From Alphaproteobacteria bacterium (lineage in GTDB: Bacteria > Pseudomonadota > Alphaproteobacteria > UBA828), in contig CAXXMU010000001.1 in the NCBI GenBank assembly GCA_963667785.2, positions 800,001 to 864,000 of the forward strand: DNA of 64,000 nt. The letters are read 5' to 3'. Below the pieces are notes generated by a model. That model made no database searches. It saw only the letters and a list, made by a program, of their open reading frames with translations, and was not told where the DNA came from. The position numbers were made by a program, and so were the translations under genes. Positions 1-64,000 of the stretch are shown here, in pieces; positions within the stretch are counted from its first letter, which is position 1; the number at the start of each line of letters is the position of its first letter.

Positions 1-246
1 CCCATCCAGGAGCGCCATCTCGGACCCTTGGTCGGCGTCTACGTCTCCGAGATCGGCCGGCTGCACCGGGTCGTCCTGATCCGGGCCTACGAGAGCCTGG
101 CGGATCGCGAGCGGCGCCGCGCCACGATGGGCGCCGACCCCGCGTGGCAGGCCTTCATCCAGTCGGTCTGGGCCCTCGACGCGATCCAGGAGCAGGACGT
201 GATGGTCATGAACCCCGCGCCCTGCTCGCCGCCGCTCCGCGACTGA
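1..246 (+). CDS. NIPSNAP family protein (5'-truncated by window edge)
   Basis: Frame is open from base 1 (PIQERHLGPLVGVYVSEIGRLHRVVLIRAYESLADRERRRATMGADPAWQAF...PAPCSP), a typical NIPSNAP pattern. Confidence 0.8.
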   Translation, partial: PIQERHLGPLVGVYVSEIGRLHRVVLIRAYESLADRERRRATMGADPAWQAFIQSVWALDAIQEQDVMVMNPAPCSPPLRD

Positions 247-291
247 ACGGCGCGACGCCGCGGGGCGTGCCCGCGCATCCGACCCGGCGGG

Positions 292-383
292 TGTTGTTAA
301 GCGCACCTTGTTGACCCCGCGCAGCCCAGCGAGATCAATGGATTAGCATGCCGATCGGCATCGAACCCCTGCGCCGGTCAACA
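292..383 (+). mobile_element. Left transposon-end-like element (TGTTG terminus, IHF-like site, GCCGATCGGC palindrome)
   Basis: Aligns co-linearly over ~92 bp with the reverse complement of 6377..6467; IHF-like GATCAATGGATTA at 333..345. Confidence 0.65.
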
Positions 384-551
384 CGAATTTGGACGAAGCG
401 ACAAACCTTCCACATAGTTCCCAAATAATGCGTGAAGGAATTCGCACCGGCGGCGTCATTCACTCGGCCCGCGTCTTCGGCTGCGGTGCGGGCTTCGCCG
501 TCGTCGTCGGGCAGCCAAGGCCTTCCAGCGAGAGGAACTGGACCGCACTCA

Positions 552-1211
552 TTACGACGATGTGGAAGGGCTGCAGCATCCATCCAGGATGACCTTGGTC
601 ATGGTCTCAGCCGCAGCGTCGAAGTCCGCCCTCGTGAGCCGTCGCCGCCCGAGCACGTCGGCGGCGAGCATCCCGAAGTCCGCGTAGAACTGGGTCGCGG
701 ACCACAGCATGATGAAGAAGTGGCGCGGGTCCACCGGCGCCATGTGTCCCCGCCTGATCCATTCTTCCACCACGTGGGCGCGCTGGTCGGTGACCGCGCG
801 GATATGCTGGCGCTGCCGCCGCTCCAAGAACTGCGCACCACGCAGGATCTCGTTGGCGAAGAAGCGGGATTCGGTGGCGTGGCGGCGCGAATACTCGAGC
901 TTTGCGCGGATGTAGGCAGCGATCGCGTCGCGCGGTTCGCGCTCGGGCACGATGTGATCGAACGCGCGATCCCACCCCTCGATCAACCGCTCGATGACGG
1001 CAGAATAGATGCTCTCCTTGGTCGGGAAGTAGTAGTAGACGTTCGTCTTCGGCAGGCCGCAAACCCGCGCTATCTCCTTGACATGGGTGCCGTGAAAGCC
1101 CTTGTCGGCGAAAAGGCCGACGGCGGCGCGTAGGATTCTTTCCTCGTTCCTGGCGCGAATGCGGGGTGTCGACGGCTCCGCCTCTGCATCAGTCCGCACG
1201 CTCTTCGTCAT
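552..1211 (-). CDS. rutR: TetR family transcriptional regulator, RutR-like
   Basis: N-terminal TetR HTH (ILRAAVGLFADKGFHGT...NVYYYFPTKE) and RutR C-domain motifs (YIRAKLEYSR, SRFFANEILRG, WSATQFYADF). Confidence 0.8.
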   Translation of the reverse strand: MTKSVRTDAEAEPSTPRIRARNEERILRAAVGLFADKGFHGTHVKEIARVCGLPKTNVYYYFPTKESIYSAVIERLIEGWDRAFDHIVPEREPRDAIAAYIRAKLEYSRRHATESRFFANEILRGAQFLERRQRQHIRAVTDQRAHVVEEWIRRGHMAPVDPRHFFIMLWSATQFYADFGMLAADVLGRRRLTRADFDAAAETMTKVILDGCCSPSTSS

Positions 1212-1298
1212 GGTCTTCCCTCGCGTTGCACGCCAACGAGGCCTTTCTGCGGCAGCCGCAGTCTAGCCCCGCATTCAGGCTGAGGGAGCAGAAAATAC

Positions 1299-1348
1299 TT
1301 GACGCACGTGTCCACTTCCAAGACCGTAAAACATGACACGCGTGTCCA
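1299..1348. promoter_or_regulatory. Two RutR-box-like 16-bp palindromic operators
   Basis: TTGACGCACGTGTCCA (1299..1314) and ATGACACGCGTGTCCA (1333..1348) lie in the divergent intergenic region and resemble the RutR consensus TTGACCAnnTGGTCAA. Confidence 0.65.
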
Positions 1349-1548
1349 GTTTCGATGCAAGCGGGAGCCTGCGGACCCTATGCGATGCAACTGAGGGCGG
1401 CGCTCCGGGAGACCCGAGAGGGCTGGTGGGAGGACATCCATCCGCCCTGGCGCGACGTCATCGGCGACTGAACGGTCCGCCGACGGGGGCCCGCCCACGA
1501 ATGCAAGCCGGGCGCAGCGGGCGCCCGAGGGAGAGAAGGAGAAACGCC

Positions 1549-2622
1549 ATGTCGAACAAGCCGAACGCGATAGGTCCGGGCGCACCGTTCGCGCGCCTCA
1601 GCCGCCGCAGGTTCCTGGCGGCAACCGCCGGCATCTCCGCGGTCGTCGGTGCGAGTTCCGCGCTGCCCCTTGCCGCGCGCGCGGACGCGGGCCTTGTCGC
1701 CTTGGTTCACACCCAGGCGGCGGGCGACAGCGGCCCCATCGATTCCATGATGGGCCGGCTCGATCAGCTCTCGGAGGCGCAAGCCTTCGAGACCCGAAGC
1801 ATCTACGCCCAGGACCCGGCGACCTACGAGACCGTGCTGCGCACCCTCGGCGATGCGGGTGCCTCCATCGTGCTCGGGACCTTCCCGGTCATCTCCGAGG
1901 CCTTCAAGGCGGTGGCGCCGCTCTATCCCGACACCAGATGGATCCAGCTCTTCGGCGATGCCGTCGACCCGCCGATCGGGAATCTGGTGACGGTCTCCTA
2001 CGACTACTATCTCGGCTGCTACCTGTCGGGCATCTTCGCCGCCCACGTCTCGCAGTCGAAGCAGATCGGCTTCATCGGCGGCATCAGCATTCCGCCGATC
2101 AACGCCGACTTCAACGCGCTCGAGGCCGGTGTCCATGCGGTCGATCCGGAGGCCACCGTGACGGCCGCCTTTGCGGGCTCCTTCCAGGACCCGGCCAAGG
2201 GCTACGAGATCGCGAGCCAGATGTTCCTGGACGGGATCGACTACATCCAGACCGATTCCGCCGCGACCGACGGCGGCATCATCCAGGCGGCCAACGAGCG
2301 CGAGGGCGCCATGGTCAGCGCACTCGATCCGGCCCAGTACCCGCTGGGACCCGCCTCGGTGATCGGGGTGGTCAGCCTCGACTTCGGCCAGTCGCTCCAT
2401 AACGAGACCAGCGCGGCGCTCGCCGCCGACTGGCGGGGCGGGCGGCATGTGCCGACGGGCCTCGGCAGCGGTGTCATCGACTTCCTCCGCTCGCCCCTCT
2501 ATCGGGAGCAGGGGCCGGCGGCTATCGTCGCACGATCGGACGAGGCGTGGCCTGCGGTCGAAGCGGCGCGGGCGGGTATCCTCGACGGCTCGGTTTCGGT
2601 GCCGTTCAACACGGAGCTCTGA
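1549..2622 (+). CDS. BMP family ABC transporter substrate-binding protein (purine/pyrimidine nucleoside), Tat-exported
   Basis: AAGGAG RBS before the ATG at 1549; twin-arginine signal SRRRFL; BMP motifs IGFIGG and FAGSFQDPAKG. Confidence 0.85.
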   Translation: MSNKPNAIGPGAPFARLSRRRFLAATAGISAVVGASSALPLAARADAGLVALVHTQAAGDSGPIDSMMGRLDQLSEAQAFETRSIYAQDPATYETVLRTLGDAGASIVLGTFPVISEAFKAVAPLYPDTRWIQLFGDAVDPPIGNLVTVSYDYYLGCYLSGIFAAHVSQSKQIGFIGGISIPPINADFNALEAGVHAVDPEATVTAAFAGSFQDPAKGYEIASQMFLDGIDYIQTDSAATDGGIIQAANEREGAMVSALDPAQYPLGPASVIGVVSLDFGQSLHNETSAALAADWRGGRHVPTGLGSGVIDFLRSPLYREQGPAAIVARSDEAWPAVEAARAGILDGSVSVPFNTEL

Positions 2623-2717
2623 TCGCACGCCCTGACTAGGAGGCACACTCGGAACGGACGACCGCCGCGGACCCGCCGGCCCTCCATTGCCGCGGGATTC
2701 GCGTCACATACGGCGAG

Positions 2718-4238
2718 GTGACGGCGCTCGCCGACCTCGACATCGCCTTCGCGCGCGGCGCCATCCACGCCGTGGTCGGCCAGAACGGCGCCGGGAAGAC
2801 GACATTCGCCCGTGTCGCAGCCGGGCTCGTCCGTCCCGACGCGGGCTCGCTCGCCATCGACGGGCGTGCGCTACGCCTCGGCCGCGTCGCCGGCGCGCGC
2901 GCGGCTGGCGTCGAGCTTGTCCACCAGAGCTTCGCGCTGCCGCCCTCCTTCACCGTAGCGGAGGCGCTGGAATTCGGCGCTGGCGGCGGCATCGGCGTCT
3001 ACAGTCGACGCCGGCTCTTGAAGCGATGTCGTGAGCGCCTCGCGGCCCTCGATCTCGATGTCGATCCTCGGCGGCGCATCCGCGACCTGCCGGTCGAGGT
3101 CCAGCAGGGGGTGGAGATCGCCCGCGCGCTGGTCACCGATGCACGACTCCTGATTCTGGACGAGCCGACGGCGGTGCTGCCGCCCGCCGGCATCGAGGCG
3201 CTGTTCGAGCGTATCCGCAGCCTCAAGCGGCACGGGGTCACGGTCATCCTGATCCTGCACAAGATCCGCGAAGTGATGGCCGTGGCCGACACCATCTCCG
3301 TTCTGCGCGGCGGCAGGCTGGTCGCGGGACCCATCCCGCGCGAGCGGGCGGACGAGACGAGCATCGCCGAGATGATCGTCGGCCAGGCCGCGGTGGGTCC
3401 CGTCAGCGCCGACGATACCCAGGCGCTGGTCGGGGCGGCGCCAGTTCGGAGTGTGGCCGCTCGTCGCGTTCCCGTCGCGGCGTCGCCCGAGGTCGGCGAG
3501 ACGGTGCTCCAACTCGCGGACGTGAATACGGCGAAGGACCCGGAGGAACCGCCGCTGGATCGGGTCTCCCTTGCGGTCGGGCCGGGGGAGATTGTCGGCG
3601 TCGCCGGGGTTCAGGGCAACGGTCAGCGGACGCTGGTGAAGGCGATCACCGGCCTCGCCGATGTCACGGGCGGCGATATCTACCTGAACGGCAGCCGCGC
3701 GAGCCGTACCAGCGCCGCCAACCGCCGCGCGCTGGGCCTGCGCGTCATCCCCTTCGAGCGCAACAGCGAGGGCCTCAGCCTCACCAGCGCGCTGTGGGAG
3801 AACTGGTCCGTTCGCGACCTGATGCAACGGCCGCTGTTCAGTTTCGTCGACCCGGCCGCGCTGCGCCGGCGCTGCGACGAGGCGCTCGAGACCTGGGGCG
3901 TGCGCTATGCGTCCGCCACCCAGAACGCCGGCGCGCTCTCCGGCGGCAACGCGCAGAAGGTGATTCTCGCGCGCGAGATCGACGAAGACGCGCGTCTCAT
4001 CATCGCCGCGCAGCCCGCGCGCGGGCTCGATATCGGCGCCACCGCCTTCGTCTGGTCGGCGCTGCGCGAGGCAGCCGGGCGCGGCTGCGGCGTGCTGCTG
4101 ATCTCGTCCGATCTGGACGAGCTGTTCGACGTCAGCCACCGCTTGGTGGTCATGCTCTCGGGCCGCATCGTCGCCGAGTTCGTCCCGCCCTATGACATCG
4201 CTGCGGTGGGCCGCGCCATGACCGGGGCGTCCACATGA
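2718..4238 (+). CDS. ABC transporter ATP-binding protein, CUT2/nucleoside type, two NBDs (true start probably upstream)
   Basis: GQNGAGKT Walker A, ILDEPT, LSGGNAQK, AQPARGLD. Confidence 0.9.
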   Translation: MTALADLDIAFARGAIHAVVGQNGAGKTTFARVAAGLVRPDAGSLAIDGRALRLGRVAGARAAGVELVHQSFALPPSFTVAEALEFGAGGGIGVYSRRRLLKRCRERLAALDLDVDPRRRIRDLPVEVQQGVEIARALVTDARLLILDEPTAVLPPAGIEALFERIRSLKRHGVTVILILHKIREVMAVADTISVLRGGRLVAGPIPRERADETSIAEMIVGQAAVGPVSADDTQALVGAAPVRSVAARRVPVAASPEVGETVLQLADVNTAKDPEEPPLDRVSLAVGPGEIVGVAGVQGNGQRTLVKAITGLADVTGGDIYLNGSRASRTSAANRRALGLRVIPFERNSEGLSLTSALWENWSVRDLMQRPLFSFVDPAALRRRCDEALETWGVRYASATQNAGALSGGNAQKVILAREIDEDARLIIAAQPARGLDIGATAFVWSALREAAGRGCGVLLISSDLDELFDVSHRLVVMLSGRIVAEFVPPYDIAAVGRAMTGAST

Positions 4239-5281
4239 GCGGCATCAGCATCCGCGCGGGCGCGGTCATCCGCACGCTCGCCTTCATCGTGCTCGCGCTC
4301 GCTCTCTGCGGCGTCGTCTTCGAGCTGGCCGGCTACTCGGCGCTTCTGATGCTCGAAAGCGTCGTCGAGGGCGCCTTCCTGCGCGCGGGCGGCTGGGCGC
4401 AGAGCCTGCGCTGGGCCCTGCCGCTCTTCATCACCGCGACCGGTGTCGCCATCTCGTTCCGCTGCGGCTTCTTCAATATCGGCGCGCAGGGCCAGTTCTA
4501 TGTGGGCGCCATCTGCGCTGCCTTCGTCGCCGATGTGCTCGGCGGTGCGCCTGCGGCCCTCGTGCTGCCGGCGACCTTCCTCGCCGGCATGGCGGGAGGC
4601 GCGCTGTGGGCGCTCTGGCCGGGATATCTCAGGCTTCGCTCCGGCACCGACGAGGTCATCACGACGCTGATGGGCAACTTCATCGCAGCCCTCGTGCTGG
4701 TCTACGTCACCTCGGGCCCGCTCAAGGACCCCTCCGGCACCGGCCAGCAGGCGGCGAGCCCGCTGCTGCCGGCGGTCTACCGCATCAGCGATTCCCAGGG
4801 CATCTCGCCTGCGATCATCGGCATCGCCGCCGCCGTCGCGCTCGCCATGTGGGTGCTGGTCAACCGCACGCCCTTCGGCATGCTGGCGAGCCTCGCCGGG
4901 CGCAACCCGACCATGGTGCGCTTTCAGGGGGCGCGCCTCTGGACCCTGGGCCTTTCGAGCTTCCTTATCAGCGGCGGACTGGCCGGGCTCGCCGGCACCA
5001 TCGAGCTGCTCGGCCCCACCGGGCGCATCGCGAGCGGCTTTCTACCCGGCCACGGCTTCACCGCGGTGCTGATCGCCCTGGTCGCCAACCTTTCGGTGCT
5101 CGCGACTGCCGTGGTCAGCATGTTCTTCGGCGGCCTTGCCTCGGCCGCGCTCTACCTGCCGATCCTGGCCGGACTGCCGGCCGCCGCCATCGACATCTTC
5201 AACGCCTCCGTCGCGCTCTTCATCACCGCGAAGTCGGGATTGCTGGATCGCCTCCTGCGCGCAGCGAGGCTCCCCACATGA
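4235..5281 (+). CDS. Nucleoside ABC transporter permease
   Basis: Hydrophobic; FNIGAQGQF and EVITTLMGN motifs; ATGA overlap with the ATPase. Confidence 0.88.
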   Translation: MSGISIRAGAVIRTLAFIVLALALCGVVFELAGYSALLMLESVVEGAFLRAGGWAQSLRWALPLFITATGVAISFRCGFFNIGAQGQFYVGAICAAFVADVLGGAPAALVLPATFLAGMAGGALWALWPGYLRLRSGTDEVITTLMGNFIAALVLVYVTSGPLKDPSGTGQQAASPLLPAVYRISDSQGISPAIIGIAAAVALAMWVLVNRTPFGMLASLAGRNPTMVRFQGARLWTLGLSSFLISGGLAGLAGTIELLGPTGRIASGFLPGHGFTAVLIALVANLSVLATAVVSMFFGGLASAALYLPILAGLPAAAIDIFNASVALFITAKSGLLDRLLRAARLPT

Positions 5282-6180
5282 CCGAGTTCCACGAGTTCAT
5301 GGTGGCGATCCTGCGCTCCGGCACGCCGCTGGTCTACGTCACCATGGCGGGCGTCATCGCGCAGCGGGCCGGCGTCTGGCATCTCGGCCTCGAGGGCGTG
5401 ATGATCATCGGCGCCTGCGCCACGATCCTCGGCATCGTCCTCACCGACTCGTTCCCGGCAGCCATCGCGATCGCCTGCGTGCTCTGCGTCGCCGCCTCGG
5501 TCCTGCTCTGGTTCGTGATTGAGAAGCTCGGCGCCAACCCCATCATCGCGGGCTTGGGCCTCACGGGGCTCGGGATCGGCGGGACGGCGCTCGCCGTCCA
5601 GGCCCTCTTCGGCAGCCTGGCGGCCGTGACCGCGCCCTTCGGCGTGCCCCGGCTCGGCGCGGCCTTTGGCCCCTACGGCGCGCTCTCGATCTTCGTCCTG
5701 ATGATGCCCGTCGTGGTCTGGGGCATGTGGGTGCTGCTGCGCCGCACGCGCTTCGGCCTGCGCCTCGCCGCTGCCGGCGAGCATCCGCTCGCGGCACGCA
5801 GCGTCGGCACCAGCCCGGCCCGCGCCAGGCTCATCGCGCTGGCGGCGGGCGGCGTCCTCTGCGCCATCGGCGGCGCCGAGCTCGCGGCCGGCGGCCTCAC
5901 GATCTTCGCGCAGAACATGACCGCGGGGCGCGGTTTCATGAGCTTCGCCGCCGTCATCTTCGGCGCGGCGCATCCCGTAGGGGCTGCCTTCGCGGCGCTG
6001 TTCTTCAGCCTGGTGGGCGTCGCGGGAATCAGGCTGCAGCTTCTCTTCGGCGCGAGCATCCCGCACGACGTGCTGCTCTCGCTCCCCTACATGGCGACGA
6101 TCCTCGGCGTCTGGATCAGCGGGCGGATGCGCGGCGGTGCCAAGGCCGCCACCGAAGCCTCGGAGCTCCGCGATTACTAG
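5278..6180 (+). CDS. Nucleoside ABC transporter permease
   Basis: RAGVWHLGLEG, RTRFGLRL..GEHP, MTAGRGF; ATGA overlap with the previous gene. Confidence 0.88.
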   Translation: MTEFHEFMVAILRSGTPLVYVTMAGVIAQRAGVWHLGLEGVMIIGACATILGIVLTDSFPAAIAIACVLCVAASVLLWFVIEKLGANPIIAGLGLTGLGIGGTALAVQALFGSLAAVTAPFGVPRLGAAFGPYGALSIFVLMMPVVVWGMWVLLRRTRFGLRLAAAGEHPLAARSVGTSPARARLIALAAGGVLCAIGGAELAAGGLTIFAQNMTAGRGFMSFAAVIFGAAHPVGAAFAALFFSLVGVAGIRLQLLFGASIPHDVLLSLPYMATILGVWISGRMRGGAKAATEASELRDY

Positions 6181-6376
6181 CCCGGATTATTCGCGGCGAA
6201 TCTGACTTGGGGGTGGCGGGCATGGGGTAAGCCGTTGCCATCGGCTAGCAATTCTCTGTCGACCTATCTTTCTCCCCGAGCAGCGAACGCGCCACGCCGA
6301 CCACGACCGACGAGATCCTTCTCCCCGCCGATTTATCAATCGTCCGCCGCAACAAGGTGAGTGCCGCCTTCGATGA

Positions 6377-6467
6377 TGTTGATCGGCGCGAGGATTGGAC
6401 GCCGATCGGCGCTCTAACTCATTGATATAGCATGAACCCGTAGGGTCAAAATGGGCACCTAGCAACA
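6377..6467 (-). mobile_element. Right transposon-end-like element (inverted copy of 292..383)
   Basis: Reverse complement reads TGTTGCTAGGTGCCCATTTTGACCC...TATCAATGAGTTA...GCCGATCGGC...ATCAACA; exact IHF consensus WATCAANNNNTTR at 6415..6427. Confidence 0.65.
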
Positions 6468-6737
6468 GTCATGGCACTGCGTCTCCTGGGAAAACAGTCG
6501 CCCGCCGGCAAGTGGCTGCGTACTCGCTTGTCGTCTGCCCGGCGCCACGGCCGGCCCGGACCGCGCGGGTGGCAGCGCGCCGGCGCCGTTGGACTCCGAT
6601 CGGTATCCGGTAGCGTCGATACTAGGGCGGGTTGTGCCCTCAAAGGCCATTCCGACGCAGCGGCGATCCGTCGTTCTCGATCCGAGTCCTGCGAGGGCTC
6701 CCGCGGTCGAGCGTCGGGCGTGGATTTCAGGCCGGCG

Positions 6738-7037
6738 CTAGCCGGGACGACCCGTCCTCCACTCCCACGGCCGGACCTGAACGTCGGCGAAGACGTCCGC
6801 CTTGCCGTAAGGGCTGTCCGCCAGGAATGCTCGCGCCGCCTCCAAGGAAGGCGCCTCGGCGATCAGGAGCAGGCCGACGATGGTCTCCGAATCATCGGAG
6901 AGTGTCGGGCCGGCGTTATGGACGACGACGCCGGGATGTTCGGGATGGTTACGCAGATAGTCGATGAAGGCGCCCTGAATCTCGCTGCCTGCCTCGACCC
7001 GTCCCGGCTTGTGCGTGACGAAAGCGACGACGTGCAT
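6738..7037 (-). CDS. YciI family protein
   Basis: 99 aa with the YciI pattern AGPTLSDD..IVGLLLIAEAPSLEAARAFLADSPY...F. Confidence 0.75.
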   Translation of the reverse strand: MHVVAFVTHKPGRVEAGSEIQGAFIDYLRNHPEHPGVVVHNAGPTLSDDSETIVGLLLIAEAPSLEAARAFLADSPYGKADVFADVQVRPWEWRTGRPG

Positions 7038-7089
7038 CGGTCTTCTCCCCGTCCCTATGCATAACCCGCTTTGATCACGCTAGGCCCGC

Positions 7090-8847
7090 TCATCGCACCC
7101 TGTCAATCGACGGCTCCACGCGGACGGTCACGATATCCGTATCGTGGTACTGCTGATGGCGGACCGACGAGGCCAGGTGACGCAGCAGCCGCAGCGAGAT
7201 CTCCCGCTCGATCATCGCGCCGGCGCTGGCCTCGCCCAGCAGCGCGAGCCGGTCCTGAATGTTCTCCTCGCCTTTCGAGGCGACGAACTCCAGCACCGCG
7301 CCGCCGTCCTCGCTGCGCGCCGTGAGGAGCAGCCGCCGCCGCTCCGTGTCCGCACCGGGCTCGTCCTGTCTCTGGAGCGTTAGCAGCGTCTCTTCGCAGA
7401 CGGCATCGAGGCGGTCCACCATCTGCGCATCCCAGCCTCTTCGCGACGCGAACGCGTCGATGAACGCCCGGATCTCGTGCAGGGCGGAGGGATCGAACGC
7501 CACCTCCAGCCGGCGGCGGCGCGGCTTCGTCAGCTCGACGAACATGGTCATGACGATCGCCGCGATGCCTCCGGTCAGCATCCCGTTCTTCAGGAAGCCG
7601 CCCGCGAACGCCGTGACATGCTCGGGAAAGATCGCCTCGCTCTGAAAGCCCACGCCGATCCAGAACGCGACCCCGGCGATCAGGCCTTTGCGGTAGTCGA
7701 TCCCGTCCTGAATGATCACCCTCATGCCGATGATGAAGATCGTCGCCATCGTGACGCCGACGAACGCCGTGATGACCGGCCCTGGTATCGCAAGGATCAC
7801 GGCAAGCGCCTTGGGAACGAATGCCAGCACGATGAACGCCGCTCCCAGCGCGATGCCGATGCGGCGGGAGCTGATCCCGGTAATCTCGACCATGGACGCA
7901 CCCGTCGGCCGGAAGCCGAGCGGCATCGTGCCCGCGAGGCCCGACAGCAGGTTGCCCGCCCCGTCAGCTGCCACGGCGCCCTGCACCGCCCGGAAGTCCA
8001 CGGCCCGGCTCTCGGCCCACGAGACGCGCTGGATCGCGACGGCGCCGCTGATGGTTTGAATCGTGCAGACCAGGGCGATGAACACGAAGGCGGGCAGCAG
8101 CGCCCAGAAGTCGGGCTCGAAGCGCAGGTCCAGGGCCGACCACTCGGGCGTCGGAATGCCGATCCACGACGCCTGGACGATGCGGTCGACGTCGTAGAGG
8201 CCGAACACGCCCGCGACGAACGAGCCCGCGACGATTCCGATGATCGGCGCCCAGAGGCGTACCCGTCCCTTTGCCGTCAGCGTGACCCCGACGATGACGA
8301 CCAGCGTCGCCGCTGCGCTGAGCGGGGCGGCTAGAGGCGGCGTGCCGCTCGGCACGTTCTTCAACTGGTCGAACATGACCGGCATGATCGTCACCGGAGT
8401 CAGCATGAGAACCGTCCCCGTGACGGTCGGCGTCAGGATGCGGCGGAACAGAGAGAGGCGCGCGGAGAAGACGAACTGGACCAGGGCGAGGGTGACGACC
8501 AGGGTCGCGAGCAACGCCGGGCCGCCGGCGGAGAGGGCGGCGATGCTGACCGCGATGGATGCCCCGGACGTTCCGATCGCGAGGATGTAGCCGGCGCCGA
8601 AGCGGCCGATGCGCCGCGCCTGGAGAATCGCGGTCACGCCGCAGAGCGCGACGGAGGCGAACACGGCCCACAGCAGGACGTCCTCGGGCTGGCCGGCCGC
8701 CCTGAACACGACCGTCGGAATCATCACCGCGCCCGGCAGGACAAGGCAGGCGATCTGCAAGGCGAGGCCCACACTGAGCGGGACCGGGATCTTCGCGTCG
8801 GGATGACGGCGGCTTCCGGAGCGCCGGTCGGACTCGTCGAGTCCCAT
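7090..8847 (-). CDS. NCS2 (xanthine/uracil permease) family transporter with C-terminal HATPase/RsbW-like domain
   Basis: Multiple TM helices with NCS2-like motifs ([34 protein letters not shown]); soluble C-terminus EIRAFI...VCEETLLTL...LRLLRHLASSVRHQQYH. Start uncertain (8847 or 8979). Confidence 0.75.
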   Translation of the reverse strand: MGLDESDRRSGSRRHPDAKIPVPLSVGLALQIACLVLPGAVMIPTVVFRAAGQPEDVLLWAVFASVALCGVTAILQARRIGRFGAGYILAIGTSGASIAVSIAALSAGGPALLATLVVTLALVQFVFSARLSLFRRILTPTVTGTVLMLTPVTIMPVMFDQLKNVPSGTPPLAAPLSAAATLVVIVGVTLTAKGRVRLWAPIIGIVAGSFVAGVFGLYDVDRIVQASWIGIPTPEWSALDLRFEPDFWALLPAFVFIALVCTIQTISGAVAIQRVSWAESRAVDFRAVQGAVAADGAGNLLSGLAGTMPLGFRPTGASMVEITGISSRRIGIALGAAFIVLAFVPKALAVILAIPGPVITAFVGVTMATIFIIGMRVIIQDGIDYRKGLIAGVAFWIGVGFQSEAIFPEHVTAFAGGFLKNGMLTGGIAAIVMTMFVELTKPRRRRLEVAFDPSALHEIRAFIDAFASRRGWDAQMVDRLDAVCEETLLTLQRQDEPGADTERRRLLLTARSEDGGAVLEFVASKGEENIQDRLALLGEASAGAMIEREISLRLLRHLASSVRHQQYHDTDIVTVRVEPSIDRVR

Positions 8848-9003
8848 GTCCTGATCCCCGTTGCCTGCGGAGAGCGCGGCGACGACGGCTTCGCCGGTGC
8901 GTCGGGCGACCTCGACGGGCAGAACGCTGCTTTCCGAGGCATCCTCGCGCACGCGTTCGCCGCTCCCATTCAACGGCAAACGCGCGGGCCGCGCAAAGAA
9001 GCG

Positions 9004-10320
9004 CTAGCTCAGGCCCGGCAGCCAGAGGCAGATGGCGGGGAGCGACAGAATGATCGCGAGGAGAACGAGCGCGCTCAGCACGAACGGCACGACGCCTCTG
9101 AACGACTCGCCCAGCCGGGTCTTTCCGTCCAGCGAATTGATCACGTAGACGTTGAGGCCGATGGGTGGCGTGATCAGTCCGATCTCGACGGCGATCAGGG
9201 CCAGGATGCCGAACCAGATGGCGATCTCCTCTTCCGTGTAGCCGAAGTCGAGTCCGGTCACCAACGGAAAGAAGACGGGCACCGTCAGCAGGATCATCGC
9301 CAGGCTGTCCATGACGCAGCCGAGGATCAGGTAGACGAGCACGATCCCGACCATGATCGTTATCGGCGCAAGCCCCGACCCAGCCAGCGCATCCGCCAGC
9401 GCGGTGGTGACCTGGGACAACGCGAGGAAGCTGTTGAAGATCTCGGCGCTGATCAGGATGAGGAAGATCATCGCGGTGGCCTGCGCGGTCTCGAGCAGGC
9501 TCGACACGAAGGCCGACCAGCTTAGCCGCCCGGAGGCGAGCGCGACCAGGGCGGTCGCCGCAGCCCCGATCGCGGCGGCCTCGGTCGGCGTGAAGACGCC
9601 GAAGTAGATCCCGCCGATGACCGAGAAGAAGATCGCCACCACCGGCCACACCGCGCCCAGGCTGCGGATACGCGCGCGGTACGGCAGGGCCGGCACTACC
9701 GGACCCGCCTCGGGCTTCAGCCGGACATAGACGGCGATCGCCACCGCGTAGCCGAGCGTCGCGACGAGGCCAGGGATCAGCGCGGCCAGGAAGAGCGTGC
9801 CCACCGACTGCTCCGTGATGACCGCGTAGATCACCAGGATCACCGATGGCGGTATCAGGATGCCGAGGGTTCCGCCGGCGGCCAGCGTGCCGGTGGCCAG
9901 CGCCCCGGAATAGCCGTGGCGCCGCATCTCGGGCAGCGCCACCGAGGCCATCGTCGCTCCGGTCGCGATGGAGGAGCCGCAAATCGAGCCGAACGCGGCG
10001 CAGCCGAAGACGGTGGAGACGGCCAGCCCGCCGCGCCGGTGCCCGACCCAGGCGCGAGCCGCATCGAACAGCGCGCGGCTGAGCCCGGAGCGTGTCGCAA
10101 GCTGACCCATCAACAGGAACAGCGGCAGCACCGATAGCGTGTAGCTCGACACCCGGCCGAACGGCGCGGTGTTCAGCAGGTTGAGGAATGCCGACCACCC
10201 GGCGAGCGACGCGAAGCCGAAGCCGCCGACGACGAACATCGCCACCGCGACCGGCATCCTGAGAGCGATCAGCACCAGGCAGACGCCGAACAGGAGCCCG
10301 CCGAACTCGATGCTCGTCAT
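9004..10320 (-). CDS. dctM: TRAP transporter large permease DctM
   Basis: GSICGSSIAT, GGTLGILIPPS, GLITPPIGLNVYV. Confidence 0.92.
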   Translation of the reverse strand: MTSIEFGGLLFGVCLVLIALRMPVAVAMFVVGGFGFASLAGWSAFLNLLNTAPFGRVSSYTLSVLPLFLLMGQLATRSGLSRALFDAARAWVGHRRGGLAVSTVFGCAAFGSICGSSIATGATMASVALPEMRRHGYSGALATGTLAAGGTLGILIPPSVILVIYAVITEQSVGTLFLAALIPGLVATLGYAVAIAVYVRLKPEAGPVVPALPYRARIRSLGAVWPVVAIFFSVIGGIYFGVFTPTEAAAIGAAATALVALASGRLSWSAFVSSLLETAQATAMIFLILISAEIFNSFLALSQVTTALADALAGSGLAPITIMVGIVLVYLILGCVMDSLAMILLTVPVFFPLVTGLDFGYTEEEIAIWFGILALIAVEIGLITPPIGLNVYVINSLDGKTRLGESFRGVVPFVLSALVLLAIILSLPAICLWLPGLS

Positions 10321-10877
10321 CGCCTCAGGACGTGCACGTGGCGATAGACCACCAGGACGCAGATCGCGGTCAGCAATCCCGCTCCGAGCAGCGCGGAGAA
10401 GTAGGCCCAATGGATGGGGATGCCCAGGAACAGAGTCGTCTCGCCGTCCTTGAGCTTGTGCATGCCGCCGACGAACAGACGCCACGTGATCAAGCCGGCA
10501 ACCAGCGTGAAGACGACATTGTGAAGCGTGCCCAGCGCCGTCTTGTGGCGCGCAGGCAATCCGCCGGTGAAGAACTCCACGACGATGTTGCCGCTCCTGG
10601 CGTGGCAATACGGGAAGAAGGCGAACACCGCGACGCCGCAGGCAAGCTCGGTGAGCTCGTAATCGCCGGGGATCGGGGCGTTGAAGAGATAGCGCCCGAG
10701 GACGCTGATCACGGTCATCAGCACGACCCCGATCAGCAGCATGCCTCCGGCGATTGCGACCAATCGGGCCGGCCGTTCCAGGCGGGCTCCGATGTTGTGG
10801 CCTGCGGAATAGGGGGCCGGCCCGCGCGCCGTATCGCCCGCCTCGTGGTCCTCTCCCGGCTTAGCGCTGGAGCTCAT
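10317..10877 (-). CDS. dctQ: TRAP transporter small permease DctQ
   Basis: Four TM helices; VLGRYLFNAPIPGDYEL; lies between dctP and dctM. Confidence 0.88.
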   Translation of the reverse strand: MSSSAKPGEDHEAGDTARGPAPYSAGHNIGARLERPARLVAIAGGMLLIGVVLMTVISVLGRYLFNAPIPGDYELTELACGVAVFAFFPYCHARSGNIVVEFFTGGLPARHKTALGTLHNVVFTLVAGLITWRLFVGGMHKLKDGETTLFLGIPIHWAYFSALLGAGLLTAICVLVVYRHVHVLRR

Positions 10878-11910
10878 CGCCGTACTTGGCGACGAGGCGC
10901 CTTGCGTCGGCGAGCATGGCCTCCCCGTCGTGTCCCAGGGCGTTGACCTTCTCGACCCAGCCGTCGATCACCGGCTGCGCGGTGGCCCGCCACCGCGCGC
11001 GCTCCGCTTCCGCCAACGGAAATATCGAATGGCCCTGCTCCAGCGCGATCGCACGGCCCGGCTCCTCGTCGTCCTGCCACAGGCGGCCGAGACGCTTGGC
11101 CAGCGCTCTTCCCGTGGTCTCGTCGATAATCGTCCGGATGTCCGCCGGTAGCCCGTCGTAGCGCGCCTTGTTCATGGTCATCAGGAACAGAACGCAGGAG
11201 AGGGAAACCTCGGTGTGGAACTGCGTCACCTCGTGCAGGCGAAAGGGCCGCATGATGGTCCACGGGAGCCAAGCGCCTTCCACCACGCCCCGCGAGAGCG
11301 CCTCGTAGACCTTCGGAACCGGCATGCCGATCGGCACGGCGCCGAGCGCCTCCAGCATCGCCGCGCTGGCCCGCGACGGGGCACGCATCTTAAGCCCTTC
11401 GAGGTCTTCGAGGGTTCGGACCTCCCGGTCGGCGGTGTGGATGTGGCCGGGAGCCGCGGCATGGAATACCAGGGGATGGGTATCCTCGTACTCGTCCTGC
11501 AGCCACGTCCGGTAGAAGTCGTTCAAGGCTTGGCTGGTCGCCTCCGCATCCGCGCAGACGAAGGGCAGCTCGAACGCTTCGGTCAGCGGAAACCGCCCCG
11601 CCGAGTAACCCGGCAAGGTCCAGACGATATCGACCACGCCGTCGCGCGCCTGCCCGTAAAGGTCGGACGGCTTGCCGCCGAGCTGCATCGCCGGGAACAC
11701 CTGCACGTCGACCCGGCCTTCGGTTCTCTCCTCGATCTCCTCGGCCCATGGCTGCAGAAACAGCCGCACCGCGATCGACTTGGGCGAGTTGAAGGTGTGC
11801 AGCCGGAGCGTGATCGGCTCCGCGCCCGCGCTGCCTGCAAGCGCACAGAACAGTGCCGCAGCAAGGGAAGGAAGCAGCGCACAGACGACGGTTCGGCGAA
11901 TCACGCCCAT
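10861..11910 (-). CDS. dctP: TRAP transporter substrate-binding protein DctP
   Basis: Signal peptide; VFPAMQLGG, GRFPLTEAFELPF, EDLEGLKMRAP, VYEALSRGVV. Confidence 0.9.
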   Translation of the reverse strand: MGVIRRTVVCALLPSLAAALFCALAGSAGAEPITLRLHTFNSPKSIAVRLFLQPWAEEIEERTEGRVDVQVFPAMQLGGKPSDLYGQARDGVVDIVWTLPGYSAGRFPLTEAFELPFVCADAEATSQALNDFYRTWLQDEYEDTHPLVFHAAAPGHIHTADREVRTLEDLEGLKMRAPSRASAAMLEALGAVPIGMPVPKVYEALSRGVVEGAWLPWTIMRPFRLHEVTQFHTEVSLSCVLFLMTMNKARYDGLPADIRTIIDETTGRALAKRLGRLWQDDEEPGRAIALEQGHSIFPLAEAERARWRATAQPVIDGWVEKVNALGHDGEAMLADARRLVAKYGDELQR

Positions 11911-12005
11911 CGGTTGCCTCCCTTGAGCCCCATGATCGAAACCGCACGCGCTCGAACGACCCGGCCCTGAGGACGGGCGACGGTCGTCCGGGCGCCACGG
12001 AATAC

Positions 12006-12060
12006 CGGTCGGCTCCTATCGGGTGGTCCGGTTTGAATGTTAGTTGAGGGCCGTCGGAGA
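12006..12060 (-). mobile_element. Degenerate right end of an IS3-family element
   Basis: Minus strand reads CCGACGGCCCTCAACTAACATTCAAACCGGACCACCCGATAGGAGCCGACC, recalling alphaproteobacterial IS3 OrfB ends (...LN*) followed by the IRR. Confidence 0.5.
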
Positions 12061-12443
12061 GGCCATGTCCGAAGTCGCCAGTCGCGCCCTCTCCAGCGCC
12101 GGCGAGGCGGGTCGCAAAGGTGACTGGAACACGAGGTCGGAGCCGTCATGGATGGACTCGGCTTCTGCCAGGATCGCCACGGAGCGAGGCGAGCGAGGCC
12201 TCCGGTGCTCGACGTTGGCCGTCATACGCTCGGCAGGGACGGTCCAGGTGGCGGCTTCCATGTCCATTTCAGACCAGTGTGCGCCGCGCGTTTCGCTGCT
12301 GCGCGCCGACGGCCTGCGACGGCAATGCGCTTTATCCAGGATCGCGTGCCGGCCTGCGGAATCTTGAAGTAGAGCCCGCCGCCGTCGCCGTGCATACCGG
12401 GCGTCTTGAGGGTTCGAATGCCCGTAGCGGTCAGTCTCGCCAT
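12061..12443 (-). pseudogene. P4-like tyrosine integrase remnant (internal deletion, frameshift, 3' truncation)
   Basis: Arm-binding N-terminus MARLTATGIRTLKTPGMHGDGGGLYF...TRSWI in one frame; catalytic-domain piece RSSETRGAHWSEMD...WTVPAERM...EHR in another; adjacent to the tRNA 3' end. Confidence 0.85.
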
Positions 12444-12447
12444 CGCA

Positions 12448-12483
12448 CATCCCCACATCCATCCTCACACCGTTGTGGGGATG
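12448..12483. repeat. Integrase arm-type site-like repeats
   Basis: CATCCCCACA (12448), CATCCTCACA (12460) and inverted TGTGGGGATG (12474) between the tRNA and the integrase start. Confidence 0.55.
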
Positions 12484-12581
12484 GATGGGAAGGAGTGGGA
12501 GCATTCAAGACCCTATTGGGCAGGAAACCGTTGATTTCCAGGGGGGCCAGCCGTCTCGGGAGTAACTGAAAGAGGAGGGGA

Positions 12582-12657
<76 letters not shown>

Positions 12658-12697
12658 GACGCGGCGGCCGGGCGTTCCCCCGGCCGAAAGCGGCCGG

Positions 12698-12727
12698 ATC
12701 ATGCGGCGGCGTGCGGACACCTGTCAA
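12698..12727 (-). promoter_or_regulatory. Sigma70-type promoter of tRNA-Ala
   Basis: TTGACA-18 nt-CATGAT on the minus strand, followed by a GC-rich discriminator. Confidence 0.6.
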
Positions 12728-12749
12728 GCGGGGCACCCCGCGCCCCGGC

Positions 12750-14753
12750 TCACTCGTCTGCGGCAAACTCCATGATGACCTGGTCGGCGGCGAGGCTGTC
12801 ACCCACCTGCACGCGGACCGCGACGATGCGGCCGTCGCGCTCGGCGCGCAGCACGTTCTCCATCTTCATCGCATCGACGATGGCGAGCGGCTGCCCCGCC
12901 CGCACCGTGTCGCCTTCCGCTGCCGGCAGCGCCACCACCAGTCCCGGCATGGGCGAGAGCAGGAAGCGGGAGAGGTCGAGCGCCGCCTTCGCCGGCATCT
13001 GGGCGGCGAGCTTCGCCGCCCGCGGCGTCCGCACCCTGGCCCGCACCTCATGGCCACGCCAGCGCAGCGCGAGCGCGGTGCCCTGGCGTTCGACCTGGAC
13101 GGTGACCGGGGTGCCCGCCACGGTGCCGCTGAAGAGGCGCTCGTGGGGCTGCCAGTCGCTTGCGACCGGCACGGCACCGTCCTCGCCCGCGACCACGATC
13201 CCGCCCCCATCCCCATCCTCGTCGAGCCGCACCGCGTGCCGGCTCCTGCCCAGATCGACCACCCAGTCGCCCGTGTGCCTGAGCGGCGGCGCGCCCGCGA
13301 CCTGGCCCGAGATGCGGGCGGTGCGGGCCGCGAGCCTCGCGTGCACCAGGGCCGCGACCGCGACGAGGACGCGGCGGGCCTCGTCGTCGAGAACGGCAGG
13401 ATCGAAGCCCGCGCCGAACTCCTCCTCGATGAAGGCGGTCGACAGCCTGCCCTCGGCGAAGCGCGCGCGCCCCAGCACGGCGTTGAGGAAGCCCGCATTG
13501 TGGGCGACGCCGCGTATCTCGTAACGGTCGAGCGCATCCCGCATGGCGGCGATGGCGGCGGTCCGGTCCGGCCCGTGGGTGACGAGCTTCGCGATCATGG
13601 GATCGTAGAACATGGAGATCTCGGAGCCTTCGTCCACGCCGGCATCGACCCGCACCGACTCCGTCTCCGCCGGCTCGCGGTAGCGCGAGAGGTGCCCGAT
13701 CGAGGGGACGAAGCCCCGTACCGGGTCCTCGGCGTAGATGCGGCACTCCATGGCCCAGCCCCGCCGCGCCACGTCCTCCTGGGCGAAGGCGAGCGGCTCG
13801 CCGGCGGCGATCCTGATCTGCTGCTCCACCAGGTCAATGCCGGCGACCATCTCGGTGATCGGGTGCTCGACCTGGAGGCGCGTGTTCATCTCGAGGAAGT
13901 AGAAGTTCCGGCTCTGGTCGGCGACGAACTCGACCGTGCCGGCGGAGCGGTAGCCGACCGCCTTCGCCAGCGCGCAGGCCTGGGCGCCCATCGCCGCCCG
14001 GGTCGCCTCGTCAAGCAGCGGGCTCGGCGCCTCCTCGATCACCTTCTGGTGGCGGCGCTGGATCGAGCATTCCCGCTCGCCGAGATGGACGACCGTGCCG
14101 GCACCGTCGGCCAGCACCTGGATCTCGACGTGGCGCGGGTCCTCGATGAAGCGCTCGACGAAGACCCGCCCGTCGCCGAAGGCTGCGGTGGCCTCGTTGA
14201 TGGCCGACGCCATGCCCTCGCGCAGGCCCGCCTCGTCCCACACGAGCCGCATGCCCTTGCCGCCGCCGCCGGCGGCCGCCTTGAGCATGACCGGATAGCC
14301 GATCTCGCGCGCGGCCCGGGCCGCCTCGTCGATATCGTCGACGGCGTCCTCGGTGCCGGGGATGATGGCCACGCCGGCGTTTGCCGCGATTCTGCGGGCG
14401 GCGAGCTTGTCCCCCATCGCCCCGATCGCCTGTGGTGGAGGCCCGATGAAGGCGATCCCTTCCGCAGCGAGCGCCTCGGCGAAGGCCGCGCTCTCGGAGA
14501 GGAAGCCATAGCCGGGATGCACCGCGTCCGCGCCGGTCTCCGCGATCGCGCGGAGCAGCGCGTCCACGTTCAGGTAGCTTTCCGCGGCGGCGGCCGGGCC
14601 GATGGGATGTGCCTCGTCAGCCATGCGCGCGTGCAGCGCACCCTCGTCGGCCTCGGAATAGACGGCGACGGTGCCGATGCCGAGCCTGCGCGCGGAGCGG
14701 ATCACCCTGCAGGCGATCTCCGCGCGGTTGGCGATCAGGATCTTGGAAAACAC
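12750..14753 (-). CDS. pccA: Propionyl-CoA carboxylase alpha subunit (biotin carboxylase + BCCP)
   Basis: KILIANRAEIA, HPGYGFLSE, RECSIQRRHQK, EMNTRLQVEHP, biotin motif AMKM; next to pccB. Confidence 0.9.
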   Translation of the reverse strand: MFSKILIANRAEIACRVIRSARRLGIGTVAVYSEADEGALHARMADEAHPIGPAAAAESYLNVDALLRAIAETGADAVHPGYGFLSESAAFAEALAAEGIAFIGPPPQAIGAMGDKLAARRIAANAGVAIIPGTEDAVDDIDEAARAAREIGYPVMLKAAAGGGGKGMRLVWDEAGLREGMASAINEATAAFGDGRVFVERFIEDPRHVEIQVLADGAGTVVHLGERECSIQRRHQKVIEEAPSPLLDEATRAAMGAQACALAKAVGYRSAGTVEFVADQSRNFYFLEMNTRLQVEHPITEMVAGIDLVEQQIRIAAGEPLAFAQEDVARRGWAMECRIYAEDPVRGFVPSIGHLSRYREPAETESVRVDAGVDEGSEISMFYDPMIAKLVTHGPDRTAAIAAMRDALDRYEIRGVAHNAGFLNAVLGRARFAEGRLSTAFIEEEFGAGFDPAVLDDEARRVLVAVAALVHARLAARTARISGQVAGAPPLRHTGDWVVDLGRSRHAVRLDEDGDGGGIVVAGEDGAVPVASDWQPHERLFSGTVAGTPVTVQVERQGTALALRWRGHEVRARVRTPRAAKLAAQMPAKAALDLSRFLLSPMPGLVVALPAAEGDTVRAGQPLAIVDAMKMENVLRAERDGRIVAVRVQVGDSLAADQVIMEFAADE

Positions 14754-14784
14754 CGGCGGCTGTCTTCGCTTCGCCCGGCGTCCG

Positions 14785-16317
14785 CTAGAGCGGGATGTTC
14801 CCGTGCTTCTTCCACGGGTTCTCCAGGCGCTTGGTGCGCAACGTCTCGAAGGCGCGCGCCACGCGGGCGCGGGTGTCCTGCGGGCGGATGACGTCGTCGA
14901 TGAAGCCGCGGCTGGCGGCGACGAAGGGGTTGGCGAAGGTGCGGCGGTATTCCTCGGTCTTCGCGTCGACGGCGGCCGGGTCGTCCAGCGAGCCGCGGAA
15001 GATGATCTCCACCGCTCCCTTCGGCCCCATCACCGCGATCTCCGCCGTTGGCCAGGCGTAGTTGAGGTCGCCGCGCAGGTGCTTGGACGCCATCACGTCG
15101 TAGGCGCCGCCATAGGCCTTGCGCGTGATCACGGTGACCTTGGGCACCGTCGCCTCGGCGTAGGCGTAGAGCAGCTTGGAGCCATGCGTGATGATGCCGC
15201 CATACTCCTGGTCGGTTCCCGGCAGGAAGCCCGGTACGTCGACGAAGGTGAGCAGGGGTATGTTGAAGCAGTCGCAGAAGCGGACGAAGCGGCCCGCCTT
15301 GCGCGAGGACGCGATGTCGAGACAGCCGGCGAGCACGGTCGGCTGGTTGGCGACGACGCCGACGGTGGTCCCGCCGATGCGCCCCATCCCGGTGATGATG
15401 TTCTGCGCGTAGGCCGGCTTCAGCTCGAAGAAATCGCCTTCGTCGACGACCTTCGTGATCAGCTCCCTCATGTCGTAGGGCATGTTGGGATTGGCCGGCA
15501 CCAGGCGGTCGAGGGAAGGCTCCGCGCGGGTCAGCGGGTCGGTGGCCGGCCAGGCGGGCGGCTGCTCGCGGTTGTTGGCGGGCAGGAAGTCGATGAAGCG
15601 CCTGGTCTCGGCCAGCGCGTCCACGTCGTTGTCGAAGGCACGGTCGGCGACGCCGGAGCGGCCGGTATGGGTGCCCGCGCCGCCGAGCTCCTCGTGGGTC
15701 ACCACCTCGTGGGTGACGGTTTTCACCACGTCCGGCCCGGTCACGAACATGTAGGCGCTGTCGGAGACCATGAAGATCGCGTCGGTCATTGCCGGCGAAT
15801 AGACCGCGCCGCCGGCGCACGGCCCCATGATCACCGAGACCTGCGGCACCACGCCCGACGCGAGCACGTTGCGCTGGAAGACCTCGGCATAGCCGGCGAG
15901 CGAGGCGACGCCCTCGTGGATGCGGGCGCCGCCGGAATCGTTGAGGCCCACCACCGGAGCGCCCACCCGCATGGCGTGGTCCATGATCTTGCAGATCTTC
16001 TCCGCATGCGCCTCGCTGAGCGAGCCGCCGAACACGGTGAAGTCCTGGCTGAAGACGAAGACGAGCCTGCCGTTGACGGTGCCGCGCCCGGTGACCACGC
16101 CGTCGCCCGGCACGCGCTGCTCGGCCATGCCGAAGTCGGAGCTGCGGTGCTCGACGAACATGTCGTACTCCTCGAACGAATCGTCGTCGAGGAGCAGCTC
16201 CAGGCGCTCGCGGGCGGTCAGCTTGCCCTTCGCGTGCTGCCGCTCGATCCGCGCCTCGCCGCCGCCCAGCCGGGCGCGGGTGCGGCGCTCTTCGAGCGTG
16301 CGCAGGATGTCGTCCAT
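14785..16317 (-). CDS. pccB: Propionyl-CoA carboxylase beta subunit
   Basis: [52 protein letters not shown]; GGAGG RBS. Confidence 0.93.
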
Positions 16318-16381
16318 CGCCTCCCTTCCCGGCGACGCGAGGAATTGCGCTGTCGCCACCCGCTCTTAGCACGAAATGCTA

Positions 16382-17092
16382 TCAAGCGGCGAGCAGGCGG
16401 AAGAGGCGCGCCGCGCTGGCAGCGTCTTGCGCCACCCTGCGGCAACGGGCGGCGAGCTCCTCGTCCTCGCCCCAGCGCTCCATCTGATAGCGCTCGTCGA
16501 CCAGCGAGGCGTCAGCGGCGTCGGCGGCATCGAGCCGGCCCTCGCGCAAGCCGAGCGCGATCACCAGCGAGCCGAAGCTCCGGGTGGCGAGGCTCAGCCC
16601 GGCGAGGGCGAAGTCCTCTTCCGCCTCGACCGCATCGCGAAACGCGGCCAGCGCGGCCGGTGCCTGCGCGACCGGGGTGATCGACGTCGTGACCGTGAGG
16701 CGGGCGCCGTAGCGCTCTTCCGCCCAGGCCACCAGCGGCTGCCAGGCGTCGGCCTGGCGGCGGGCGAGCGCCGGCGGCTCGTCGGTGCGATAGCAGATCA
16801 GATCGGTCTCGGCGTAGGAACCGATCTCGGCGACGATCTCCGCTCGCCGCTCGGGCACGAGGTCGAGCGCGGTGCAGGCGAGGCGGGTGAGCGGCATGGT
16901 CGCGTGCTCGATGGTCTCTCCCTGCGCCGCCCACTCCTCAGCCAACGCATCGGCGAGAGCGGCGCCCGGCAGCGCCAGCGGCCGGCCCGCAGGCGTGCGC
17001 ACGGGCTTGCCGTCGAGCGCGATGCCGTGCGCGCCGTCGGCTTCCGTCGCCGCCGCGTTCTCGTAGAAGCGTTTCGGCCCGGCCGCGCTCAC
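16382..17092 (-). CDS. ATP12 family chaperone
   Basis: KRFYE, LDGKPVRTP, EEWAAQ...MPLTRLA, TDLICYR, VDERYQMERWGED; GTG overlaps the rluC stop. Confidence 0.9.
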   Translation of the reverse strand: MSAAGPKRFYENAAATEADGAHGIALDGKPVRTPAGRPLALPGAALADALAEEWAAQGETIEHATMPLTRLACTALDLVPERRAEIVAEIGSYAETDLICYRTDEPPALARRQADAWQPLVAWAEERYGARLTVTTSITPVAQAPAALAAFRDAVEAEEDFALAGLSLATRSFGSLVIALGLREGRLDAADAADASLVDERYQMERWGEDEELAARCRRVAQDAASAARLFRLLAA

Positions 17093-18090
17093 GGCGCGTC
17101 CGCGAAGGGGGCGAACTCGTCGCCGCCCGGCGCCGGGTCGAACCCAAGAAAGCGCCACGCGGCGGCCATGTGCGGCGGCAGCGGTGCGGTGAGCACCAGC
17201 GGCGCCCTGCCCGCCCGCGGCAAGGCCAGTGCCCGGGCGTGGAGGTGCAGGCGCGGCTCGAAGCCGGCGGGGAATGCCGCCTCGCCGCCATACTTGCCGT
17301 CGCCGACGATGGCGTGGCCGAAGACCTGGGCCGCATGTGCGCGGAGCTGGTGCGTGCGGCCGGTGCGCGGCATGAGCGCGAGCCACGCGAGCCGGCGGCC
17401 GGCGGCCTCGATGAGCGCATAGTCGGTCACCGCGCGCAGGCCCTCCTCGGCGGTCGCCACCATGCGCTCGCCTGCGCCTGTTTCGCGTTTGGCGAGTGCA
17501 GCGTCGATCCGCCCCCGCGCCGGCTTCGGCACGCCGGCGACGAGCGCCCAGTAGAGCTTTTGCAACCGGCGGGAGCGGAACAGGGAGGCGAGATCCCGCG
17601 CCGCCTTCGCGTGACGGGCGAGCAGCAGGACACCGCTGGTGTCGCGGTCGAGCCGGTGGACGAGGCGGGGCGTCTCGTCCGCCTCAAAGCGGAGCACGGC
17701 GAGCATCGCGTCGAGGTGGCGGCGGACCCGGCTTCCGCCCTGCACGGGCAGGCCGGGCGGTTTGTTGAGCGCGATCAGGTCGGCGTCGCGGTAGATGACC
17801 GCCGCCTGCACCATGGCTGCGTCGGCCTCGTCCACCGGCGGGCTGGGCCTGGGGGCGCGGCCTTCGCCGTCCTCTCCGAGACCGGGGAGCGGCGGCACGC
17901 GGACCCGGTCACCCGCGGCGAGCCTGGTGCCGGCCCGAGCACGGCTGCCGTTCACCCGGATCTGGCCGGTGCGCAGCAGCTTCTCCAGCCGGCCGTGGCC
18001 GAGGCCGGGATAGTGCCGCCTGAACCAGCGGTCGAGGCGCTGGTCGCCGTCCTCGGGTCCGATCTCCCGCGTGGCGACGCCGCTCGCCAT
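17089..18090 (-). CDS. rluC: RluA/RluC family 23S rRNA pseudouridine synthase
   Basis: S4 domain (QRLDRWF), NKPPGL, HRLDRDTSG, TGRTHQLR. Confidence 0.85.
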   Translation of the reverse strand: MASGVATREIGPEDGDQRLDRWFRRHYPGLGHGRLEKLLRTGQIRVNGSRARAGTRLAAGDRVRVPPLPGLGEDGEGRAPRPSPPVDEADAAMVQAAVIYRDADLIALNKPPGLPVQGGSRVRRHLDAMLAVLRFEADETPRLVHRLDRDTSGVLLLARHAKAARDLASLFRSRRLQKLYWALVAGVPKPARGRIDAALAKRETGAGERMVATAEEGLRAVTDYALIEAAGRRLAWLALMPRTGRTHQLRAHAAQVFGHAIVGDGKYGGEAAFPAGFEPRLHLHARALALPRAGRAPLVLTAPLPPHMAAAWRFLGFDPAPGGDEFAPFADAP

Positions 18091-18479
18091 CACAGCACCG
18101 CGCGTACCAGCCGGAGGCCGAGGTAGAAGCCGCCGACCGAGAGCACGACCGAGAGCACGATGTAGAGCAGCGCCCGGCCGATATCGCCCCGCTCCAGCAT
18201 CGCGATGGTGTCGGCCGAGAAGGCGGAGAAGGTGGTGAAGCCGCCGAGCAGCCCGACGAAGAGGAAGCGCTGCAGCACCGTGCCCACGTCGAAGGAGGTC
18301 GCCAGCCCCTGTACCAGCGCGCCGAGGACGAAGGAGCCAGCGACGTTCACCGTCAGCGTGCCGTAGGGGAAGCCCGTGCCGATGAGCGAGGCGAGCCAGC
18401 GCTCGGCGTAGCCGATGACGTAGTAGCGACCGACCGAGCCGAGCGCGCCTCCCAGCGCGATGGCAAGCGCGATCTTCAC
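18090..18479 (-). CDS. crcB: Fluoride efflux channel CrcB/FluC
   Basis: GGALGSVGRY, FPYGTLTVN, GLLGGFTTFSAF. Confidence 0.93.
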   Translation of the reverse strand: MKIALAIALGGALGSVGRYYVIGYAERWLASLIGTGFPYGTLTVNVAGSFVLGALVQGLATSFDVGTVLQRFLFVGLLGGFTTFSAFSADTIAMLERGDIGRALLYIVLSVVLSVGGFYLGLRLVRAVL

Positions 18480-19813
18480 GGCTCGTCCTCCGCCTCGTCC
18501 GCGTCCCCTGTGCCGCCCGCCGCTTCGCGCAGCTTCTGCCAGTAGGCGAGGCGCTTCTGCACCTCGCGCTCGAAGCCCCGCTCGCGCGGCGCGTAGAAGG
18601 TCTGCCGCGCCATCCCGTCCGGGAAATAGTCCTGCGCCGAGAAGCCCTCCTCGGTGTCGTGGTCGTAGACGTAGCCCTCGCCGTAGCCGAGGTCCTTCAT
18701 CAGCCGCGTCGGCGCGTTGAGGATGTGCTTGGGCGGCATGAGCGAGCCGGTCTCGCGGGCGGCCCCCATGGCGTGGGAGAGCGCGCGGTAGCTCGCGTTC
18801 GACTTGGCGGCGGTGCCGAGATAGATCACGGTCTGGGCGATGGCGAGCTCGCCTTCCGGCGAGCCCAGCCGCTCATAGGCTTCCCAGCCGGCGAGCGCCT
18901 GCGGCAGCGCGTCGGGGTCGGCGAGGCCCACGTCCTCGACCGCGAAGCGCACCAGGCGTCGGGCGATGTAGCGAGGATCCTCGCCACCGGCGAGCATGCG
19001 CGCGAGCCAGTAGAGCGCGGCATCGGTGTCGGAGCCCCTGAGCGACTTGTGCAGCGCCGAGATCAGGTTGAAGTGGCCTTCCTGCGACTTGTCGTAGAGC
19101 GGCGCGCGGCGTTGCACCGTCTCCATCAGCTGGGGCACGTCGAGCGGCGCCGTGGTGCCGGCGGCGAAGAGGGCTTCCGCCAGGTTGATGAGCGCGCGGC
19201 CGTCGCCGTCCGCCATGGCGCGCAGCATGGGGCGGGTGTCCTCGGCGAGTGGCAGCGTGCGGCCCTCCGTCGCCTCGGCGCGGGCGAGCAGGGTCTCCAG
19301 CGCGCCATCGTCCAGCCGGTTCAGCACCAGCACCGCGCAGCGCGAGAGCAGCGCACCGTTGAGCTCGAAGGAGGGGTTCTCCGTGGTGGCGCCGACGAGG
19401 GTGACGGTGCCGTCCTCCACCACCGGCAGGAAGGCATCCTGCTGGGCCCGGTTGAAGCGGTGGATTTCGTCGACGAAGAGCAGCGTGCCGACACCGCCTG
19501 CTCGGCGGGAGCGGGCGTCCGCGAAGACCTTGCGCAGCTCGGCGACGCCGGAGAAGACCGCGCTCAGCGGCGCGAACAGCATGTCGGTGTGATCCGCCAG
19601 CAGGCGGGCGATGGTGGTCTTGCCGCAGCCCGGCGGGCCCCAGAGGATGGTGGACGCCAGCGCGCCGCTCGCCACCATCCGGCCCAGCGGGCCGTCCGCG
19701 CGGAGCAGGTGGTCCTGTCCCACCACCTCGTCCAGCGCCTGTGGCCGCAGCCGGTCGGCGAGCGGCCGCGGCGCGTCGCCTTCGAACAGGCTCGGCGCGT
19801 CCTGCCGCGTCAT
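18476..19813 (-). CDS. rarA: Replication-associated recombination protein A
   Basis: [46 protein letters not shown]. Confidence 0.93.
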
Positions 19814-20442
19814 GGCGCCCGCAGATTGACCGCCGCCACCCGCCAGGCACCGCCTCGCGCGGGTCCGTCCACGTGGTCGATGCGGGTGATCGAGAGATTG
19901 TCGATGCTGAAGGCGAGCGCGCGCTCCGGATCGAGGCCGAGCGCCAGCGCGAGCGCGGCGCGGATCGAGCCGCCGTGGGCCACCGCGACGATGTCCGCGC
20001 CGGCGTGCTGCGCCGTGCGACGGCCGACGGCGGCAGCCACTCGCTCCATCACCGTGACGAAGCTCTCGCCGTCCGGCGGCGTGATGTGGGCCGGCGCGAC
20101 CCAGAACTTGTGCGCGAGCCGGTGCCCTCGCTCGCTGGCGACCTCGCTCCAGGTGAGCCCGTGCCAGGCGCCGAAATCCTGCTCGTCCAGGTCCGCCTCG
20201 ACGCTCCGCTCCGGCACCGGATGGCCGGCATCGGCAATCGCGTCGGCGGTCTGCTGGGTGCGGAGGAGGTTGCTGGTGAGCCATACGGCGCCCTCCGGCA
20301 GCGCCCGGGCCAGCGCGTCGAAGCGCGCCCGCTCGCTGGTGTTGGCAGGCACGTCGGTGCGGCCGTAGAGCCGGCCTCCGTGGTCGGTGACGGGCGCATG
20401 GCGCACCCACCACCACCGGGTCACGATCGTGTCGTTCGTCAT
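19810..20442 (-). CDS. Histidine phosphatase family protein (probable alpha-ribazole phosphatase, CobC-like)
   Basis: WVRHAP, EQDFGAWHG, PDGES, VAHGGSIR; translationally coupled to cobS. Confidence 0.8.
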   Translation of the reverse strand: MTNDTIVTRWWWVRHAPVTDHGGRLYGRTDVPANTSERARFDALARALPEGAVWLTSNLLRTQQTADAIADAGHPVPERSVEADLDEQDFGAWHGLTWSEVASERGHRLAHKFWVAPAHITPPDGESFVTVMERVAAAVGRRTAQHAGADIVAVAHGGSIRAALALALGLDPERALAFSIDNLSITRIDHVDGPARGGAWRVAAVNLRAP

Positions 20443-21251
20443 CGAACCGCCGCGAGGGTGAGAAGGAACAGGACTTCCGAGATCTGCTGCACGCCGCCGA
20501 GCACGTCGCCGGTGTGGCCGCCGACCTGGCGCTCGGCGAGCCAGGCGAGGCCGGCGGTGCCGAGGCCCGCGATGATGAAGGCGACCAGCCCGCTCCAGGT
20601 GAGCAGGCCCACGGCCAGCACCGCCGCGAGCGCGAGGCCGGTCCACACGTGGCTGTCCGGCGGCCGGCCTGCGTCGGCGGCGAGGCCTTCGCTCCGCGCA
20701 GGCCCGAGCCACAGCATGACCGCCGGCATGGCGGCGCGCGATGCGCCCGCGGCGGCGACCATGGCGGCGATCACCAGGCCGGTTTCCTCCAGGTCGGCGA
20801 TCGCGCCCACCTTGGCCGCCAGCACCACCACCAGCGCGATCACACCGTAGGCGCCGATGCGGCTGTCCCGCATGATGGCGAGCTTGCGCTCCGCCGTGCT
20901 GCCACCGCCGAAGCCGTCGGCCATGTCAGCGAGGCCGTCCTCGTGCAGCGCGCCGGTAACGAGCGCGCCGACGCCGACGGCGAGCACCGCCGCCACGATG
21001 TCTGGCAGGCCGATTCCGGCGGCGATGGCGTAGGCGATCCCGGCTGCGAGCCCGATCAGCGCGCCGACGACGGGGAAGGCGCGGACGGCGCGTCCCAGCG
21101 GAGGGCCGTCGGCCGCCGGGCGCGCCGCCTTCAGCGGCACCCGCGTGAGGAAGAGAAGGGCGGCGCGAAGGTCGCTCCACCAGGCCCGCACCGCACGGTA
21201 CGCCGCCTGCTGGAGGGGAGCCTCGTCGCCGTCGTCGTAGCGCATCACCAC
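20439..21251 (-). CDS. cobS: Adenosylcobinamide-GDP ribazoletransferase (cobalamin synthase)
   Basis: FLTRVP, TGALHEDGLADMADGFGG, IMRDSRIGAYG, GGHTGDVLG. Confidence 0.93.
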   Translation of the reverse strand: MVMRYDDGDEAPLQQAAYRAVRAWWSDLRAALLFLTRVPLKAARPAADGPPLGRAVRAFPVVGALIGLAAGIAYAIAAGIGLPDIVAAVLAVGVGALVTGALHEDGLADMADGFGGGSTAERKLAIMRDSRIGAYGVIALVVVLAAKVGAIADLEETGLVIAAMVAAAGASRAAMPAVMLWLGPARSEGLAADAGRPPDSHVWTGLALAAVLAVGLLTWSGLVAFIIAGLGTAGLAWLAERQVGGHTGDVLGGVQQISEVLFLLTLAAVR

Positions 21252-21367
21252 CCTTGCCCGAGCCGTGCGAGCCCGGCATCCTCCCTCAGCCTTATAGGCT
21301 AGGGCGCTGCCCGCGCCAAGAATGCCGGGCGGTCGCCGTCCCGCGCCAACGCGTGCAAAGATCCGCC

Positions 21368-22396
21368 ATGACAGATGAGGCCCGGCTCGGTTCGTTGAGC
21401 GCCTTTCGCGCGCGCATCGCCGCCATGCCGGGCCCGGACGAGGCGGCGGCGGAACGCGCGCGCGCGCGCGACGCGACCCTCACCAAGCCGGCCGGCGCGC
21501 TCGGCCGGCTCGAGGCGCTGGCGCGCTGGACCGCCGCCTGGCAGGGGCGCCACCCGCCGCGCGCAGAGCGCATCCGGATCGCGGTGTTCGCCGGCAATCA
21601 CGGGGTGGCCGCGCGCGGCGTCTCCGCCTATCCCGCGGCAGTCACCGCGCAGATGGTGGCCAACTTCGAGGCCGGCGGGGCGGCGATCAACCAGCTCTGC
21701 GATGTGCTGGGCGCGCAGTTGACGGTGGTGCCTCTCGATCTGGACCGGCCGACGGCCGACATGACCGAGGCACCGGCGATGGACGAAGCCGGCTGCGTCG
21801 CCGCGTTGGAGGCCGGCATGGCGGCGGTCGACGAGGACGCGGACCTGCTCTGCCTTGGCGAGATGGGAATCGGCAACACCACGGCTGCTGCGGCGCTCGC
21901 CGCGGCACTCTTCGGCGGCGACGGCGCCTCCTGGGTGGGCCCCGGCACCGGCGTCGACCGCGAGGGGCTTGCGCGTAAGGCGGCGACGGTGGACGCGGCG
22001 CTGGAGCGGCATCCCGAGGCGCGCCGCGATCCTCTGGCCGCTCTCGCCTGCCTGGGCGGCCGGGAGCTGGCGGCGATCGCGGGCGCCGTGGTTGCGGCCC
22101 GTCACCGCGGCGTGCCCGTGCTGCTCGACGGCTTCGCCTGCACCGCCGCCGCCGCGGTGGTGGCGTGCCTGCACGATGGCGGCCTCGACCACGCCCATGT
22201 GGCTCACCGCTCGGCGGAACCCGGACACGGGCGGCTGCTCGATGCGTTGTCCCTGATCCCGCTCCTGGACCTCGACATGCGGCTCGGTGAGGCCTCCGGC
22301 GCCGCGCTCGCCGCCGCCCTGGTGCGCATGGCGGTGGCGGCCCACAACGGCATGGCGAGCTTCTCGGTCGCCGGCGTCAGCGGCCCCGTGGACTGA
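21368..22396 (+). CDS. cobT: Nicotinate-nucleotide--dimethylbenzimidazole phosphoribosyltransferase
   Basis: LTKPAGALGRLE, FAGNHGV, GEMGIGNTT, MRLGEASGA. Confidence 0.93.
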   Translation: MTDEARLGSLSAFRARIAAMPGPDEAAAERARARDATLTKPAGALGRLEALARWTAAWQGRHPPRAERIRIAVFAGNHGVAARGVSAYPAAVTAQMVANFEAGGAAINQLCDVLGAQLTVVPLDLDRPTADMTEAPAMDEAGCVAALEAGMAAVDEDADLLCLGEMGIGNTTAAAALAAALFGGDGASWVGPGTGVDREGLARKAATVDAALERHPEARRDPLAALACLGGRELAAIAGAVVAARHRGVPVLLDGFACTAAAAVVACLHDGGLDHAHVAHRSAEPGHGRLLDALSLIPLLDLDMRLGEASGAALAAALVRMAVAAHNGMASFSVAGVSGPVD

Positions 22397-22399
22397 GCG

Positions 22400-22546
22400 C
22401 TGGAGCGCTTCCGTTTCGCACGGAATCGCTCCAGTCCCTCTATCGCTCGCGGCAGCCGGCCTGCGGCCGGCGCCTGCGCGGGCGCGCCGCACAAGCGGCG
22501 AGCCGCGGTCGCGGCCTAACGCGAGTCCGACTAAGTCGGGCTCGCG
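22400..22546. repeat. Cluster of palindromes (REP-like element or bidirectional terminator) between convergent genes
   Basis: CTGGAGCG...CGCTCCAG hairpin at 22400..22434 and CGCGAGTCCGAC-TAA-GTCGGGCTCGCG at 22520..22546. Confidence 0.5.
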
Positions 22547-23389
22547 CTACTCCCCGATCTGGTGCAGTAGGCCGCGGATGCGGGCGCTGCGCAGGAAGCC
22601 GAGAAAGGTCGCGATGCCTGCCGCCATCCAAGCGATGTTGAGCAGGGTCGCGCGCATCATGTGGTCGCCGCTGAAGGTGCCGTCCACCAGGAGCGCGCGC
22701 ATGCCCTCGAAGACGTGAGCGGACGGCAGCACGGCGGCCACCGGCTCCAGCCAGTCGGGCAGGATCGAGAGCGGGTAGTAGACGCAGCTGAACGGCGCCA
22801 GCGCGAAGATCAGGAACCAGGCGAGGCTTTCCGCGCCGAGACCGAAGCGCAGCACAAGGCCGCACACGAAGAAGCCCACGGCCCAGCCCATCACGATCAG
22901 GTTGACGAAGAAGCCGATCAGCGCGAAGCCGAGATCGAAGATCGAAAAGGCGTAGAGCAGGAAGGCGAATCCGACCGCGCCCGTCATCCCGATCAGGGTG
23001 CGGATCAGGCTGATGAGCATGAGCGCGCAGATCAGCTCCCAGGGCCGCAGCGGGCTGGCGAAGAGGTGCCCCAGGTTGCGCGCCCACATCTCCTCCATGA
23101 ACACCAGCGAAAGCCCGATCTGGCCGCGGAACATGACGTCCCACAGAATGACTCCGGCGAGTAGGACTCCGGCGGCCTGTGCCACCCACGAGCTGTGGGC
23201 GACGAGGAACTGGGTGACGAGGCCCCAGATAATCATCTGCACCGTGGGCCAGTACATGAGCTCGAGAATGCGCGGCCAGGAGCGCCGCAGCAGGTATGTG
23301 TGGCGCAGCACCAGCGCGCCGATGCGCCGCGCCGATGCACGCCAGGGTGGGGTCCTAGCCCGCATTTCCCGCCACTGCCGACGCCACAC
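22547..23389 (-). CDS. ABC-2 type transporter permease
   Basis: Hydrophobic; RSWPRILELMYWP, EEMWARNL, CVYYPLSILPDWL; start uncertain. Confidence 0.85.
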   Translation of the reverse strand: MWRRQWREMRARTPPWRASARRIGALVLRHTYLLRRSWPRILELMYWPTVQMIIWGLVTQFLVAHSSWVAQAAGVLLAGVILWDVMFRGQIGLSLVFMEEMWARNLGHLFASPLRPWELICALMLISLIRTLIGMTGAVGFAFLLYAFSIFDLGFALIGFFVNLIVMGWAVGFFVCGLVLRFGLGAESLAWFLIFALAPFSCVYYPLSILPDWLEPVAAVLPSAHVFEGMRALLVDGTFSGDHMMRATLLNIAWMAAGIATFLGFLRSARIRGLLHQIGE

Positions 23390-23456
23390 GCGGTAGCCGG
23401 TGCTCAGATGGCATGTAGGCCACTGTTCTGTCGTTGTAATTTGCCGGCCGCTCTCG

Positions 23457-24044
23457 TCAGCGCAGCGGGATGTCGCTGCCCTCCTTCGACGCCTGGTACA
23501 CGGACGAGAGCTCGTCGTAGAGGGCCCCGAGGCGGCGCACCCGCTCCTTCAGATCCTCGCTCCCGCTGCCAATGAGATCCTCGATGGAGCGGCTGCGCCA
23601 GAACGCGTTCTCGCGAGCGTAGTCTCCGTTCTCGATGCCGAAGACCTCGCTCAGGATCCTCAGGTCGTGAGGGATGTTGAAGGCGTCGCGGGTGTCCGCG
23701 TAGCCGAAGAGGTAGTGGAAGTTGTCGAACCCGGCCCAGGTGATCGCCGACAGGCATAGAGAGCAGGGCTCGTGGGTCGACAGGAACAGGCACTCCTCAG
23801 GGGCAGGGCGCGCTGGTCCGGGCAGCGCGAAGTACGCGTTCAGGGTCGCCACCTCCCCGTGGTACAGCGGATTCACGGTCTCCCGGTTGGTCCCGGCGAT
23901 GACGAGCGCGAGGTCCGACTTGCGGAGGATCGCGCCGCCGAACACCTTGTCGCCGCGCGCCACGCCCGCCCGCGTCAGCGGAACGACGTCGTGCTCGATC
24001 ACGTCCAGGAAGCGGTTAGCCAGCATGTGATCCGAATGAGTCAC
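23457..24044 (-). CDS. Nucleoside/nucleobase deaminase (cytidine/guanine deaminase zinc family)
   Basis: HGE and EPCSLC zinc motifs, FGGAIL. Confidence 0.85.
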   Translation of the reverse strand: MTHSDHMLANRFLDVIEHDVVPLTRAGVARGDKVFGGAILRKSDLALVIAGTNRETVNPLYHGEVATLNAYFALPGPARPAPEECLFLSTHEPCSLCLSAITWAGFDNFHYLFGYADTRDAFNIPHDLRILSEVFGIENGDYARENAFWRSRSIEDLIGSGSEDLKERVRRLGALYDELSSVYQASKEGSDIPLR

Positions 24045-24112
24045 GGTCTTGGTCCGGCAGGTGGGCGATATCGATCGCGTCAGGTTCGTTCGTCAACCGG
24101 GCGTGGCGCGGC

Positions 24113-25033
24113 TCAGGTCTCGCCCGATTGCGGGCCGGTCTCGATCGGGAGGTCGGGGTCGTGCGCCCACTCGCCCATCGAGCCATCGTAGAGGGTGAGG
24201 TCGCGGTAGCCGAGCTGGTGGAGGAGAAAGAGGCCGACGGTGGCGGAGATGCCGCCGCCGCAGTAGGCGACGATGTGGCGGTCCGGGGTGATCCCGGCGT
24301 CCTCGTGGAGCCGCCGCGCCTCGTCCAGCGACACGAAGGCTCCGTTCGACGGATCAAGGAGGCTTGCGGCAGGCACGTTGACGCTCCCCGGAATCCGTCC
24401 CGGGCGTCCGTAACGGCTCGGGCCCGCGCCGAGATGAAACTCGGGCGCGAGCGCGTTCACCATCGCGGTGTCGGCATCGCCGAGCCGGGCACGCACGTAC
24501 GCGCTGTCCACGAACCGCCCCGGCCGGAGCGTCGCGGTGAAGCGCGCCGGCGGGTACTGCCCCGGTACGGCGGATACGGGACGCCCCTCCGCCGTCCACT
24601 TCTCCCAGCCGCCGTCGAGCACCGACGCACGATCGAATCCGAACGCGCGCAGCATCCACCACACCCGGGTGGCCCACATGATGTTGCCGGCCGAATAGAG
24701 CACGACGCGTGCCTCGTCGCCGATGCCGAGCCCGCCCATTGCGTTCGCGAATCGCCCGGCGTCAGGCGCCATGAAGCGGAGCCGCGTGTCCGGATCGGAT
24801 ATCTGGCCCTGGATGTCGAGGAAGACGGCGCCGGGTATATGCGCCGCCTCGTACTCGGCCCGGCCCGGCACGACGCGGTAGGGGGCATCGTCGCCCGGCT
24901 CGGCCGGCTTGAGCCACGTCGTGCAGTCCACGATGCGAAGGCCGGGCGCATCGAGACACGCCTCCAGCGCGTCGGTCTCGATGAGCGCGTGCGGCTCGCG
25001 CCACTCCGGGAGGTCGGCTCGGCCCTCGGTCAT
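24113..25033 (-). CDS. Two-domain sulfurtransferase (rhodanese, SseA-like)
   Basis: HIPGAVF, VLDGGWEKW, GRIPGS, YCGGGISA, LYDGSMGEW. Confidence 0.88.
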   Translation of the reverse strand: MTEGRADLPEWREPHALIETDALEACLDAPGLRIVDCTTWLKPAEPGDDAPYRVVPGRAEYEAAHIPGAVFLDIQGQISDPDTRLRFMAPDAGRFANAMGGLGIGDEARVVLYSAGNIMWATRVWWMLRAFGFDRASVLDGGWEKWTAEGRPVSAVPGQYPPARFTATLRPGRFVDSAYVRARLGDADTAMVNALAPEFHLGAGPSRYGRPGRIPGSVNVPAASLLDPSNGAFVSLDEARRLHEDAGITPDRHIVAYCGGGISATVGLFLLHQLGYRDLTLYDGSMGEWAHDPDLPIETGPQSGET

Positions 25034-25129
25034 CGACGGTCTCCCTCCTGATGCCGCTATGTGCGAAAGGCGGCCGCTCATAGGGACATGGGGTCAACAG
25101 GTTAGCACACCGGTGGCCGTCGTCGTCGG

Positions 25130-25870
25130 TCACTGCGCCGCCTGGTCGAGGCCGGTCGTGCCGCGCACGATCTCGAGGAAGACCTCCTCCAGCGTGGCGC
25201 GGCCATGCCGCTCGATCAGGCCTGCCGGCGTGCCGCTCTCGACGATGCGGCCGCCCGACATGACGAACACATCATCGCAGAGCCGCTCGACCTCGGCCAT
25301 GTTGTGGGAGGCGAGCAGGATCGTGGCACCGGTCTCGGCGCGGTAGCTCTCGATGACGCCGCGCGCCCAGTCGGCGGTGTCGGGGTCGAGCGAGGCCGAG
25401 GGCTCGTCGAGCAGCAGCAGCTCGGGCTCGTTGAGAAGCGCCTTGGCGAGCGCCACTCTGGTGCGCTGCCCGGCGGAGAGCTTGCCGGTCGGCCTCTTCA
25501 GGAAGGCGCCGATCTCGAGGGTCTCCGCCAGCGCCTCGATTCGGCGGGCGACGTCCTTGATGCCGTAGAGCTTCGCGTAGACGGCCAGGTTCTCCCGCAC
25601 CGTGAGTCGGTGGGGCAGGTCCGTGTAGGGCGAGGAGAAGTTCATGCGCGGCAGCAGGGCATAGCGCTCCGTCGCCAGGTCGCGGCCGAAGATGCGTACG
25701 CGGCCTGCGCTCGGCTGCACGAGGCTCAGGATCATCGCCATGGTGGTGGTCTTGCCGGCGCCGTTGGCGCCGAGCAGCGCCGCCGTCGCGCCGCGCGCCA
25801 CTGCAAAGCTCACCGAATCGACGGCACACACCGTGCCGAAGCGCTTGGTGAGGCCGTCGACCTCCAGCAC
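25130..25870 (-). CDS. ABC transporter ATP-binding protein (probable partner of the ABC-2 permease at 22547)
   Basis: GANGAGKTT, LSAGQ, LLDEP, ASHNM. Confidence 0.9.
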   Translation of the reverse strand: MLEVDGLTKRFGTVCAVDSVSFAVARGATAALLGANGAGKTTTMAMILSLVQPSAGRVRIFGRDLATERYALLPRMNFSSPYTDLPHRLTVRENLAVYAKLYGIKDVARRIEALAETLEIGAFLKRPTGKLSAGQRTRVALAKALLNEPELLLLDEPSASLDPDTADWARGVIESYRAETGATILLASHNMAEVERLCDDVFVMSGGRIVESGTPAGLIERHGRATLEEVFLEIVRGTTGLDQAAQ

Positions 25871-25931
25871 CGGCCCGTCGGCCGGAGCCGGCGGGGCTTT
25901 GGTTCGACCCGCGCCGGTGCGCGGCGCGTGC

Positions 25932-28184
25932 TCAGAAGGGGGTCGGATCGGCGAAGCGGCGCAGGACGTTCTCGGTCATGCGCGAGACGTTGTTGTCGTG
26001 GTCGTTGTGGGCGAGGCTGCCGCACCAGGCGATCGAGCTGGTGGAGAACACCGCGCCGCCATTCGCCGTCTCGTAGAACACGATGTCGGCGCGCACCAGC
26101 GGGTCCTGCGTGCCGTCGCAATTCGGCCGGTTCACGTCGAGCTCCTCGCAGACCACGAGATAGAGGTCGGTGTGGCCTTCGGAGGTCGCGAGCACGTAGG
26201 TGTTGGGCGGCGTGCCGAGTAGCGGGTCGGCCCGGTCGAGCTCCAGCCCCGCGGCGCCGCCGCCGATCAGCCCGAAGTCGCCGATCCTCTCGTCCTTGCC
26301 GATGCCCTCGAAGATCCAGGCGACCTCCCGCTTGAAGCTGTCCGGCTGGCGCACATAGTAGGACGAGATGTCGAAGCCCTGGGCGCTGAACCCGGTGCCG
26401 GCGATGACCTGCGGCGGCCTGCCGTTGCGCCGCCAAAGCCCGCCATACTCGCCGGTGAAGCTGTGGTAGTACTCGCCGGGCCGCGCGATCCAGGTGCGGA
26501 TGCCGTCCTCGGCGCGGCGCACCTCGATGCAGCCCGGCACCTCGGTATGGTAGGCGATGCGCCAGTACCAGCCGTTGGCGCCCATGTACATGAGCCGCCC
26601 GCCGCGCTGCTGATAGGCGTACATCGCGTCCCACATCGCCTTCGAGTGATACTCGGGATGCGAGCCGGTGAGGACGACCGTGTAGTCCTGGATCGCCGCC
26701 AGGCCCTCGTAGTGCAGGTCCTCGTCGGTGACGACGTCGTACTCGAAGCCCTTCGCCTCCAGCCATTCGGTGAGGTGCGTGTCGGCGTTGAACTGCCAGA
26801 GGGTGGATTCGGTGCCGCCGATCCACTCCAGCGCCTTCGGCCGGAAATTCAGGATCGGCCGGAGCCGCGAGGAGTAGCAGATTCCGCTGCCGTCAATGTG
26901 GCTGTCGTAGAGCGAGGTGCCGTATTCCCGGTGCTCGCTGCGCTGGAGGTTCTTCTCGTTCAGCACGGTGAGCCGGCCGGTGAGGATCTGCGCCGGGCCC
27001 ATGTTGGTGGACATGTTGGTGTTGGCGTAGGCCATGTAGCTCGCGGTGGGGAGCAGGAAACAGATCTTCGCGGTGGGCGCGCCGCGCGGGGCACGCACGG
27101 CGAAGGGAATGTAATCCTCGCCGCCGCCCTCGCCGCGCAGCCGTGCGGCGTAGACGCCGCTCTTCAGTCGCTTGGGGCAGGTAAGGGAGAAATCCACCTC
27201 CCAGCGCGCGTCGTAGACGTCGTCCTCGTGGAAGTGGATCGCGCCATACTGGGAGGGCGCGTTCCGCCAGTTCATCTCGCTGCCGTCCCAGCACCAGCCG
27301 GTGACGGCGCGCGTCGGCAGGTTGACGAGGCTGCCGTGCAGCCCGTTGGCGGAGAGATCGCTCACCGCCGTCGTGGTGATTCCTTCGGAAAAGTCCCAGG
27401 CGCCGACGATGGCGGTGGCGAGCGCGCCGTCCACCGGGCGGGTCTTGGCGAGCTCCATCTCCGCCGGCGTCAGCACGCGATTGGCGATGCGCGGGCTGTC
27501 GATGCGTCCGTTGTAGAAGCCGCCGCAGACGGTGCGTCCCTTGTCGACGCGCCGGAAGTAGGCGCCCATGGTGAGCGGGGCGTCGTGCGTGCCCGGCGCC
27601 TTCAGGGCGGACTTCTTCTTGACGGTGCCGCCGTGGCGGACCTTGGGGTATTCGTTGAGCGGCTGCTGCACCAGGGTGACCTGCTTCGACGAGGCGTCGT
27701 AGCTGGCGGCGACGAAGTACCACTGGTGCGGGAGCAGTGGCCGCTTGGTGGCGATCACCTCGATCTTGCCCTTGCCGTCGCCGAGGCAGAGCGCGAGCGA
27801 GCCGTCCTGCTTGGTGATGATCATGGCCGCGCCGGCCTTGTCGCGATCGCGCCAATTGGAGATCAGCGCCTGGGTGCCACGATCGGGCGTCGTCGGCCAG
27901 ATGAACGCCTGGAAGGTGAAGCTCTCCAGGCCCTGGATCGCGGGATGGGCGGGAACTTCCAGGAAGGAGCCGTCGTAGCAGACCTGCCGGCGCCCCTTGT
28001 AAGTGCCGTTGGCGCCGGTCCTGACCACCTTTTCCTTGAGGCCCGGCCCGTCCGGGTTCTCGTCGCCGCAGACGAGGCGGACGATGTCGCAGCGGTAGGA
28101 GGGCGCTTCGCTGCTCACCATGAAGTTGATGGTCTCTCCCGGCGTCACGCTGACGCGGTCGGCATAACCCGCGATTCTGGTCAT
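25932..28184 (-). CDS. N,N-dimethylformamidase large (beta) subunit family protein
   Basis: GYADRVSV, LamG-like insert, AIHFHEDD, SYMAYAN, SLYDSH, HPEY, YMGANG, GLELD, NVLRRF. Confidence 0.88.
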   Translation of the reverse strand: MTRIAGYADRVSVTPGETINFMVSSEAPSYRCDIVRLVCGDENPDGPGLKEKVVRTGANGTYKGRRQVCYDGSFLEVPAHPAIQGLESFTFQAFIWPTTPDRGTQALISNWRDRDKAGAAMIITKQDGSLALCLGDGKGKIEVIATKRPLLPHQWYFVAASYDASSKQVTLVQQPLNEYPKVRHGGTVKKKSALKAPGTHDAPLTMGAYFRRVDKGRTVCGGFYNGRIDSPRIANRVLTPAEMELAKTRPVDGALATAIVGAWDFSEGITTTAVSDLSANGLHGSLVNLPTRAVTGWCWDGSEMNWRNAPSQYGAIHFHEDDVYDARWEVDFSLTCPKRLKSGVYAARLRGEGGGEDYIPFAVRAPRGAPTAKICFLLPTASYMAYANTNMSTNMGPAQILTGRLTVLNEKNLQRSEHREYGTSLYDSHIDGSGICYSSRLRPILNFRPKALEWIGGTESTLWQFNADTHLTEWLEAKGFEYDVVTDEDLHYEGLAAIQDYTVVLTGSHPEYHSKAMWDAMYAYQQRGGRLMYMGANGWYWRIAYHTEVPGCIEVRRAEDGIRTWIARPGEYYHSFTGEYGGLWRRNGRPPQVIAGTGFSAQGFDISSYYVRQPDSFKREVAWIFEGIGKDERIGDFGLIGGGAAGLELDRADPLLGTPPNTYVLATSEGHTDLYLVVCEELDVNRPNCDGTQDPLVRADIVFYETANGGAVFSTSSIAWCGSLAHNDHDNNVSRMTENVLRRFADPTPF

Positions 28185-28259
28185 CTGTGGCTCCCTCGGG
28201 GCCTGGCGGCGATTTGACGGTGGTGCAGAGTGCCGCGCGCGCGGCGATGGCGGTGGCGG

Positions 28260-28562
28260 CTACTTCGGCAGCGCCTTGCCCGTGTGCTGCTTCCAGCGCA
28301 GGCGGAAGACGTAGCGCTCGGCGTCCTCGATATTGTCGAAGGTCTTGGCGAGCAGCTTGACCGGCTTGCCGCGCACGCCGGAGAGCTGGGCGAGGCGCCA
28401 CTCGCGGCCCGGCTTGGTGCAGACCAGGCAGTGCTTGTCCTTCACGTCGGCGCCCCGGAACGTGTTGAGCACGCGTTGCAGGTCGGGGCTGTGGTGGCCA
28501 ATCGGCTTGGCCATGAACTCGTCGACGACGTAAAGGTCCTTTTCCGTGACTTGGTATGCCAT
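28260..28562 (-). CDS. N,N-dimethylformamidase small (alpha) subunit-like protein
   Basis: 100 aa directly upstream of the large subunit; EFMAKPIGHHSPDLQRVLNTFR...F...EDAERYVFRLR recalls the DMFase small subunit. Confidence 0.75.
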   Translation of the reverse strand: MAYQVTEKDLYVVDEFMAKPIGHHSPDLQRVLNTFRGADVKDKHCLVCTKPGREWRLAQLSGVRGKPVKLLAKTFDNIEDAERYVFRLRWKQHTGKALPK

Positions 28563-28699
28563 CGGCTGCTCCCTGTGGCGCGCTGCCTGCGCGTGCTCTC
28601 GGCGGCACGGATTAGAGCGCGATGCGCAGGCCGAGACAACTCCCCCGTTGACGCGCGCCGGAGCTCTGCGCCGTGTCGGTCCGGGGCCGGCCGCCCCGG

Positions 28700-29731
28700 T
28701 CACCCGTTCGCCGCGACGGTCCGGTCGATCCGCTCCAGATGCGCCGTCCTGGCAGGCTCGTCGAGGAACGAGCCTTCGATCGAATTCCGGGCCAGCGTGA
28801 CTAGGTCCGCCCGCTCCAGTTCGAGCGCCTCGGCCACCGCGACGAAATTGTCCAGCAGATAGCCCCCGAAGTAGGCCGGGTCGTCCGAGTTGACGGTGGC
28901 CTTGAGGCCTGCGTCAAGCATGCGCTTCAGCGGGTGCCGCTCCAGATTGGGCACGACGCCGAGCCGGAGGTTGGAGAGCGGACACACGGTGAGGGTCATG
29001 CCCCTCTCGGCCAGGCGGCGGACCAGCGCCGGATCGTCGAGCGCGCGATTGCCGTGATCGATTCGATCCACGGCCAGCCGGTCCATCGCCTCGGCGACAT
29101 AGGATGCCGGGCCCTCCTCGCCGGCGTGGGCGACGAGCCTGAGGCCGGCTTCGCGCGCCGCGGCGTAGAGGCGCTCGAACTTCGCGGGCGGATGGCCGAT
29201 CTCGGTCGAATCGAGGCCGAGTCCGGCGATTCGCCGGTCGGCGATGTAGGGCTCGGCCTGGCGAAAGGCGGCGAAACCGTCGTCCTCGCTCAGGTCCCGC
29301 CAGACGTTCATGATGAGCAGCGACGTGATGCCCAGCCTCTCGCGGCCGTCGGCGAGCGCGGCCAGGATGCCGTCCGCCGCGGTGGCGAAGGGGATGCCCC
29401 GAGTGGTGTGGCCCTGGGGATCGAAGAACACCTCGACATGGACCGCTCCGTCGGCGGCCACGCGCTCCAGGTAGGCGGCGGTGAGCTCGAAATAGTCCTC
29501 CTCGGCGCGCAGCACGGTCATGCCCTGGTGATAGAGGTCGAGGAAATCCTGCAGCCGGGTGAAGCGGCAGGCGGCCCGAATTTCGTCCGCCGAGCGGAAC
29601 GGGATCCCGACCTTGTTCCTGACGGCCAGCCGCATCATCAAGTCCGGGTCGATCGCGCCCTCAAGATGCAGGTGAAGTTCGGCCTTGGGCAGCGCCCGGA
29701 TATGCGATCTCAGATCCATTTCCGTCTCCAT
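28700..29731 (-). CDS. Adenine/adenosine deaminase family protein
   Basis: LPKAELHLHLEG, HAGEEG, RIDHG, TVCPLSN, NSDDPAYFGG. Confidence 0.88.
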   Translation of the reverse strand: METEMDLRSHIRALPKAELHLHLEGAIDPDLMMRLAVRNKVGIPFRSADEIRAACRFTRLQDFLDLYHQGMTVLRAEEDYFELTAAYLERVAADGAVHVEVFFDPQGHTTRGIPFATAADGILAALADGRERLGITSLLIMNVWRDLSEDDGFAAFRQAEPYIADRRIAGLGLDSTEIGHPPAKFERLYAAAREAGLRLVAHAGEEGPASYVAEAMDRLAVDRIDHGNRALDDPALVRRLAERGMTLTVCPLSNLRLGVVPNLERHPLKRMLDAGLKATVNSDDPAYFGGYLLDNFVAVAEALELERADLVTLARNSIEGSFLDEPARTAHLERIDRTVAANG

Positions 29732-29766
29732 CCGATCCCGACGGCCTGGCGTGAGCGAATAAGGTG

Positions 29767-30570
29767 CTACTCGCTGCGCTCCTGCCGCCGCCTGCGGACG
29801 ACCAGGAACATGTAGCCGCCGAAGAGGATCGCGATGGCGCCGAACACCGAGAGCGCGCCCATGGTCGGGATCATCGGCGTGTAGCCGGAGCCCATCTTTG
29901 TGTAGAGCCACTCGGTCACCGTGCTGTCGGCGCCGGTGGTGAAGGTCGATAGCGGGAAATTGCCCCACGACAGCAGGAAGGCGAAGAGCGCGCCGGAGAA
30001 GAGGCCGGGCGCGAGCGCGGGCAGCGTGACCTCGCGGAAGGCCTGCCAGCGGTTGGCCCCGAGATCGTAGGCGGCCTCCTCCTGGGCTGCGTCGAAGCCG
30101 TAGACCTGGATCGAGATCACCAGGGTCACGATCGGCACGATCCAGACCAGATGGGCGAAGACCGCCGCTTCCCAGCTCGGCAACACGCCCACATAGGTGA
30201 ACCAGAGCAGCAGCGCGAGGCCGAGCACGGCCTGCGGGAAGAAGATCGGCAGCATGATGAGGCGCTGATAGAACTGGCGGCCGCGCCAGTCGTAGCGGGC
30301 GAAGGCGAGCGCGCCGAAGAAGCCGAGCACGACCGAGATCAGGGCGACGCAGCCGGCGACGTAGAACGAGGTGAGGTGGAGGTCCGTCGTCAGGTTGGCG
30401 CCCAGCGTCTGGTCGTACCACTTGTCGCTCCACGCCTTCACGGGGAAGCGGAAGTAGCGGGACTTGCCGAACGAGCTGACGATGACCGAGAAGATCGGGA
30501 TGTAGAGGAAGAGCGCGATCACGCCGGTCCAGACCGCGATCAGGCTCGTCACCCAGCGCTTTCTCTCCAT
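29767..30570 (-). CDS. Polyamine-type ABC transporter permease (PotC-like)
   Basis: FLYIPI, EEAAYDLGA (EAA motif), VTLP. Confidence 0.88.
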   Translation of the reverse strand: MERKRWVTSLIAVWTGVIALFLYIPIFSVIVSSFGKSRYFRFPVKAWSDKWYDQTLGANLTTDLHLTSFYVAGCVALISVVLGFFGALAFARYDWRGRQFYQRLIMLPIFFPQAVLGLALLLWFTYVGVLPSWEAAVFAHLVWIVPIVTLVISIQVYGFDAAQEEAAYDLGANRWQAFREVTLPALAPGLFSGALFAFLLSWGNFPLSTFTTGADSTVTEWLYTKMGSGYTPMIPTMGALSVFGAIAILFGGYMFLVVRRRRQERSE

Positions 30571-30618
30571 CTCAGAGCGCCCCGCCGCCGCAGGGGCGCG
30601 CGCCTGCGCCCGCCCGCA

Positions 30619-31533
30619 TCATCGTCGGCCCAGCAGCCGGTCGAGGTCGAGCCGGCGCATCAACAGCACCACCAGGAAGCCGGTGACGACGATGGTGAGC
30701 ACCGAGATCGCGGACCCCAGCGGCCAGTTCTGCGCGTAGGTGAACTCGTGCTGGATGTCCTGGGCGATGACCGGCGTGTTCTGGCCGCCGAGCAGCTTGG
30801 CCTCCGAGATCGCGCCCACCGCCAGCACGAAGGTCAGCAGCGCGCCGATGAGGATGCCGGGCATGGCGATGGGGAGCTCCACCTCGCGGAAGATCTGGAA
30901 GCGGCTGGCGCCGAGATCGCGCGATGCCTCCACCTGATCGCGCGGCACCATGGAGAGCCCGAGCACGATGGGGAAGAGGGTGAAGGGCAGATAGACGTAG
31001 ATCATGCCCATGAGGATGGTGCCGGGCTCGTAGAGCAACGTGCCGGTGTCGATGCCGAAAGCGGTCTTGAGTCCGCCCGCCAGGATGCCGCCGCCCTTGA
31101 TCAGGAACAGGTACCAGCCGAAGAGCCTCACGTTCTCCGAGACGAAGAGGGGGATGACGAGGACCAGCATGACCGGCGCGGCCCAGCGGCCGAACAGCTT
31201 GGAGAGGCCGTAGGCGATGGGGTAGCCGATCAGGAGGTTGCAGGCGACGGTGAGCGCGGCCAGCGCGAACGACCAGACGAAGGAGATGTAGTAGCTCTCG
31301 GTGAAGATGTGCTCGTAGTTCTCGGTGGTGAAGCCTGCGCCGAGGTCGAAGGTGCGCTCCGGGGTGAAGCTGAAGGCCAGCACGATCACCAACGGGCCGA
31401 CGAAGCCGATCAGGAAGTAGATCAGCACCGGGGCTGCGCTCAGCACGCCCGGCGAGCGCAGCCAGCCGAGCAGCAGCGCCGGTATGCTGGGCTGGCGCAG
31501 CAGCGCCGCAGGCGCCTCGGAACGGTCGGTCAT
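30619..31533 (-). CDS. Polyamine-type ABC transporter permease (PotB-like)
   Basis: GYPIAY, YVYLPF, EASRDLGA, NWPLGSA. Confidence 0.88.
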   Translation of the reverse strand: MTDRSEAPAALLRQPSIPALLLGWLRSPGVLSAAPVLIYFLIGFVGPLVIVLAFSFTPERTFDLGAGFTTENYEHIFTESYYISFVWSFALAALTVACNLLIGYPIAYGLSKLFGRWAAPVMLVLVIPLFVSENVRLFGWYLFLIKGGGILAGGLKTAFGIDTGTLLYEPGTILMGMIYVYLPFTLFPIVLGLSMVPRDQVEASRDLGASRFQIFREVELPIAMPGILIGALLTFVLAVGAISEAKLLGGQNTPVIAQDIQHEFTYAQNWPLGSAISVLTIVVTGFLVVLLMRRLDLDRLLGRR

Positions 31534-32600
31534 CAGTCGGTCACGAGCACGCTGTCCTTGGCATCCCAGCCGATCAGGACGTCGTCGTTGAGCGAACCCT
31601 GATAGGCGTGCTCCCGGAGCTTCTCGACGACGAACATGCTATCGCCCGCGCTCACGTGGTACTGCACCCGGGAGCCCAGCGCGTACTCGTTGAAGAGCGA
31701 CCCCTCTAGGTGGTTCTCCGCCTCCGAAGGGTCGTTCAGGAAGCGCATCGATTCGGGCCGGATGACGAGATAGCCCCGGGCAAAGCCGTCGGGCCGCGCC
31801 GGGCTGGTGAAGCGGCGCTCGAAGGCGGGGCAGTCGATGCCGCCGTCGGCGCCGGTCTGCACCGCCAGCGTGTTCACCTCGCCCATGAACTCCGAGACGA
31901 ACTTGTTGCGCGGCTGCAGATAGATCTCGTTGGGCGAGCCGATTTGGATGAGCCGCCCCTCCTGCATGATGCCGATGCGGTCGCTCATCACCATCGCCTC
32001 CTCGAGGGAGTGGGTGATGTAGACGAAGGTCTTGCCGGTGGTGCGGTGGAGGTCCTTGAGCTCGACCTCGAGCAGCTTGCGCAGGCGATAGTCGATTGCC
32101 GACAGCGGCTCATCAAAGAACAGGATCTCCGGGTCGGACGCGAGCGCGCGGGCGAGCGCCACGCGCTGGCGCTCCCCGCCGGAGCACTTGGTCACGGACT
32201 TGTCGTAATAGTCTTCCGGCAGCTGGACCAGCTTCATCAGCGAGAGCCCGCGCTCGCGGCGGGCGCGGCGGCTCTCGCCCCGCATCTTCAGCGAGAACTC
32301 GATGTTCTGGCCGACCGTCTTGTGATTGAAGAGGGCGAGGGACTGGAAGACCATGCAGGTGGGCCGCCGGTTGGCGGGCACACTGTTGACCCGCTCCTCG
32401 CGCAGGTAGATGTCGCCTACCGTCGGCTTCTCCAGCCCGCCCAGCATGCGGAGCAGCGTGGTCTTGCCGCTGCCCGACGGGCCGACGATGGTGAAGAACT
32501 CGCCTTCGCGGATGTTGAGGCTGACGTCGTTCACCGCGACCAGTCGGCCGAACTGCTTGGTCAGGTTGACCATGCGCAGGATGGGCGCGGCTTCCGCCAT
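31533..32600 (-). CDS. Polyamine-type ABC transporter ATP-binding protein (PotA-like)
   Basis: GPSGSGKTT, MVFQSLALF, SGGERQR, DEPLSA, C-terminal TOBE domain. Confidence 0.9.
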   Translation of the reverse strand: MAEAAPILRMVNLTKQFGRLVAVNDVSLNIREGEFFTIVGPSGSGKTTLLRMLGGLEKPTVGDIYLREERVNSVPANRRPTCMVFQSLALFNHKTVGQNIEFSLKMRGESRRARRERGLSLMKLVQLPEDYYDKSVTKCSGGERQRVALARALASDPEILFFDEPLSAIDYRLRKLLEVELKDLHRTTGKTFVYITHSLEEAMVMSDRIGIMQEGRLIQIGSPNEIYLQPRNKFVSEFMGEVNTLAVQTGADGGIDCPAFERRFTSPARPDGFARGYLVIRPESMRFLNDPSEAENHLEGSLFNEYALGSRVQYHVSAGDSMFVVEKLREHAYQGSLNDDVLIGWDAKDSVLVTD

Positions 32601-32725
32601 GACGCTCGTCCCCTAGTCCTCTTTACGCAAATGCGCCGCCGCCCGGCCGGAGCCGGCCGGGCGTGCGGTCGGAGCGGGAGCGCGCGGCGTCAGCCGCCGC
32701 ACGCTCCCGCCGAAGCCGCCCGGGT

Positions 32726-33919
32726 TTAGCTCTTCTCGCGCCGCGCCGCCGTGTAGATGTCGTAGAGCCGGTTGTAGTCCGGCACCACGTCGTACTCGAC
32801 GGAGTGCGAGATGCGGTAGTCGAACTCGTCCCACTGGAAGGAGTCGAGCTCCTCCGCCGTGAACTTGGCGAGCAGTTCAGGCTGCGACATCTGGCCCACC
32901 GGCAGCAGGAATCCGCCGGCGGTCGCCACCGCGTAGGAGGTGTCGGGCTGGAGGATGTACTCCATCCAGTCCATGGCCTTCGGGTGCAGGTCTGGATTGT
33001 TGACCACCGAGCTGAGCTCGATCCAGTTGATCCCGCCCTTGCCGTCGGCAGGCCCGCTCTTCGGCACCACGTGATAGAGGTTGGTGAGGCCGTCGAGCCT
33101 GGCTGCCGAGATCGAGTAGGTGCCGCCGCCGAAGTACATGTCGATCTCGCCGTTGACCACGGCGAGGTTCACGGCGACGAAGTCGTCCGAGACCATCTTC
33201 GCGCCGTTGATGAGCCGCCTGGCGGCTTCCTCGAAGATCGCGACCTGGTCGTCGGTCTTCTCCTTGAACGGGTGCAGGCCGGCGGCCATGCAGATGTGCA
33301 TGATGTTCCAGTTGTCGTAGGCGAGGATGCCGTAGCGGCCGGCCATGTCGGGATTGTTGAAGAGATCCCAGCCCTCGTCCTTCGCCATGTCAGCCGAAAT
33401 CACGTCGGTGTTGACGACGAAGTCGAAGGTATCCACCCGCTGGCAGACTCCCAGAAGATGCTCGTTGTCGAGGCTCATCGCCCACTTGTAGGGCGGATGG
33501 AACATCGGCAGCATCGCCTCGAAGTAGGGCTCGAAGCGGGCACGGTCGAGCTCGACGATCAGCCCCTCCGGCCACATCATCTCGCGCGCCCACGGGTTGT
33601 TCAGGTTGATGATGTCCCAGATGGCGGTCTCGCCGGCGCGGAGCTTGTTGACCGAATCCGGGTCGGAGGTGTGAAGCTCGTACTTGATCCCGGTGTCGTA
33701 CTGATCGGTGAAGCCGTCGAGCACGCGCGGGTCGACATAGCCGTCCCACGTCAGCATCGTCAGCTCGTCGGCGGCCCGGGCCCCGCCCGCGAAGGCGCCG
33801 CCCGCGCCGAGCGCGAGCGCGCCTGCACCGATGCCCTGCAGCACCTGCCGCCTGGTTGCGGCGGCGCCCCGCACCGGATCGCGCTTCACCATCTGCTTGA
33901 GAATTCGTTCCTCGTTCAT
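32726..33919 (-). CDS. PotD/PotF-like substrate-binding protein, Tat-exported
   Basis: TRRQVL Tat motif, LTWDGY, KLRAGE..WDII; GGAG RBS. Confidence 0.8.
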   Translation of the reverse strand: MNEERILKQMVKRDPVRGAAATRRQVLQGIGAGALALGAGGAFAGGARAADELTMLTWDGYVDPRVLDGFTDQYDTGIKYELHTSDPDSVNKLRAGETAIWDIINLNNPWAREMMWPEGLIVELDRARFEPYFEAMLPMFHPPYKWAMSLDNEHLLGVCQRVDTFDFVVNTDVISADMAKDEGWDLFNNPDMAGRYGILAYDNWNIMHICMAAGLHPFKEKTDDQVAIFEEAARRLINGAKMVSDDFVAVNLAVVNGEIDMYFGGGTYSISAARLDGLTNLYHVVPKSGPADGKGGINWIELSSVVNNPDLHPKAMDWMEYILQPDTSYAVATAGGFLLPVGQMSQPELLAKFTAEELDSFQWDEFDYRISHSVEYDVVPDYNRLYDIYTAARREKS

Positions 33920-34126
33920 GGCTGTCTCCCCTGTGGCGCCGCGCTGCGGGGCCCGCGTCCAGCCCGTATCCAGCGGCAGCAATAGATCGTGACGCGCCGT
34001 GCGACCTCCGCGTCGGGGCGGAGGCGATCGTCGGCCCAATCTAAACACAATCGCCGCGGCGTCTCACCCCGAAATCGTCTGCCGGCGCAGGCGTCGGCAG
34101 CAGGGAGGGGCGGTGGGGCGGGAGAT

Positions 34127-34846
34127 TCAGCCGGCGCTGGCCATCAGGTCGGCGCGCGCGCGTTCCATGTGGGCCGTGACCACCTCTACGGCGCGCTCGG
34201 CATCGCGCAGCGAGAGCGCCACCAGCAGCGCCCGATGCTCGCCGTTGTAGGCGGAGATCTGGGAGGGCGTGAGAATCTTGTTCTTGATCGAGTCCCACTG
34301 CTGGTGGGTGCGGACGTGGTTGATCCGGTGATAGATGTCCACGAGCAGCGGGTTGTGGGTGGCCTCCGCCAGCCGGAGGTGGAACATCTCGTCGGTCAGC
34401 GAGAACCGCTCGGGGTCCTCCTGCCCTTCCATCTCGGCAAGCGCCCGCTCCAGAGCGGCCATGTCGCGCGCGGTGGCGTTGCGAACCGCCAGCCGCGCCA
34501 TCTGCGGCTCGATGGCAGCACGGACCTCGACCAGTTCGAGTGGCGAGGTGATCTCGGACACGTCGGTATCGCCGAGCTGGGGTTCGTAGATGACGAAGGT
34601 GCCGCTGCCTACCCGGCGCGCCACCAGTCCTCGCGCCGACAGCGAGCGTAGCGCCTCGCGCACCGTGCCGCGCGACGCGGAGAAGGATTCGGCGAGGCTC
34701 CGCTCGGGCGGCAGGCGGTCGCCCGTCGTCAGAGAGCCGTCGAGGATCTGCTGCGCGAGCCGGGCCGCGATCGAGTCGGCAGCCGAATCGGCCGTCCTCG
34801 GTGCGCCGCCGTTCCCGTCTCCGGACCGTGTGCCTTCTGCCTCCAT
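34127..34846 (-). CDS. GntR/FadR family transcriptional regulator
   Basis: GDRLPPERSLAE...SRGTVREAL, RVGSGTFV, FCD domain (DEMFH...ATHNP...EH). Confidence 0.92.
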   Translation of the reverse strand: MEAEGTRSGDGNGGAPRTADSAADSIAARLAQQILDGSLTTGDRLPPERSLAESFSASRGTVREALRSLSARGLVARRVGSGTFVIYEPQLGDTDVSEITSPLELVEVRAAIEPQMARLAVRNATARDMAALERALAEMEGQEDPERFSLTDEMFHLRLAEATHNPLLVDIYHRINHVRTHQQWDSIKNKILTPSQISAYNGEHRALLVALSLRDAERAVEVVTAHMERARADLMASAG

Positions 34847-34968
34847 CGCACCAGCCCATCAGTCGTCGCGTATCGCCCGACGGTTGTCCCACGGCACTGC
34901 AGGCAGCGGGTGGACCGCGAGCATCCCATTGCTTTAATCAATTTCTGAGAATCGTTCAACCATTTATT

Positions 34969-35038
34969 ACAATTGGTACACAATTGGTCACATCAGCTAT
35001 GCCATTGGTTTGGCGATTGGCGCACAATTGGCTTGACA
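34969..35038. promoter_or_regulatory. AT-rich operator/promoter region with five phased ATTGG boxes and a TTGACA -35
   Basis: ATTGG at 34972, 34983, 35004, 35016 and 35027 (three as ACAATTGG); TTGACA at 35033..35038. Confidence 0.6.
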
Positions 35039-35104
35039 AATGTCGGCCTCCCGGCTTGAGTCCGCCCCCGAAATTCGGTCCCGCAATGCCGAGGAGGCGG
35101 ATGG

Positions 35105-36448
35105 ATGGCGCTCCCGGGCCACGTCAAGTATCTGGTCATCGGTGCCGGAATCCACGGCCTGAGCACGGCCTATCACCTGGCCCTCGGGCTGGAGGCGGAG
35201 GGGCGCGGCAGCGGCGCCGACATCGCGGTGGTGGACAAGACCGCGATCGCCGCCGGCGCCTCCGGCATCGCCTGCGGCGTGGTCCGCAACAACTATTACC
35301 AGCCCGCGATGCGCGAGCTGATGGCCGCCTGCGTCGAGGTGTGGGAGAGCGACCCCGAGGCCTACCACTACCACCCCGTGGGCTACATGCAGATCAGCCC
35401 CGAGAGCATGCACGGGCAGGTCGCCGAGATCGCCGAGCAGCAGCGGGCGATCGGCTACGAGTCCGAGTTCGTCGAGGGCGAGGCCGACTGCGCGCGCTAC
35501 ATGCAGCGGCTGTTCGGCGACTGGCGGGCGCCGGGCGTGACCTCCATCCTGCACGAGAAGAAGGGCGGCTACGCCAACAACCGCGCCTCCATGCTGGGGC
35601 TCGCGGCCAAGGCGGAGGGCACGGGCGTGCGCATCCTCACCGGTGTCGAGGTCACGGGCTTCGGCTTCGGCGCCAACTCGAAGGCCGTGACCTCGGTTGA
35701 GACCAGCGAGGGCAGCATCGGAGTCGATCAGGTCGTCGTCGGCGCGGGCCCCTGGGTGCCTCGCATCTGGGACATGCTGGACCTGCCGGATCGCATCGAC
35801 CTGAAGGACCTCGAGGGCACGGTGCACCGCGACGTCGCGATGTGGCGCTTCTGGTGCCTCGAGGAGGGCACCCTCGGCGTCGAGCCCTCGTTCGGCATGA
35901 CGGATGCCGGGTCGATGCCGCCAGTCATCCACGTCGATTCCGACGAGCCCCTCTATTCCGACGTGGACGGCAGGCTGATCACCGACGAGATGTGGGGCAT
36001 CTACTACAAGCCCGACTTCAATTTCGGCGGCGTCCAGGGCGGCGCCGCGCCCTACAAGGTGGAGACGCCTGCCGCCGACGTGGCGATCGATCCCTACGGG
36101 CCGGAATCGCCCGAGTTCATCGTCGACGACGAGTTCAGGGAGATGTGGTGCTCGGCGCTCGCCTTCTGCCAGGGCCGCTACAGCGGCCAGATCGGGCGCT
36201 GGCGCGACGAGCCCTCGGGCGGGATCGGCGCGTTCACCGCGGACAGCTTTCCCGTCTTCGACCGCTTCCGCGAGAACTGCTATGTGATCGCCGATTCGAA
36301 CCACGGCTACAAGATGCTCGCCGTCGGCAAGCTGGTCGCCGAAGAGCTGCTAGGCCGGGAGAGCGCCCTGCTGCAGCCCTTCCGCTTCTCGCGCTTTGCC
36401 GAGGGCCGCCTTCACCCGACCTCCAACAGCCCCTTCCCGTGGAGCTGA
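35105..36448 (+). CDS. FAD-dependent oxidoreductase (DAO / sarcosine oxidase beta / MgdA-like)
   Basis: VIGAGIHGLSTAYHL, GASGIACGVVRNNY, HGYK, FRFSRF. Confidence 0.8.
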   Translation: MALPGHVKYLVIGAGIHGLSTAYHLALGLEAEGRGSGADIAVVDKTAIAAGASGIACGVVRNNYYQPAMRELMAACVEVWESDPEAYHYHPVGYMQISPESMHGQVAEIAEQQRAIGYESEFVEGEADCARYMQRLFGDWRAPGVTSILHEKKGGYANNRASMLGLAAKAEGTGVRILTGVEVTGFGFGANSKAVTSVETSEGSIGVDQVVVGAGPWVPRIWDMLDLPDRIDLKDLEGTVHRDVAMWRFWCLEEGTLGVEPSFGMTDAGSMPPVIHVDSDEPLYSDVDGRLITDEMWGIYYKPDFNFGGVQGGAAPYKVETPAADVAIDPYGPESPEFIVDDEFREMWCSALAFCQGRYSGQIGRWRDEPSGGIGAFTADSFPVFDRFRENCYVIADSNHGYKMLAVGKLVAEELLGRESALLQPFRFSRFAEGRLHPTSNSPFPWS

Positions 36449-36481
36449 CGAGGCCACGCGACCGCCAGGGAGGAAGCGCAG

Positions 36482-37951
36482 ATGACCGATCTCGAGGCCC
36501 ATGTGAACCGGGAGGGCCGCGCCGAGCTGGTGCGGCAGGTGCGCGCCAAGATCGACGAGCTGGGCGTCACCTATATCTACTACCAGTTCGTCTCGGTCAC
36601 CGGGCGGATCGTCGGCAAGGGCATCCCCGCCGATCATTGGGAGCAGATCGCCGAGCGCGGCTTCCAGCTCGTCTACGGCTCCACCGCCAATCTCTTTACC
36701 GACCGCCACTCCAATTACATCGGCTACGGGCCGGAGGCGTCCGAGCTGGTCGGCATTCCCGATCCCGAGACCTTCGTCCAGCTGCCCTGGGACAAGCGCG
36801 TCGCGCGCGTCTTCTGCACCTGCTTCCGCAACCGCGAGGAGCGGGAGAACCCCGGCGGCCACCTGACCTCGGACTGTCGCGGCAACCTGCGGATCATCCA
36901 CGACGAGTTCCAGGCCAAGCACGGCATGCAGATGCGCCACGGCACCGAGCCCGAGATGATGTGGCTGAAGCGCGGCGCTGACGGCGGCACTGACGGCGGC
37001 GTGACCAAGCCCAACTGCTACCACATCGACCAGTTCGAGGAGCTCAGGCCGATCTTCATGCAGGTGGTCGAGTACTCCCAGGCCATGGGTCTCGACATGA
37101 TCCAGGGCGACCACGAGGACGCGCCCGGCCAGCTCGAGCTCAACTTCACCTTCGACGACGCGCTGAGGACCGCCGACCGGCTCACCACCTACCGCCAGAT
37201 CTGCGCCCAGGTCGCGCGCGAGCACGGCGTCATCGCCTGCTTCATGTCGAAGCCCTTCATGGGGGTCTCGGCCAGCGGCTGCCACCACAACGTCTCGCTC
37301 TGGTCGGGCGGGGCGCAGCAGGTCAACGCGCTCCATCAGGACCCGATCGCCGGCATGGACGACACCTTTAGCTACTGGAAGGGCGGCGAGAACCTGTTCA
37401 TGCCGGATCCCAAGCTGGATGCCCACAAGCCCGGGCCGGTCGGCCTGCAATGCATCGGGGGCGTGATGGAGCACCTTGCCGCGCTCACCGCGCTGGGCTC
37501 GTCCACGGTCAACTCGTATCGGCGGCTGTGGGATACGGGCTTCTGGGCGCCAGTCTTCGCCGACTGGGGCTACCAGAACCGGACCTGCGGCCTGCGCGTC
37601 TCGGCACCGGGCCGATTCGAGTATCGCTCGGTCGATTCGATGGTCAATCCGTACCTGATGGCTGGCGCCATTCTCAAGGCCTTCGACGACGGCATCGGCC
37701 GCGACCTCGACCCGGGCGAGCCGGAGGAGCGCAACATCTACCAGGCCATGGAGGCCGGCAAGCTGGTGAAGAAGCTGCCGATGTCGCTCGGCGAGGCGCT
37801 CGATGCGCTGGAGCGCGACGAGGTCATCAGGGCGGCGCTGCCGGACGAGATGCTCAAGGTCTTCATGCACTACAAACGTGACGAGTGGGAGCGCTTCATG
37901 TCCACCGTCACCGAATGGGACGTCGAGACCTATCTCGACTGCCTGCCCTAA
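36482..37951 (+). CDS. Glutamine synthetase-like gamma-glutamyl-amine ligase (GlnT/GmaS-like, non-canonical)
   Basis: GTEPE, DHEDAPGQLE, FMSKPF...SGCH, NSYRRL, NRTCGLR, FEYR, NPYL. Confidence 0.8.
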   Translation: MTDLEAHVNREGRAELVRQVRAKIDELGVTYIYYQFVSVTGRIVGKGIPADHWEQIAERGFQLVYGSTANLFTDRHSNYIGYGPEASELVGIPDPETFVQLPWDKRVARVFCTCFRNREERENPGGHLTSDCRGNLRIIHDEFQAKHGMQMRHGTEPEMMWLKRGADGGTDGGVTKPNCYHIDQFEELRPIFMQVVEYSQAMGLDMIQGDHEDAPGQLELNFTFDDALRTADRLTTYRQICAQVAREHGVIACFMSKPFMGVSASGCHHNVSLWSGGAQQVNALHQDPIAGMDDTFSYWKGGENLFMPDPKLDAHKPGPVGLQCIGGVMEHLAALTALGSSTVNSYRRLWDTGFWAPVFADWGYQNRTCGLRVSAPGRFEYRSVDSMVNPYLMAGAILKAFDDGIGRDLDPGEPEERNIYQAMEAGKLVKKLPMSLGEALDALERDEVIRAALPDEMLKVFMHYKRDEWERFMSTVTEWDVETYLDCLP

Positions 37952-37974
37952 CCGAAGCGAGAAGCGAGGCGCCC

Positions 37975-38931
37975 ATGTGCGGGATAGCAGGACTGATCCA
38001 CCGGGGATCGAGCGGAGACATCGGCGCGGAGATGACCGCGATGCTTCAGGCGTTGAAGCACCGCGGGCCGGATTCGACCGGCTTTGCCATCTACGGCATT
38101 CCGGCAGGCTCCGACCACGTGATGCGCTTCAAGGTGGCGGAGCAGGAGGACATCGGCAAGGGCTTCGAAATCCACCAGCAGATCAAGGATCGCAAGGCGG
38201 AGGTCGATGCGCGCATCCGCAGCATGGACGTGGAGATCCTCGGCGAGGACGAGGCGACCGAGTATGCGTTCCGCTACCGCCTGCGCTTCCCCGGTGACGA
38301 CGATGACGGCCAGCAGCGACTCAAGCGCTTTGCCGACTACATCGAGGACGTCGAGGGGGCGGAGATCCTCTCCCTCGGCCGCGCGCTGGAGCTCATCAAG
38401 GACCTGGGCGACGCCGGCATCGTGAGCGAGCAGTACAGCCTCGCCGGCTTCCAGGGCACCCACGCCATCGGCCACACGCGGATGGCCACGGAATCCGACG
38501 TCGATATCCGCTCGGCCCATCCCTACTGGGCCTATCCCTTCACCGATATCTCCGTGGTCCACAACGGCCAGCTCACCAACTACTGGAAGTTCCGCCGGGC
38601 GCTGGAGCACCGGGGCCATCGTTTCATGTCGAATTGCGATTCCGAGCTGATCGCCGTCTACCTCGCCGACCGGATCGAGCGGGGCGATTCGCTCAAGGAC
38701 GCGATGGACCGCTCGGTGAGCGAGCTCGACGGCGTCTTCACCTACCTGGTGGCGACCGCCGACAGCCTGGGCATGGCCAAGGACACGATGGCGGCCAAGC
38801 CCATGGTGCTCTACGAGAGCGACGACTTCGTCGGCCTCGCCTCGGAGGAAGTCGCCATCCGCAGCATCATGCCCGACGAGATCGACACCTGGGATCCCTA
38901 CGAGGGGGAGGTCAAGGTATGGCAGAACTGA
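37975..38931 (+). CDS. Class II glutamine amidotransferase (MgsA/GlxB-like)
   Basis: N-terminal MCGI, HRGPDSTG, GHTRMATES, HNGQLTN, DSE. Confidence 0.82.
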   Translation: MCGIAGLIHRGSSGDIGAEMTAMLQALKHRGPDSTGFAIYGIPAGSDHVMRFKVAEQEDIGKGFEIHQQIKDRKAEVDARIRSMDVEILGEDEATEYAFRYRLRFPGDDDDGQQRLKRFADYIEDVEGAEILSLGRALELIKDLGDAGIVSEQYSLAGFQGTHAIGHTRMATESDVDIRSAHPYWAYPFTDISVVHNGQLTNYWKFRRALEHRGHRFMSNCDSELIAVYLADRIERGDSLKDAMDRSVSELDGVFTYLVATADSLGMAKDTMAAKPMVLYESDDFVGLASEEVAIRSIMPDEIDTWDPYEGEVKVWQN

Positions 38932-39770
38932 GCCCCGCCGACCGGCACAAATCCCATGACATGGGGCTGCACGCCGAGCAGCTCGCCGGCCGCACCCAGC
39001 AGGTCTTCTTCTCGCCCGAGGAAGGCGACAACTACACCTATCCCGAGGGCTTCGACGTCGACTTCTCGAAGAAGGCGACGATCGACGTGGCGGAGATGGA
39101 GGCGCCCGAGGTCAACCTCCGCATCCGCGAGCTGATGGGCGAGGGCTACGGCCACATCGTGGTTCAGAACCCGCTGGCCAAGCATTCGCTCGGCGTCGGC
39201 ATCCTCAACCGCCTGAAGCTCGATTTCGAGGGCAGCCTCGGCTACTTCGGCTGCGGCCTGATCGACGGCCCCAACGTCCACATCAAGGGCCGCGTCGGCT
39301 GGTCCTGCGCCGAGAACATGATGGCCGGCGTCGTGGTGGTGGAGAAGAACGCGGGCTCGACCTTCGGCGCGGCGCTTCGCGGTGGCGACCTCGTCTGCAA
39401 GGGCGACGTGGGCTCGCGCACCGGCATCGACATGAAGGGCGGCACCATCCTCATCGGCGGCCGTGCCGGCGCGTTCACCGGCTTCATGATGCAGCGCGGC
39501 CGCATCGTCATCCTCGGCGACGCGGGCCCCAACCTCGGCGATTCCCTCTACGACGGCACGATCTTCGTCGGCGGCACCATCGCCTCCCTCGGCGTCGACG
39601 CCGTGCCCGGCGAGATCACCGACGTCGAGGCGCGCTGGCTCGAGCGGAAGCTCGAGACCTACGGGCTGGAGGCGCCGAACGGCGTCGCCGGGCTCACCAA
39701 GATCGTCGCCGGCAAGCAGCTCTGGAACTACGACAACCTCGAACCGACCGAGAAGAAGATCGCGCTCTGA
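38919..39770 (+). CDS. GXGXG (GltB-C/FwdC) domain protein (MgsB/GlxC-like)
   Basis: Gly-rich beta-helix repeats: AENMMAG, GIDMKGGTI, GFMMQRG, LGDSLYDG. Confidence 0.82.
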   Translation: MAELSPADRHKSHDMGLHAEQLAGRTQQVFFSPEEGDNYTYPEGFDVDFSKKATIDVAEMEAPEVNLRIRELMGEGYGHIVVQNPLAKHSLGVGILNRLKLDFEGSLGYFGCGLIDGPNVHIKGRVGWSCAENMMAGVVVVEKNAGSTFGAALRGGDLVCKGDVGSRTGIDMKGGTILIGGRAGAFTGFMMQRGRIVILGDAGPNLGDSLYDGTIFVGGTIASLGVDAVPGEITDVEARWLERKLETYGLEAPNGVAGLTKIVAGKQLWNYDNLEPTEKKIAL

Positions 39771-39811
39771 GCGCGCCTTCTCGCCGATCGCTACCCTGCA
39801 AGGAGCCCGCA

Positions 39812-41179
39812 ATGGCAAGCGACAGACGCGACGCCGCCGCCAACCGGCCCAGCCGCAACCGTCACATTCTGGGGCGGAGCAGCATCTTCTCGCCGGAGGT
39901 GATCGACGACATCCACATCAAGGCGGAGCTCGGCCGCTACCGGATGCGGGGCTTCTCGCTCTTCAAGAACATCCCCACCTTCGACGACCTGACCTTCCTG
40001 CCGGGCACGCTCACGCGCTTCGTCATCGAGGGCTACCGCGAGAAGTGCACCACGACCACGGTGATCGGGCCCAAGGCCAAGCGCCCGCTCGTGCTCGACA
40101 TCCCGGTCTACGTCACCGGCATGAGCTTCGGCGCGCTCTCCTACGAGGCCAAGACCGCGCTCGCCCGCGGCGCCACCATGGCCGGGACGGCAACCTGCTC
40201 CGGCGAGGGCGGCATGATCCCCGACGAGCGCCGCTATTCTGAGAAGTGGCTCTACCAGTGCATCCAGTCGCGCTACGGCTTCAACCCTCACCATCTGAGG
40301 CTGGCGGACGCCTGCGAGTTCTTCATCGGCCAGGGCTGCAAGGTCGGGCTCGGCGGCCATCTGATGGGGCAGAAGGTCACCGACCAGGTGGCCGAGATGC
40401 GCTCGCTGCCCGCCGGCATCGACCAGCGCTCGCCGGCGCGCCATCCGGACTGGCTGGGGCCTGACGATCTCGCCCTCAAGATCAACGAGATCAGGGAAGC
40501 TACCAACGCCGAGATCCCGATCCAGCTCAAGCTCGGCGCCGCCCGCGTCTATGACGACGTGCGCATGGCGATCAAGACGGGGCCCGACAGCATCTACATC
40601 GACGGCATGGAGGGCTCGACCGGCGCCGGCCCGCACCTGGCGACCGAGGAGACCGGCGTGCCCGGCATCGCCGCGATCCGCCAGGCGCGCAAGGCGCTCG
40701 ACGACCTCGGCGCCACCGGAAGCATCAGCCTGGTCTATGCCGGCGGCGTCAGGAACGGCGGCGACATCGCCAAGGCGCTGGCGTTGGGTGCCGACGCGGT
40801 CGCCATCGGCCACTCGGTAATGATGGCGCTCAACTGCAACAAGGACATCCCGGAGGCCGACTACGAGTCGGAGATCGGCGTCGAGGCCGGCTACTGCTAT
40901 CACTGCCACACCGGCCGCTGCCCGGTGGGCGTCGCCACGCAGGATCCGGAGCTGCGCCAGAGACTGGACCCCGACGAGGCGGCGGAGCGGGTCTACAACT
41001 TCCTGCACACGCTGACGCTGGAGTGCCAGATGATGGCGCGCGCCTGCGGCAAGACCGACGTCCACAGCCTGGAGCCCGAGGACCTCGCGGCGCTCACCAT
41101 GGAGGCATCCGCCATGGCCCAGGTACCGCTCGCAGGCTCGCAGCACACCGTCGGCCGCCCCGACATGAACCGCTACTAG
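39812..41179 (+). CDS. FMN-binding glutamate synthase family protein (MgsC/GlxD-like)
   Basis: GMSFGALS, SGEGG, GQGCKVGLGGHL, RSPARHPD, AGGVR, CHTGRCPVGVATQ. Confidence 0.85.
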   Translation: MASDRRDAAANRPSRNRHILGRSSIFSPEVIDDIHIKAELGRYRMRGFSLFKNIPTFDDLTFLPGTLTRFVIEGYREKCTTTTVIGPKAKRPLVLDIPVYVTGMSFGALSYEAKTALARGATMAGTATCSGEGGMIPDERRYSEKWLYQCIQSRYGFNPHHLRLADACEFFIGQGCKVGLGGHLMGQKVTDQVAEMRSLPAGIDQRSPARHPDWLGPDDLALKINEIREATNAEIPIQLKLGAARVYDDVRMAIKTGPDSIYIDGMEGSTGAGPHLATEETGVPGIAAIRQARKALDDLGATGSISLVYAGGVRNGGDIAKALALGADAVAIGHSVMMALNCNKDIPEADYESEIGVEAGYCYHCHTGRCPVGVATQDPELRQRLDPDEAAERVYNFLHTLTLECQMMARACGKTDVHSLEPEDLAALTMEASAMAQVPLAGSQHTVGRPDMNRY

Positions 41180-41194
41180 GACCGGAGAGGCGCC

Positions 41195-41587
41195 ATGAGC
41201 GACAAGACCGGCGACGTCGACTACTACCTGAGCCAGAGCGGCCTCGACAGCGAGCGCGAGAAGGAGATCGGCCAGCACATCGGCTATCGCTACGATGTGA
41301 ACCTGGTGCCGGACTACGAGCGGATCACCCCCTTCCTCAAGCGCTACGTCGAGACCATGGGCTGGACCGACCTGAACTGGCTCGAGGACGTCCATATGGG
41401 CTACGAGGAGGGCCGGCCGGCGGTGTTCGATCGCAACATCAACGGCTGGGTCTCGGTGCCGGCGGACCTGGAGCTGCCGGACAATCAGCAGGACCGCGAC
41501 ATGCTCGCCCGCGAGCTGCTGGTGAAGTTCCAGATGTCGCCCCGGCACCCCATGTCCGACCTCAACGGGGCCTATCGCAAGTTCTAG
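41195..41587 (+). CDS. Protein of unknown function, last gene of the GS/mgs-like operon
   Basis: 130 aa, GGAGAGG RBS, host-like GC3 codon bias, aromatic/acidic-rich. Confidence 0.8.
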   Translation: MSDKTGDVDYYLSQSGLDSEREKEIGQHIGYRYDVNLVPDYERITPFLKRYVETMGWTDLNWLEDVHMGYEEGRPAVFDRNINGWVSVPADLELPDNQQDRDMLARELLVKFQMSPRHPMSDLNGAYRKF

Positions 41588-41590
41588 ACG

Positions 41591-42172
41591 CTAGCGCGCT
41601 CGCCCCTCGGGCGAGGGGTCCGCGCTTCCTTCCAGCCAGCGGGGCGCGAACGCCAGCACCGCGATATCGGGCGGGAGCTGCGGGTTGAAGAGCGCGTTGT
41701 GCCACCAGGTCTCCTCGCGGTGCGCGTCGCCCGCCGGCAGCAGGGTCACCGCACTTGGCAGCGCGTAGCGCTGGCCGTCCTGGGCGAACGCCAGCACGCA
41801 GCGCCCCTCGCGCGCAAGCGCGGCGGCGAGCGCGGAGTTGGCCGCGAAGGTCGCCGTCAGCAGGCCGCTGAAATCGCGCGCATACTGGTAGTAGCGCTCG
41901 GCCAGCAGGGTCAGCGCCGCCTCGCGCCTGGTGCGCGGGTCGTGGGTGCGCCGGGCCAGATGGCGGAACTCGGGCGCGAACGACTCCGCGTCGTGGCGGA
42001 CCAGCAGGGTCGTAACCGCCGGCGCCAGCGCCGTGCCGCCTGCGTCCAGCAGTTGCGGCTGCATGCCGGGCGCCGGCCGGCCTTCGCGGCGTCGCATGGC
42101 GTCCGCGCGTATCCGGCACTGCCAGCCGATGAAGTGATCGCGCAGGCGCTCCGCTCGCGGGGTGGCAGTCAC
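41591..42172 (-). CDS. Hypothetical protein (possibly split-barrel flavin-binding-like)
   Basis: 193 aa protein-like ORF (FIGWQCRIR...WWHNALFNP), convergent with the operon and divergent from the amidase. Confidence 0.65.
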   Translation of the reverse strand: MTATPRAERLRDHFIGWQCRIRADAMRRREGRPAPGMQPQLLDAGGTALAPAVTTLLVRHDAESFAPEFRHLARRTHDPRTRREAALTLLAERYYQYARDFSGLLTATFAANSALAAALAREGRCVLAFAQDGQRYALPSAVTLLPAGDAHREETWWHNALFNPQLPPDIAVLAFAPRWLEGSADPSPEGRAR

Positions 42173-42361
42173 GGCCCGTCAGCCCTGTTCGTCACGATCC
42201 GCCCGCCAGGTCCGCCCGTACGATGCGCCCGCGATGGTAGCCGCGGGGCCGCCCCGCGGCCACCGTAGCCAACGCTGGTCGCGTCCCCGCCGTGCCGTTG
42301 TCGGTGACGCGGCGGCAGCCTAGGATCGAACGCCATACCCATCAGCCGAGACGAGGCCACC

Positions 42362-43927
42362 ATGTCGCGCGGCCCTGAGCTGCCCTCCATCAATCAACTG
42401 GCCGAGATCGCGGACGACTTCGGGCTCGACATGTCGCTCGAGGATCTCACCAACCAGCGCGAGGCCATGCGGGGCGCCATCGCGAGCCTGCGCCACGTCG
42501 ACGACATGCCGGAGGAGCGCCCGCAGGTGGCGTACCCGCGCACGCCCGGCTACCGCCCGCATCCGGACGAGAACCCCTACAACGCCTGGTACTGGCGGAC
42601 CGAGGTGAAGGGCGCGGACGCGGGCCCGCTCGCCGGCGAGGAGGTCGGCGTCAAGGATGTGGTCTCGCTGGCCGGCGTGCCGATGATGAACGGCGCGCGC
42701 GCCCTCGAGGGCCACGTGCCGACCATCGACGCCACCATCGTCACCCGCCTGCTCGACGCCGGCGCCACCATCGTCGGCAAGACGGCCTGCGCCGACTTCT
42801 CCTTCTCGGGTGGCGGCCACACCAGCGGCTACGGCCCGGTGCGCAATCCGCGCAAGCCGACGCACGCGCCCGGCGGTTCGTCGAAGGGGAGCGCCGCGGC
42901 GGTGGCCGCCGGCGACGTGGCGATGGCGATCGGCGGCGATCAGGGCGGATCGATCCGCATCCCCGCTTCGTGGTGCGGCGTGGTCGGACACAAGGCGACC
43001 TACGGGCTCATCCCCTATACCGGCTGCCTCGCGATCGAGATGACCCTCGATCACATCGGCCCGATGACGGACACCGTCGAGAACTGCGCTCGCATGCTCT
43101 CGGTGCTCGCCGGCCCCGATCCGCTCGATCCGCGCCAGCGGGGCGTGATCCCCGAGAGCTACGTGCAGGACTATCTGCCTGCAATCGGCGCGGGCTGCGA
43201 GGGCATTCGCATCGGCGTGCTCACCGAGGGCTTCGGCCAGACGGAGGAGACCTGGCCCGAGTTCGGCCTGCCGGGGAGCGTGCCGGCGGTGGACGAATCC
43301 GTGCGCGCGGCCGTGCGCCGGCTGGCCGAGCGCGGGGCCGAGGTGAGCGAGGTCTCCGTGCCCGCGCACTACCACGGGCTCAGGCTCTGGTTCGCCATCG
43401 CCGCCGAGGGTGCGACCGAGTTCATGCTCAAGGCGGGCGGCGTCGGCACGGGCTGGATCGGCTACTACGACACCCAGTTCCTGGAACATGCGTCGCGGGC
43501 GGCGCTCACCCGCCAGAACGACTATCCCCACACCGTGAAGAACGTCCTCCTGCTCGGCGGGTATCTCAAGCGCTACTACCACGGCACCTACTACGCCAAG
43601 GCGCAGAACCAGCGCCGCCGGCTCACGGCCGACTACGACGCGGCGCTCCGGGATGTGGACGTGCTGGTGCTGCCGACCATTCCGCACCTGTCTGCACCGA
43701 TCCCGAGCCTCGATGCCGAGTTCGGGGAATACATGTCCCGGGCGCTGAGCATGATCAACAACACGCCGCAGTTCAATCTGACCGGCCATCCGGCCATCAG
43801 CGTGCCCTGCGGCGTGAGCGACGGGCTCCCCATCGGCTGCCAGATCGTCGGCCGCCACTTCGATGATCTCACGGCGCTGAAGGTCGCCGATGCGCTGGAG
43901 AAGAGCGCCGACTGGCAGAGCCTGTAG
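42362..43927 (+). CDS. Amidase signature family amidase
   Basis: VKD, GGSSKGS and GDQGGSIRIPASWCG (Lys-cisSer-Ser triad); GLPIG. Confidence 0.92.
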   Translation: MSRGPELPSINQLAEIADDFGLDMSLEDLTNQREAMRGAIASLRHVDDMPEERPQVAYPRTPGYRPHPDENPYNAWYWRTEVKGADAGPLAGEEVGVKDVVSLAGVPMMNGARALEGHVPTIDATIVTRLLDAGATIVGKTACADFSFSGGGHTSGYGPVRNPRKPTHAPGGSSKGSAAAVAAGDVAMAIGGDQGGSIRIPASWCGVVGHKATYGLIPYTGCLAIEMTLDHIGPMTDTVENCARMLSVLAGPDPLDPRQRGVIPESYVQDYLPAIGAGCEGIRIGVLTEGFGQTEETWPEFGLPGSVPAVDESVRAAVRRLAERGAEVSEVSVPAHYHGLRLWFAIAAEGATEFMLKAGGVGTGWIGYYDTQFLEHASRAALTRQNDYPHTVKNVLLLGGYLKRYYHGTYYAKAQNQRRRLTADYDAALRDVDVLVLPTIPHLSAPIPSLDAEFGEYMSRALSMINNTPQFNLTGHPAISVPCGVSDGLPIGCQIVGRHFDDLTALKVADALEKSADWQSL

Positions 43928-43954
43928 CCGTCGCGGTGGCGCGCGCCCTTCGAG

Positions 43955-45535
43955 ATGCACGGATCGGTGGCGACGATGGAAGGGTCGGAGCGCTGGACCG
44001 TCCGCAAGCCCGTCGTGACGAGCAGCGGGGGCGTGGTCGCGACGCAGCATCAGGCCGCCTCCGAGGTCGGCGCCCGCGTGCTGGCAGACGGCGGCAACGC
44101 CGTGGATGCCGCCGTCGCCGCGAGCGTCGCGCTGGCCGCGGTCGAGCCCTGGATGAGCGGACTCGGCGGCGGCGGCTACATGCTCGTCCGCTCCGCCGGC
44201 GAGGACCGCACCTGGACGATCTCGTTCGGGATGGTGGCGCCAGGCGCGCTGGACCCGGCGGACTACCCGCTCACCGGCGAGACCGGCGCGGACATGTTCG
44301 GCTGGCCGGCGGTGCTGGACGATCGCAACCTGCGGGGCCCGCTCGCGGTGGCGGTGCCGGGCCAGGTCGCGGGCCTCGCCCTGGCGCACGAGTGTTTCGG
44401 CACCTGGCGCTGGGCCGATCTGCTGGCGCCCGCGTGCGCGCTCGCCGAGCAGGGCCTGGCGGTCGACTGGCATACGACGCTGGCAATCGCGGCGACCGCG
44501 CAGGAGCTCGCCGGGGACCCCGTCTGCGCCGCGATCTACATGCCGGACGGATTGCCGCTGGCCGCACCCTGGACCGGGCCCGCACCCTGTATCCGCCTGG
44601 GGTCGCTGGCCGGGACGCTGCGCCGGCTCGCCGAGGCGGGGCCCGAGGACTTCTATTCCGGCGAGATCGCCCGTGCCGTATGCGCCGACATGGCGGCGCT
44701 CGGTGGGCGCCTCTCGGCGGCCGATCTCGCTTCCTACGAGGCCCGGGTCGAGGAGACGCCCGCGGCTCGCTACCGGGACGCCCTGGTGCGGACGGCATCG
44801 GGGCTCACCGCCGGCCCGACGCTGGTCGACGTGCTGAACCGCCTCTCGGGCTCGCTCGATCCCGCCGCCGCGACGGAGGGCGAGACCTACTGTGCCTATG
44901 CCGAGGCGTTGCGCGGCGCCTATGCCGCGCGGCTGCGGGCGCTCGGTGACAGCACGAGCGCGGATCGCGCCTCCTGCACCAGCCATCTCGGCGCGGTCGA
45001 CCGGGACGGCACCGTCGTCGCGCTGACCCAGACCCTGCTCTCGCCCTTCGGTGCCAAGGTGATGCTGCCGGAGACCGGGATCCTGATGAACAACGGCATC
45101 ATGTGGTTCGATCCCCGGCCCGGCGGACCCAACTCGATCGCGCCCGGCAAGCGCCCGCTCTCCAACATGTGCCCGACGATCGTCGAGTTCGAGGACGGCC
45201 GCTGTGCAGGCCTCGGCGCATCGGGCGGGCGCCGCATCCTGCCTGCCGTGGCGCAACTGCTCTCCTTCCTCGCGGACTTCGGCATGAGCCTGGACGAGGC
45301 CGTGCACAGCCCGCGCATCAATGTCGACGGACCCGGCCTCGTCGAGGCGGATGCGCGGCTGCCGGCAGGCACCCTCGCCATGCTCGAGGCCCGGTTCGAT
45401 CTCTCGGTCCGGCCCTACGGGGTTCATCCCTCGTCCTACGCCTGCCCGAACGCGGTCGTCTGGGAGCCTGCGACGGGCACGGCCACCGGCGCCGCCCACG
45501 TCATGTCCCCCAATGCGTGCGTCGGCGCGCCCTGA
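43955..45535 (+). CDS. Gamma-glutamyltransferase family protein
   Basis: GGNAVDAA, SGLGGGG, catalytic CTSHL, NNG, PGKRPLSNM, GASGG. Confidence 0.9.
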   Translation: MHGSVATMEGSERWTVRKPVVTSSGGVVATQHQAASEVGARVLADGGNAVDAAVAASVALAAVEPWMSGLGGGGYMLVRSAGEDRTWTISFGMVAPGALDPADYPLTGETGADMFGWPAVLDDRNLRGPLAVAVPGQVAGLALAHECFGTWRWADLLAPACALAEQGLAVDWHTTLAIAATAQELAGDPVCAAIYMPDGLPLAAPWTGPAPCIRLGSLAGTLRRLAEAGPEDFYSGEIARAVCADMAALGGRLSAADLASYEARVEETPAARYRDALVRTASGLTAGPTLVDVLNRLSGSLDPAAATEGETYCAYAEALRGAYAARLRALGDSTSADRASCTSHLGAVDRDGTVVALTQTLLSPFGAKVMLPETGILMNNGIMWFDPRPGGPNSIAPGKRPLSNMCPTIVEFEDGRCAGLGASGGRRILPAVAQLLSFLADFGMSLDEAVHSPRINVDGPGLVEADARLPAGTLAMLEARFDLSVRPYGVHPSSYACPNAVVWEPATGTATGAAHVMSPNACVGAP

Positions 45536-45572
45536 CCGGGGACGGGGACCTCGGGGAGGAACGGAGGAATCG

Positions 45573-46331
45573 ATGCAGAGCCGAACGCGCATCGGCATGA
45601 TCACGCCGTCGCTCAACACGGTGCTGGAGCCCGTGACCTACGCCATGCTCGCGGGCCTGCCCGACGTGACCGCGCATTTCAGCCGGCTCTCGGTGAGCAG
45701 CATCGCGCTCGACGAGGAGGCGAAGGCGCAGTTCGCCGACGAGCCGATGCTCGCGGCCGCGCGCCTGCTGGCCGATGCCCGCGTCCATGCGATCTGCTGG
45801 AACGGCACCGCCGGAAGCTGGCTCGGCCCCGACTTCGACCGGCGGCTCTGCGAAGCGATCGCGCGCGAGACCGGGATTCCCGCGACGAGCGCCACGCTGG
45901 CGCTGGCGGAGCTCTTCCGCAGCCGGGGAATCACGCGCTTCGCCCTGGTGACGCCGTTCGAGGACGCGCTGCAGGAGGCGATCATCGACACCTACCGGCG
46001 CGAGGGCTTCGAGTGCGTGGCCGAGCGTCACCTCGACAGCGACGACACCTTCGGCTACGCCGCCGTCCCGCCGGCGGACACCGAAGGGATGATGCGCGCC
46101 GTCGCCGACGCCGGCCCCGAGGTCATCGCCGCGGTCTGCACGAACATGATGGGCGCCCCCCACGCCCGCGCCATGGAGGCGGAGGCCGGCCGGCCGGTCT
46201 ACGACAGCGTGGCGGCGGCGCTCTGGGGCACGCTCGCGCTCGCGGGCGTCGATCCAGGCCGGGTCGACGGCTGGGGCGAGCTCTTCTCCGTCACGCCCGC
46301 TTCACTGGAGCGTCTCGGCGCCGTCGTCTGA
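45573..46331 (+). CDS. Asp/Glu racemase - maleate isomerase/arylmalonate decarboxylase family protein
   Basis: IGMITPSLNTVLE, WNGTAGSW, LVTPF, VCTN, PVYDS; GGAGG RBS. Confidence 0.82.
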   Translation: MQSRTRIGMITPSLNTVLEPVTYAMLAGLPDVTAHFSRLSVSSIALDEEAKAQFADEPMLAAARLLADARVHAICWNGTAGSWLGPDFDRRLCEAIARETGIPATSATLALAELFRSRGITRFALVTPFEDALQEAIIDTYRREGFECVAERHLDSDDTFGYAAVPPADTEGMMRAVADAGPEVIAAVCTNMMGAPHARAMEAEAGRPVYDSVAAALWGTLALAGVDPGRVDGWGELFSVTPASLERLGAVV

Positions 46332-46356
46332 GAGGGGGCGGGGCGGCCCGCCCGGC

Positions 46357-47289
46357 TCAGGCGCTCGCTGCCTGCTCCTGCGGCGGCTCCAGCAGGTCGG
46401 CCACCGGCGTCGCGTGCCAGCCGTCGGCCCGCTTGGACCAGTAGAGGTCGGCGAGCCGGCCGGTGGTGATGCCCGGTGCGCCGTTGCCGATCGGCTTGTC
46501 GTTGACCCGGACGACCGGCATCACGCCGCCGCCGGACGACGAGATGAAGGCCTCGCTCGCCTGCTCCAGGTCCTCCGCCCGCAGGTCCGCCGCCTCGGCC
46601 TCGAGGCCGATGTCGCTGCAGAGGTCGAACACGGTCTTGCGGGTGATCCCTTCCAGCAGGTTCTCGCCAGGCGTCAACGCCTTGCCGTCGCGGATGATCC
46701 ACACGTTGAAGCCGGGCCCTTCCGTCAGGTAGCCCTCGGTCGACAGCAGCACCGGCTGGTCGGCGCCGGCATCGAGCGCCTCGAAGTGGGCGGCGGTGAG
46801 GTCCATCCGGTTGAAGTTCTTGCAGCGCTGGTTGATGGCGGCGTCCGGCGCGCGGCGGGTCTCGGCGATCCAGAGATGCGCGCCCGACTTCACCTTCGGC
46901 TCCGGCACGATGGTGTAGTAGGGCACCGCATAGGCGATCAGCTCGTTCTCGGACGAGCGCGGGTCGCCGAAGGCGGCGCCGCCGGCATAGCGCCCGCGGG
47001 TGCAGAGCACGTAGACGATCGAATCGGTGAAGCCCGCACGGTCGACACATTGCGCCATGATGTGCCTGATCTCGGCGTCCGCCAGCGGCGGCGTGAGCCG
47101 CACCAGCGCGCAGGAATCGTAGAAGCGCTTCATGTGGTCTTCGAGCCGGAAGAAGATGCCGTCGCAGACCGTGACCGCGTCGAACACCACGTCGCTCTTG
47201 TGGAAGGCCGGGTCGAGGATCGGTATCGATGCCTCCTCGATCGGCACGTAGCGACCCTGGCAATAGGCGATTCCCTTCGATTCCGACAT
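46357..47289 (-). CDS. Fold-type IV PLP aminotransferase, (R)-amine transaminase-like
   Basis: FRLEDHMKRF, catalytic K in CKNFN, TEGPGFNV, LEGITR; SDVVFD and YAVPY. Confidence 0.85.
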   Translation of the reverse strand: MSESKGIAYCQGRYVPIEEASIPILDPAFHKSDVVFDAVTVCDGIFFRLEDHMKRFYDSCALVRLTPPLADAEIRHIMAQCVDRAGFTDSIVYVLCTRGRYAGGAAFGDPRSSENELIAYAVPYYTIVPEPKVKSGAHLWIAETRRAPDAAINQRCKNFNRMDLTAAHFEALDAGADQPVLLSTEGYLTEGPGFNVWIIRDGKALTPGENLLEGITRKTVFDLCSDIGLEAEAADLRAEDLEQASEAFISSSGGGVMPVVRVNDKPIGNGAPGITTGRLADLYWSKRADGWHATPVADLLEPPQEQAASA

Positions 47290-47524
47290 GACTGCGGCCT
47301 CCCGGACGGCGTTGTGCGGACTGGTCGGGACCCTACGGCGGCGCGACGCCTGCGGTCAATGTCTCCGGCGCCGGGCTTCCACCCGCCACAAATATCGCCC
47401 GAGCGGCCAGAAGGGTGCAGAAACGAATCGGGCAAGGCGGCGGAAGCCGCTATGATTGGGCTGCGTGACGAAGCGGGGCGAACCCGCCGCAGCGCCGGTC
47501 TCACAGAAAGCAAGTTGGTCCATC

Positions 47525-48073
47525 ATGTCAGACATCAGTTCACCGCCTCCCTCCGGCGGCCCGATCACCGCCTCGGTCAAGTGGTTCAATCCCACCAAGG
47601 GCTTCGGCTTCCTCGTTCCCGACGACGGCTCGCCCGACGTCTTTTGCCACGTGTCCGCGGTCGAGCGGGCCGGCTACGACACGCTCGCCCAGGGGGCCAC
47701 GGTCACCTGCGAAATCGTGCAGGGGCAGAAGGGCCCGCAGGTCTCGCAAATCCTGAACGTCGATACCTCGACCGCGACCGCTCCGCTGCCGCGCAGCGAC
47801 CGGCCGCGCCGCGCCGGTCCGGGCGGCTACCAGGCCCGGCGTTTCAACGAGCCGATGGGCCCGACAGAGGAAATCGAGGGCACGGTCAAGTTCTACAACG
47901 TGAGCAAGAGCTACGGCTTCGCGACGCCCGACGGCGGCGGGCAGGACGTGTTCATTCACGCCAAGGTGCTGGCCCGCTCCGGCCTCGACGACCTGGAGCC
48001 CCAGCAGCGGGTGCGGCTGACGATTACCCAGGGCCCGCGCGGGCCGCAGGCCACCAATATCGAGCTGATCTGA
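47525..48073 (+). CDS. Cold-shock protein with two CSD domains
   Basis: VKWFNPTKGFGF...DVFCH and VKFYNVSKSYGF...DVFIH. Confidence 0.92.
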   Translation: MSDISSPPPSGGPITASVKWFNPTKGFGFLVPDDGSPDVFCHVSAVERAGYDTLAQGATVTCEIVQGQKGPQVSQILNVDTSTATAPLPRSDRPRRAGPGGYQARRFNEPMGPTEEIEGTVKFYNVSKSYGFATPDGGGQDVFIHAKVLARSGLDDLEPQQRVRLTITQGPRGPQATNIELI

Positions 48074-48228
48074 GCCTGCACGCTTGCGACGCGCGGCTCC
48101 GCCCGGCGGGCCGCGCCGCCGCACGGGGAGGCGGCCGCGGGGCCGCAGGGAGCGAACGTGGGCGCCACCGGAGCGTCACCCGTGTGTGGCTCAGTCCTTG
48201 GCGGTGTTTTTCTCGGTGGCGAAGTCGG

Positions 48229-48377
48229 CGCTTCACGACGGGCGTTGCCGCACGCCATGCAAGACTCGCTTCCGGCTGGCGGGCTGCGCCTTTGCCGGGC
48301 GGGAGTCGAACCCGCTGGATCGCTACGAGAGGTTTCAGTTCGTGGCATCCTCCTCTCCAGGGCTTACCCTGGCGCAA
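48229..48377 (-). mobile_element. 5' fragment (domain I) of a group II intron; no RT ORF and no domain V/VI
   Basis: Minus strand TTGCGCCAGGGTAAGCCCTGGAGAGGAGGATG...GAAACCTCTC...CCAGCGGGTTCGACTCCCGCCCGGCAAAGG...CCAGCCGGAAGCGAGTCTTG...GTGAAGCG; a (G/U)UGCG 5' end with a recognisable bacterial group IIB domain I layout. Confidence 0.8.
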
Positions 48378-49320
48378 TAAGCGTCCGGGCAACGCGGAAG
48401 CCGAAGGTGACGACCCGGTTCCCGACGCTGTACCCGAGGCGGATGGCGGAACGGAGGAACCACGGTATGTTGCTCCACGAACCGCCGCGCAATATGCGCT
48501 TCCCGCAATCACCGCCCGCCACCCAAGCGCTGCCGTCCGACGGCGCGCCCGCATAGTCATTGTGCCAGCAGTCCTCGACCCATTCCGATACATTGCCCGA
48601 CATGTCATGCAAGCCGAAACCGTTCGCCGCAAACGAACCCGCCGGAGCCGTTTCACGGCCGTCCCAGCGGCTGCCGCAGCCGCGGCAGTTCGCCCGGTTC
48701 CGGCCCACCGAATCCCCCCAGCTATAGCGCGTCCGCGTCTTCGCGCGCGCCGCATATTCCCACTCCGCCTCCGTCAACAGCCGGTACTCCTTCCCCGTCT
48801 TCCGCGACAGCCACGCGACATACGACCGCGCTTCGTTCCAGGTCACATGGATGACCGGCCGACTTCCACGGCCCCAGCCCTTGTCATCGGGGCGGTACCC
48901 GTCGCACCCGCCAGCGGATACGCAGGTATCCCATTCCGCAAACGTCACCTCGTGTTTGCCCACCGCAAAGGGTTGCGAGATCGTCACCTCATGCTGCAGG
49001 ACTTCATCTCCGTCACGGCCTTCTTCCGACCTCGGCGAGCCCATGACGAACGAACCCGCCGGCACCACCACCATTTCCGGACAGGACGGGCAATCCCGGA
49101 ATGTTTCCCCCGCCTTCGGCCCCACTTCCGCTTCGGCCAGCAGCGCCGTCGGAACAAACCCCGCACGCCCGCCTGCCTCGACACGGCCCGCTGCGTCATG
49201 CAGCGCAATCTCTTCTGCTGCCTTTACAACATCATCCACGCTTCCGGCTGTTCCGTCGCTGGCAAGAAGCGAAGCGGCTACGAAGGCCACGGCGGAGAGG
49301 GTACGGGCTATGAGTTTCAT
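48364..49320 (-). CDS. FGE-sulfatase (SUMF1/CLec-fold) domain protein with signal peptide; mosaic, possibly a pseudogene
   Basis: FRDCPSCPEMVVVPAGSFVMGS, EVTFAEW, RPVIHVTW, YRLLTEAEWEYAARA, NGFGLHDMSGNVSEW, RGGSW...GFRVARTL; the stop codon comes from the intron fragment. Confidence 0.85.
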   Translation of the reverse strand: MKLIARTLSAVAFVAASLLASDGTAGSVDDVVKAAEEIALHDAAGRVEAGGRAGFVPTALLAEAEVGPKAGETFRDCPSCPEMVVVPAGSFVMGSPRSEEGRDGDEVLQHEVTISQPFAVGKHEVTFAEWDTCVSAGGCDGYRPDDKGWGRGSRPVIHVTWNEARSYVAWLSRKTGKEYRLLTEAEWEYAARAKTRTRYSWGDSVGRNRANCRGCGSRWDGRETAPAGSFAANGFGLHDMSGNVSEWVEDCWHNDYAGAPSDGSAWVAGGDCGKRILRGGSWSNIPWFLRSAIRLGYSVGNRVVTFGFRVARTLIAPG

Positions 49321-49344
49321 GTTGGCACGATCATCTGATCGTTT

Positions 49345-49545
49345 GTCGTCGGCGCGATATAGCGCGACAATCTGGATGAGAGCCGCCTCCGCCGCCCCGT
49401 AGCTCAAGACAAGTCGGCTACCCTGTTCCTCCAGCGCCTTCGCAAGCGCCTTCAGACTGCCGTGCAACCACCAGCGCGACGCGACCCCGAGGGCAGTATC
49501 GCCTGCCTCTTCGTCCAGCACAAACAACGGAACAACGGGCCGCCC
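49345..49545 (-). pseudogene. DNA photolyase N-terminal fragment
   Basis: GRPVVPLFVLDEE...GVASRWWLHGSLKALAKALEEQGSRLVL..G is the photolyase/cryptochrome alpha/beta domain motif; rest of the gene is absent. Confidence 0.8.
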
Positions 49546-49989
49546 AGCGCCGGCGCCGGTCGCTGGCGTGGGGCACCGGCGGCGGAAGTCGTCTACGGCC
49601 CGACGCACGGCTCCCTCACCGCCGTCATCCCGTCGGACGGCCACCGCGTCGCGCCCAGGGGTGTGCGCGGCGGCGCCGACGCGACGCCCGGCCGGACCGT
49701 CAGGATCGACAGCGACGGCCGCGAGACGGTGCTCCCCAACTTCGTGCGCCTCACCCTCGTGCCCGGCGAGCGTTTGCGCGCGGTGGAAGGCGGCGGGGCC
49801 GGCTACGGCGACCCGCTCGCGCGAGAGCCCGCGCATGTGCTGCGGGACGTGGAGGAGGGGTGGGAGACGCAGGCGCGGGCGCGCGACGTCTACGGCGTGG
49901 CGCTCGCCGCGCCGGACGCGAAGGCGCCGCTCGCCGTCGACCGGGCCGCAACCCGCGCCCTGCGCGAGAGGCTGGGCGCGCCAGCGTAG
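49546..49989 (+). pseudogene. Hydantoinase B/oxoprolinase C-terminal fragment
   Basis: GAGRWRG, PRGVRGG, GGGAGYGDPLARE...VLRDV..G..T...ARDVYGV...VDRAAT; no 5' part or start codon. Confidence 0.82.
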
Positions 49990-50280
49990 CCCGCATTTCT
50001 CACCATGGTTACGGCCTGCGTCGCGCCCAGGCGTTCGATCCGCCAGGAGTGGGCCGAAAAGCGTATCAGGGAATACGGTTGAGGCTCGCATCGTGCGCTC
50101 CGCGCGCGTGGACGCGCGACGCGGGCGGGCGCCTGGGCGCGACCCGAAGGGCGGCGCCGTCCGGCCGACAGTGTGCGTCGAAGCGCTTGCCCGATGTACC
50201 CGCATCGCGCTGCGCGCCCCTCCTACCCTGTCGGACGGACAGCGCCGCGCAGACCATGACCCTGGTGAGAAATGCGGGCT
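49988..50280. mobile_element. MITE with ~40-bp imperfect terminal inverted repeats (IS1380-like ends)
   Basis: AGCCCGCATTTCTCACCA is a perfect 18-bp IR at both ends, extending imperfectly to ~40 bp; no transposase inside. Confidence 0.8.
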
Positions 50281-50327
50281 CCTGACCCGTTCCGGAAGTC
50301 TCCATCCTTGCGCGCCTCCCCCAACTC

Positions 50328-50437
50328 TTCATGGCCGGCCCCCGGAACGGGTCCGGGGGGGCCGGCCATCCACGTCCCTCCGCCTCGCGTGATCGATGGA
50401 GATGCCCGAAACGAGTGCGGGCAGGTCCGGGCATGAC
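50328..50437. repeat. Alphaproteobacterial REP/REPIN-like palindromic element (degenerate)
   Basis: TCATGGCCGG...CCGGCCATCCACGTC...GATGCCCG...CCGGGCATGAC layout. Confidence 0.6.
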
Positions 50438-50483
50438 GGCGACCGTGGCCGGGCGACGGGGCCGGTCGGGCGGCGGGGGCGCA

Positions 50484-50550
50484 AAGTGGCACACCCCGCA
50501 AATTAATTTTGGGCGGCACAATCCGGCACAAAGTGGCACAAACCGGCACG
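50484..50550. repeat. 10-bp-periodic GGCACA array with an AT-rich palindrome
   Basis: GGGCGGCACA-ATCCGGCACA-AAGTGGCACA-AACCGGCACG (50511..50550), one further AAGTGGCACA (50484), and AAATTAATTT between them. Confidence 0.75.
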
Positions 50551-50748
50551 GCCGGAGCCGGGCGGCGGCGAAGCGTAGCGCTCGCGGCGGGCAGGAGCGC
50601 GGGCGCAGAAGACCGCGCCTTCACGCTCGTGCCGCCTGTCGTGGACCGCTGGTCATTGCCTCGCATGGCGCAATCCTGACGCAGGCGCCGCGCGCCGTGC
50701 ACCGCACCATGGTCCGGGGCCGCGCCAAGCCCTCTCCGCGCGGAGAGG

Positions 50749-51783
50749 TCAGCGGCAGTCCACCTCGCGGATGGGGTGTTCGGGAAAGCGCGCGGCCCAG
50801 GCCCCGCTCAGCGTGGCCGCCGTGCCGCCGATGCGCGCCTCGATCGCCATGAGCTCCTCGGTCGCCGTCGCGTAGCCGGCCGAGCGGACGGCGTAGCCGA
50901 GCTCGCCTAGCCTCGTCATGCGCCGCTCCAGATTCGCCTTGCGGCCGTAGACGCCGAACGAGACCCCGTTCGCCAGCGCGCCCGTCCGGATGACGCCCAC
51001 GTCGCTCACGCCTCGCGCGCGAATCTCGCGCACCTTCTCCTCGGCCTCGGCGCGGCTCTCCAGGGGCGGCAGGTAGACGATGTGGTTCTTGAACGTCTCG
51101 CGCGTCTCGCGGGCGAGGCCGAGGATGTCCGCGTCCTGCGCGAGCAGCCATTGCTCGGCCTCCTCGAGGGAGGCCGCATCGCCGAACGCGCCCGCCACGA
51201 CGCAAGCCTCGTCCGCGTCCGCAGCCTCGCGCGCCGGCCGATCGGGCACGGCGGGCGGCTCGACCTCCTTCACGGGCGGAGAGGGCGGCTCAGGCGTCGC
51301 GCTCCCGTCCTCGCTCGTCGCTCCGGCGGCGCGGAGCTCGCGGCCCCGGTCGTAGGCGCGTCGCGCGAGCAGCGTGTAGATGCCGCCCAGGTTATCGTAG
51401 CCGAGGGCCTCGTCCCGGCGCTCCAGTATGTCGAGCATGACCACGCGCGCCTCTTCGAGCCGGCCCTCCTTGACGTAGAGCACCGCCAGGTTGTTGTAGG
51501 CCTCGAACATGTCCGGATGATCGCGCGTGATCGCGCGGAAGATCCCGATCGCGTCTTCCGTGTCGCCCTCGTGCACGCGGAGTGCGCCATGCAGGAGCCG
51601 CACGCGGACGTTGTCCGGCTCGCGCTCCAGCAGCGGGTCGAGAAGGTCGCGGGCTTCCTCGTAGCGCTGCTCCTTGGTCAGGGAGAGCGCACGATCGAGC
51701 GCATCGTCGGCGATGGCGGCGACGGACCACATGAGCGCCGTCAGCGACGCGAGCGCGATCAGGACCCCGCCGATCCGCGTCAT
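50749..51783 (-). CDS. Exported TPR-repeat protein with C-terminal SPOR-like domain
   Basis: Signal peptide, TPR motif EAYNNLAVLY, Pro-rich linker, C-terminal CVVAGAF...VYLPP...NGVSFGVY. Confidence 0.75.
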   Translation of the reverse strand: MTRIGGVLIALASLTALMWSVAAIADDALDRALSLTKEQRYEEARDLLDPLLEREPDNVRVRLLHGALRVHEGDTEDAIGIFRAITRDHPDMFEAYNNLAVLYVKEGRLEEARVVMLDILERRDEALGYDNLGGIYTLLARRAYDRGRELRAAGATSEDGSATPEPPSPPVKEVEPPAVPDRPAREAADADEACVVAGAFGDAASLEEAEQWLLAQDADILGLARETRETFKNHIVYLPPLESRAEAEEKVREIRARGVSDVGVIRTGALANGVSFGVYGRKANLERRMTRLGELGYAVRSAGYATATEELMAIEARIGGTAATLSGAWAARFPEHPIREVDCR

Positions 51784-51871
51784 GTCTCCCTCTCTCGCAG
51801 TAAAGGCGGCGCCCCCCCTTTTTACCCTCATCGGCCGGCGGGCGCTTGTCCTCAATCCTGCCTTCGGGCGC

Positions 51872-52774
51872 TCAGTCCGCGCGCGCCGAGCGGCCGCGCG
51901 ACTGGATCGAGCCGATCACCATCATGACGAAGGCTGCGAGCATGAGCCCGGCCGCGCCCCACACATAGGCCGAGTGGGTCTCGTCGAAGAAGAGGATCCC
52001 CCAGCCGATGCCGCCGACCACGCCGATGATGGTCATGATGGAGAAGAGCGAGGCGCCCGCTCGCCGCACGATCACGTAGAACATCGGCCACATGATCGCG
52101 TTGATGGCGACCGCGGCGAGCAGCGCCAGGTCGCCGTCCTGGTCGGGGCCGGGAAACAGGTAGAGCTGGCCGGTTGCCGGCAGGAAGGGGAGGAGCAGCA
52201 GCGCGCCGGCGAAGAGGTTGCCGATCGCGAGCCCCAGCGACGATGCCTCGGGCGGGCGGAAGCGCTCGACGATGACGTTGAGCGCGCCGAAGCCGAAGGG
52301 AATTAGCAGCGCGATGAGGAACCAGACGGCCATGCTGGGCGCCGGCAAGCTATCTCCCGGGATGACGATGAGGAGGACGCCCGCGATGCCCGCCAGCAGG
52401 CCGATCGCGCAGATCGGCCTGAAGCGCTCCAGACGGGCGAGGACGGCCAGGGAATAGGTGAAGAGCGGTGTCAGCGTGATCAGGAGAACGGTGACGCCGG
52501 AGGGCAGCTTGGTCGCCACGAAGGCCAGCAGCGCGAAGGGAAAGGCGAAGCCGAGCGCGGCGCTGACGAAGTAGAGCCTGAGATGCGCCGGCGAGAGGGA
52601 GGGCAGCTCGCGCCGGATGGCTGCCGGCACCAGCAGGATCAGCCCGGCGCCGAGCGCGTACCAGAACACGTAGGCGAAATTGGGGAATCCCGCATCGCCG
52701 GCGATCTTGTTGACCGGGATCAGCAGACTGAAATTGAGGCCGGCAATGAGGATGAGGAGGAGCGAGAGGGCCAT
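51872..52774 (-). CDS. DMT (EamA-like) family transporter
   Basis: About 10 TM helices in two repeats; LTPLFT, GWGILFFDE. Confidence 0.85.
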   Translation of the reverse strand: MALSLLLILIAGLNFSLLIPVNKIAGDAGFPNFAYVFWYALGAGLILLVPAAIRRELPSLSPAHLRLYFVSAALGFAFPFALLAFVATKLPSGVTVLLITLTPLFTYSLAVLARLERFRPICAIGLLAGIAGVLLIVIPGDSLPAPSMAVWFLIALLIPFGFGALNVIVERFRPPEASSLGLAIGNLFAGALLLLPFLPATGQLYLFPGPDQDGDLALLAAVAINAIMWPMFYVIVRRAGASLFSIMTIIGVVGGIGWGILFFDETHSAYVWGAAGLMLAAFVMMVIGSIQSRGRSARAD

Positions 52775-52782
52775 GGCGGCCG

Positions 52783-53973
52783 TCAGGATGAGGCGGGGCG
52801 GCGCGCGTGGGCCGCGCGCGTCTCCACCAGGTTCAGGATCGCCTGCGCGGCGCGTTCGCTCGGCGGGGGGCCGCCGCGCCCCAGCCGGGCGGCGATTTCC
52901 CCGAAGCTTTCGATCTGCTCCTGCCTGCGGTCGGCATCGAGCAGCAGCTCTTCCACCGCCGGCACGAGCCGCCGGGGCGCACACTCTCTCTGCACGAACT
53001 CCGGCGCCGCCCTGCGCTCGGCGATGATGTTCGGCATGGCGATGTGCTGCACCAGCAGGACCCGCCGCGCGATCGCCGCCGTCAGCGGGTTGACCCGGTA
53101 GCAGACGATCATGGGCACGGCGGCCAGCGCGAGCTCGAGCGTTGCCGTGCCGGAGACGGTCAGCGCCGCATCGCTCGCGGCGAAGGCCGCGTACTTCTCC
53201 GCCTTGCCGTCGATGACGGTCACGGGCGCACCCCAGGACGCCGTCTCGGCGGCGACGGCGGCGCGATGCTGCGGCAGGGTCGGCACCAGCACGCGGAGGC
53301 CCTCGATGCGCCGGGCAAGCGCACGGACCGTCGCGCCGAACACGGGCTGATGGCGGCGCAGCTCGCTTGCCCGGCTGCCGGGCAGGGCGGCGATCACCCG
53401 CTGCCCGGGCTCGATGCCGTGGCGCCGGCGGAAGCCCGGCCCGTCGGCGCTCTCGATGGGCTCCTCGACCAGGGGATGGCCGACGAAGCTCGCGTCCAGA
53501 CCCTCGGCCTCGAAATAGGGCGGCTCGAACGGGAACAGGCAGAGCACGTGATCGAGATAGCGCGCGACCTCCCGCGCGCGCCCCGGCCGGTAGGCCCAGA
53601 CCGTCGGCGCCACGTAGTGGACGAGGGGAAAGCCCGCGCCGCTCAGCCTGCGAGCGACACGGAGCGCGAACTCCGGTACGTCGACCGAGACGAAGGCCGC
53701 TGGCCGCAGCCTGCGCGCGGTGCGGGCCGTCGCCCGGATGCGCCCGAGCATGCGCGGCACGTGCGGCACCACCTCCAGAAACCCCACCAGCGACAGCTCG
53801 GAGAAGGGAAACAGGCTCTCCAGACCCTGCTCCGCCATGAGCGGGCCGCCGATGCCGGCGAAGCGCACGCGACCGCCGGTCTGCCGCTTGAGCGCGACCA
53901 TCAGCCGGGAAGCGATGAGGTCGCCGGACGGCTCGCCCGCGATCAGGAAGATCAGCGGCGCGTCGCGCTCCAT
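52783..53973 (-). CDS. lpxB: Lipid-A-disaccharide synthase
   Basis: IAGEPSGD, HYVAPTVWA, FPFE, FVGHPL, LPGSR, SGTATLE. Confidence 0.95.
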   Translation of the reverse strand: MERDAPLIFLIAGEPSGDLIASRLMVALKRQTGGRVRFAGIGGPLMAEQGLESLFPFSELSLVGFLEVVPHVPRMLGRIRATARTARRLRPAAFVSVDVPEFALRVARRLSGAGFPLVHYVAPTVWAYRPGRAREVARYLDHVLCLFPFEPPYFEAEGLDASFVGHPLVEEPIESADGPGFRRRHGIEPGQRVIAALPGSRASELRRHQPVFGATVRALARRIEGLRVLVPTLPQHRAAVAAETASWGAPVTVIDGKAEKYAAFAASDAALTVSGTATLELALAAVPMIVCYRVNPLTAAIARRVLLVQHIAMPNIIAERRAAPEFVQRECAPRRLVPAVEELLLDADRRQEQIESFGEIAARLGRGGPPPSERAAQAILNLVETRAAHARRPASS

Positions 53974-53981
53974 TCTGGCCG

Positions 53982-54800
53982 TCAGCCCACGCCGACCATG
54001 AAGACGCCGTGCGCATCGGCGCGCGCGATCGCCTGGCTGCGCTCGAGGATCAGCGTCTCGCCCGCCTCGACCGCCACGCCGCTGAAGCCGGCTTCCGCGA
54101 GCTTCTCGATGGTGGTCGCCCCGATCGTGGGCAGATCGGCCCGACGCTCCTGGCCTGGCTTCTTCACCTTCACCAGCACGGCACCCGGCCCCGGTTGCTG
54201 GAACGCGGCGCAGCGCGCGATCAGCCCGTCCGTGCCCTCGGCCCCTTCGACGCCGAGCACCCGACCCGCCTGCACCACGACGGCCTGCCCGATGTCCTGG
54301 GCGCCGAGAGCGCGGGCGGCCTCGATGCCGATGGCGATGTCGCGCTCGGCGTCGGCGTCGGGCGCGCGCAGGCCGATGATACCCTCCGGCGCGCGCAGTG
54401 CCGCGATCAGGTCGTCGGCACCGACCACGGTGAAACCCTCCGCCTCGAGCTCGCCGATCACCAGCGAGAGGAGCGCGTCGTCGCCCTTGCCCCGGGTGCG
54501 CGCGATACGCCCCATGAGGCGCATGCCGCGCAGGTCGACCTTGAGGGTGGAGAGCGCCGGCCGGCGGATCGAGCCGGCGAGCACCACCTCGCGGCAGTCC
54601 GCCTGCCGCAGCGCCTTGAGCAGGGCGCCCACCGCCCCCAGCCCCAGCCAGCGGTGGGGAACACCCGCGCAGGTCTCCGGGTCCGTCTCGCCCTCGAAGG
54701 CGATGACCAGCACCTCGCGGCCTTCGCTCCTGCACGCCCGTACGATGAGGCCCGGCAGCCGCCCGCCGCCGGCAAGGATCCCGAGCCTACTCGCCGCCAT
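53982..54800 (-). CDS. lpxI: UDP-2,3-diacylglucosamine diphosphatase LpxI
   Basis: LGILAGGGRLP, GDDALL, DIGQAVVV, EGAEGTD, KPGQ..ADLPTIG. Confidence 0.93.
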   Translation of the reverse strand: MAASRLGILAGGGRLPGLIVRACRSEGREVLVIAFEGETDPETCAGVPHRWLGLGAVGALLKALRQADCREVVLAGSIRRPALSTLKVDLRGMRLMGRIARTRGKGDDALLSLVIGELEAEGFTVVGADDLIAALRAPEGIIGLRAPDADAERDIAIGIEAARALGAQDIGQAVVVQAGRVLGVEGAEGTDGLIARCAAFQQPGPGAVLVKVKKPGQERRADLPTIGATTIEKLAEAGFSGVAVEAGETLILERSQAIARADAHGVFMVGVG

Positions 54801-55587
54801 CGTCCCGGGGCTGGCAAATCGAGCGCTCGCGGTCGATCCGCATGAAGTCGACGATGTCCATGACCGGCTCGTTGTCATGGAACAGCTCGGCCACGTCGGC
54901 AAGACGCTCGGACATGGTCCCCTCTTGTGCGAAGAGCAATCGGAAGGCCCGTCTGAGATCGTGCACGATGTCGCGGCCGAAGCCGCGTCGCTTGAGGCCG
55001 ATCAGGTTGAGCCCGGTGAGCCGGGCCCGGTCGCCCGAGGCCGAGCCGTAGGGAATGAGATCGTGCTCGATCCCGGACATGCCGCCGACGATCGCGTGGC
55101 GCCCGATGCGGACGAACTGGTGCACCGCGGCCAGGCCGCCGAGGATCGCCCAGTCGTCGATTGCCACGTGGCCGCCCAGCGTCGCGTTGTTGGCCATGAC
55201 GACGTGATTGCCGATGGTGCAGTCGTGCGCGACGTGGGTCGCGATCATGAACAAGCAGTGATTGCCGACGCGGGTCAGCATGCGGCCGTGGGGCGTGCCC
55301 GGGCTCATGGTGACATGCTCGCGGATCACGTTGTCGGCGCCGATCTCGAGCCGCGACGGCTCGCCCCTGTACTTGGTGTCCTGCGGCGGCTGGCCGATCG
55401 ACGCGAAGGGATAGATGCTGGTGCGCGGGCCCACGGTCGTGCGTCCGGCAACGACGGCGTGGGAGACCAGCCGGACATCGTCGCCGAGGACCACGTTCTC
55501 GCCGACGATGCAGTAGGGGCCGATGCTGACGCCCTCGCCGAGCTCGGCGCCCGCCTCGACGATCGCCGTAGGGTGAATGTCCGTCAC
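54787..55587 (-). CDS. lpxA: UDP-N-acetylglucosamine O-acyltransferase
   Basis: IHPTAIV, hexapeptide repeats, HVAHDC, LGGHV, VHQFVRIG. Confidence 0.95.
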   Translation of the reverse strand: MTDIHPTAIVEAGAELGEGVSIGPYCIVGENVVLGDDVRLVSHAVVAGRTTVGPRTSIYPFASIGQPPQDTKYRGEPSRLEIGADNVIREHVTMSPGTPHGRMLTRVGNHCLFMIATHVAHDCTIGNHVVMANNATLGGHVAIDDWAILGGLAAVHQFVRIGRHAIVGGMSGIEHDLIPYGSASGDRARLTGLNLIGLKRRGFGRDIVHDLRRAFRLLFAQEGTMSERLADVAELFHDNEPVMDIVDFMRIDRERSICQPRDDGGE

Positions 55588-55588
55588 G

Positions 55589-56059
55589 TCAGGTGTCTTC
55601 CAGGATCATGGCCGCGTAGGTCGCGTCTGCGACCGTCTCCCCTTCGACGACGGCGCGCGCGGTGAATTTCCACACGTTCTGGCGCCGCTGCTTCTTGGTC
55701 ACGTGGATGAAGAGCTGGTCGCCCGGCACGACCGGCCGCCGGAAGCGGCAGGTGTCGACCGACATGAAGTAGACCAGCTTGCCCGCCATGGCCGGGCCGA
55801 GGGTCGCCACCACGAGGACCGCCGCCGTCTGCGCCATCGATTCGATGATGAGCACACCCGGCATGACGTGCCGGCGCGGAAAGTGGCCCTGGAAGTAGGA
55901 TTCGTTGATCGAGACGTTCTTGATGCCCGTCGCGCACTCGTCCGGGGTCACGTCCACCACGCGGTCGATCATCAGGAACGGGTAGCGGTGCGGGATCGCA
56001 TGGAGGATCTCCTCGATATCCATGCGCTCGATGGTCTGCTGGGGTGTCGCGTCGTTCAT
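55589..56059 (-). CDS. fabZ: 3-hydroxyacyl-ACP dehydratase
   Basis: [31 protein letters not shown]. Confidence 0.95.
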
Positions 56060-57084
56060 TCCAGGCTCGCCTTGCCTCTCGCCAGCCGCGCGAGATGCGC
56101 GCTCTGGCGGTGCCATTGCCGGATCGGCACGGCGGGCGTGCCGCCGTAGGTTCCGCCCGGCTCGATATCGCGGATCACGCCGGTCTGGCCGGCGATCTGC
56201 GCACCGTCGCCCACCGTGAGGTGGCCCGCCACGCCCACCTGCCCGGCGATCATCACGAAGTCGCCGATCGTGACGCTGCCGGCCAGCGCAGTCTGGGCCG
56301 CGATCACGGTGCCGCGCCCGATGCGGACGTTGTGGGCGATCTGCACCAGATTGTCGATCCTGCAACCCTGGCCGACGACCGTGTCGGGGCCCGCCCCGCG
56401 GTCGATGGTGGTGTTCGCGCCGATCTCCACGTCGTCCTCGATCAGGACCCGGCCGAGCTGGGGAACGTTCACGTGGCCGCCCCGGTCGATCGCGAAGCCG
56501 AAGCCCTCCTGGCCGATCCGCACGCCGGGAAAGATCGAGACCCGGGCGCCGATCAGGCAGTGGCTGAGGGAGGCCCCGGCCCCGATGCGCGTGTCGTCGC
56601 CGATTTCGACGGCCGGCCCGATCGTGGCGTTGGCCCCGACGAAGCAACGGGCGCCGATCTGCGCGCCGGCGCCGATCGCGACGCCGGCCTCGATGCGGCA
56701 TCCCTCGCCGAGCACGGCTGCCGGATCGACGACCGCCGCCGGGTGCACCCCCGGTGCCGGCGCCGGGACGGGGTAGAACAGCGCGGCTGCCTGTGCGTAC
56801 GACTTGTAGGGGTAATCGCTGGTGAGCACGGCCACGCCGTCCGGCGCACGGTCGGCAAGCGCGGCCGGCGCGATGCAGGCGCCGGCGCGGCACACGGCGA
56901 ACGCGTCGACATATTTTCGATTGTCGAGGAAGCTCAGGTGCTGAGGCTCGGCCTTCCCGAGCGGAGCCACGTCGGAGAGACGCATCGCCGGGTCGGCACC
57001 CGCCGCCAGCCGGGCGCCGGCGGCATCGGCTATTTCGACCAGCGTGAACGGCCCCGCCGCGGTGAAGAAGCGTGGATCGGGCAT
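56056..57084 (-). CDS. lpxD: UDP-3-O-acylglucosamine N-acyltransferase
   Basis: [38 protein letters not shown]. Confidence 0.95.
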
Positions 57085-57644
57085 CAGTTCTCGTCGAACG
57101 ACAGCGCGATCTCGGGGAACGCTTCGTTCATCCGTTCGATCACCTGATCGGTCAGATCGAACTCGGCAACGGCGAATATCGAATTGTGGACCGGCAGCAC
57201 GATGTCGATGGCATGCCGTTCCGCCACCTCCGCCACCACGGTGCCGAGGGCGATGCGGAACTGGATCTCGCCTTCCTGCACGGCGCGCTGCAACGCCTGG
57301 CCGCGCAGCCTGGCCCTCTCGTCGGCGGCCGTCAGCTCGGCATTGAAGGCGCGCTGCCGCTCCTCCATCGCTTCGGCCGTGAGAAGTGCCTGCTGCTGCT
57401 GCAGCTCTTCCTGGAACGCACGCAGACGCTCCGCCTCGCGCATGGATTCTTCTTCGAACACCCTGCGCTGGGCCTCGCCCTGGGTCTGTATCGAGGCAAT
57501 CGCCACCGCCTCGCCGAGTATCCGCCCCATCTCGATGATGGCAACGCGCGTGCCGCGCTCGTCCGCCCAGAGGCCGGTGCTCCCGCCGGCGACAAGGCCG
57601 AAGGCGAGGGCGAGCGCGAGCCCGATCCGCTTGAATTCCATCAT
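57084..57644 (-). CDS. skp: OmpH/Skp family periplasmic chaperone
   Basis: Signal peptide, VAII..RIL, coiled coil, DLTDQVI; lies between bamA and lpxD. Confidence 0.85.
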
Positions 57645-57646
57645 CC

Positions 57647-59962
57647 CTAGAACCTCGTTCCGAAGCTGAAGCGGAATGTCTCGGTCCGGTCGAAGTCCTC
57701 TTTGACCAGGGCCCGCGCAAAGTCGAGGCGGATCGGCCCGAGCGGCGACCGGAAGTTGATGCCGGCGCCGACCGAGAGCCTCGGCGAGCCTTCTTCCAGA
57801 ATTCCGGGTCCGGTGTCGTCGGTCTTGGCGAGGCTGCCGACGTCGGTGAAGAGCGCTCCCCGCATGTTGAGCGCCTCGTCGAGGCCGAGCGGGATGCTCA
57901 TCTCGCCCGTCACCGAGTAGAACACGTTACCGCCGAGCGCATCGCCGGACCTCTCGTCGCGTGGACCGACCCCGCTCGGCTCGAAGCCTCTAAGCCTGTG
58001 GCCGCCGAGGAAGAAGCGGTCGACGATCCGCACGTCGTCGTCGAGGCCGACGATGTGGCCGGTGCGGGTGAGCGCGCTCAATATCCATCCATCCCCGAGG
58101 GGGTGGTAGTAGCCGTAGTTGAGGGTGTGCCGGAGATACCTGGCATCGCCGCCGATCCCGGCCAGCTCCTGCGAGACGCGGGCGGAGTAGCCGGAGGTCG
58201 GGTCGATGCGGCTGTCGCGCAGATCGTAGTGCAGCGTCTGCGAGACCGACGAAGTCGTCGTCGTACCCTCTTGCCGGGAGATGAAGAGGGACGAATCGTC
58301 GGGAACGTCGCTGACGATGTCGGTCCTGAGTCCGTACGAGACGGTGTGCTGCAGCCGCTCTGCCAGCGGATAGCCGGCCCGGAGCGCAAAACCGGTGGTC
58401 CTTCGATCGTAGGAGCTCTCTGCCTGCAGATCCACGGTCCGGCGGAACACGTCGAAGCCGGCGGCCAGGTTGCGATCCATGAAGTAGGGCTCGGTGAAGC
58501 CCAGGTCGATCTCCTGGCGGCGCCCGGAGATCACGAAGCCGAGCCGGAGATCCTGCCCCTTGCCGAACAGGTTGCGCTCCCGCAGGGAGATATCGCCGAG
58601 CAGGCCGTCCGACGACGAGACGCCGGCGCCGAAGCTGAGCTCGCCCGTGGGGACCTCGTCGACATCCACGGAGACCACGGTCCGGTCCGCCGCCGTGCCC
58701 TCGCTGGTCTCCAGGTCGACCCTGTCGAAGTAGCCGAGGTTCATGATGCGCTGCCGGGAGCGGCGGATGAGGGCCGAGTTGAAGGCATCGCCCTCCACCA
58801 GCCGGAACTCGCGCCGGATCACGTCGTCATGGGTGCGGACATTGCCGCTGATGTCGATGCGCTCGACATAGACCCGCGGGCCCTCTCCGATCTCGAAGGT
58901 CACGTCGACCGTGGCGGCTTCGAGATCGCGCCGCGTTCGGGGCCGTACGTTGACGAAGGCGTAACCGCGGCTGCCGACCGCTTCGGTGAGCGCCACCAGC
59001 GTGTCCTCGACGCGGTCCGCGTCGTACCACTCGCCCTCTTCGAGCGTGACGACCGGGAGGAGCTGCTCGGTCGACAGGTCCCGCAGCTGGTTGTCGATGT
59101 CGATGGCGCCGTAGCGATAGCGCTGCCCCTCCTCCAGAGAGAAGGTGATCACGAAGTCGTCGCGCTCGGGCGTGAGCTCGGCGACCGCCGAAATCACGCG
59201 GAAATCCACATAGCCGTTGGCGAGATAGAAGCGACGCAGCAGCTCCTGATCGAAGGTCAGCCGGTCGGGATCATAGGTATCGGCGCTGGTGAAGATGCGA
59301 TACCAGGCGCTCTCCCGGGTCTGGATCTCGTCCCGCAGCGCGTTGTCGCTGAAATGGCTGTTGCCGATGAAGTTGATGCGCCGGACCCCGGTCACCGGTC
59401 CTTCGTCCACCTCGAAGATCAGATCGACCCGGTTCTGGGGGAGCTGGATCACCTTGGGCTCGATGGTGGCGGCGAAGCGGCCGCTGCGCCTGTAGATCTC
59501 GGTCAGGCGCTGCAGGTCCGACTGCACCCGGGGCCGGGTGTAGACCACGCGCGGCCGTAGCTGGACCTCGGCCTCGAGGTCGCTGTCCTCGAGCGCTTCG
59601 TTGCCCTCGAAGACCACCCGGTTGATGATCGGGTTCTCGACCACGCTGACGATCAGGACGTCCCCGTCACGCCGGATGGCGACGTCGGCGAAGAGTCCGG
59701 TCGCGAACAGGTCCTTGAGGGACCGGTTGACGACGTCGGTATCGAACCGGTCGCCGGGAGCGATCGACAGGTGGGAGCGCACGGTATCCGCCTCGATGCG
59801 CTCGTTGCCTTCGACGAGCACGGAGTCGATCACCCGCTCCTGCGCCGTCGCGGCGCCGATCCACGCGCATAGGACGATCGCTACCAGCCAGGGAACGTGT
59901 CGTGCCCGTCCGACCCGCCGCGTCGCGGCGACGCCCGATGCCCGCCTCGTCCGCCCCGTCAT
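57647..59962 (-). CDS. bamA: Outer membrane protein assembly factor BamA
   Basis: POTRA repeats ([21 protein letters not shown]), LRGF, SPLGP, C-terminal FSFGTRF. Confidence 0.95.
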
Positions 59963-61305
59963 GACGTGAGCCCGATGATGTCCTTCGTTGTCACCCAAAC
60001 CATCAAGGCGACGACCAGCATGAGCCCGACCGTCGTGCCGATCTGCTGGAGCCGGGCGGTCAGCGGGCGCCGGCACACCGCCTCCACGGCATTGTACAGA
60101 AGGTGGCCGCCGTCGAGCGGCGGGATCGGGAAGAGGTTGATCAGGCCGAGGGCGATGGAGATGAGCGCCGCGAACTCGATGAAGCCCGCCACCCCGCGCT
60201 CCAGCACGCCGCGCGACATGACGGCGATGCCGACAGGTCCGCTCAGTTGCTCGGTGGAACGGGTGCCCGCGATCATCTGGCCTACCGCGCGCAGGTTGGC
60301 GGCGGCGAGGGTGTAGGTGTGCTCGATCCCGGACCAGATCGATTCGCCGAAGCCGAGATCCCGCAGCGCAGACGGCTCCTCGGGATAGACACCGACCCGC
60401 CCGATCCCGTTCACGTCGTCCGGCGTCACCGTGAGCGTCTCTTCGCGACCGTCCCGCAGGACGACGAAGGCGAGCGGCACTGCTGCGTTCTGTTCGACGA
60501 CGGAGCGCAGATCGTCGAAGCCGGTGATCTCCGTGTCGCCGATGCGGACGATCGTATCGCCCGGCAGGAGCCCGCCTCTCTCGGCCGGGCTGCCGACGAC
60601 GACCTGGGAGATGGCGGCGGAAATGAACGGCCGCACGCCGATGTCGCCAAGCTCCTGCGGCCGGTCGAAGGGATCCAGCACCTCGACGATCTCCGGCGTC
60701 ACCGTGAACGCCAGCAGCGCGTCGCCGCGTTCGACCGCGAGCGCGATCGGCTCTCCCAGATTCTGGAGCAGGGCGAACTCCAGCTCCTCGAAGCGCTCGA
60801 TGCGGCTGCCGTTGAGCTCGACCAGCCTGTCGCCCGGCTCGATTCCGGCTATGGCGGCGGGGCTGCCGTCGCGCACGGAGCCGATCTCGACCGGCGTGTA
60901 GCGCTGGCCGACCACCATGAAGAAGACGGCGAAGATCACCGCCGCGAGCAGCAGGTTGGCGAAGGGGCCGGCGAACGCGATGGCCGAGCGCTGGCCGACA
61001 TTCTTGGCGAAGAACGAGTTGGGCGGGAGCGGTTCGTCCGCCGCCTCGGCGCTCGTGCTGGCGATGTCGGCGTCACCGTGGAACTTCACATAGCCGCCGA
61101 GCGGCAGCGCGCAGAGTTTCCAGCGCGTTCCGAACCGGTCGCTGATGCCGATCAGCTCGGGCCCGAAACCGACCGAGAACACCTCCACGCGAACCCCGTT
61201 GATCCGCGCCACGAGGTAATGGCCGAGCTCGTGGAAGAACACCACGGGTGTAATCACCGCGAGAAACGGCCAAATATAGTTCAGTTTGTCGACGATCAGG
61301 TCCAT
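59959..61305 (-). CDS. rseP: RIP metalloprotease RseP (two PDZ domains)
   Basis: HELGH, PLGGYVK, AGPFAN, NLFPIPPLDGGH. Confidence 0.95.
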   Translation of the reverse strand: MDLIVDKLNYIWPFLAVITPVVFFHELGHYLVARINGVRVEVFSVGFGPELIGISDRFGTRWKLCALPLGGYVKFHGDADIASTSAEAADEPLPPNSFFAKNVGQRSAIAFAGPFANLLLAAVIFAVFFMVVGQRYTPVEIGSVRDGSPAAIAGIEPGDRLVELNGSRIERFEELEFALLQNLGEPIALAVERGDALLAFTVTPEIVEVLDPFDRPQELGDIGVRPFISAAISQVVVGSPAERGGLLPGDTIVRIGDTEITGFDDLRSVVEQNAAVPLAFVVLRDGREETLTVTPDDVNGIGRVGVYPEEPSALRDLGFGESIWSGIEHTYTLAAANLRAVGQMIAGTRSTEQLSGPVGIAVMSRGVLERGVAGFIEFAALISIALGLINLFPIPPLDGGHLLYNAVEAVCRRPLTARLQQIGTTVGLMLVVALMVWVTTKDIIGLTS

Positions 61306-61556
61306 GACGATGAGCGAGCGGCTGTGAGCGAACGCGGGGGCGGGGCCGAGCCATACCGAGCGTTCGGTTCGGCGGGGCGATCCGTTTACTGCGACAGATT
61401 ATACATGACGATGCCGCTATCGCCGGTCAAGTCGCTGTGTGCTTGCGGGCCGTGTGTATTCGGGGCAAGTTGCGCGGTCATGGGACCCGGCTGTGCGTGC
61501 CGTTCGCGTTCCGGCGGGGTGCGGCTTGCGGCGGCCCGCGGCCGACGTGTGCGGCG

Positions 61557-64000
61557 ATGAACGCGCACGCTTCGCAGCCGGCCCCTTCCGAGCCGTCGGC
61601 TCTCGCCGACGCGGTCGCCCGGGTAGCGCGGGACGACCGCGCCGCCGTCCTCGGGCTGATGCGGCGCGCCCTCGACGAAGGCCAGAGCGCGCTGAGCCAG
61701 CGCCTCGAAGCCGGCGCGTCGGGCGCCGAGATCGTCGCCGCCCGGACGACCCTGATCGACCGGCTGTTGCGCATCATGCTCGATCGGGCGGCGCTCGTCG
61801 TCTACCCCGAGCCCAACCCGACCACCGCCAGCCGCCTTTCGCTGGTGGCGGTCGGCGGCTACGGCCGGGGCGATCTGGCACCCCATTCCGATGTCGACGT
61901 GCTCTTCCTGCATCCCTACAAGCTGACCGGACGCGGCGAGCAGATCGTCGAGTACCTGCTCCACATGATGTGGGATCTCGGCCTCGTCGTGGGCCACGCC
62001 ACGCGCTCGGTCGCCGATTGCCTCAGGCGGGCCCGCGCGGACATGACGATCAGGACCTCGGTGCTCGAATCCCGCCAGGTGTGGGGCGACGAGGCCCTCT
62101 TCGGCGACTTTCGCCGGCGCTTCCTCATCGAGCTGATCCCCGGGACCGAGGCCGAGTTCGTCGCCGCCAAGCTCGGCGAACGCGACGCCCGCCACGTACG
62201 CACGGGTGATTCGCGCTACCTCCTCGAGCCGAACGTGAAGGACGGCAAGGGCGGCCTGCGCGACCTCCACGTGCTGTTCTGGATCGCCAAGTATCTCTTT
62301 CGCGTCGATGGGTTCGGCGATCTCGTGGAACGCGGCGTGTTGAGCGGGGACGAGCACGTCCGCTTCGCGCGGGCCGAGGACTTCCTGTGGCGTGTCCGCG
62401 CCCACCTTCATACCGTCAGCGGTCGTGCCGAGAACCGGCTTACCTTCGACGTGCAGCCCGAGATCGCCGTGCGCATGGGTTACGGGCCGCGCCGCGGCAA
62501 TCTGGCGGTCGAGCGGTTCATGAAGCACTACTTCCTGGTCGCCAAGACGGTCGGCGAGCTCACGCGGGTCTTCTGCGCCGTGCTGGAGGCGGAGCGGCTC
62601 CACAGAGCGCCGGTTCGCCACGCCGGCGCGCCCACCGGGCCCGCCCGCGACGGGATGCTGGTCTCGGGCGGTCGCATCGCCGCGGCCGGGGAGGCCACGT
62701 TCAGCGAGCGTCCGGCGCGCCTCGTGACCATATTCCGCCGCGCCCAGATCGAGGGGCGGGACATTCATCCGGCCACCCTGCGGATGATCCACCAGGGCCA
62801 CGGGCTGCTCGGCCCGTCGGTGCGCGACGACCCCGAGGCCAACCGCGCGTTTCGCGCGATCCTCACCGATCGCCGCGATCCGGAGAGGGTCCTGCGGATG
62901 ATGAACGAGGCGGGCGTGCTCGGCCGCTTCCTGCCGGACTTCGGCCGGGTCGTGGGGCAGACCCAGCTCGACCTCTACCACGTCTACACGGTCGACGAGC
63001 ACAGCATCCGCGCCATCGGCGTGCTCTCCGCCATCGAGCGCGGCGCGCTTGCCGACGAACTGCCGCTTGCCAGCACCCTCGTTCACCACCTGCGGATGCG
63101 GGAGGTGCTCTATCTGGCGCTGCTCCTGCACGACGTGGCGAAGGGGCGGGGGGGCGACCACTCGAAGATCGGCGCCGAGATCGCGCGCGACGTCGCGCGC
63201 CGGCTCGAATTCGAGCCGGACGAGGCCGACACGGCCGCCTGGCTGGTGCGCTGGCACCTCCTGTTCAGCATGACCGCGTTCAAGCGCGATCCCAACGATC
63301 CGCGCACCGTCGACGACTTCGTCGGTCGCGTCCGCTCGCTCGAGCGCCTGCGCCTCCTGCTGGTGCTGACGGCCGCCGACATCACCGCCGTCGGGCCCGG
63401 TCGCATGAACGCCTGGAAGAGCTCGCTGCTGCGCATGCTCTACCACCGCGCCGAGGCGGTGCTGGCCGGCGGTCGTGAGGCGGAGGATCGAGAGGCGCGC
63501 GTGGCGAAGGCCCGGCAGGCGCTGCGTGCCCGCCTCGGCGACTGGGCCGAGGCCGACATCGCGCAGTTCGAGGCGCGCCTCCCCGACACTTACTGGCTCT
63601 CCACCGACAGCGCGATGCAGGAGCGTCATGCGCGCCTCGTGCGGGGCGGGGGCAGGGGGCCCCTGGTCGGGACCCGTATCGACCGCGCCAGGGACGCGAC
63701 CGAAATGACGCTCTACACGCCCGACTACATCGGCCTGTTCGCCGCCATCGCCGGCGCGATGGTGGAGTCGGGCGCGAACGTCGTCGATGCCCGCGTCTAC
63801 ACCACCAGCGACGGCATGGCCGTCGACACGATCTGGCTCCAGGCCGCGGACGGCGGCGCGTTCCGCGACGAAGGGCGCCTGAAGCGGCTCAAGCAAGGCG
63901 TCGTCCGCGCGCTGGCCGACGATGGCGGTGCGAGAGCCGGAGGGGCGGCTAAAGCGGCCGTCGCGGCCCCGCCGCAGCCGGCGCGGACCGCGGCGATCGT
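61557..64000 (+). CDS. glnD: [protein-PII] uridylyltransferase GlnD (runs off the window end)
   Basis: Frame from ATG 61557 gives LVAVGGYGRGDLAPHSDVD, EPNVKDGKGGLRD, YHVYTVDEH, LLHDVAKG and the start of an ACT domain; no stop before 64000, so it is absent from the ORF track. Confidence 0.93.
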   Translation, partial: MNAHASQPAPSEPSALADAVARVARDDRAAVLGLMRRALDEGQSALSQRLEAGASGAEIVAARTTLIDRLLRIMLDRAALVVYPEPNPTTASRLSLVAVGGYGRGDLAPHSDVDVLFLHPYKLTGRGEQIVEYLLHMMWDLGLVVGHATRSVADCLRRARADMTIRTSVLESRQVWGDEALFGDFRRRFLIELIPGTEAEFVAAKLGERDARHVRTGDSRYLLEPNVKDGKGGLRDLHVLFWIAKYLFRVDGFGDLVERGVLSGDEHVRFARAEDFLWRVRAHLHTVSGRAENRLTFDVQPEIAVRMGYGPRRGNLAVERFMKHYFLVAKTVGELTRVFCAVLEAERLHRAPVRHAGAPTGPARDGMLVSGGRIAAAGEATFSERPARLVTIFRRAQIEGRDIHPATLRMIHQGHGLLGPSVRDDPEANRAFRAILTDRRDPERVLRMMNEAGVLGRFLPDFGRVVGQTQLDLYHVYTVDEHSIRAIGVLSAIERGALADELPLASTLVHHLRMREVLYLALLLHDVAKGRGGDHSKIGAEIARDVARRLEFEPDEADTAAWLVRWHLLFSMTAFKRDPNDPRTVDDFVGRVRSLERLRLLLVLTAADITAVGPGRMNAWKSSLLRMLYHRAEAVLAGGREAEDREARVAKARQALRARLGDWAEADIAQFEARLPDTYWLSTDSAMQERHARLVRGGGRGPLVGTRIDRARDATEMTLYTPDYIGLFAAIAGAMVESGANVVDARVYTTSDGMAVDTIWLQAADGGAFRDEGRLKRLKQGVVRALADDGGARAGGAAKAAVAAPPQPARTAAI

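Follow-up and report, generated by a model that had tools for sequence, protein, structure and literature searches.

According to our analysis, the locus in the middle of the window (the whole 64,000-nucleotide stretch of alphaproteobacterial DNA analysed) is a composite, formed by a conserved gene module in its right half and a variable left arm. The module, whose conserved members are a GntR regulator, a flavoprotein (DAO447), a ligase (GS489), the GATase', GXGXG' and GltB' proteins, a 130-residue protein (unk130) and a 193-residue ORF, is widespread and sister to the GmaS-MgsABC N-methylglutamate (NMG) pathway, within methylated-amine catabolism. The left-hand genes, for an amidase and an importer, are local additions that form a lineage-specific feeder. 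Our main reading, to which we give a probability of roughly 0.55, is that the module is a glutamate-carrier route for dimethylamine (DMA) fed in this lineage by the left arm, and it may be the DMA-degrading step missing from accounts of many marine bacteria. An earlier note, made from the DNA letters, had proposed a glutamate-carrier pathway for an amine that it left unnamed; we keep the carrier idea, and genomic context and co-occurrence (the phyletic pattern) indicate that the amine is probably DMA, the product of both trimethylamine N-oxide (TMAO) demethylase (Tdm) and N,N-dimethylformamidase (DMFase). As a whole, that first interpretation is partly supported. Its two gene runs, leftward (gntR-potDABC-deaminase-dmfS-dmfL) and rightward (flavoprotein, GS-like ligase, GATase, GXGXG, GltB-FMN, 130-residue protein), were confirmed gene by gene with Pfam and NCBIfam at the positions listed in Table 1.

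Table 1. Features of the locus (positions in the window).
Feature	Position	Strand	Evidence
dmfL, DMFase-family large subunit, 750 aa	25932..28184	-	PF20254, E 4e-102
dmfS, probable DMFase small subunit, about 100 aa from MAYQVTEK	28260..28562	-	weak collinear match to 6lvb_B, E 0.09
Adenosine-deaminase family protein	28700..about 29731	-	NF006850 469 bits (cut-off 419); TIGR01430 361 bits
potC	29767..30570	-	importer set 29767..33919: BPD_transp_1, ABC_tran, TOBE_2, SBP_bac_8 (Pfam)
potB, PotCBA-like ABC importer	30619..31533	-	
potA, PotCBA-like ABC importer	31533..32600	-	
potD-like binding protein, Tat-type signal	32726..33919	-	
GntR/FCD (FadR-type) regulator, divergent from module	34127..34846	-	PF00392, PF07729
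Divergent promoter / candidate operator region, gntR/dao, 258 bp	34847..35104	.	clustered CAATTGG / ATTGG motifs
DAO447, distant SoxB/MSOX/DMGO-type flavoprotein	35105..36448	+	PF01266 on residues 9-228
GS489, GS-like amine ligase, sister family to GmaS	36482..37951	+	PF00120
Class-II (Ntn) GATase, MgsA-like, starts MCGIAG	37975..38931	+	PF13522, PF13537
GXGXG protein, MgsB-like, about 283 aa	about 38919..39770	+	PF01493
GltB FMN-domain protein, MgsC-like	39812..41179	+	PF01645, E 1e-87
unk130, constant module member, 130 aa	41195..41587	+	55 invariant columns in 40 sequences
193-aa ORF, frequent module accessory	41591..42172	-	41% identical to 197-aa ORF family

The NMG pathway for monomethylamine (MMA) is formed by GmaS (TIGR03105; PDB 7cql, 9qur), the NMG synthase MgsABC (GlxBCD) and the NMG dehydrogenase MgdABCD. 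The module shares with it an ATP-dependent GS-like amine ligase followed by a split GATase/GXGXG/GltB-FMN enzyme, location in the same genomic islands and, in alignments read by eye, the GmaS catalytic residues (Asp177, Glu186 and the pocket). It differs from the canonical set of those islands in sequence (ligase 25-30%, A and B subunits 30-36% and C subunit 49-55% identical), in length (ligase of 489 against 435-450 residues, with a longer GATase and GXGXG protein), in two extra proteins of no assigned family (130 and about 195 residues) and in having one DAO-type flavoprotein where the NMG pathway has four Mgd subunits; its clade is separate, yet it coexists with the canonical set. The earlier note was right that the ligase and Mgs-like trio are paralogues and not the canonical methylamine genes: GS489 scores 320 bits against TIGR03105 (cut-off 469.6) and 189-191 bits against solved GmaS structures (586 for a canonical GmaS), its clade is separate from canonical GmaS in the ligase tree with support of 100/100, and a canonical GmaS above the TIGR03105 cut-off is found in the same genome. 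The ligase N-terminus, also claimed to be different, shows a normal alignment with the GS/GmaS beta-grasp domain; what does set the ligase apart is its overall identity of about 28-30% and an insertion of about 24 residues at residues 277-300. Since GS489 keeps the GmaS pocket residues, nothing in its sequence so far suggests a secondary amine.

Genome matches to GS489 number 570, the best 80 being 75-96% identical and spread across several phyla. The GATase (60-71% identical to module orthologues, 31-32% to canonical MgsA of two streamlined genomes) does hold the insertion noted earlier, being about 22-26 residues longer than the canonical MgsA aligned with it. The GXGXG protein exceeds canonical MgsB in length (226 residues), and shares 63-64% identity with its module orthologues and 31-36% with canonical MgsB. 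GltB' keeps its Cys motif (C-x19-C-x2-C-x4-C) and is 85-98% identical among carrier loci, 75-77% in two streamlined genomes and 49-53% against canonical MgsC or other paralogues. In the gamma-glutamylputrescine synthetase PuuA (NF045547; GS489 scores 241 bits, cut-off 650), as in the module, a GS-like ligase activates the amine on glutamate, and further gamma-glutamylation ligases act on isopropylamine (IpuC), aniline and naphthylamine; in these other routes, however, the amide is oxidised or hydroxylated and then hydrolysed, and there is no Mgs-type GATase/GXGXG/GltB enzyme.

The solved structures nearest to DAO447 are the beta subunit of heterotetrameric sarcosine oxidase (39 bits), DMGDH, MSOX and DMGO. 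An orthologue of at least 57% identity is present in 41 of 50 module genomes. The remark that one flavoprotein replaces the four Mgd subunits holds for the locus; elsewhere in the genome, there is a SoxB/D/A-like set (C1:165601-170164). No family was found for unk130 or the 193-residue ORF in Pfam and NCBIfam. The AF2 model of unk130 has a pLDDT of 76, and the fold search gave a best Z of 3.0 and no Foldseek match at E <= 0.001. Members of the 197-residue family related to the 193-residue ORF flank the module in 34 of the 80 related loci.

Across 80 related loci, many of them cut off by contig ends, GS489 is present in 80, the GATase in 75, the GXGXG protein in 69, GltB in 66, unk130 in 56-57, GntR in 56 and an adjacent DAO447 in 40. 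In relatives, the module is located inside methylated-amine islands (Tdm, Tmm, Amt, mgsABC-gmaS, MgdABCD, FolD, Fhs), and the flanks of the 80 loci hold Amt (29), Tdm (15), FTHFS (11), SoxB-like (10) and FolD (7) genes. A genome of 1.3 Mb encodes, on one strand, tdm, a 116-residue ORF, DAO447, GS489, GAT', GXGXG', GltB', unk130, amt, mgsABC and gmaS. Canonical GmaS accompanies the module in 4 of 5, 18 of 23 and, for SUP05-type genomes, 3 of 5 carriers, often at a distance of 5-24 kb, and two loci (L057 and L030) contain both sets.

The phyletic pattern was mapped against DmmDABC, the haem-dependent oxidative N-demethylase (PF11927 alpha subunit) which we propose as functional analogue of the module, with a complementary distribution among Tdm genomes. 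The two systems have no homology at all, and Dmm, a haem enzyme that depends on NADPH and O2, acts on free DMA, whereas the module would use glutamate-bound intermediates at the cost of ATP. DMA monooxygenase was scored by PF11927, a marker for DmmA only. Among 800 genomes drawn evenly from two classes, 52 have Tdm: 34 with the module only, 13 with PF11927 only, 2 with both (G403, a strong match, and G080, a weak one) and 3 with neither. In the window's class (400 genomes, drawn evenly), the module is found in 23 of 32 genomes with Tdm and in 13 of 368 without it, and PF11927 in 2 of those 23 against 7 of the 9 Tdm genomes lacking the module; the 20 Tdm genomes of the second class divide into 13 with the module only, 6 with PF11927 only, none with both and one with neither. 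Pooling both classes, PF11927 occurs in 2/36 Tdm genomes with the module and 13/16 without it (Fisher p 8e-8, which overstates the significance because related genomes are not independent). In 50 further module genomes, 39 of them with Tdm, PF11927 was found twice. The window's own genome has a Tdm above the equivalog cut-off, in a TorS/TorR-TmoX-ABC locus, and a search of it for PF11927 found none. The literature already recognises the DMA gap, SAR11 being described as without dmmDABC (PMC5520151). TMADH/DMADH-type enzymes do not fill the DMA gap: in 18 of the 36 Tdm genomes carrying the module there is no homologue at E <= 1e-120, and only 1 of the 52 Tdm genomes has one above 50% identity. 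The window's own genome does hold a close TMADH/DMADH homologue (826 bits to 1djn), which counts against the DMA reading.

In the proposed mechanism, the module would stand in place of the DmmDABC of other bacteria. GS489 would use ATP to form gamma-glutamyl-dimethylamide, from which GATase'/GXGXG'/GltB', perhaps with unk130, would release DMA and channel it onto the 2-imino/oxoglutarate made at the FMN site, giving N,N-dimethylglutamate. DAO447 would then remove one methyl group as formaldehyde, and the resulting N-methylglutamate would be converted by the SoxBDA(G)/Mgd-type dehydrogenase of the genome into glutamate and methylene-tetrahydrofolate. The DMFase-like enzyme may cleave an imported amide to free DMA or a small amine like it, and the GntR regulator, with its clustered CAATTGG candidate sites, may control both arms. 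The chemistry is plausible at every step: DMA is accepted by a GS-family ligase (RhGmaS, with a Km of 16 mM for DMA vs 27 uM for MMA; PMC7948447 Table 1), and DAO447 has N-methyl-amino-acid oxidases as its closest relatives of solved structure. The DAO447 demethylation step would not be universal, because 9 of 50 carriers have no close DAO447 and none lies beside the module in SUP05-type loci.

Regarding the left arm, dmfL aligns over its full length with the large subunit of the Paracoccus sp. DMF enzyme DmfA1A2 (6lvb_A, 635 bits) and with an N-acetyl-(R)-beta-phenylalanine acylase (8huy, 551 bits). Aligned by eye, and with residue roles taken from PMC7686228, it keeps the 2-Tyr-1-Glu iron ligands (Y399, Y440, E521), H519 and N547, and it differs in the pocket, with Val in place of F693; its genome encodes four such paralogues, this one included. 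The small-subunit gene lies directly upstream, but its product is barely recognisable (about 100 residues against 132), gave no Pfam family, and is 95% identical to its counterpart in the closest relative (G006) and 35% to the copy beside a DMFase paralogue in G272. The deaminase had been called an atypical adenine deaminase. Nothing marks it as atypical, because its score is above the curated NF006850 adenosine deaminase cut-off; a 577-residue version of the ORF is an upstream over-extension overlapping potC. It is an ordinary adenosine-deaminase family member, and not a conserved part of the locus. The Pot proteins all fall below the NCBIfam Pot equivalog cut-offs (38 bits against 582 for PotD), with orthologues at 93-97% identity in G006/L005 only.

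These data can also be read in other ways. That the module is a second MMA system, a GmaS-MgsABC isozyme set of other affinity or regulation that makes N-methylglutamate from MMA, with DAO447 as a single-subunit N-methylglutamate oxidase, is doubtful, even if the three-enzyme architecture is identical, the GmaS catalytic and pocket residues are kept (by eye), an Amt-type transporter is a neighbour in 29 of 80 loci and streamlined genomes without DAO447 still keep the module. Canonical GmaS is missing in 5 of 23 carriers and in G004, where the module could therefore equally serve MMA. Such an isozyme would not be expected to exclude DmmA, yet the pooled PF11927 counts (2/36 against 13/16) go that way, and redundancy explains poorly that genomes of 1.3-1.4 Mb hold both full sets side by side. 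We regard as unlikely that the substrate is another small amine of TMAO or quaternary-amine catabolism (an N-methylated amino alcohol, ethylamine, hydroxylamine or a local amidase product), with the Dmm complementarity being indirect. This would fit the variable flanks (SUP05 loci with BHMT and OpuAC, 4 of 80 loci with ADI/DDAH-superfamily genes, the two arrangements of DMFase-family pairs, and G006 with an MttB-family gene), the often broad substrate range of GS-like ligases (PMC7948447 Table 1) and the 13 of 36 module carriers of the class sample in which Tdm was not matched, two of them complete genomes from the same family as the window. Nevertheless, C1-specific genes (Tdm, Mgd/Sox, FolD, FTHFS, canonical mgsABC-gmaS) are its strongest and commonest neighbours, the extreme conservation of GltB' argues for one universal substrate, and of the pathway's steps in these genomes, only that of DMA lacks an assigned enzyme. 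Ammonia assimilation by an alternative GS/GOGAT-type system, suggested by the GS-like and split glutamate-synthase-like parts and the nearby Amt, is very improbable: the ligase is below the GlnA cut-off (TIGR00653, 266 bits against 429), the module lacks a GltD-type reductase subunit, its setting is one of C1-related catabolism under GntR/FCD control, and its occurrence, tied to Tdm, is limited to 36 of the 400 genomes from the class.

The earlier note had seen the whole 16 kb as one unit for a natural formamide or N-alkyl amide, with Pot import, DMFase-like cleavage and amine processing encoded together, from which the natural substrate of the DMFase family might be learnt. The divergent layout around one regulator speaks for this, as does the synteny kept in G006, but we consider it quite improbable. 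Neighbourhood conservation, by which the note proposed to judge the linkage, went largely against it, because the dmf-pot arm is linked to the module only in G006, where the deaminase is replaced by an MttB-family gene and a LysR regulator, and none of the 80 related loci has dmfL (nor the deaminase, the amidase or an orthologous GGT) beside the module. In G007 and G098, the dmfL orthologue is unlinked, the arm lying 192 kb and 1.9 Mb from the module, respectively, and the distribution of the module far exceeds that of any DMFase linkage. The linked-unit idea, lost as a conserved arrangement, is rescued in part by G272 (another genus of the same family), where the module is abutted by another DMFase small/large pair (35% and 48% identity to that of the window), and in part by the probable identity of the amine, DMA being what DMFase releases. 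The two arrangements of DMFase-family pairs beside the module also count in favour of the DMA reading. The natural substrate of the DMFase family is not readable from the locus, N-acetyl-(R)-beta-phenylalanine being already a second characterised substrate. The rarity of the dmf linkage and the F693 to Val change were also counted against the DMA reading, as were the carriers lacking Tdm or canonical GmaS and the two genomes with both the module and PF11927.

A divergent GntR gene (40-86% identical) neighbours the module in 56 of the 80 loci. The intergenic region had been described as operator-rich, which stands for the clustering of motifs alone (three exact CAATTGG and two ATTGG variants at 34969-35031); the window-wide count is not significant (5 found against 2.3 expected, with 11 of 100 shuffles reaching 5). 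The same CAATTGG/ATTGG motifs recur in G006, and L007 has an ACCAAT...ATTGGT palindrome.

Searches of Pfam and NCBIfam bore out the genes and coordinates listed in the earlier note, to which we add a convergent 193-aa ORF; among 80 related loci, 34 have a member of its family together with the right-hand genes of the locus (hereafter the module). The genome (4.09 Mb in 14 contigs, 98% complete, ~69% GC) is rich in paralogues for nitrogen-compound scavenging, with four DMFA2_C proteins, ~12 GS-like ligases, ~24 amidases and three GATase/GXGXG/GltB trios (one of them fused to a GltD-like reductase, at C2:695758-701177). The regulator has the architecture of the FadR/FCD subfamily, with an N-terminal winged helix-turn-helix (PF00392, 80 bits) and a C-terminal FCD domain (PF07729, 94 bits). 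Between the divergent gntR and DAO447 genes (258 bp), CAATTGG occurs three times and an ATTGG variant twice, all inside 63 bp, and these motifs are kept in the closest relative; across the whole window the enrichment of CAATTGG is not significant (5 found against 2.3 expected).

Features of the locus, with positions in the window, strand and the family match or score behind each
Feature	Position	Strand	Match
DMFase-family large subunit (dmfL)	25932-28184	-	Pfam PF20254
~100-aa ORF, weak collinear match to DMFase small subunit 6lvb_B	28260-28562	-	E 0.09
Adenosine-deaminase family gene	28700-~29731	-	NCBIfam NF006850
PotC-, PotB-, PotA-, PotD-like ABC importer genes	29767-33919	-	Pfam/NCBIfam
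GntR/FCD regulator	34127-34846	-	PF00392, PF07729
DAO447, DAO-family flavoprotein	35105-36448	+	Pfam
GS489, GS-like ligase	36482-37951	+	Pfam
Ntn-type (class-II) GATase	37975-38931	+	PF13522/PF13537
GXGXG protein	~38919-39770	+	PF01493
GltB FMN-domain protein	39812-41179	+	PF01645
unk130, 130-aa protein without family	41195-41587	+	no Pfam/NCBIfam match
193-aa ORF	41591-42172	convergent to module	no Pfam/NCBIfam match

When GS489 was searched against one genome per species, 570 confirmed relatives were obtained, and the window proteins were compared with the loci of the best 80 of these (75-96% identical), many of which end at contig ends. The 80 loci belong to Alpha- and Gammaproteobacteria (SUP05/Thioglobus, Arenicellales, Rhodospirillales, Dongiaceae and others), Acidimicrobiia, Binatia and others. 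Besides GS489 itself (80), they hold the GATase in 75 cases, the GXGXG protein in 69, the GltB protein in 66, unk130 in 56-57, the divergent GntR gene in 56 and DAO447 in 40. The GltB protein is 85-98% identical among carrier loci (75-77% in two streamlined genomes), and unk130 has 55 invariant columns across 40 aligned sequences. From these counts and this conservation it follows that the module of the right arm is conserved, the left arm being a local feature: dmfL and the deaminase gene, like the amidase and racemase-like genes further downstream, occur in none of the 80 loci, and orthologous pot genes are found among them only in the closest relative. The earlier view of the locus as one conserved import-cleave-process unit is thus not upheld. 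The genes downstream of the module (42362-47289) encode an amidase-signature enzyme (NF005565, 672 bits against a cut-off of 545), a GGT-like protein (275 bits, under the cut-off of 358), an Asp/Glu-racemase or arylmalonate-decarboxylase-like protein and a convergent class-IV aminotransferase; none of the four adjoins the module in any of these 80 loci, that of the closest relative included, and GGT occurs once among these loci, at 29% identity. Further along, the 613-aa ORF at 48364-50205 (minus strand) carries an FGE-sulfatase (formylglycine-generating enzyme-like) domain at its C-terminus and matches DNA photolyase over a short N-terminal stretch; an over-extended reading frame and an unusual fusion are both conceivable.

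The ligase and the Mgs-like genes had been proposed to be paralogous to the canonical N-methylglutamate (NMG) route for monomethylamine (MMA), formed by GmaS, MgsABC and MgdABCD, and here the proposal stands. On the GmaS equivalog TIGR03105, GS489 scores 320.4 bits, under the cut-off of 469.6, and the canonical GmaS of the same genome (C5:289396-290679) scores 658.7. Against the solved GmaS 7cql, GS489 scores 188.8 bits (189-191 over 7cql and 9qur), which is no better than its score against an archaeal GS, and the same structure gives 585.7 bits with a canonical GmaS taken from a related island; in the ESM Atlas, GS489 matches generic GS clusters only. Maximum-likelihood analysis of 37 GS-like proteins sets the GS489 family apart, on a long branch and with 100/100 support, from the clade of canonical GmaS (100/99). 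The catalytic Asp177 and Glu186 of RhGmaS and its amine-pocket residues Tyr147, Gln175, Glu179 and Asn188 (roles as given in PMC7948447) are all kept in GS489, as judged by eye on a phmmer alignment to 7cql with a chain numbering offset of +20, and an insertion of ~24 residues is seen, also by eye, at 277-300. The N-terminus, which had been thought unlike that of GmaS, aligns as a normal GS beta-grasp.

The GATase, GXGXG and GltB FMN-domain proteins are adjacent in that order, as in MgsABC. Nevertheless, in the two streamlined genomes compared, the trio is not orthologous to the mgsABC beside canonical gmaS: the A, B and C subunits of the module are 30-31%, 31-36% and 52-54% identical to canonical MgsA, MgsB and MgsC, against 58-61%, 63-64% and 78-79% for the second (module) set of the same genomes. 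In a separate alignment, the GltB protein shares 49-53% identity with canonical MgsC and other paralogues. The four SoxB/D/A/G-like subunits of MgdABCD were also sought in the locus, where a single DAO-family gene is found instead; a SoxB/D/A-like set lies elsewhere in the genome (C1:165601-170164). Coexistence of the module with canonical GmaS is the rule, being observed in this genome (which holds about a dozen GS-like paralogues), in 4/5 carrier genomes and in 18/23 carriers; among SUP05-type genomes with the module, three of five have canonical GmaS and a fourth copy is truncated. The TIGR03105 score, the separate clade and the low Mgs identities rule out that the module is the canonical NMG pathway, and GS/GOGAT ammonia assimilation was also rejected as its function. 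The module is a variant form of a known pathway type, and we hold it highly probable that it is a methylated-amine catabolic system other than GmaS-MgsABC. In the GltB protein (residues ~342-370, positions 40880-40930) there is a cysteine motif, C-x19-C-x2-C-x4-C (LNCNK...GYCYHCHTGRCP), which all the aligned module GltB sequences and some canonical MgsC retain, and which is degraded in the canonical copies of two loci (L057 and L030); it may be an iron-sulfur site distinguishing the module enzyme.

Methylated amines are a sizeable part of marine dissolved organic nitrogen and act as aerosol precursors; in the published marine pathway, trimethylamine (TMA) is converted to its N-oxide (TMAO), then to dimethylamine (DMA) and then to MMA. 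Around the module, the 80 loci carry Amt-family transporters (29), DUF1989+GCV_T proteins (15), which have the architecture of the TMAO demethylase Tdm, formate-THF ligase (11), SoxB/D/A/G-like Mgd genes (~10) and FolD (7), besides OpuAC/TmoX-type binding proteins and BHMT. In L057 and L030, canonical mgsABC-gmaS and the module lie in one locus, in L030 together with an FMO-type Tmm. Two streamlined genomes of the window's class were examined, G439 and G080 (1.3-1.4 Mb, 33-36% GC), whose size and composition are, we infer, typical of SAR11-type cells. In G439, the genes Tdm, a 116-aa ORF, DAO447, GS489, GATase, GXGXG, GltB, unk130, Amt, mgsA, mgsB, mgsC and gmaS follow each other on one strand, with a divergent TmoX next to the Tdm end of the run; G080 has the same genes, with Tmm, SoxBDAG and an IclR regulator. 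These islands carry a gene for each published step from TMA through TMAO, DMA, MMA, gamma-glutamylmethylamide (GMA) and NMG to glutamate, with the exception of DMA to MMA, and in them the six- to eight-gene module is placed between the DMA producer (tdm) and the MMA consumers (mgsABC-gmaS).

The distribution of the module across genomes was compared with that of PF11927, the marker for DmmA of the dimethylamine monooxygenase DmmDABC. Two samples were used, one of 400 genomes evenly drawn from the window's class and another of 400 from a second class, centred on an Arenicellales genome (itself excluded from the counts; one of the 400 was unscorable). In the first sample, Tdm orthologues are found in 32 genomes and GS489 orthologues (64-88% identical) in 36, the module being present in 23/32 genomes with Tdm against 13/368 without it (odds ratio ~70). 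PF11927, found in nine of the 32 Tdm genomes, occurs in 2/23 of those with the module (one strong match and one weak, of 51 bits) and in 7/9 of those without it (six strong, one weak); the two Tdm genomes with neither include one that is only 75% complete. The second sample has 20 Tdm genomes, of which 13 have the module, six PF11927, none both and one neither. When pooled, the 52 Tdm genomes divide into 34 with the module only, 13 with PF11927 only, two with both and three with neither (Fisher p = 8e-8, a significance that is overstated, because related genomes are not independent). At the family level, in the first sample, the module is present in 16 families, strong PF11927 in five and both in one. 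A further 50 module carriers from the locus set include 39 with Tdm and two with PF11927. The genome of the window fits this pattern of the module instead of PF11927: it has Tdm (1164 bits against an equivalog cut-off of 1100, in a TorS/TorR-TmoX-ABC locus) and, at 98% completeness, yields no PF11927 match in the same search that detects the family in other genomes. No Tmm orthologue was found in it with the query used.

Based on these results, we consider that this operon may be the missing DMA route of most marine TMAO-demethylating bacteria without DmmDABC, streamlined oligotrophs included, operating through an undescribed chemistry of gamma-glutamylation, N,N-dimethylglutamate formation and flavin-dependent demethylation; we give this reading, as a whole, a probability of roughly 0.45. 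That DMA is the module substrate is, by itself, somewhat better than an even bet, and the specific N,N-dimethylglutamate chemistry, drawn by analogy, is put forward tentatively, with the odds against it. In this scheme, GS489 would catalyze the ATP-dependent gamma-glutamylation of DMA, a secondary amine, as family chemistry implies; the Mgs-like trio, by analogy with NMG synthase, would free the amine from the gamma-glutamyl amide and condense it with the 2-imino/oxoglutarate from the FMN site, which from a secondary amine would give N,N-dimethylglutamate; DAO447 would then remove one methyl group in a flavin-dependent step, leaving N-methylglutamate, the substrate of Mgd. RhGmaS accepts DMA with a Km of 16 mM, against 27 uM for MMA (PMC7948447, in its Table 1), which makes a dedicated DMA paralogue plausible. 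The nearest solved relatives of DAO447 are the sarcosine oxidase beta subunit, dimethylglycine dehydrogenase/oxidase and monomeric sarcosine oxidase, at only 20-39 bits; sarcosine oxidases and dimethylglycine dehydrogenase/oxidase are demethylases of N-methyl amino acids, in keeping with the loss of a single methyl group proposed for DAO447. DAO447 orthologues are present in 41/50 carrier genomes, so the demethylation step is frequent and not universal. The earlier note had proposed a paralogous pathway for an N-alkyl amine or formamide left unnamed: the paralogous pathway is retained, and the amine is more likely DMA than some other alkylamine.

Another way of closing the gap between DMA and MMA would be a trimethylamine/dimethylamine dehydrogenase (TMADH/DMADH), of which this genome has a close homologue. 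With this protein as query, the 52 Tdm genomes gave a homologue of >50% identity in one, and 18 of the 36 module-carrying Tdm genomes have no match at E <= 1e-120, so that the enzyme was rejected as the general filler of the DMA gap. The homologue itself (826 bits to PDB 1djn) is encoded in a second amine cluster of the genome (C6:781001-800000, minus strand), together with an aldehyde dehydrogenase, a GS-like gene, a GS489 paralogue (56% identical), a PhyH dioxygenase and a branched-chain-type ABC importer. This genome may use the cluster as a different way to process DMA, and the proximity of the dehydrogenase to a GS489-family ligase may further connect that ligase family with methylated amines. 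In 4/80 loci, the stretch directly upstream of the GntR gene and the module encodes an ADI/DDAH-superfamily hydrolase (L013, 5317-6186; L016, 6235-7104; also L017 and L023) along with a PotABCD-like importer; as a DMA-releasing neighbour the hydrolase was set aside as too weak, given those four loci and a score of 69.7 bits against the dimethylargininase cut-off of 340.

The left arm of the locus offers a possible source of the amine. The dmfL product is a full-length homologue of the Paracoccus DMFase (635 bits), and also of the N-acetyl-(R)-beta-Phe acylase 8huy (551 bits), with PF20254 (DMFA2_C) matched at 342.7 bits over positions 1-372/374. Inspection by eye indicates that it keeps the iron ligands Y399, Y440 and E521 and the essential H519 and N547, and that the pocket residue F693 is replaced by Val (roles as given in PMC7686228). 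Hydrolysis of DMF to DMA and formate is a candidate activity, to be read with the Val at F693 and the other substrate of 8huy in mind. The 100-aa ORF beside dmfL is conserved beside two DMFase paralogues, a point in favour of its being a putative small subunit, and such paralogues number four in this genome and 4-6 in relatives of the same family. The linkage of dmfL to the module is kept in the closest relative, G006 (GS489 96% and dmfL 92% identical), and is lost in G007 and G098, where the two are 192 kb and 1.9 Mb apart; G401 has no module. In G272, of another genus of the family and without Tdm, the 3' end of the module faces, in convergent orientation, an FAD monooxygenase and a DMFase pair other than that of the window (35% and 48% identical). 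Two independent juxtapositions in an amidase-rich family suggest that the amine product of DMFase-family amidases feeds the module, and the DMA route gives a rationale for these amidases, with DMA as product, being occasionally docked to it. In G006 (C1:2360001-2379000; L118, 8110-10784), the deaminase slot is filled by an MttB-superfamily methyltransferase (PF06253, 666 bits; under the cut-off for Pyl-type TMA methyltransferases) and a LysR regulator, the former being another methylated-amine-type enzyme in the variable arm. The window's own deaminase, previously described as an atypical adenine deaminase, scores 469 bits on the adenosine deaminase equivalog NF006850, above the cut-off of 419 (over residues 243-574 of an over-long ORF), and hence is not visibly atypical. 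The importer described as Pot-type has the architecture of an ABC importer; its scores are all below the spermidine/putrescine equivalog cut-offs (PotA 292 against 482 bits, PotB 147 against 348, PotC 124 against 326 and PotD 38 against 582).

According to PMC5520151, SAR11 has no dmmDABC, no enzyme has been assigned to the DMA step either there or in many other bacteria, and a metabolic bottleneck has been proposed. In other reports, a SAR11 strain grows with TMAO as nitrogen source (PMC8918994), a SAR11 C1 region is described with glnT/glxBCD and a "monomeric sarcosine oxidase" (PMC3160333), and a Roseobacter regulon is covered (PMC13390433). The literature searched, mostly excluding subscription journals, names neither an alternative DMA route nor the proposed intermediates. 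If our reading is true, the "metabolic bottleneck" of marine methylated-amine degradation would not be genetic, and surveys of gmaS that relied on permissive BLAST thresholds could have counted two distinct functions as one. The presence of the module in 36/52 sampled Tdm genomes, almost never together with DmmA, makes the question directly testable.

Two invariant proteins without fold or family match deserve study. For unk130, comparison with solved structures by sequence gave a single chance-level match (E 0.012), the fold search gave a best VIA Z of 3.0 and no Foldseek hit at E <= 0.001, which is no proof of a new fold, and the best ESM Atlas score (0.76) was to an unnamed cluster; the predicted complex with the GltB protein scored 0.01, a value uninformative on binding either way. 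Other small family-less ORFs lie inside the islands, namely the 116-aa one between tdm and DAO447 in G439 (L116, 4012-4362) and a 204-aa one upstream of DAO447 in L057 (7546-8160). Contigs of four RNA libraries, from four studies, cover dmfL, potD and module genes at 90-95% likeness, one spanning GS489-GATase-GXGXG and another the GltB/unk130 junction; since these contigs come from relatives and such libraries can contain DNA, they are no proof of transcription, and parts without cover carry no meaning. Finally, sponge-metagenome runs match about half of the sampled words of the stretch, which hints at the habitat.

Follow-up and report, generated by a model that had tools for sequence, protein, structure and literature searches.

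The locus described here lies in a 64-kb stretch of DNA, which we call the window, from the genome assembly G000 (14 contigs, 98% complete). On the minus strand of the window, a gene for a protein of the FGE-sulfatase/C-type-lectin (CLec) fold runs directly into the 5' end of a group II intron, and the intron sequence is in turn joined to what remains of an istB gene of the IS21 family (Table 1). In translation, the FGE-sulfatase ORF ends ...LRGGSWSNIPWFLRSAIRLGYSVGNRVVTFGFRVARTL-IAPG*. The change occurs after ...CGGACGCTTA, the last base of which is 48378, where the sequence turns to TTGCGCCAGG. The last four codons (I-A-P-G) and the stop codon of the gene, TAA at 48366..48364, lie within the intron piece and are derived from it. 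An earlier note on this DNA had described a variable region at the end of an FGE gene, an intron 5' end directly after it, and a stop codon supplied by the intron; all of its statements about the sequence held when we re-checked them.

Table 1. Features at the junction of the FGE-sulfatase gene and the intron remnant, in window coordinates
Feature	Position	Strand	Evidence or description
FGE-sulfatase/C-type-lectin-fold gene, 318 aa	49320..48364	minus	PF03781, E 1e-54, residues 80-312
Diversity-generating retroelement (DGR)-type variable region (VR), orphan, 114 nt	48379..48492	minus	Colinear with the template repeat (TR) and VR of the G015 DGR
Intron target in the 5' exon	48378..48389	minus	IBS2-like CCCGG (-12..-8), A (-7), IBS1 CGCTTA (-6..-1)
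Group II intron 5' remnant, nt 1-149, domain I	48229..48377	minus	RF02005, 51.7 bits; 99% identical to L028
IS21-family istB 3'-end remnant and sequence after it	48134..48228	minus	Fused to intron nt 149

The C-terminal part of the FGE gene has the scaffold GGSW...P..LRSA.R....G.R....GFRVARTL, with the hypervariable codons at 48403..48474, and it retains the GC-rich VR end ...GCCCGGACGCT. The N-terminus of the protein resembles a signal peptide. Upstream of the gene lies the truncated C-terminal fragment of a hydantoinase B gene and, together with the intron stump and the istB stump, this fragment gives the locus the appearance of a patchwork of rearrangement scars. Past the istB remnant, the sequence enters the terminator region of a convergently oriented cold-shock gene with two domains (47525..48073). 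Part of the stretch is present in six RNA runs, an observation of presence only.

Several lines of evidence establish that the C-terminus of the FGE gene is a DGR-type VR on a CLec/FGE scaffold. First, a complete DGR, consisting of target, RT and TR, is present in the same-genus genome G015 (contig C1, about 2.160-2.165 Mb). Its target is 66% identical to the G000 protein over the FGE domain, within a 986-aa ORF, its RT has 490 aa (RVT_1, E 3e-15), and 18 of the 20 mismatches between its TR and VR are at TR adenines. Second, the G000 VR is biased at the same kind of site. An ungapped comparison with the G015 TR shows differences at 19 of 29 adenine sites as opposed to 13 of 85 other sites (Fisher p 8e-7). 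The suggestion that the variable codons can be reached by changing adenines only therefore goes beyond an effect of GC content. Third, the same codons are hypervariable across the family. The spacing GGSW-24-GFR is common to 86 of the 120 best homologues, and in these 86 the mean entropy is 3.11 bits at TR-adenine codons, defined by an adenine in TR codon positions 1-2, versus 0.44 bits elsewhere. The two AGG codons are mainly R, W and G across the family, and the AAC-type codons are hypervariable. Among more distant homologues, a DGR-like RT lies within 6 kb at 4 of 79 loci; a TR screen on these four RT-positive loci found a TR-like repeat at each of them.

Orthologs with 97-99% protein identity are present in 6 of 40 relatives (G004, G007, G010, G017, G018 and G020). 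They end ...ARTLTP*, whereas the G000 protein ends ...ARTLIAPG*, and the ...GFRVARTLTP end is conserved across the family. Ortholog DNA is the same as the G000 VR DNA up to ...ACGCTTA and then continues with CGCCTTGA (..TP*) and an 8-bp GC hairpin. This hairpin lies ~40 nt downstream in the six orthologs, and we assign it neither to a DGR element nor to a terminator; in G000, the intron stands in its place. The segment shared among the seven species representatives is ~1.0 kb long, begins at the ATG or at most 38 nt upstream of it, ends 70 nt after the stop codon, and is 98.8-99.2% identical at the DNA level within several different flanks. An IS end abuts the ATG in four genomes and, in L011, the one checked, it is the end of an rve-type transposase gene. 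Judged from these sequences, the gene appears to have moved as a block among species of the genus in an IS-rich context. Contigs from sample X1 bridge both junctions of the G000 arrangement, and sample X9 holds the uninterrupted allele. Directly after the VR, the ortholog sequence finds no counterpart in G000 other than repeats that start at least 76 nt past the query start, and a search with 49400..50300 returned a multicopy MITE-like repeat and not the ancestral locus.

The sequence that replaces the native gene end is an intron remnant. RF02005 (group-II-D1D4-6) matches at 48308..48205 with 51.7 bits against a gathering score of 49 (E 5.9e-13), in an alignment that lacks 126 model positions, and this is the only non-tRNA Rfam match in the 64-kb window. 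The earlier note's reading of 48229..48377 as a group II intron that breaks off after about 150 nt is thereby confirmed by Rfam, and the extent of homology is 149 nt: 48377..48229 is 79-99% identical to intron 5' ends in 9 of 20 other genomes of the genus. Matches that cover the 3' portion of this stump end at nt 148-149, with one truncated copy at 142. The stump is closest to the copy at L028 and 95-97% identical to other copies. It lacks EBS1 and EBS2, the IEP gene and domains V-VI. Neither domains V/VI nor an intron-encoded RT occurs elsewhere in the window or in the rest of the G000 genome, in which there is no other copy of the intron. Full-length relatives are ~2.0 kb long, score 115-134 bits on RF02005 and hold D5/D6 (RF00029; L050 alone, with 40 bits, exceeds the gathering score). 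The IEP that they encode has 419 aa, is 70% identical to Bradyrhizobium ltrA products and, by Pfam, contains an RT domain only and no endonuclease domain. The intron family is of the multicopy, endonuclease-less, RmInt1-like type. The usual 5' end consensus of group II introns is GUGYG. Copies of the local family deviate from it and start UUGCG or UAGCG, in a register that is fixed by EBS1/IBS1 covariation, and the whole local family is alike in this respect. A GGTTCGACTCC motif in the stump raised the idea of a tRNA or tmRNA T-arm, which we rejected after ARAGORN and Rfam found none there.

At its other end, the intron stump stops with ...GAAGCG at nt 149. The adjoining 48222..48134 (~89 nt) matches, at 88-90% identity, the end of an IstB_IS21 gene of G013 (PF01695, E 1.8e-63) together with the sequence that follows it. 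This joint falls within istB rather than at an IS end, and G000 holds no other istB copy, intact or otherwise. In an intron copy of G003, an IS110-family element (DEDD_Tnp_IS110, E 1.4e-13) lies between intron nt 149 and 150, and a metagenome copy of a different intron subfamily also carries an IS110-family element between nt 149 and 150, a coincidence that we leave unexplained. The end of the G000 stump at nt 149 may be the scar of such an IS110-family element.

Comparison of 14 distinct intron copies reveals how the family selects its insertion sites. A six-base EBS1, located near intron nt 214-219, shows covariation with the last six bases of the exon, which precede T(T/A)GCG. The 14 copies carry nine different EBS1 sequences and, with G-U pairs counted, EBS1/IBS1 pairing is complete (6/6) in 10 copies, with one mismatch in two copies and two mismatches in another two. 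Because the G000 stump has lost its own EBS1 and EBS2, pairing at the G000 site is inferred from relatives. The EBS1 of the 99%-identical L028 copy, TAAGCG, is the exact complement of the G000 exon CGCTTA (6/6), which is the pairing with ...ACGCTTA that the earlier note had raised. The target coincides with the codons for A-R-T-L, and the G000 exon also carries the CG(G/A)A motif of the intron subfamily, as CGGA, at -10..-7. Tentatively, the loop TCGGT/TCGGG looks like EBS2. Relative to the orthologs, the sequence breaks exactly after ACGCTTA, at intron nt 1, and the insertion point is 1-2 nt beyond the end of the TR/VR homology in G015. Since the ...GFRVARTLTP end is conserved across the family, the insertion site is not random.

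These data bear on how the intron came to adjoin the VR. One alternative to an insertion is that illegitimate or microhomology recombination joined the gene to the 5' exon of an intron copy at ACGCTTA, by the same rearrangements that fused the intron to istB. L028, the intron copy nearest in sequence, carries ...GGAACGCTTA as its 5' exon, the scars at the locus (the intron and istB stumps and the truncated hydantoinase B gene) fit a history of this kind, and the 3' exon junction that would prove an insertion is missing; behind an intact intron at the FGE site, the 3' exon is expected to read CGCCTTGAG.... Because this junction is gone, reverse splicing is not separable from a fusion at the 7-nt ACGCTTA of the 5' exon of a pre-existing intron. 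However, the exon match includes CGGA at -10..-7, beyond the shared 7 nt, which is needed by target recognition and not by recombination, and the break is placed exactly at the first nucleotide of the intron. We, therefore, regard a recombination origin of the junction as unlikely.

A second alternative gives the site itself a special role. The earlier note had proposed that the intron homes to the conserved VR/IMH end of such genes, as an unusual link between two classes of retroelement. An intron subfamily that used the IMH-proximal ...GFRVARTL end as a recurrent homing site, which would make the adjacency a functional or evolutionary link, would find a reliable target in the ...ARTLTP end and its DNA, which are conserved in many members of the family, and the G000 site fits IBS1 perfectly and IBS2 well. 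However, in tblastn searches with the FGE protein against 35 intron-bearing loci of the genus, none of the loci (0/35) adjoins an FGE gene, and the same is true of the eight metagenome loci with the same intron start (0/8; 4 distinct sites). A pattern that combined a degenerate F-R-x-x-R-T-L end with the intron start had no matches in metagenome_contigs, a collection from which near relatives may be left out. Moreover, G004, G010, G017 and G020 have the ortholog as well as a related intron, and their FGE site carries no insertion; the other insertion sites of the intron share only the short CG(G/A)A...TA motif. The insertion in G000 also obeys the ordinary EBS1/IBS1 rule of the family, and neither the homing to VR ends nor the unusual link is upheld. 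A limited literature search, from which we make no claim of absence, brought up no description of an intron at the variable region of a DGR among the papers it listed. We consider the idea of a recurrent target very unlikely; it is alive because ...GFRVARTLTP is conserved and because the site lies 1-2 nt past the TR/VR homology.

A broader form of the same idea is that the invariant 3' boundary of the VR (...GCC CGG ACG CTT A), kept in place by retrohoming, is a landing pad for RmInt1-like introns, and that invasion removes the hairpin and freezes the targets. The boundary is nearly invariant across a large mobile gene family and could therefore serve as a dependable landing pad. We hold this proposal to be highly doubtful. 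If it were true, intron invasion would be one way in which DGR targets become uncoupled and frozen.

The VR in G000 is an orphaned and frozen former DGR target and not a working remote target. With regard to the TR, a BLAST search of G000 with the VR gave the self match only, and no template repeat that differs at adenines only was found. In an adenine-tolerant ungapped scan of G000, the best non-self place had 34 non-A mismatches in 117 positions. Among 21 genomes of the genus, there is no cognate TR, and the only TR-like non-coding match is G015's own. With regard to the RT, RVT_1 has no match anywhere in G000, while control genomes were positive; G010 has 57 matches and G003 has 36. The G015 DGR RT as query also gave no matches in G000, which thus has no DGR-type RT, and in the five of the six other ortholog genomes that this search covered (G004, G007, G010, G017 and G018) there is no DGR-type RT, with RTs of intron type only or none. 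With regard to diversity, the 117 bases of VR DNA are identical in seven species, with two substitutions just upstream. Contigs from four runs of four studies, comprising sponge and coral-reef metagenomes and one host organism, have no variant letters at 48378..48494, although contigs hide rare variants; the same contigs vary at 48495, at 48501 and inside the intron stump, and have 14 further differences. The protein P0001, the cluster representative of 133 sequences, has the same IAPG tail and a single VR difference, G to R. Because a complete lack of changes over 117 nt is not significantly below what would be expected at ~1% divergence, these data indicate no excess variation and not an unusual conservation. 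VR diversity at low frequency is possible, since contigs drop rare variants, and repeats may be unassembled in the 98% complete G000.

The earlier note had classified the gene as a remote (trans) DGR target. The DGR-type VR stands; the working target does not, as there is no TR, no RT and no variation in the VR. An active target served by a TR/RT cassette elsewhere in the genome would be in line with the DGR signature of the VR and with the division of the assembly into 14 contigs, and the available part of PMC5758913 documents remote targets that lie over 100 kb away from the RT. Yet neither a TR nor an RT was detected by any of the searches of G000, the VR is the same across species and studies, and the sequence downstream of the VR in G000, including the hairpin of the orthologs, has been replaced. 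Such activity is, accordingly, extremely unlikely. As neither a TR nor site-specific variation was found, and the other intron copies lie at unrelated sites, the coupling of DGR and intron that the earlier note had envisaged falls away. Its other suggestion, namely the capture of intron cDNA at the VR/IMH in the course of DGR retrohoming, has in its favor nothing beyond the location of the junction close to where the TR/VR homology ends. It can practically be dismissed, because the first base past the junction is intron nt 1, the junction follows the EBS1/IBS1 rule of the intron itself, the genus has many normal copies that share this 5' end, no DGR machinery is present in G000 or the five ortholog genomes searched, and no TR-like adenine changes were seen in the intron part.

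Altogether, these findings support a model, which we regard as probable, whereby a former DGR target was hit by an ordinary ectopic intron insertion that later decayed, so that two independent retroelement histories meet here by chance. In this model, the gene would encode a secreted binding protein of the C-type-lectin/FGE fold, from a lineage in which the C-terminal ligand-binding loop is written by DGRs, and its VR would once have been made by adenine mutagenesis of an AAC/AGG-rich TR. The gene and ~70 nt downstream would then have moved among species of the genus without the TR and RT, after which the VR was frozen. In the G000 lineage, a mobile group II intron of the local family would have entered the gene five bases short of its native stop, with ...ACGCTTA on one side and CGCC... 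on the other. By coincidence, the A-R-T-L codons would read as a good IBS2-IBS1 target (CCCGG-A-CGCTTA) for an intron whose EBS1 is TAAGCG, and the insertion most likely took place by reverse splicing. Finally, the intron would have lost everything beyond nt 149 and become fused to the IS21 istB remnant, with removal of the 3' exon and the native hairpin. Because splicing is impossible after this decay, the protein ends ...ARTL-IAPG and not ...ARTL-TP, and it is probably still functional. The steps of insertion and decay have precedents in the available text of PMC4496777, which describes the invasion of ectopic genes with IBS-like sequences by RmInt1 and the decay of group II introns through loss of their 3' terminus. 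Each of the two elements belongs to a known kind and is ordinary for it, and chance is the best reading of their adjacency.

By itself, the locus carries little weight, and it is a clean example of three known processes at one site, i.e., the orphaning and freezing of a DGR target, ectopic intron insertion guided by an IBS-like sequence, and intron decay by 3' loss. Because the signature of a VR outlasts its DGR, a VR-like C-terminus is not evidence of active hypermutation, which calls for caution in annotation. In addition, the EBS1/IBS1 covariation series, with its nine EBS1 variants, defines the target rule of an uncharacterised alphaproteobacterial intron family.

Each part of the locus can be compared with a known system. 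IS21 elements carry istA and istB between terminal repeats, whereas G000 has only a fragment from the 3' end of istB. The DGR of G015 resembles the G000 gene in the frame and length of the VR and in the end ...GFRV(S/A)RTL; it differs in having an RT and a TR, a hairpin right after the VR, and a target that is a multidomain ORF. The G000 gene is also similar to the TvpA-type DGR proteins of Treponema denticola, which, as far as described in the available part of PMC5758913, have an FGE-sulfatase domain and a VR at the extreme C-terminus. As in FGE/CLec-type DGR proteins more generally, on the evidence of the same part of that source, variability of the G000 gene family is confined to AAC/AGG-like TR codons. 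Unlike TvpA-type targets, the G000 gene has no TR and no RT in its genome and no diversity among species or samples.

For the intron, the closest comparison is RmInt1 of Sinorhizobium meliloti. The two differ in sequence and targets, and the local copies have their own UUGCG or UAGCG start; moreover, unlike RmInt1, the G000 copy is down to a stump of 149 nt and can neither splice nor move. Both are of the endonuclease-less type, as Pfam finds the RT domain alone in the local IEP. In RmInt1, IBS1 is at -1..-7 and IBS2 at -9..-13, as given in the available part of PMC4075523. In the local intron, EBS1 and, tentatively, EBS2 recognise the 5' exon at about -1..-6 and -8..-12, a layout that matches that of RmInt1.

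The FGE-sulfatase gene, which ends in the orphan DGR-type variable region (VR), belongs to a shared block that is 98.8 to 99.2% identical across seven species and has several different flanks. In four genomes, the end of an insertion sequence directly adjoins the ATG of this gene; at the one locus checked (L011), this end is that of an rve-type (IS3-like) transposase gene. Together, the near-identity in seven species with different flanks and the IS ends at the ATG suggest that the block has spread horizontally and recently. In the window, the hydantoinase B/oxoprolinase fragment lies upstream of the gene. The MITE-like repeat (49987..50280) matched no family in the Rfam search; by BLAST, its copies amount to 18 hits in the genome holding the window (G000), and to >360 matches over all 21 genomes of the genus.

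Features in the window and at the fetched loci
Feature	Location	Strand	Details
Hydantoinase B/oxoprolinase gene, C-terminal fragment	49462..49989	+	profile positions 426-519 of 519
Cold-shock protein	47525..48073	+	two CSD domains; convergent, downstream of FGE gene
MITE-like repeat	49987..50280		~294 nt; ~19-nt terminal inverted repeats
Shared FGE block	48379..49358; L007-L013		FGE gene + about 70 nt; 1.0 kb
Complete DGR, same-genus genome	L076 (G015 contig C1, about 2,160,300-2,164,900)		target ORF + RT + TR
ORF-less derivative of the window's intron	L087 280-887 (G017)		~607 nt
IS110-family element in intron copy	L034 1648-2323 (G003)		DEDD transposase domain
IS110-family element in intron copy	L169/L171 (metagenome)		DEDD transposase domain

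The complete DGR consists of an FGE-domain target ORF of 986 aa, an RT of 490 aa and a template repeat (TR), with 18 of the 20 TR/VR mismatches at adenines and a 7-bp hairpin directly 3' of the VR. A whole-genome search of G000 gave zero matches to the RT domain RVT_1, versus 57 in G010 and 36 in G003, both of the same genus; intron load is very unequal within the genus. The ORF-less derivative retains the start of domain I-IV and domains V/VI, and the gene for the intron-encoded protein is absent. Approximately 20 nt downstream, GCCGGAACGCTTA forms another target-like site, the second at this locus.

The IS110-family element interrupts two different copies of group II introns, in each case exactly between nt 149 and 150, and the two intron-borne copies of the element are 98.8% identical. 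The intron stump in the window breaks at the same base (48229/48228), but there an istB remnant comes next. Other ...CG|CG... sites are occupied by relatives of the IS110-family element with ~82% identity. This element may be an intron-targeting IS.
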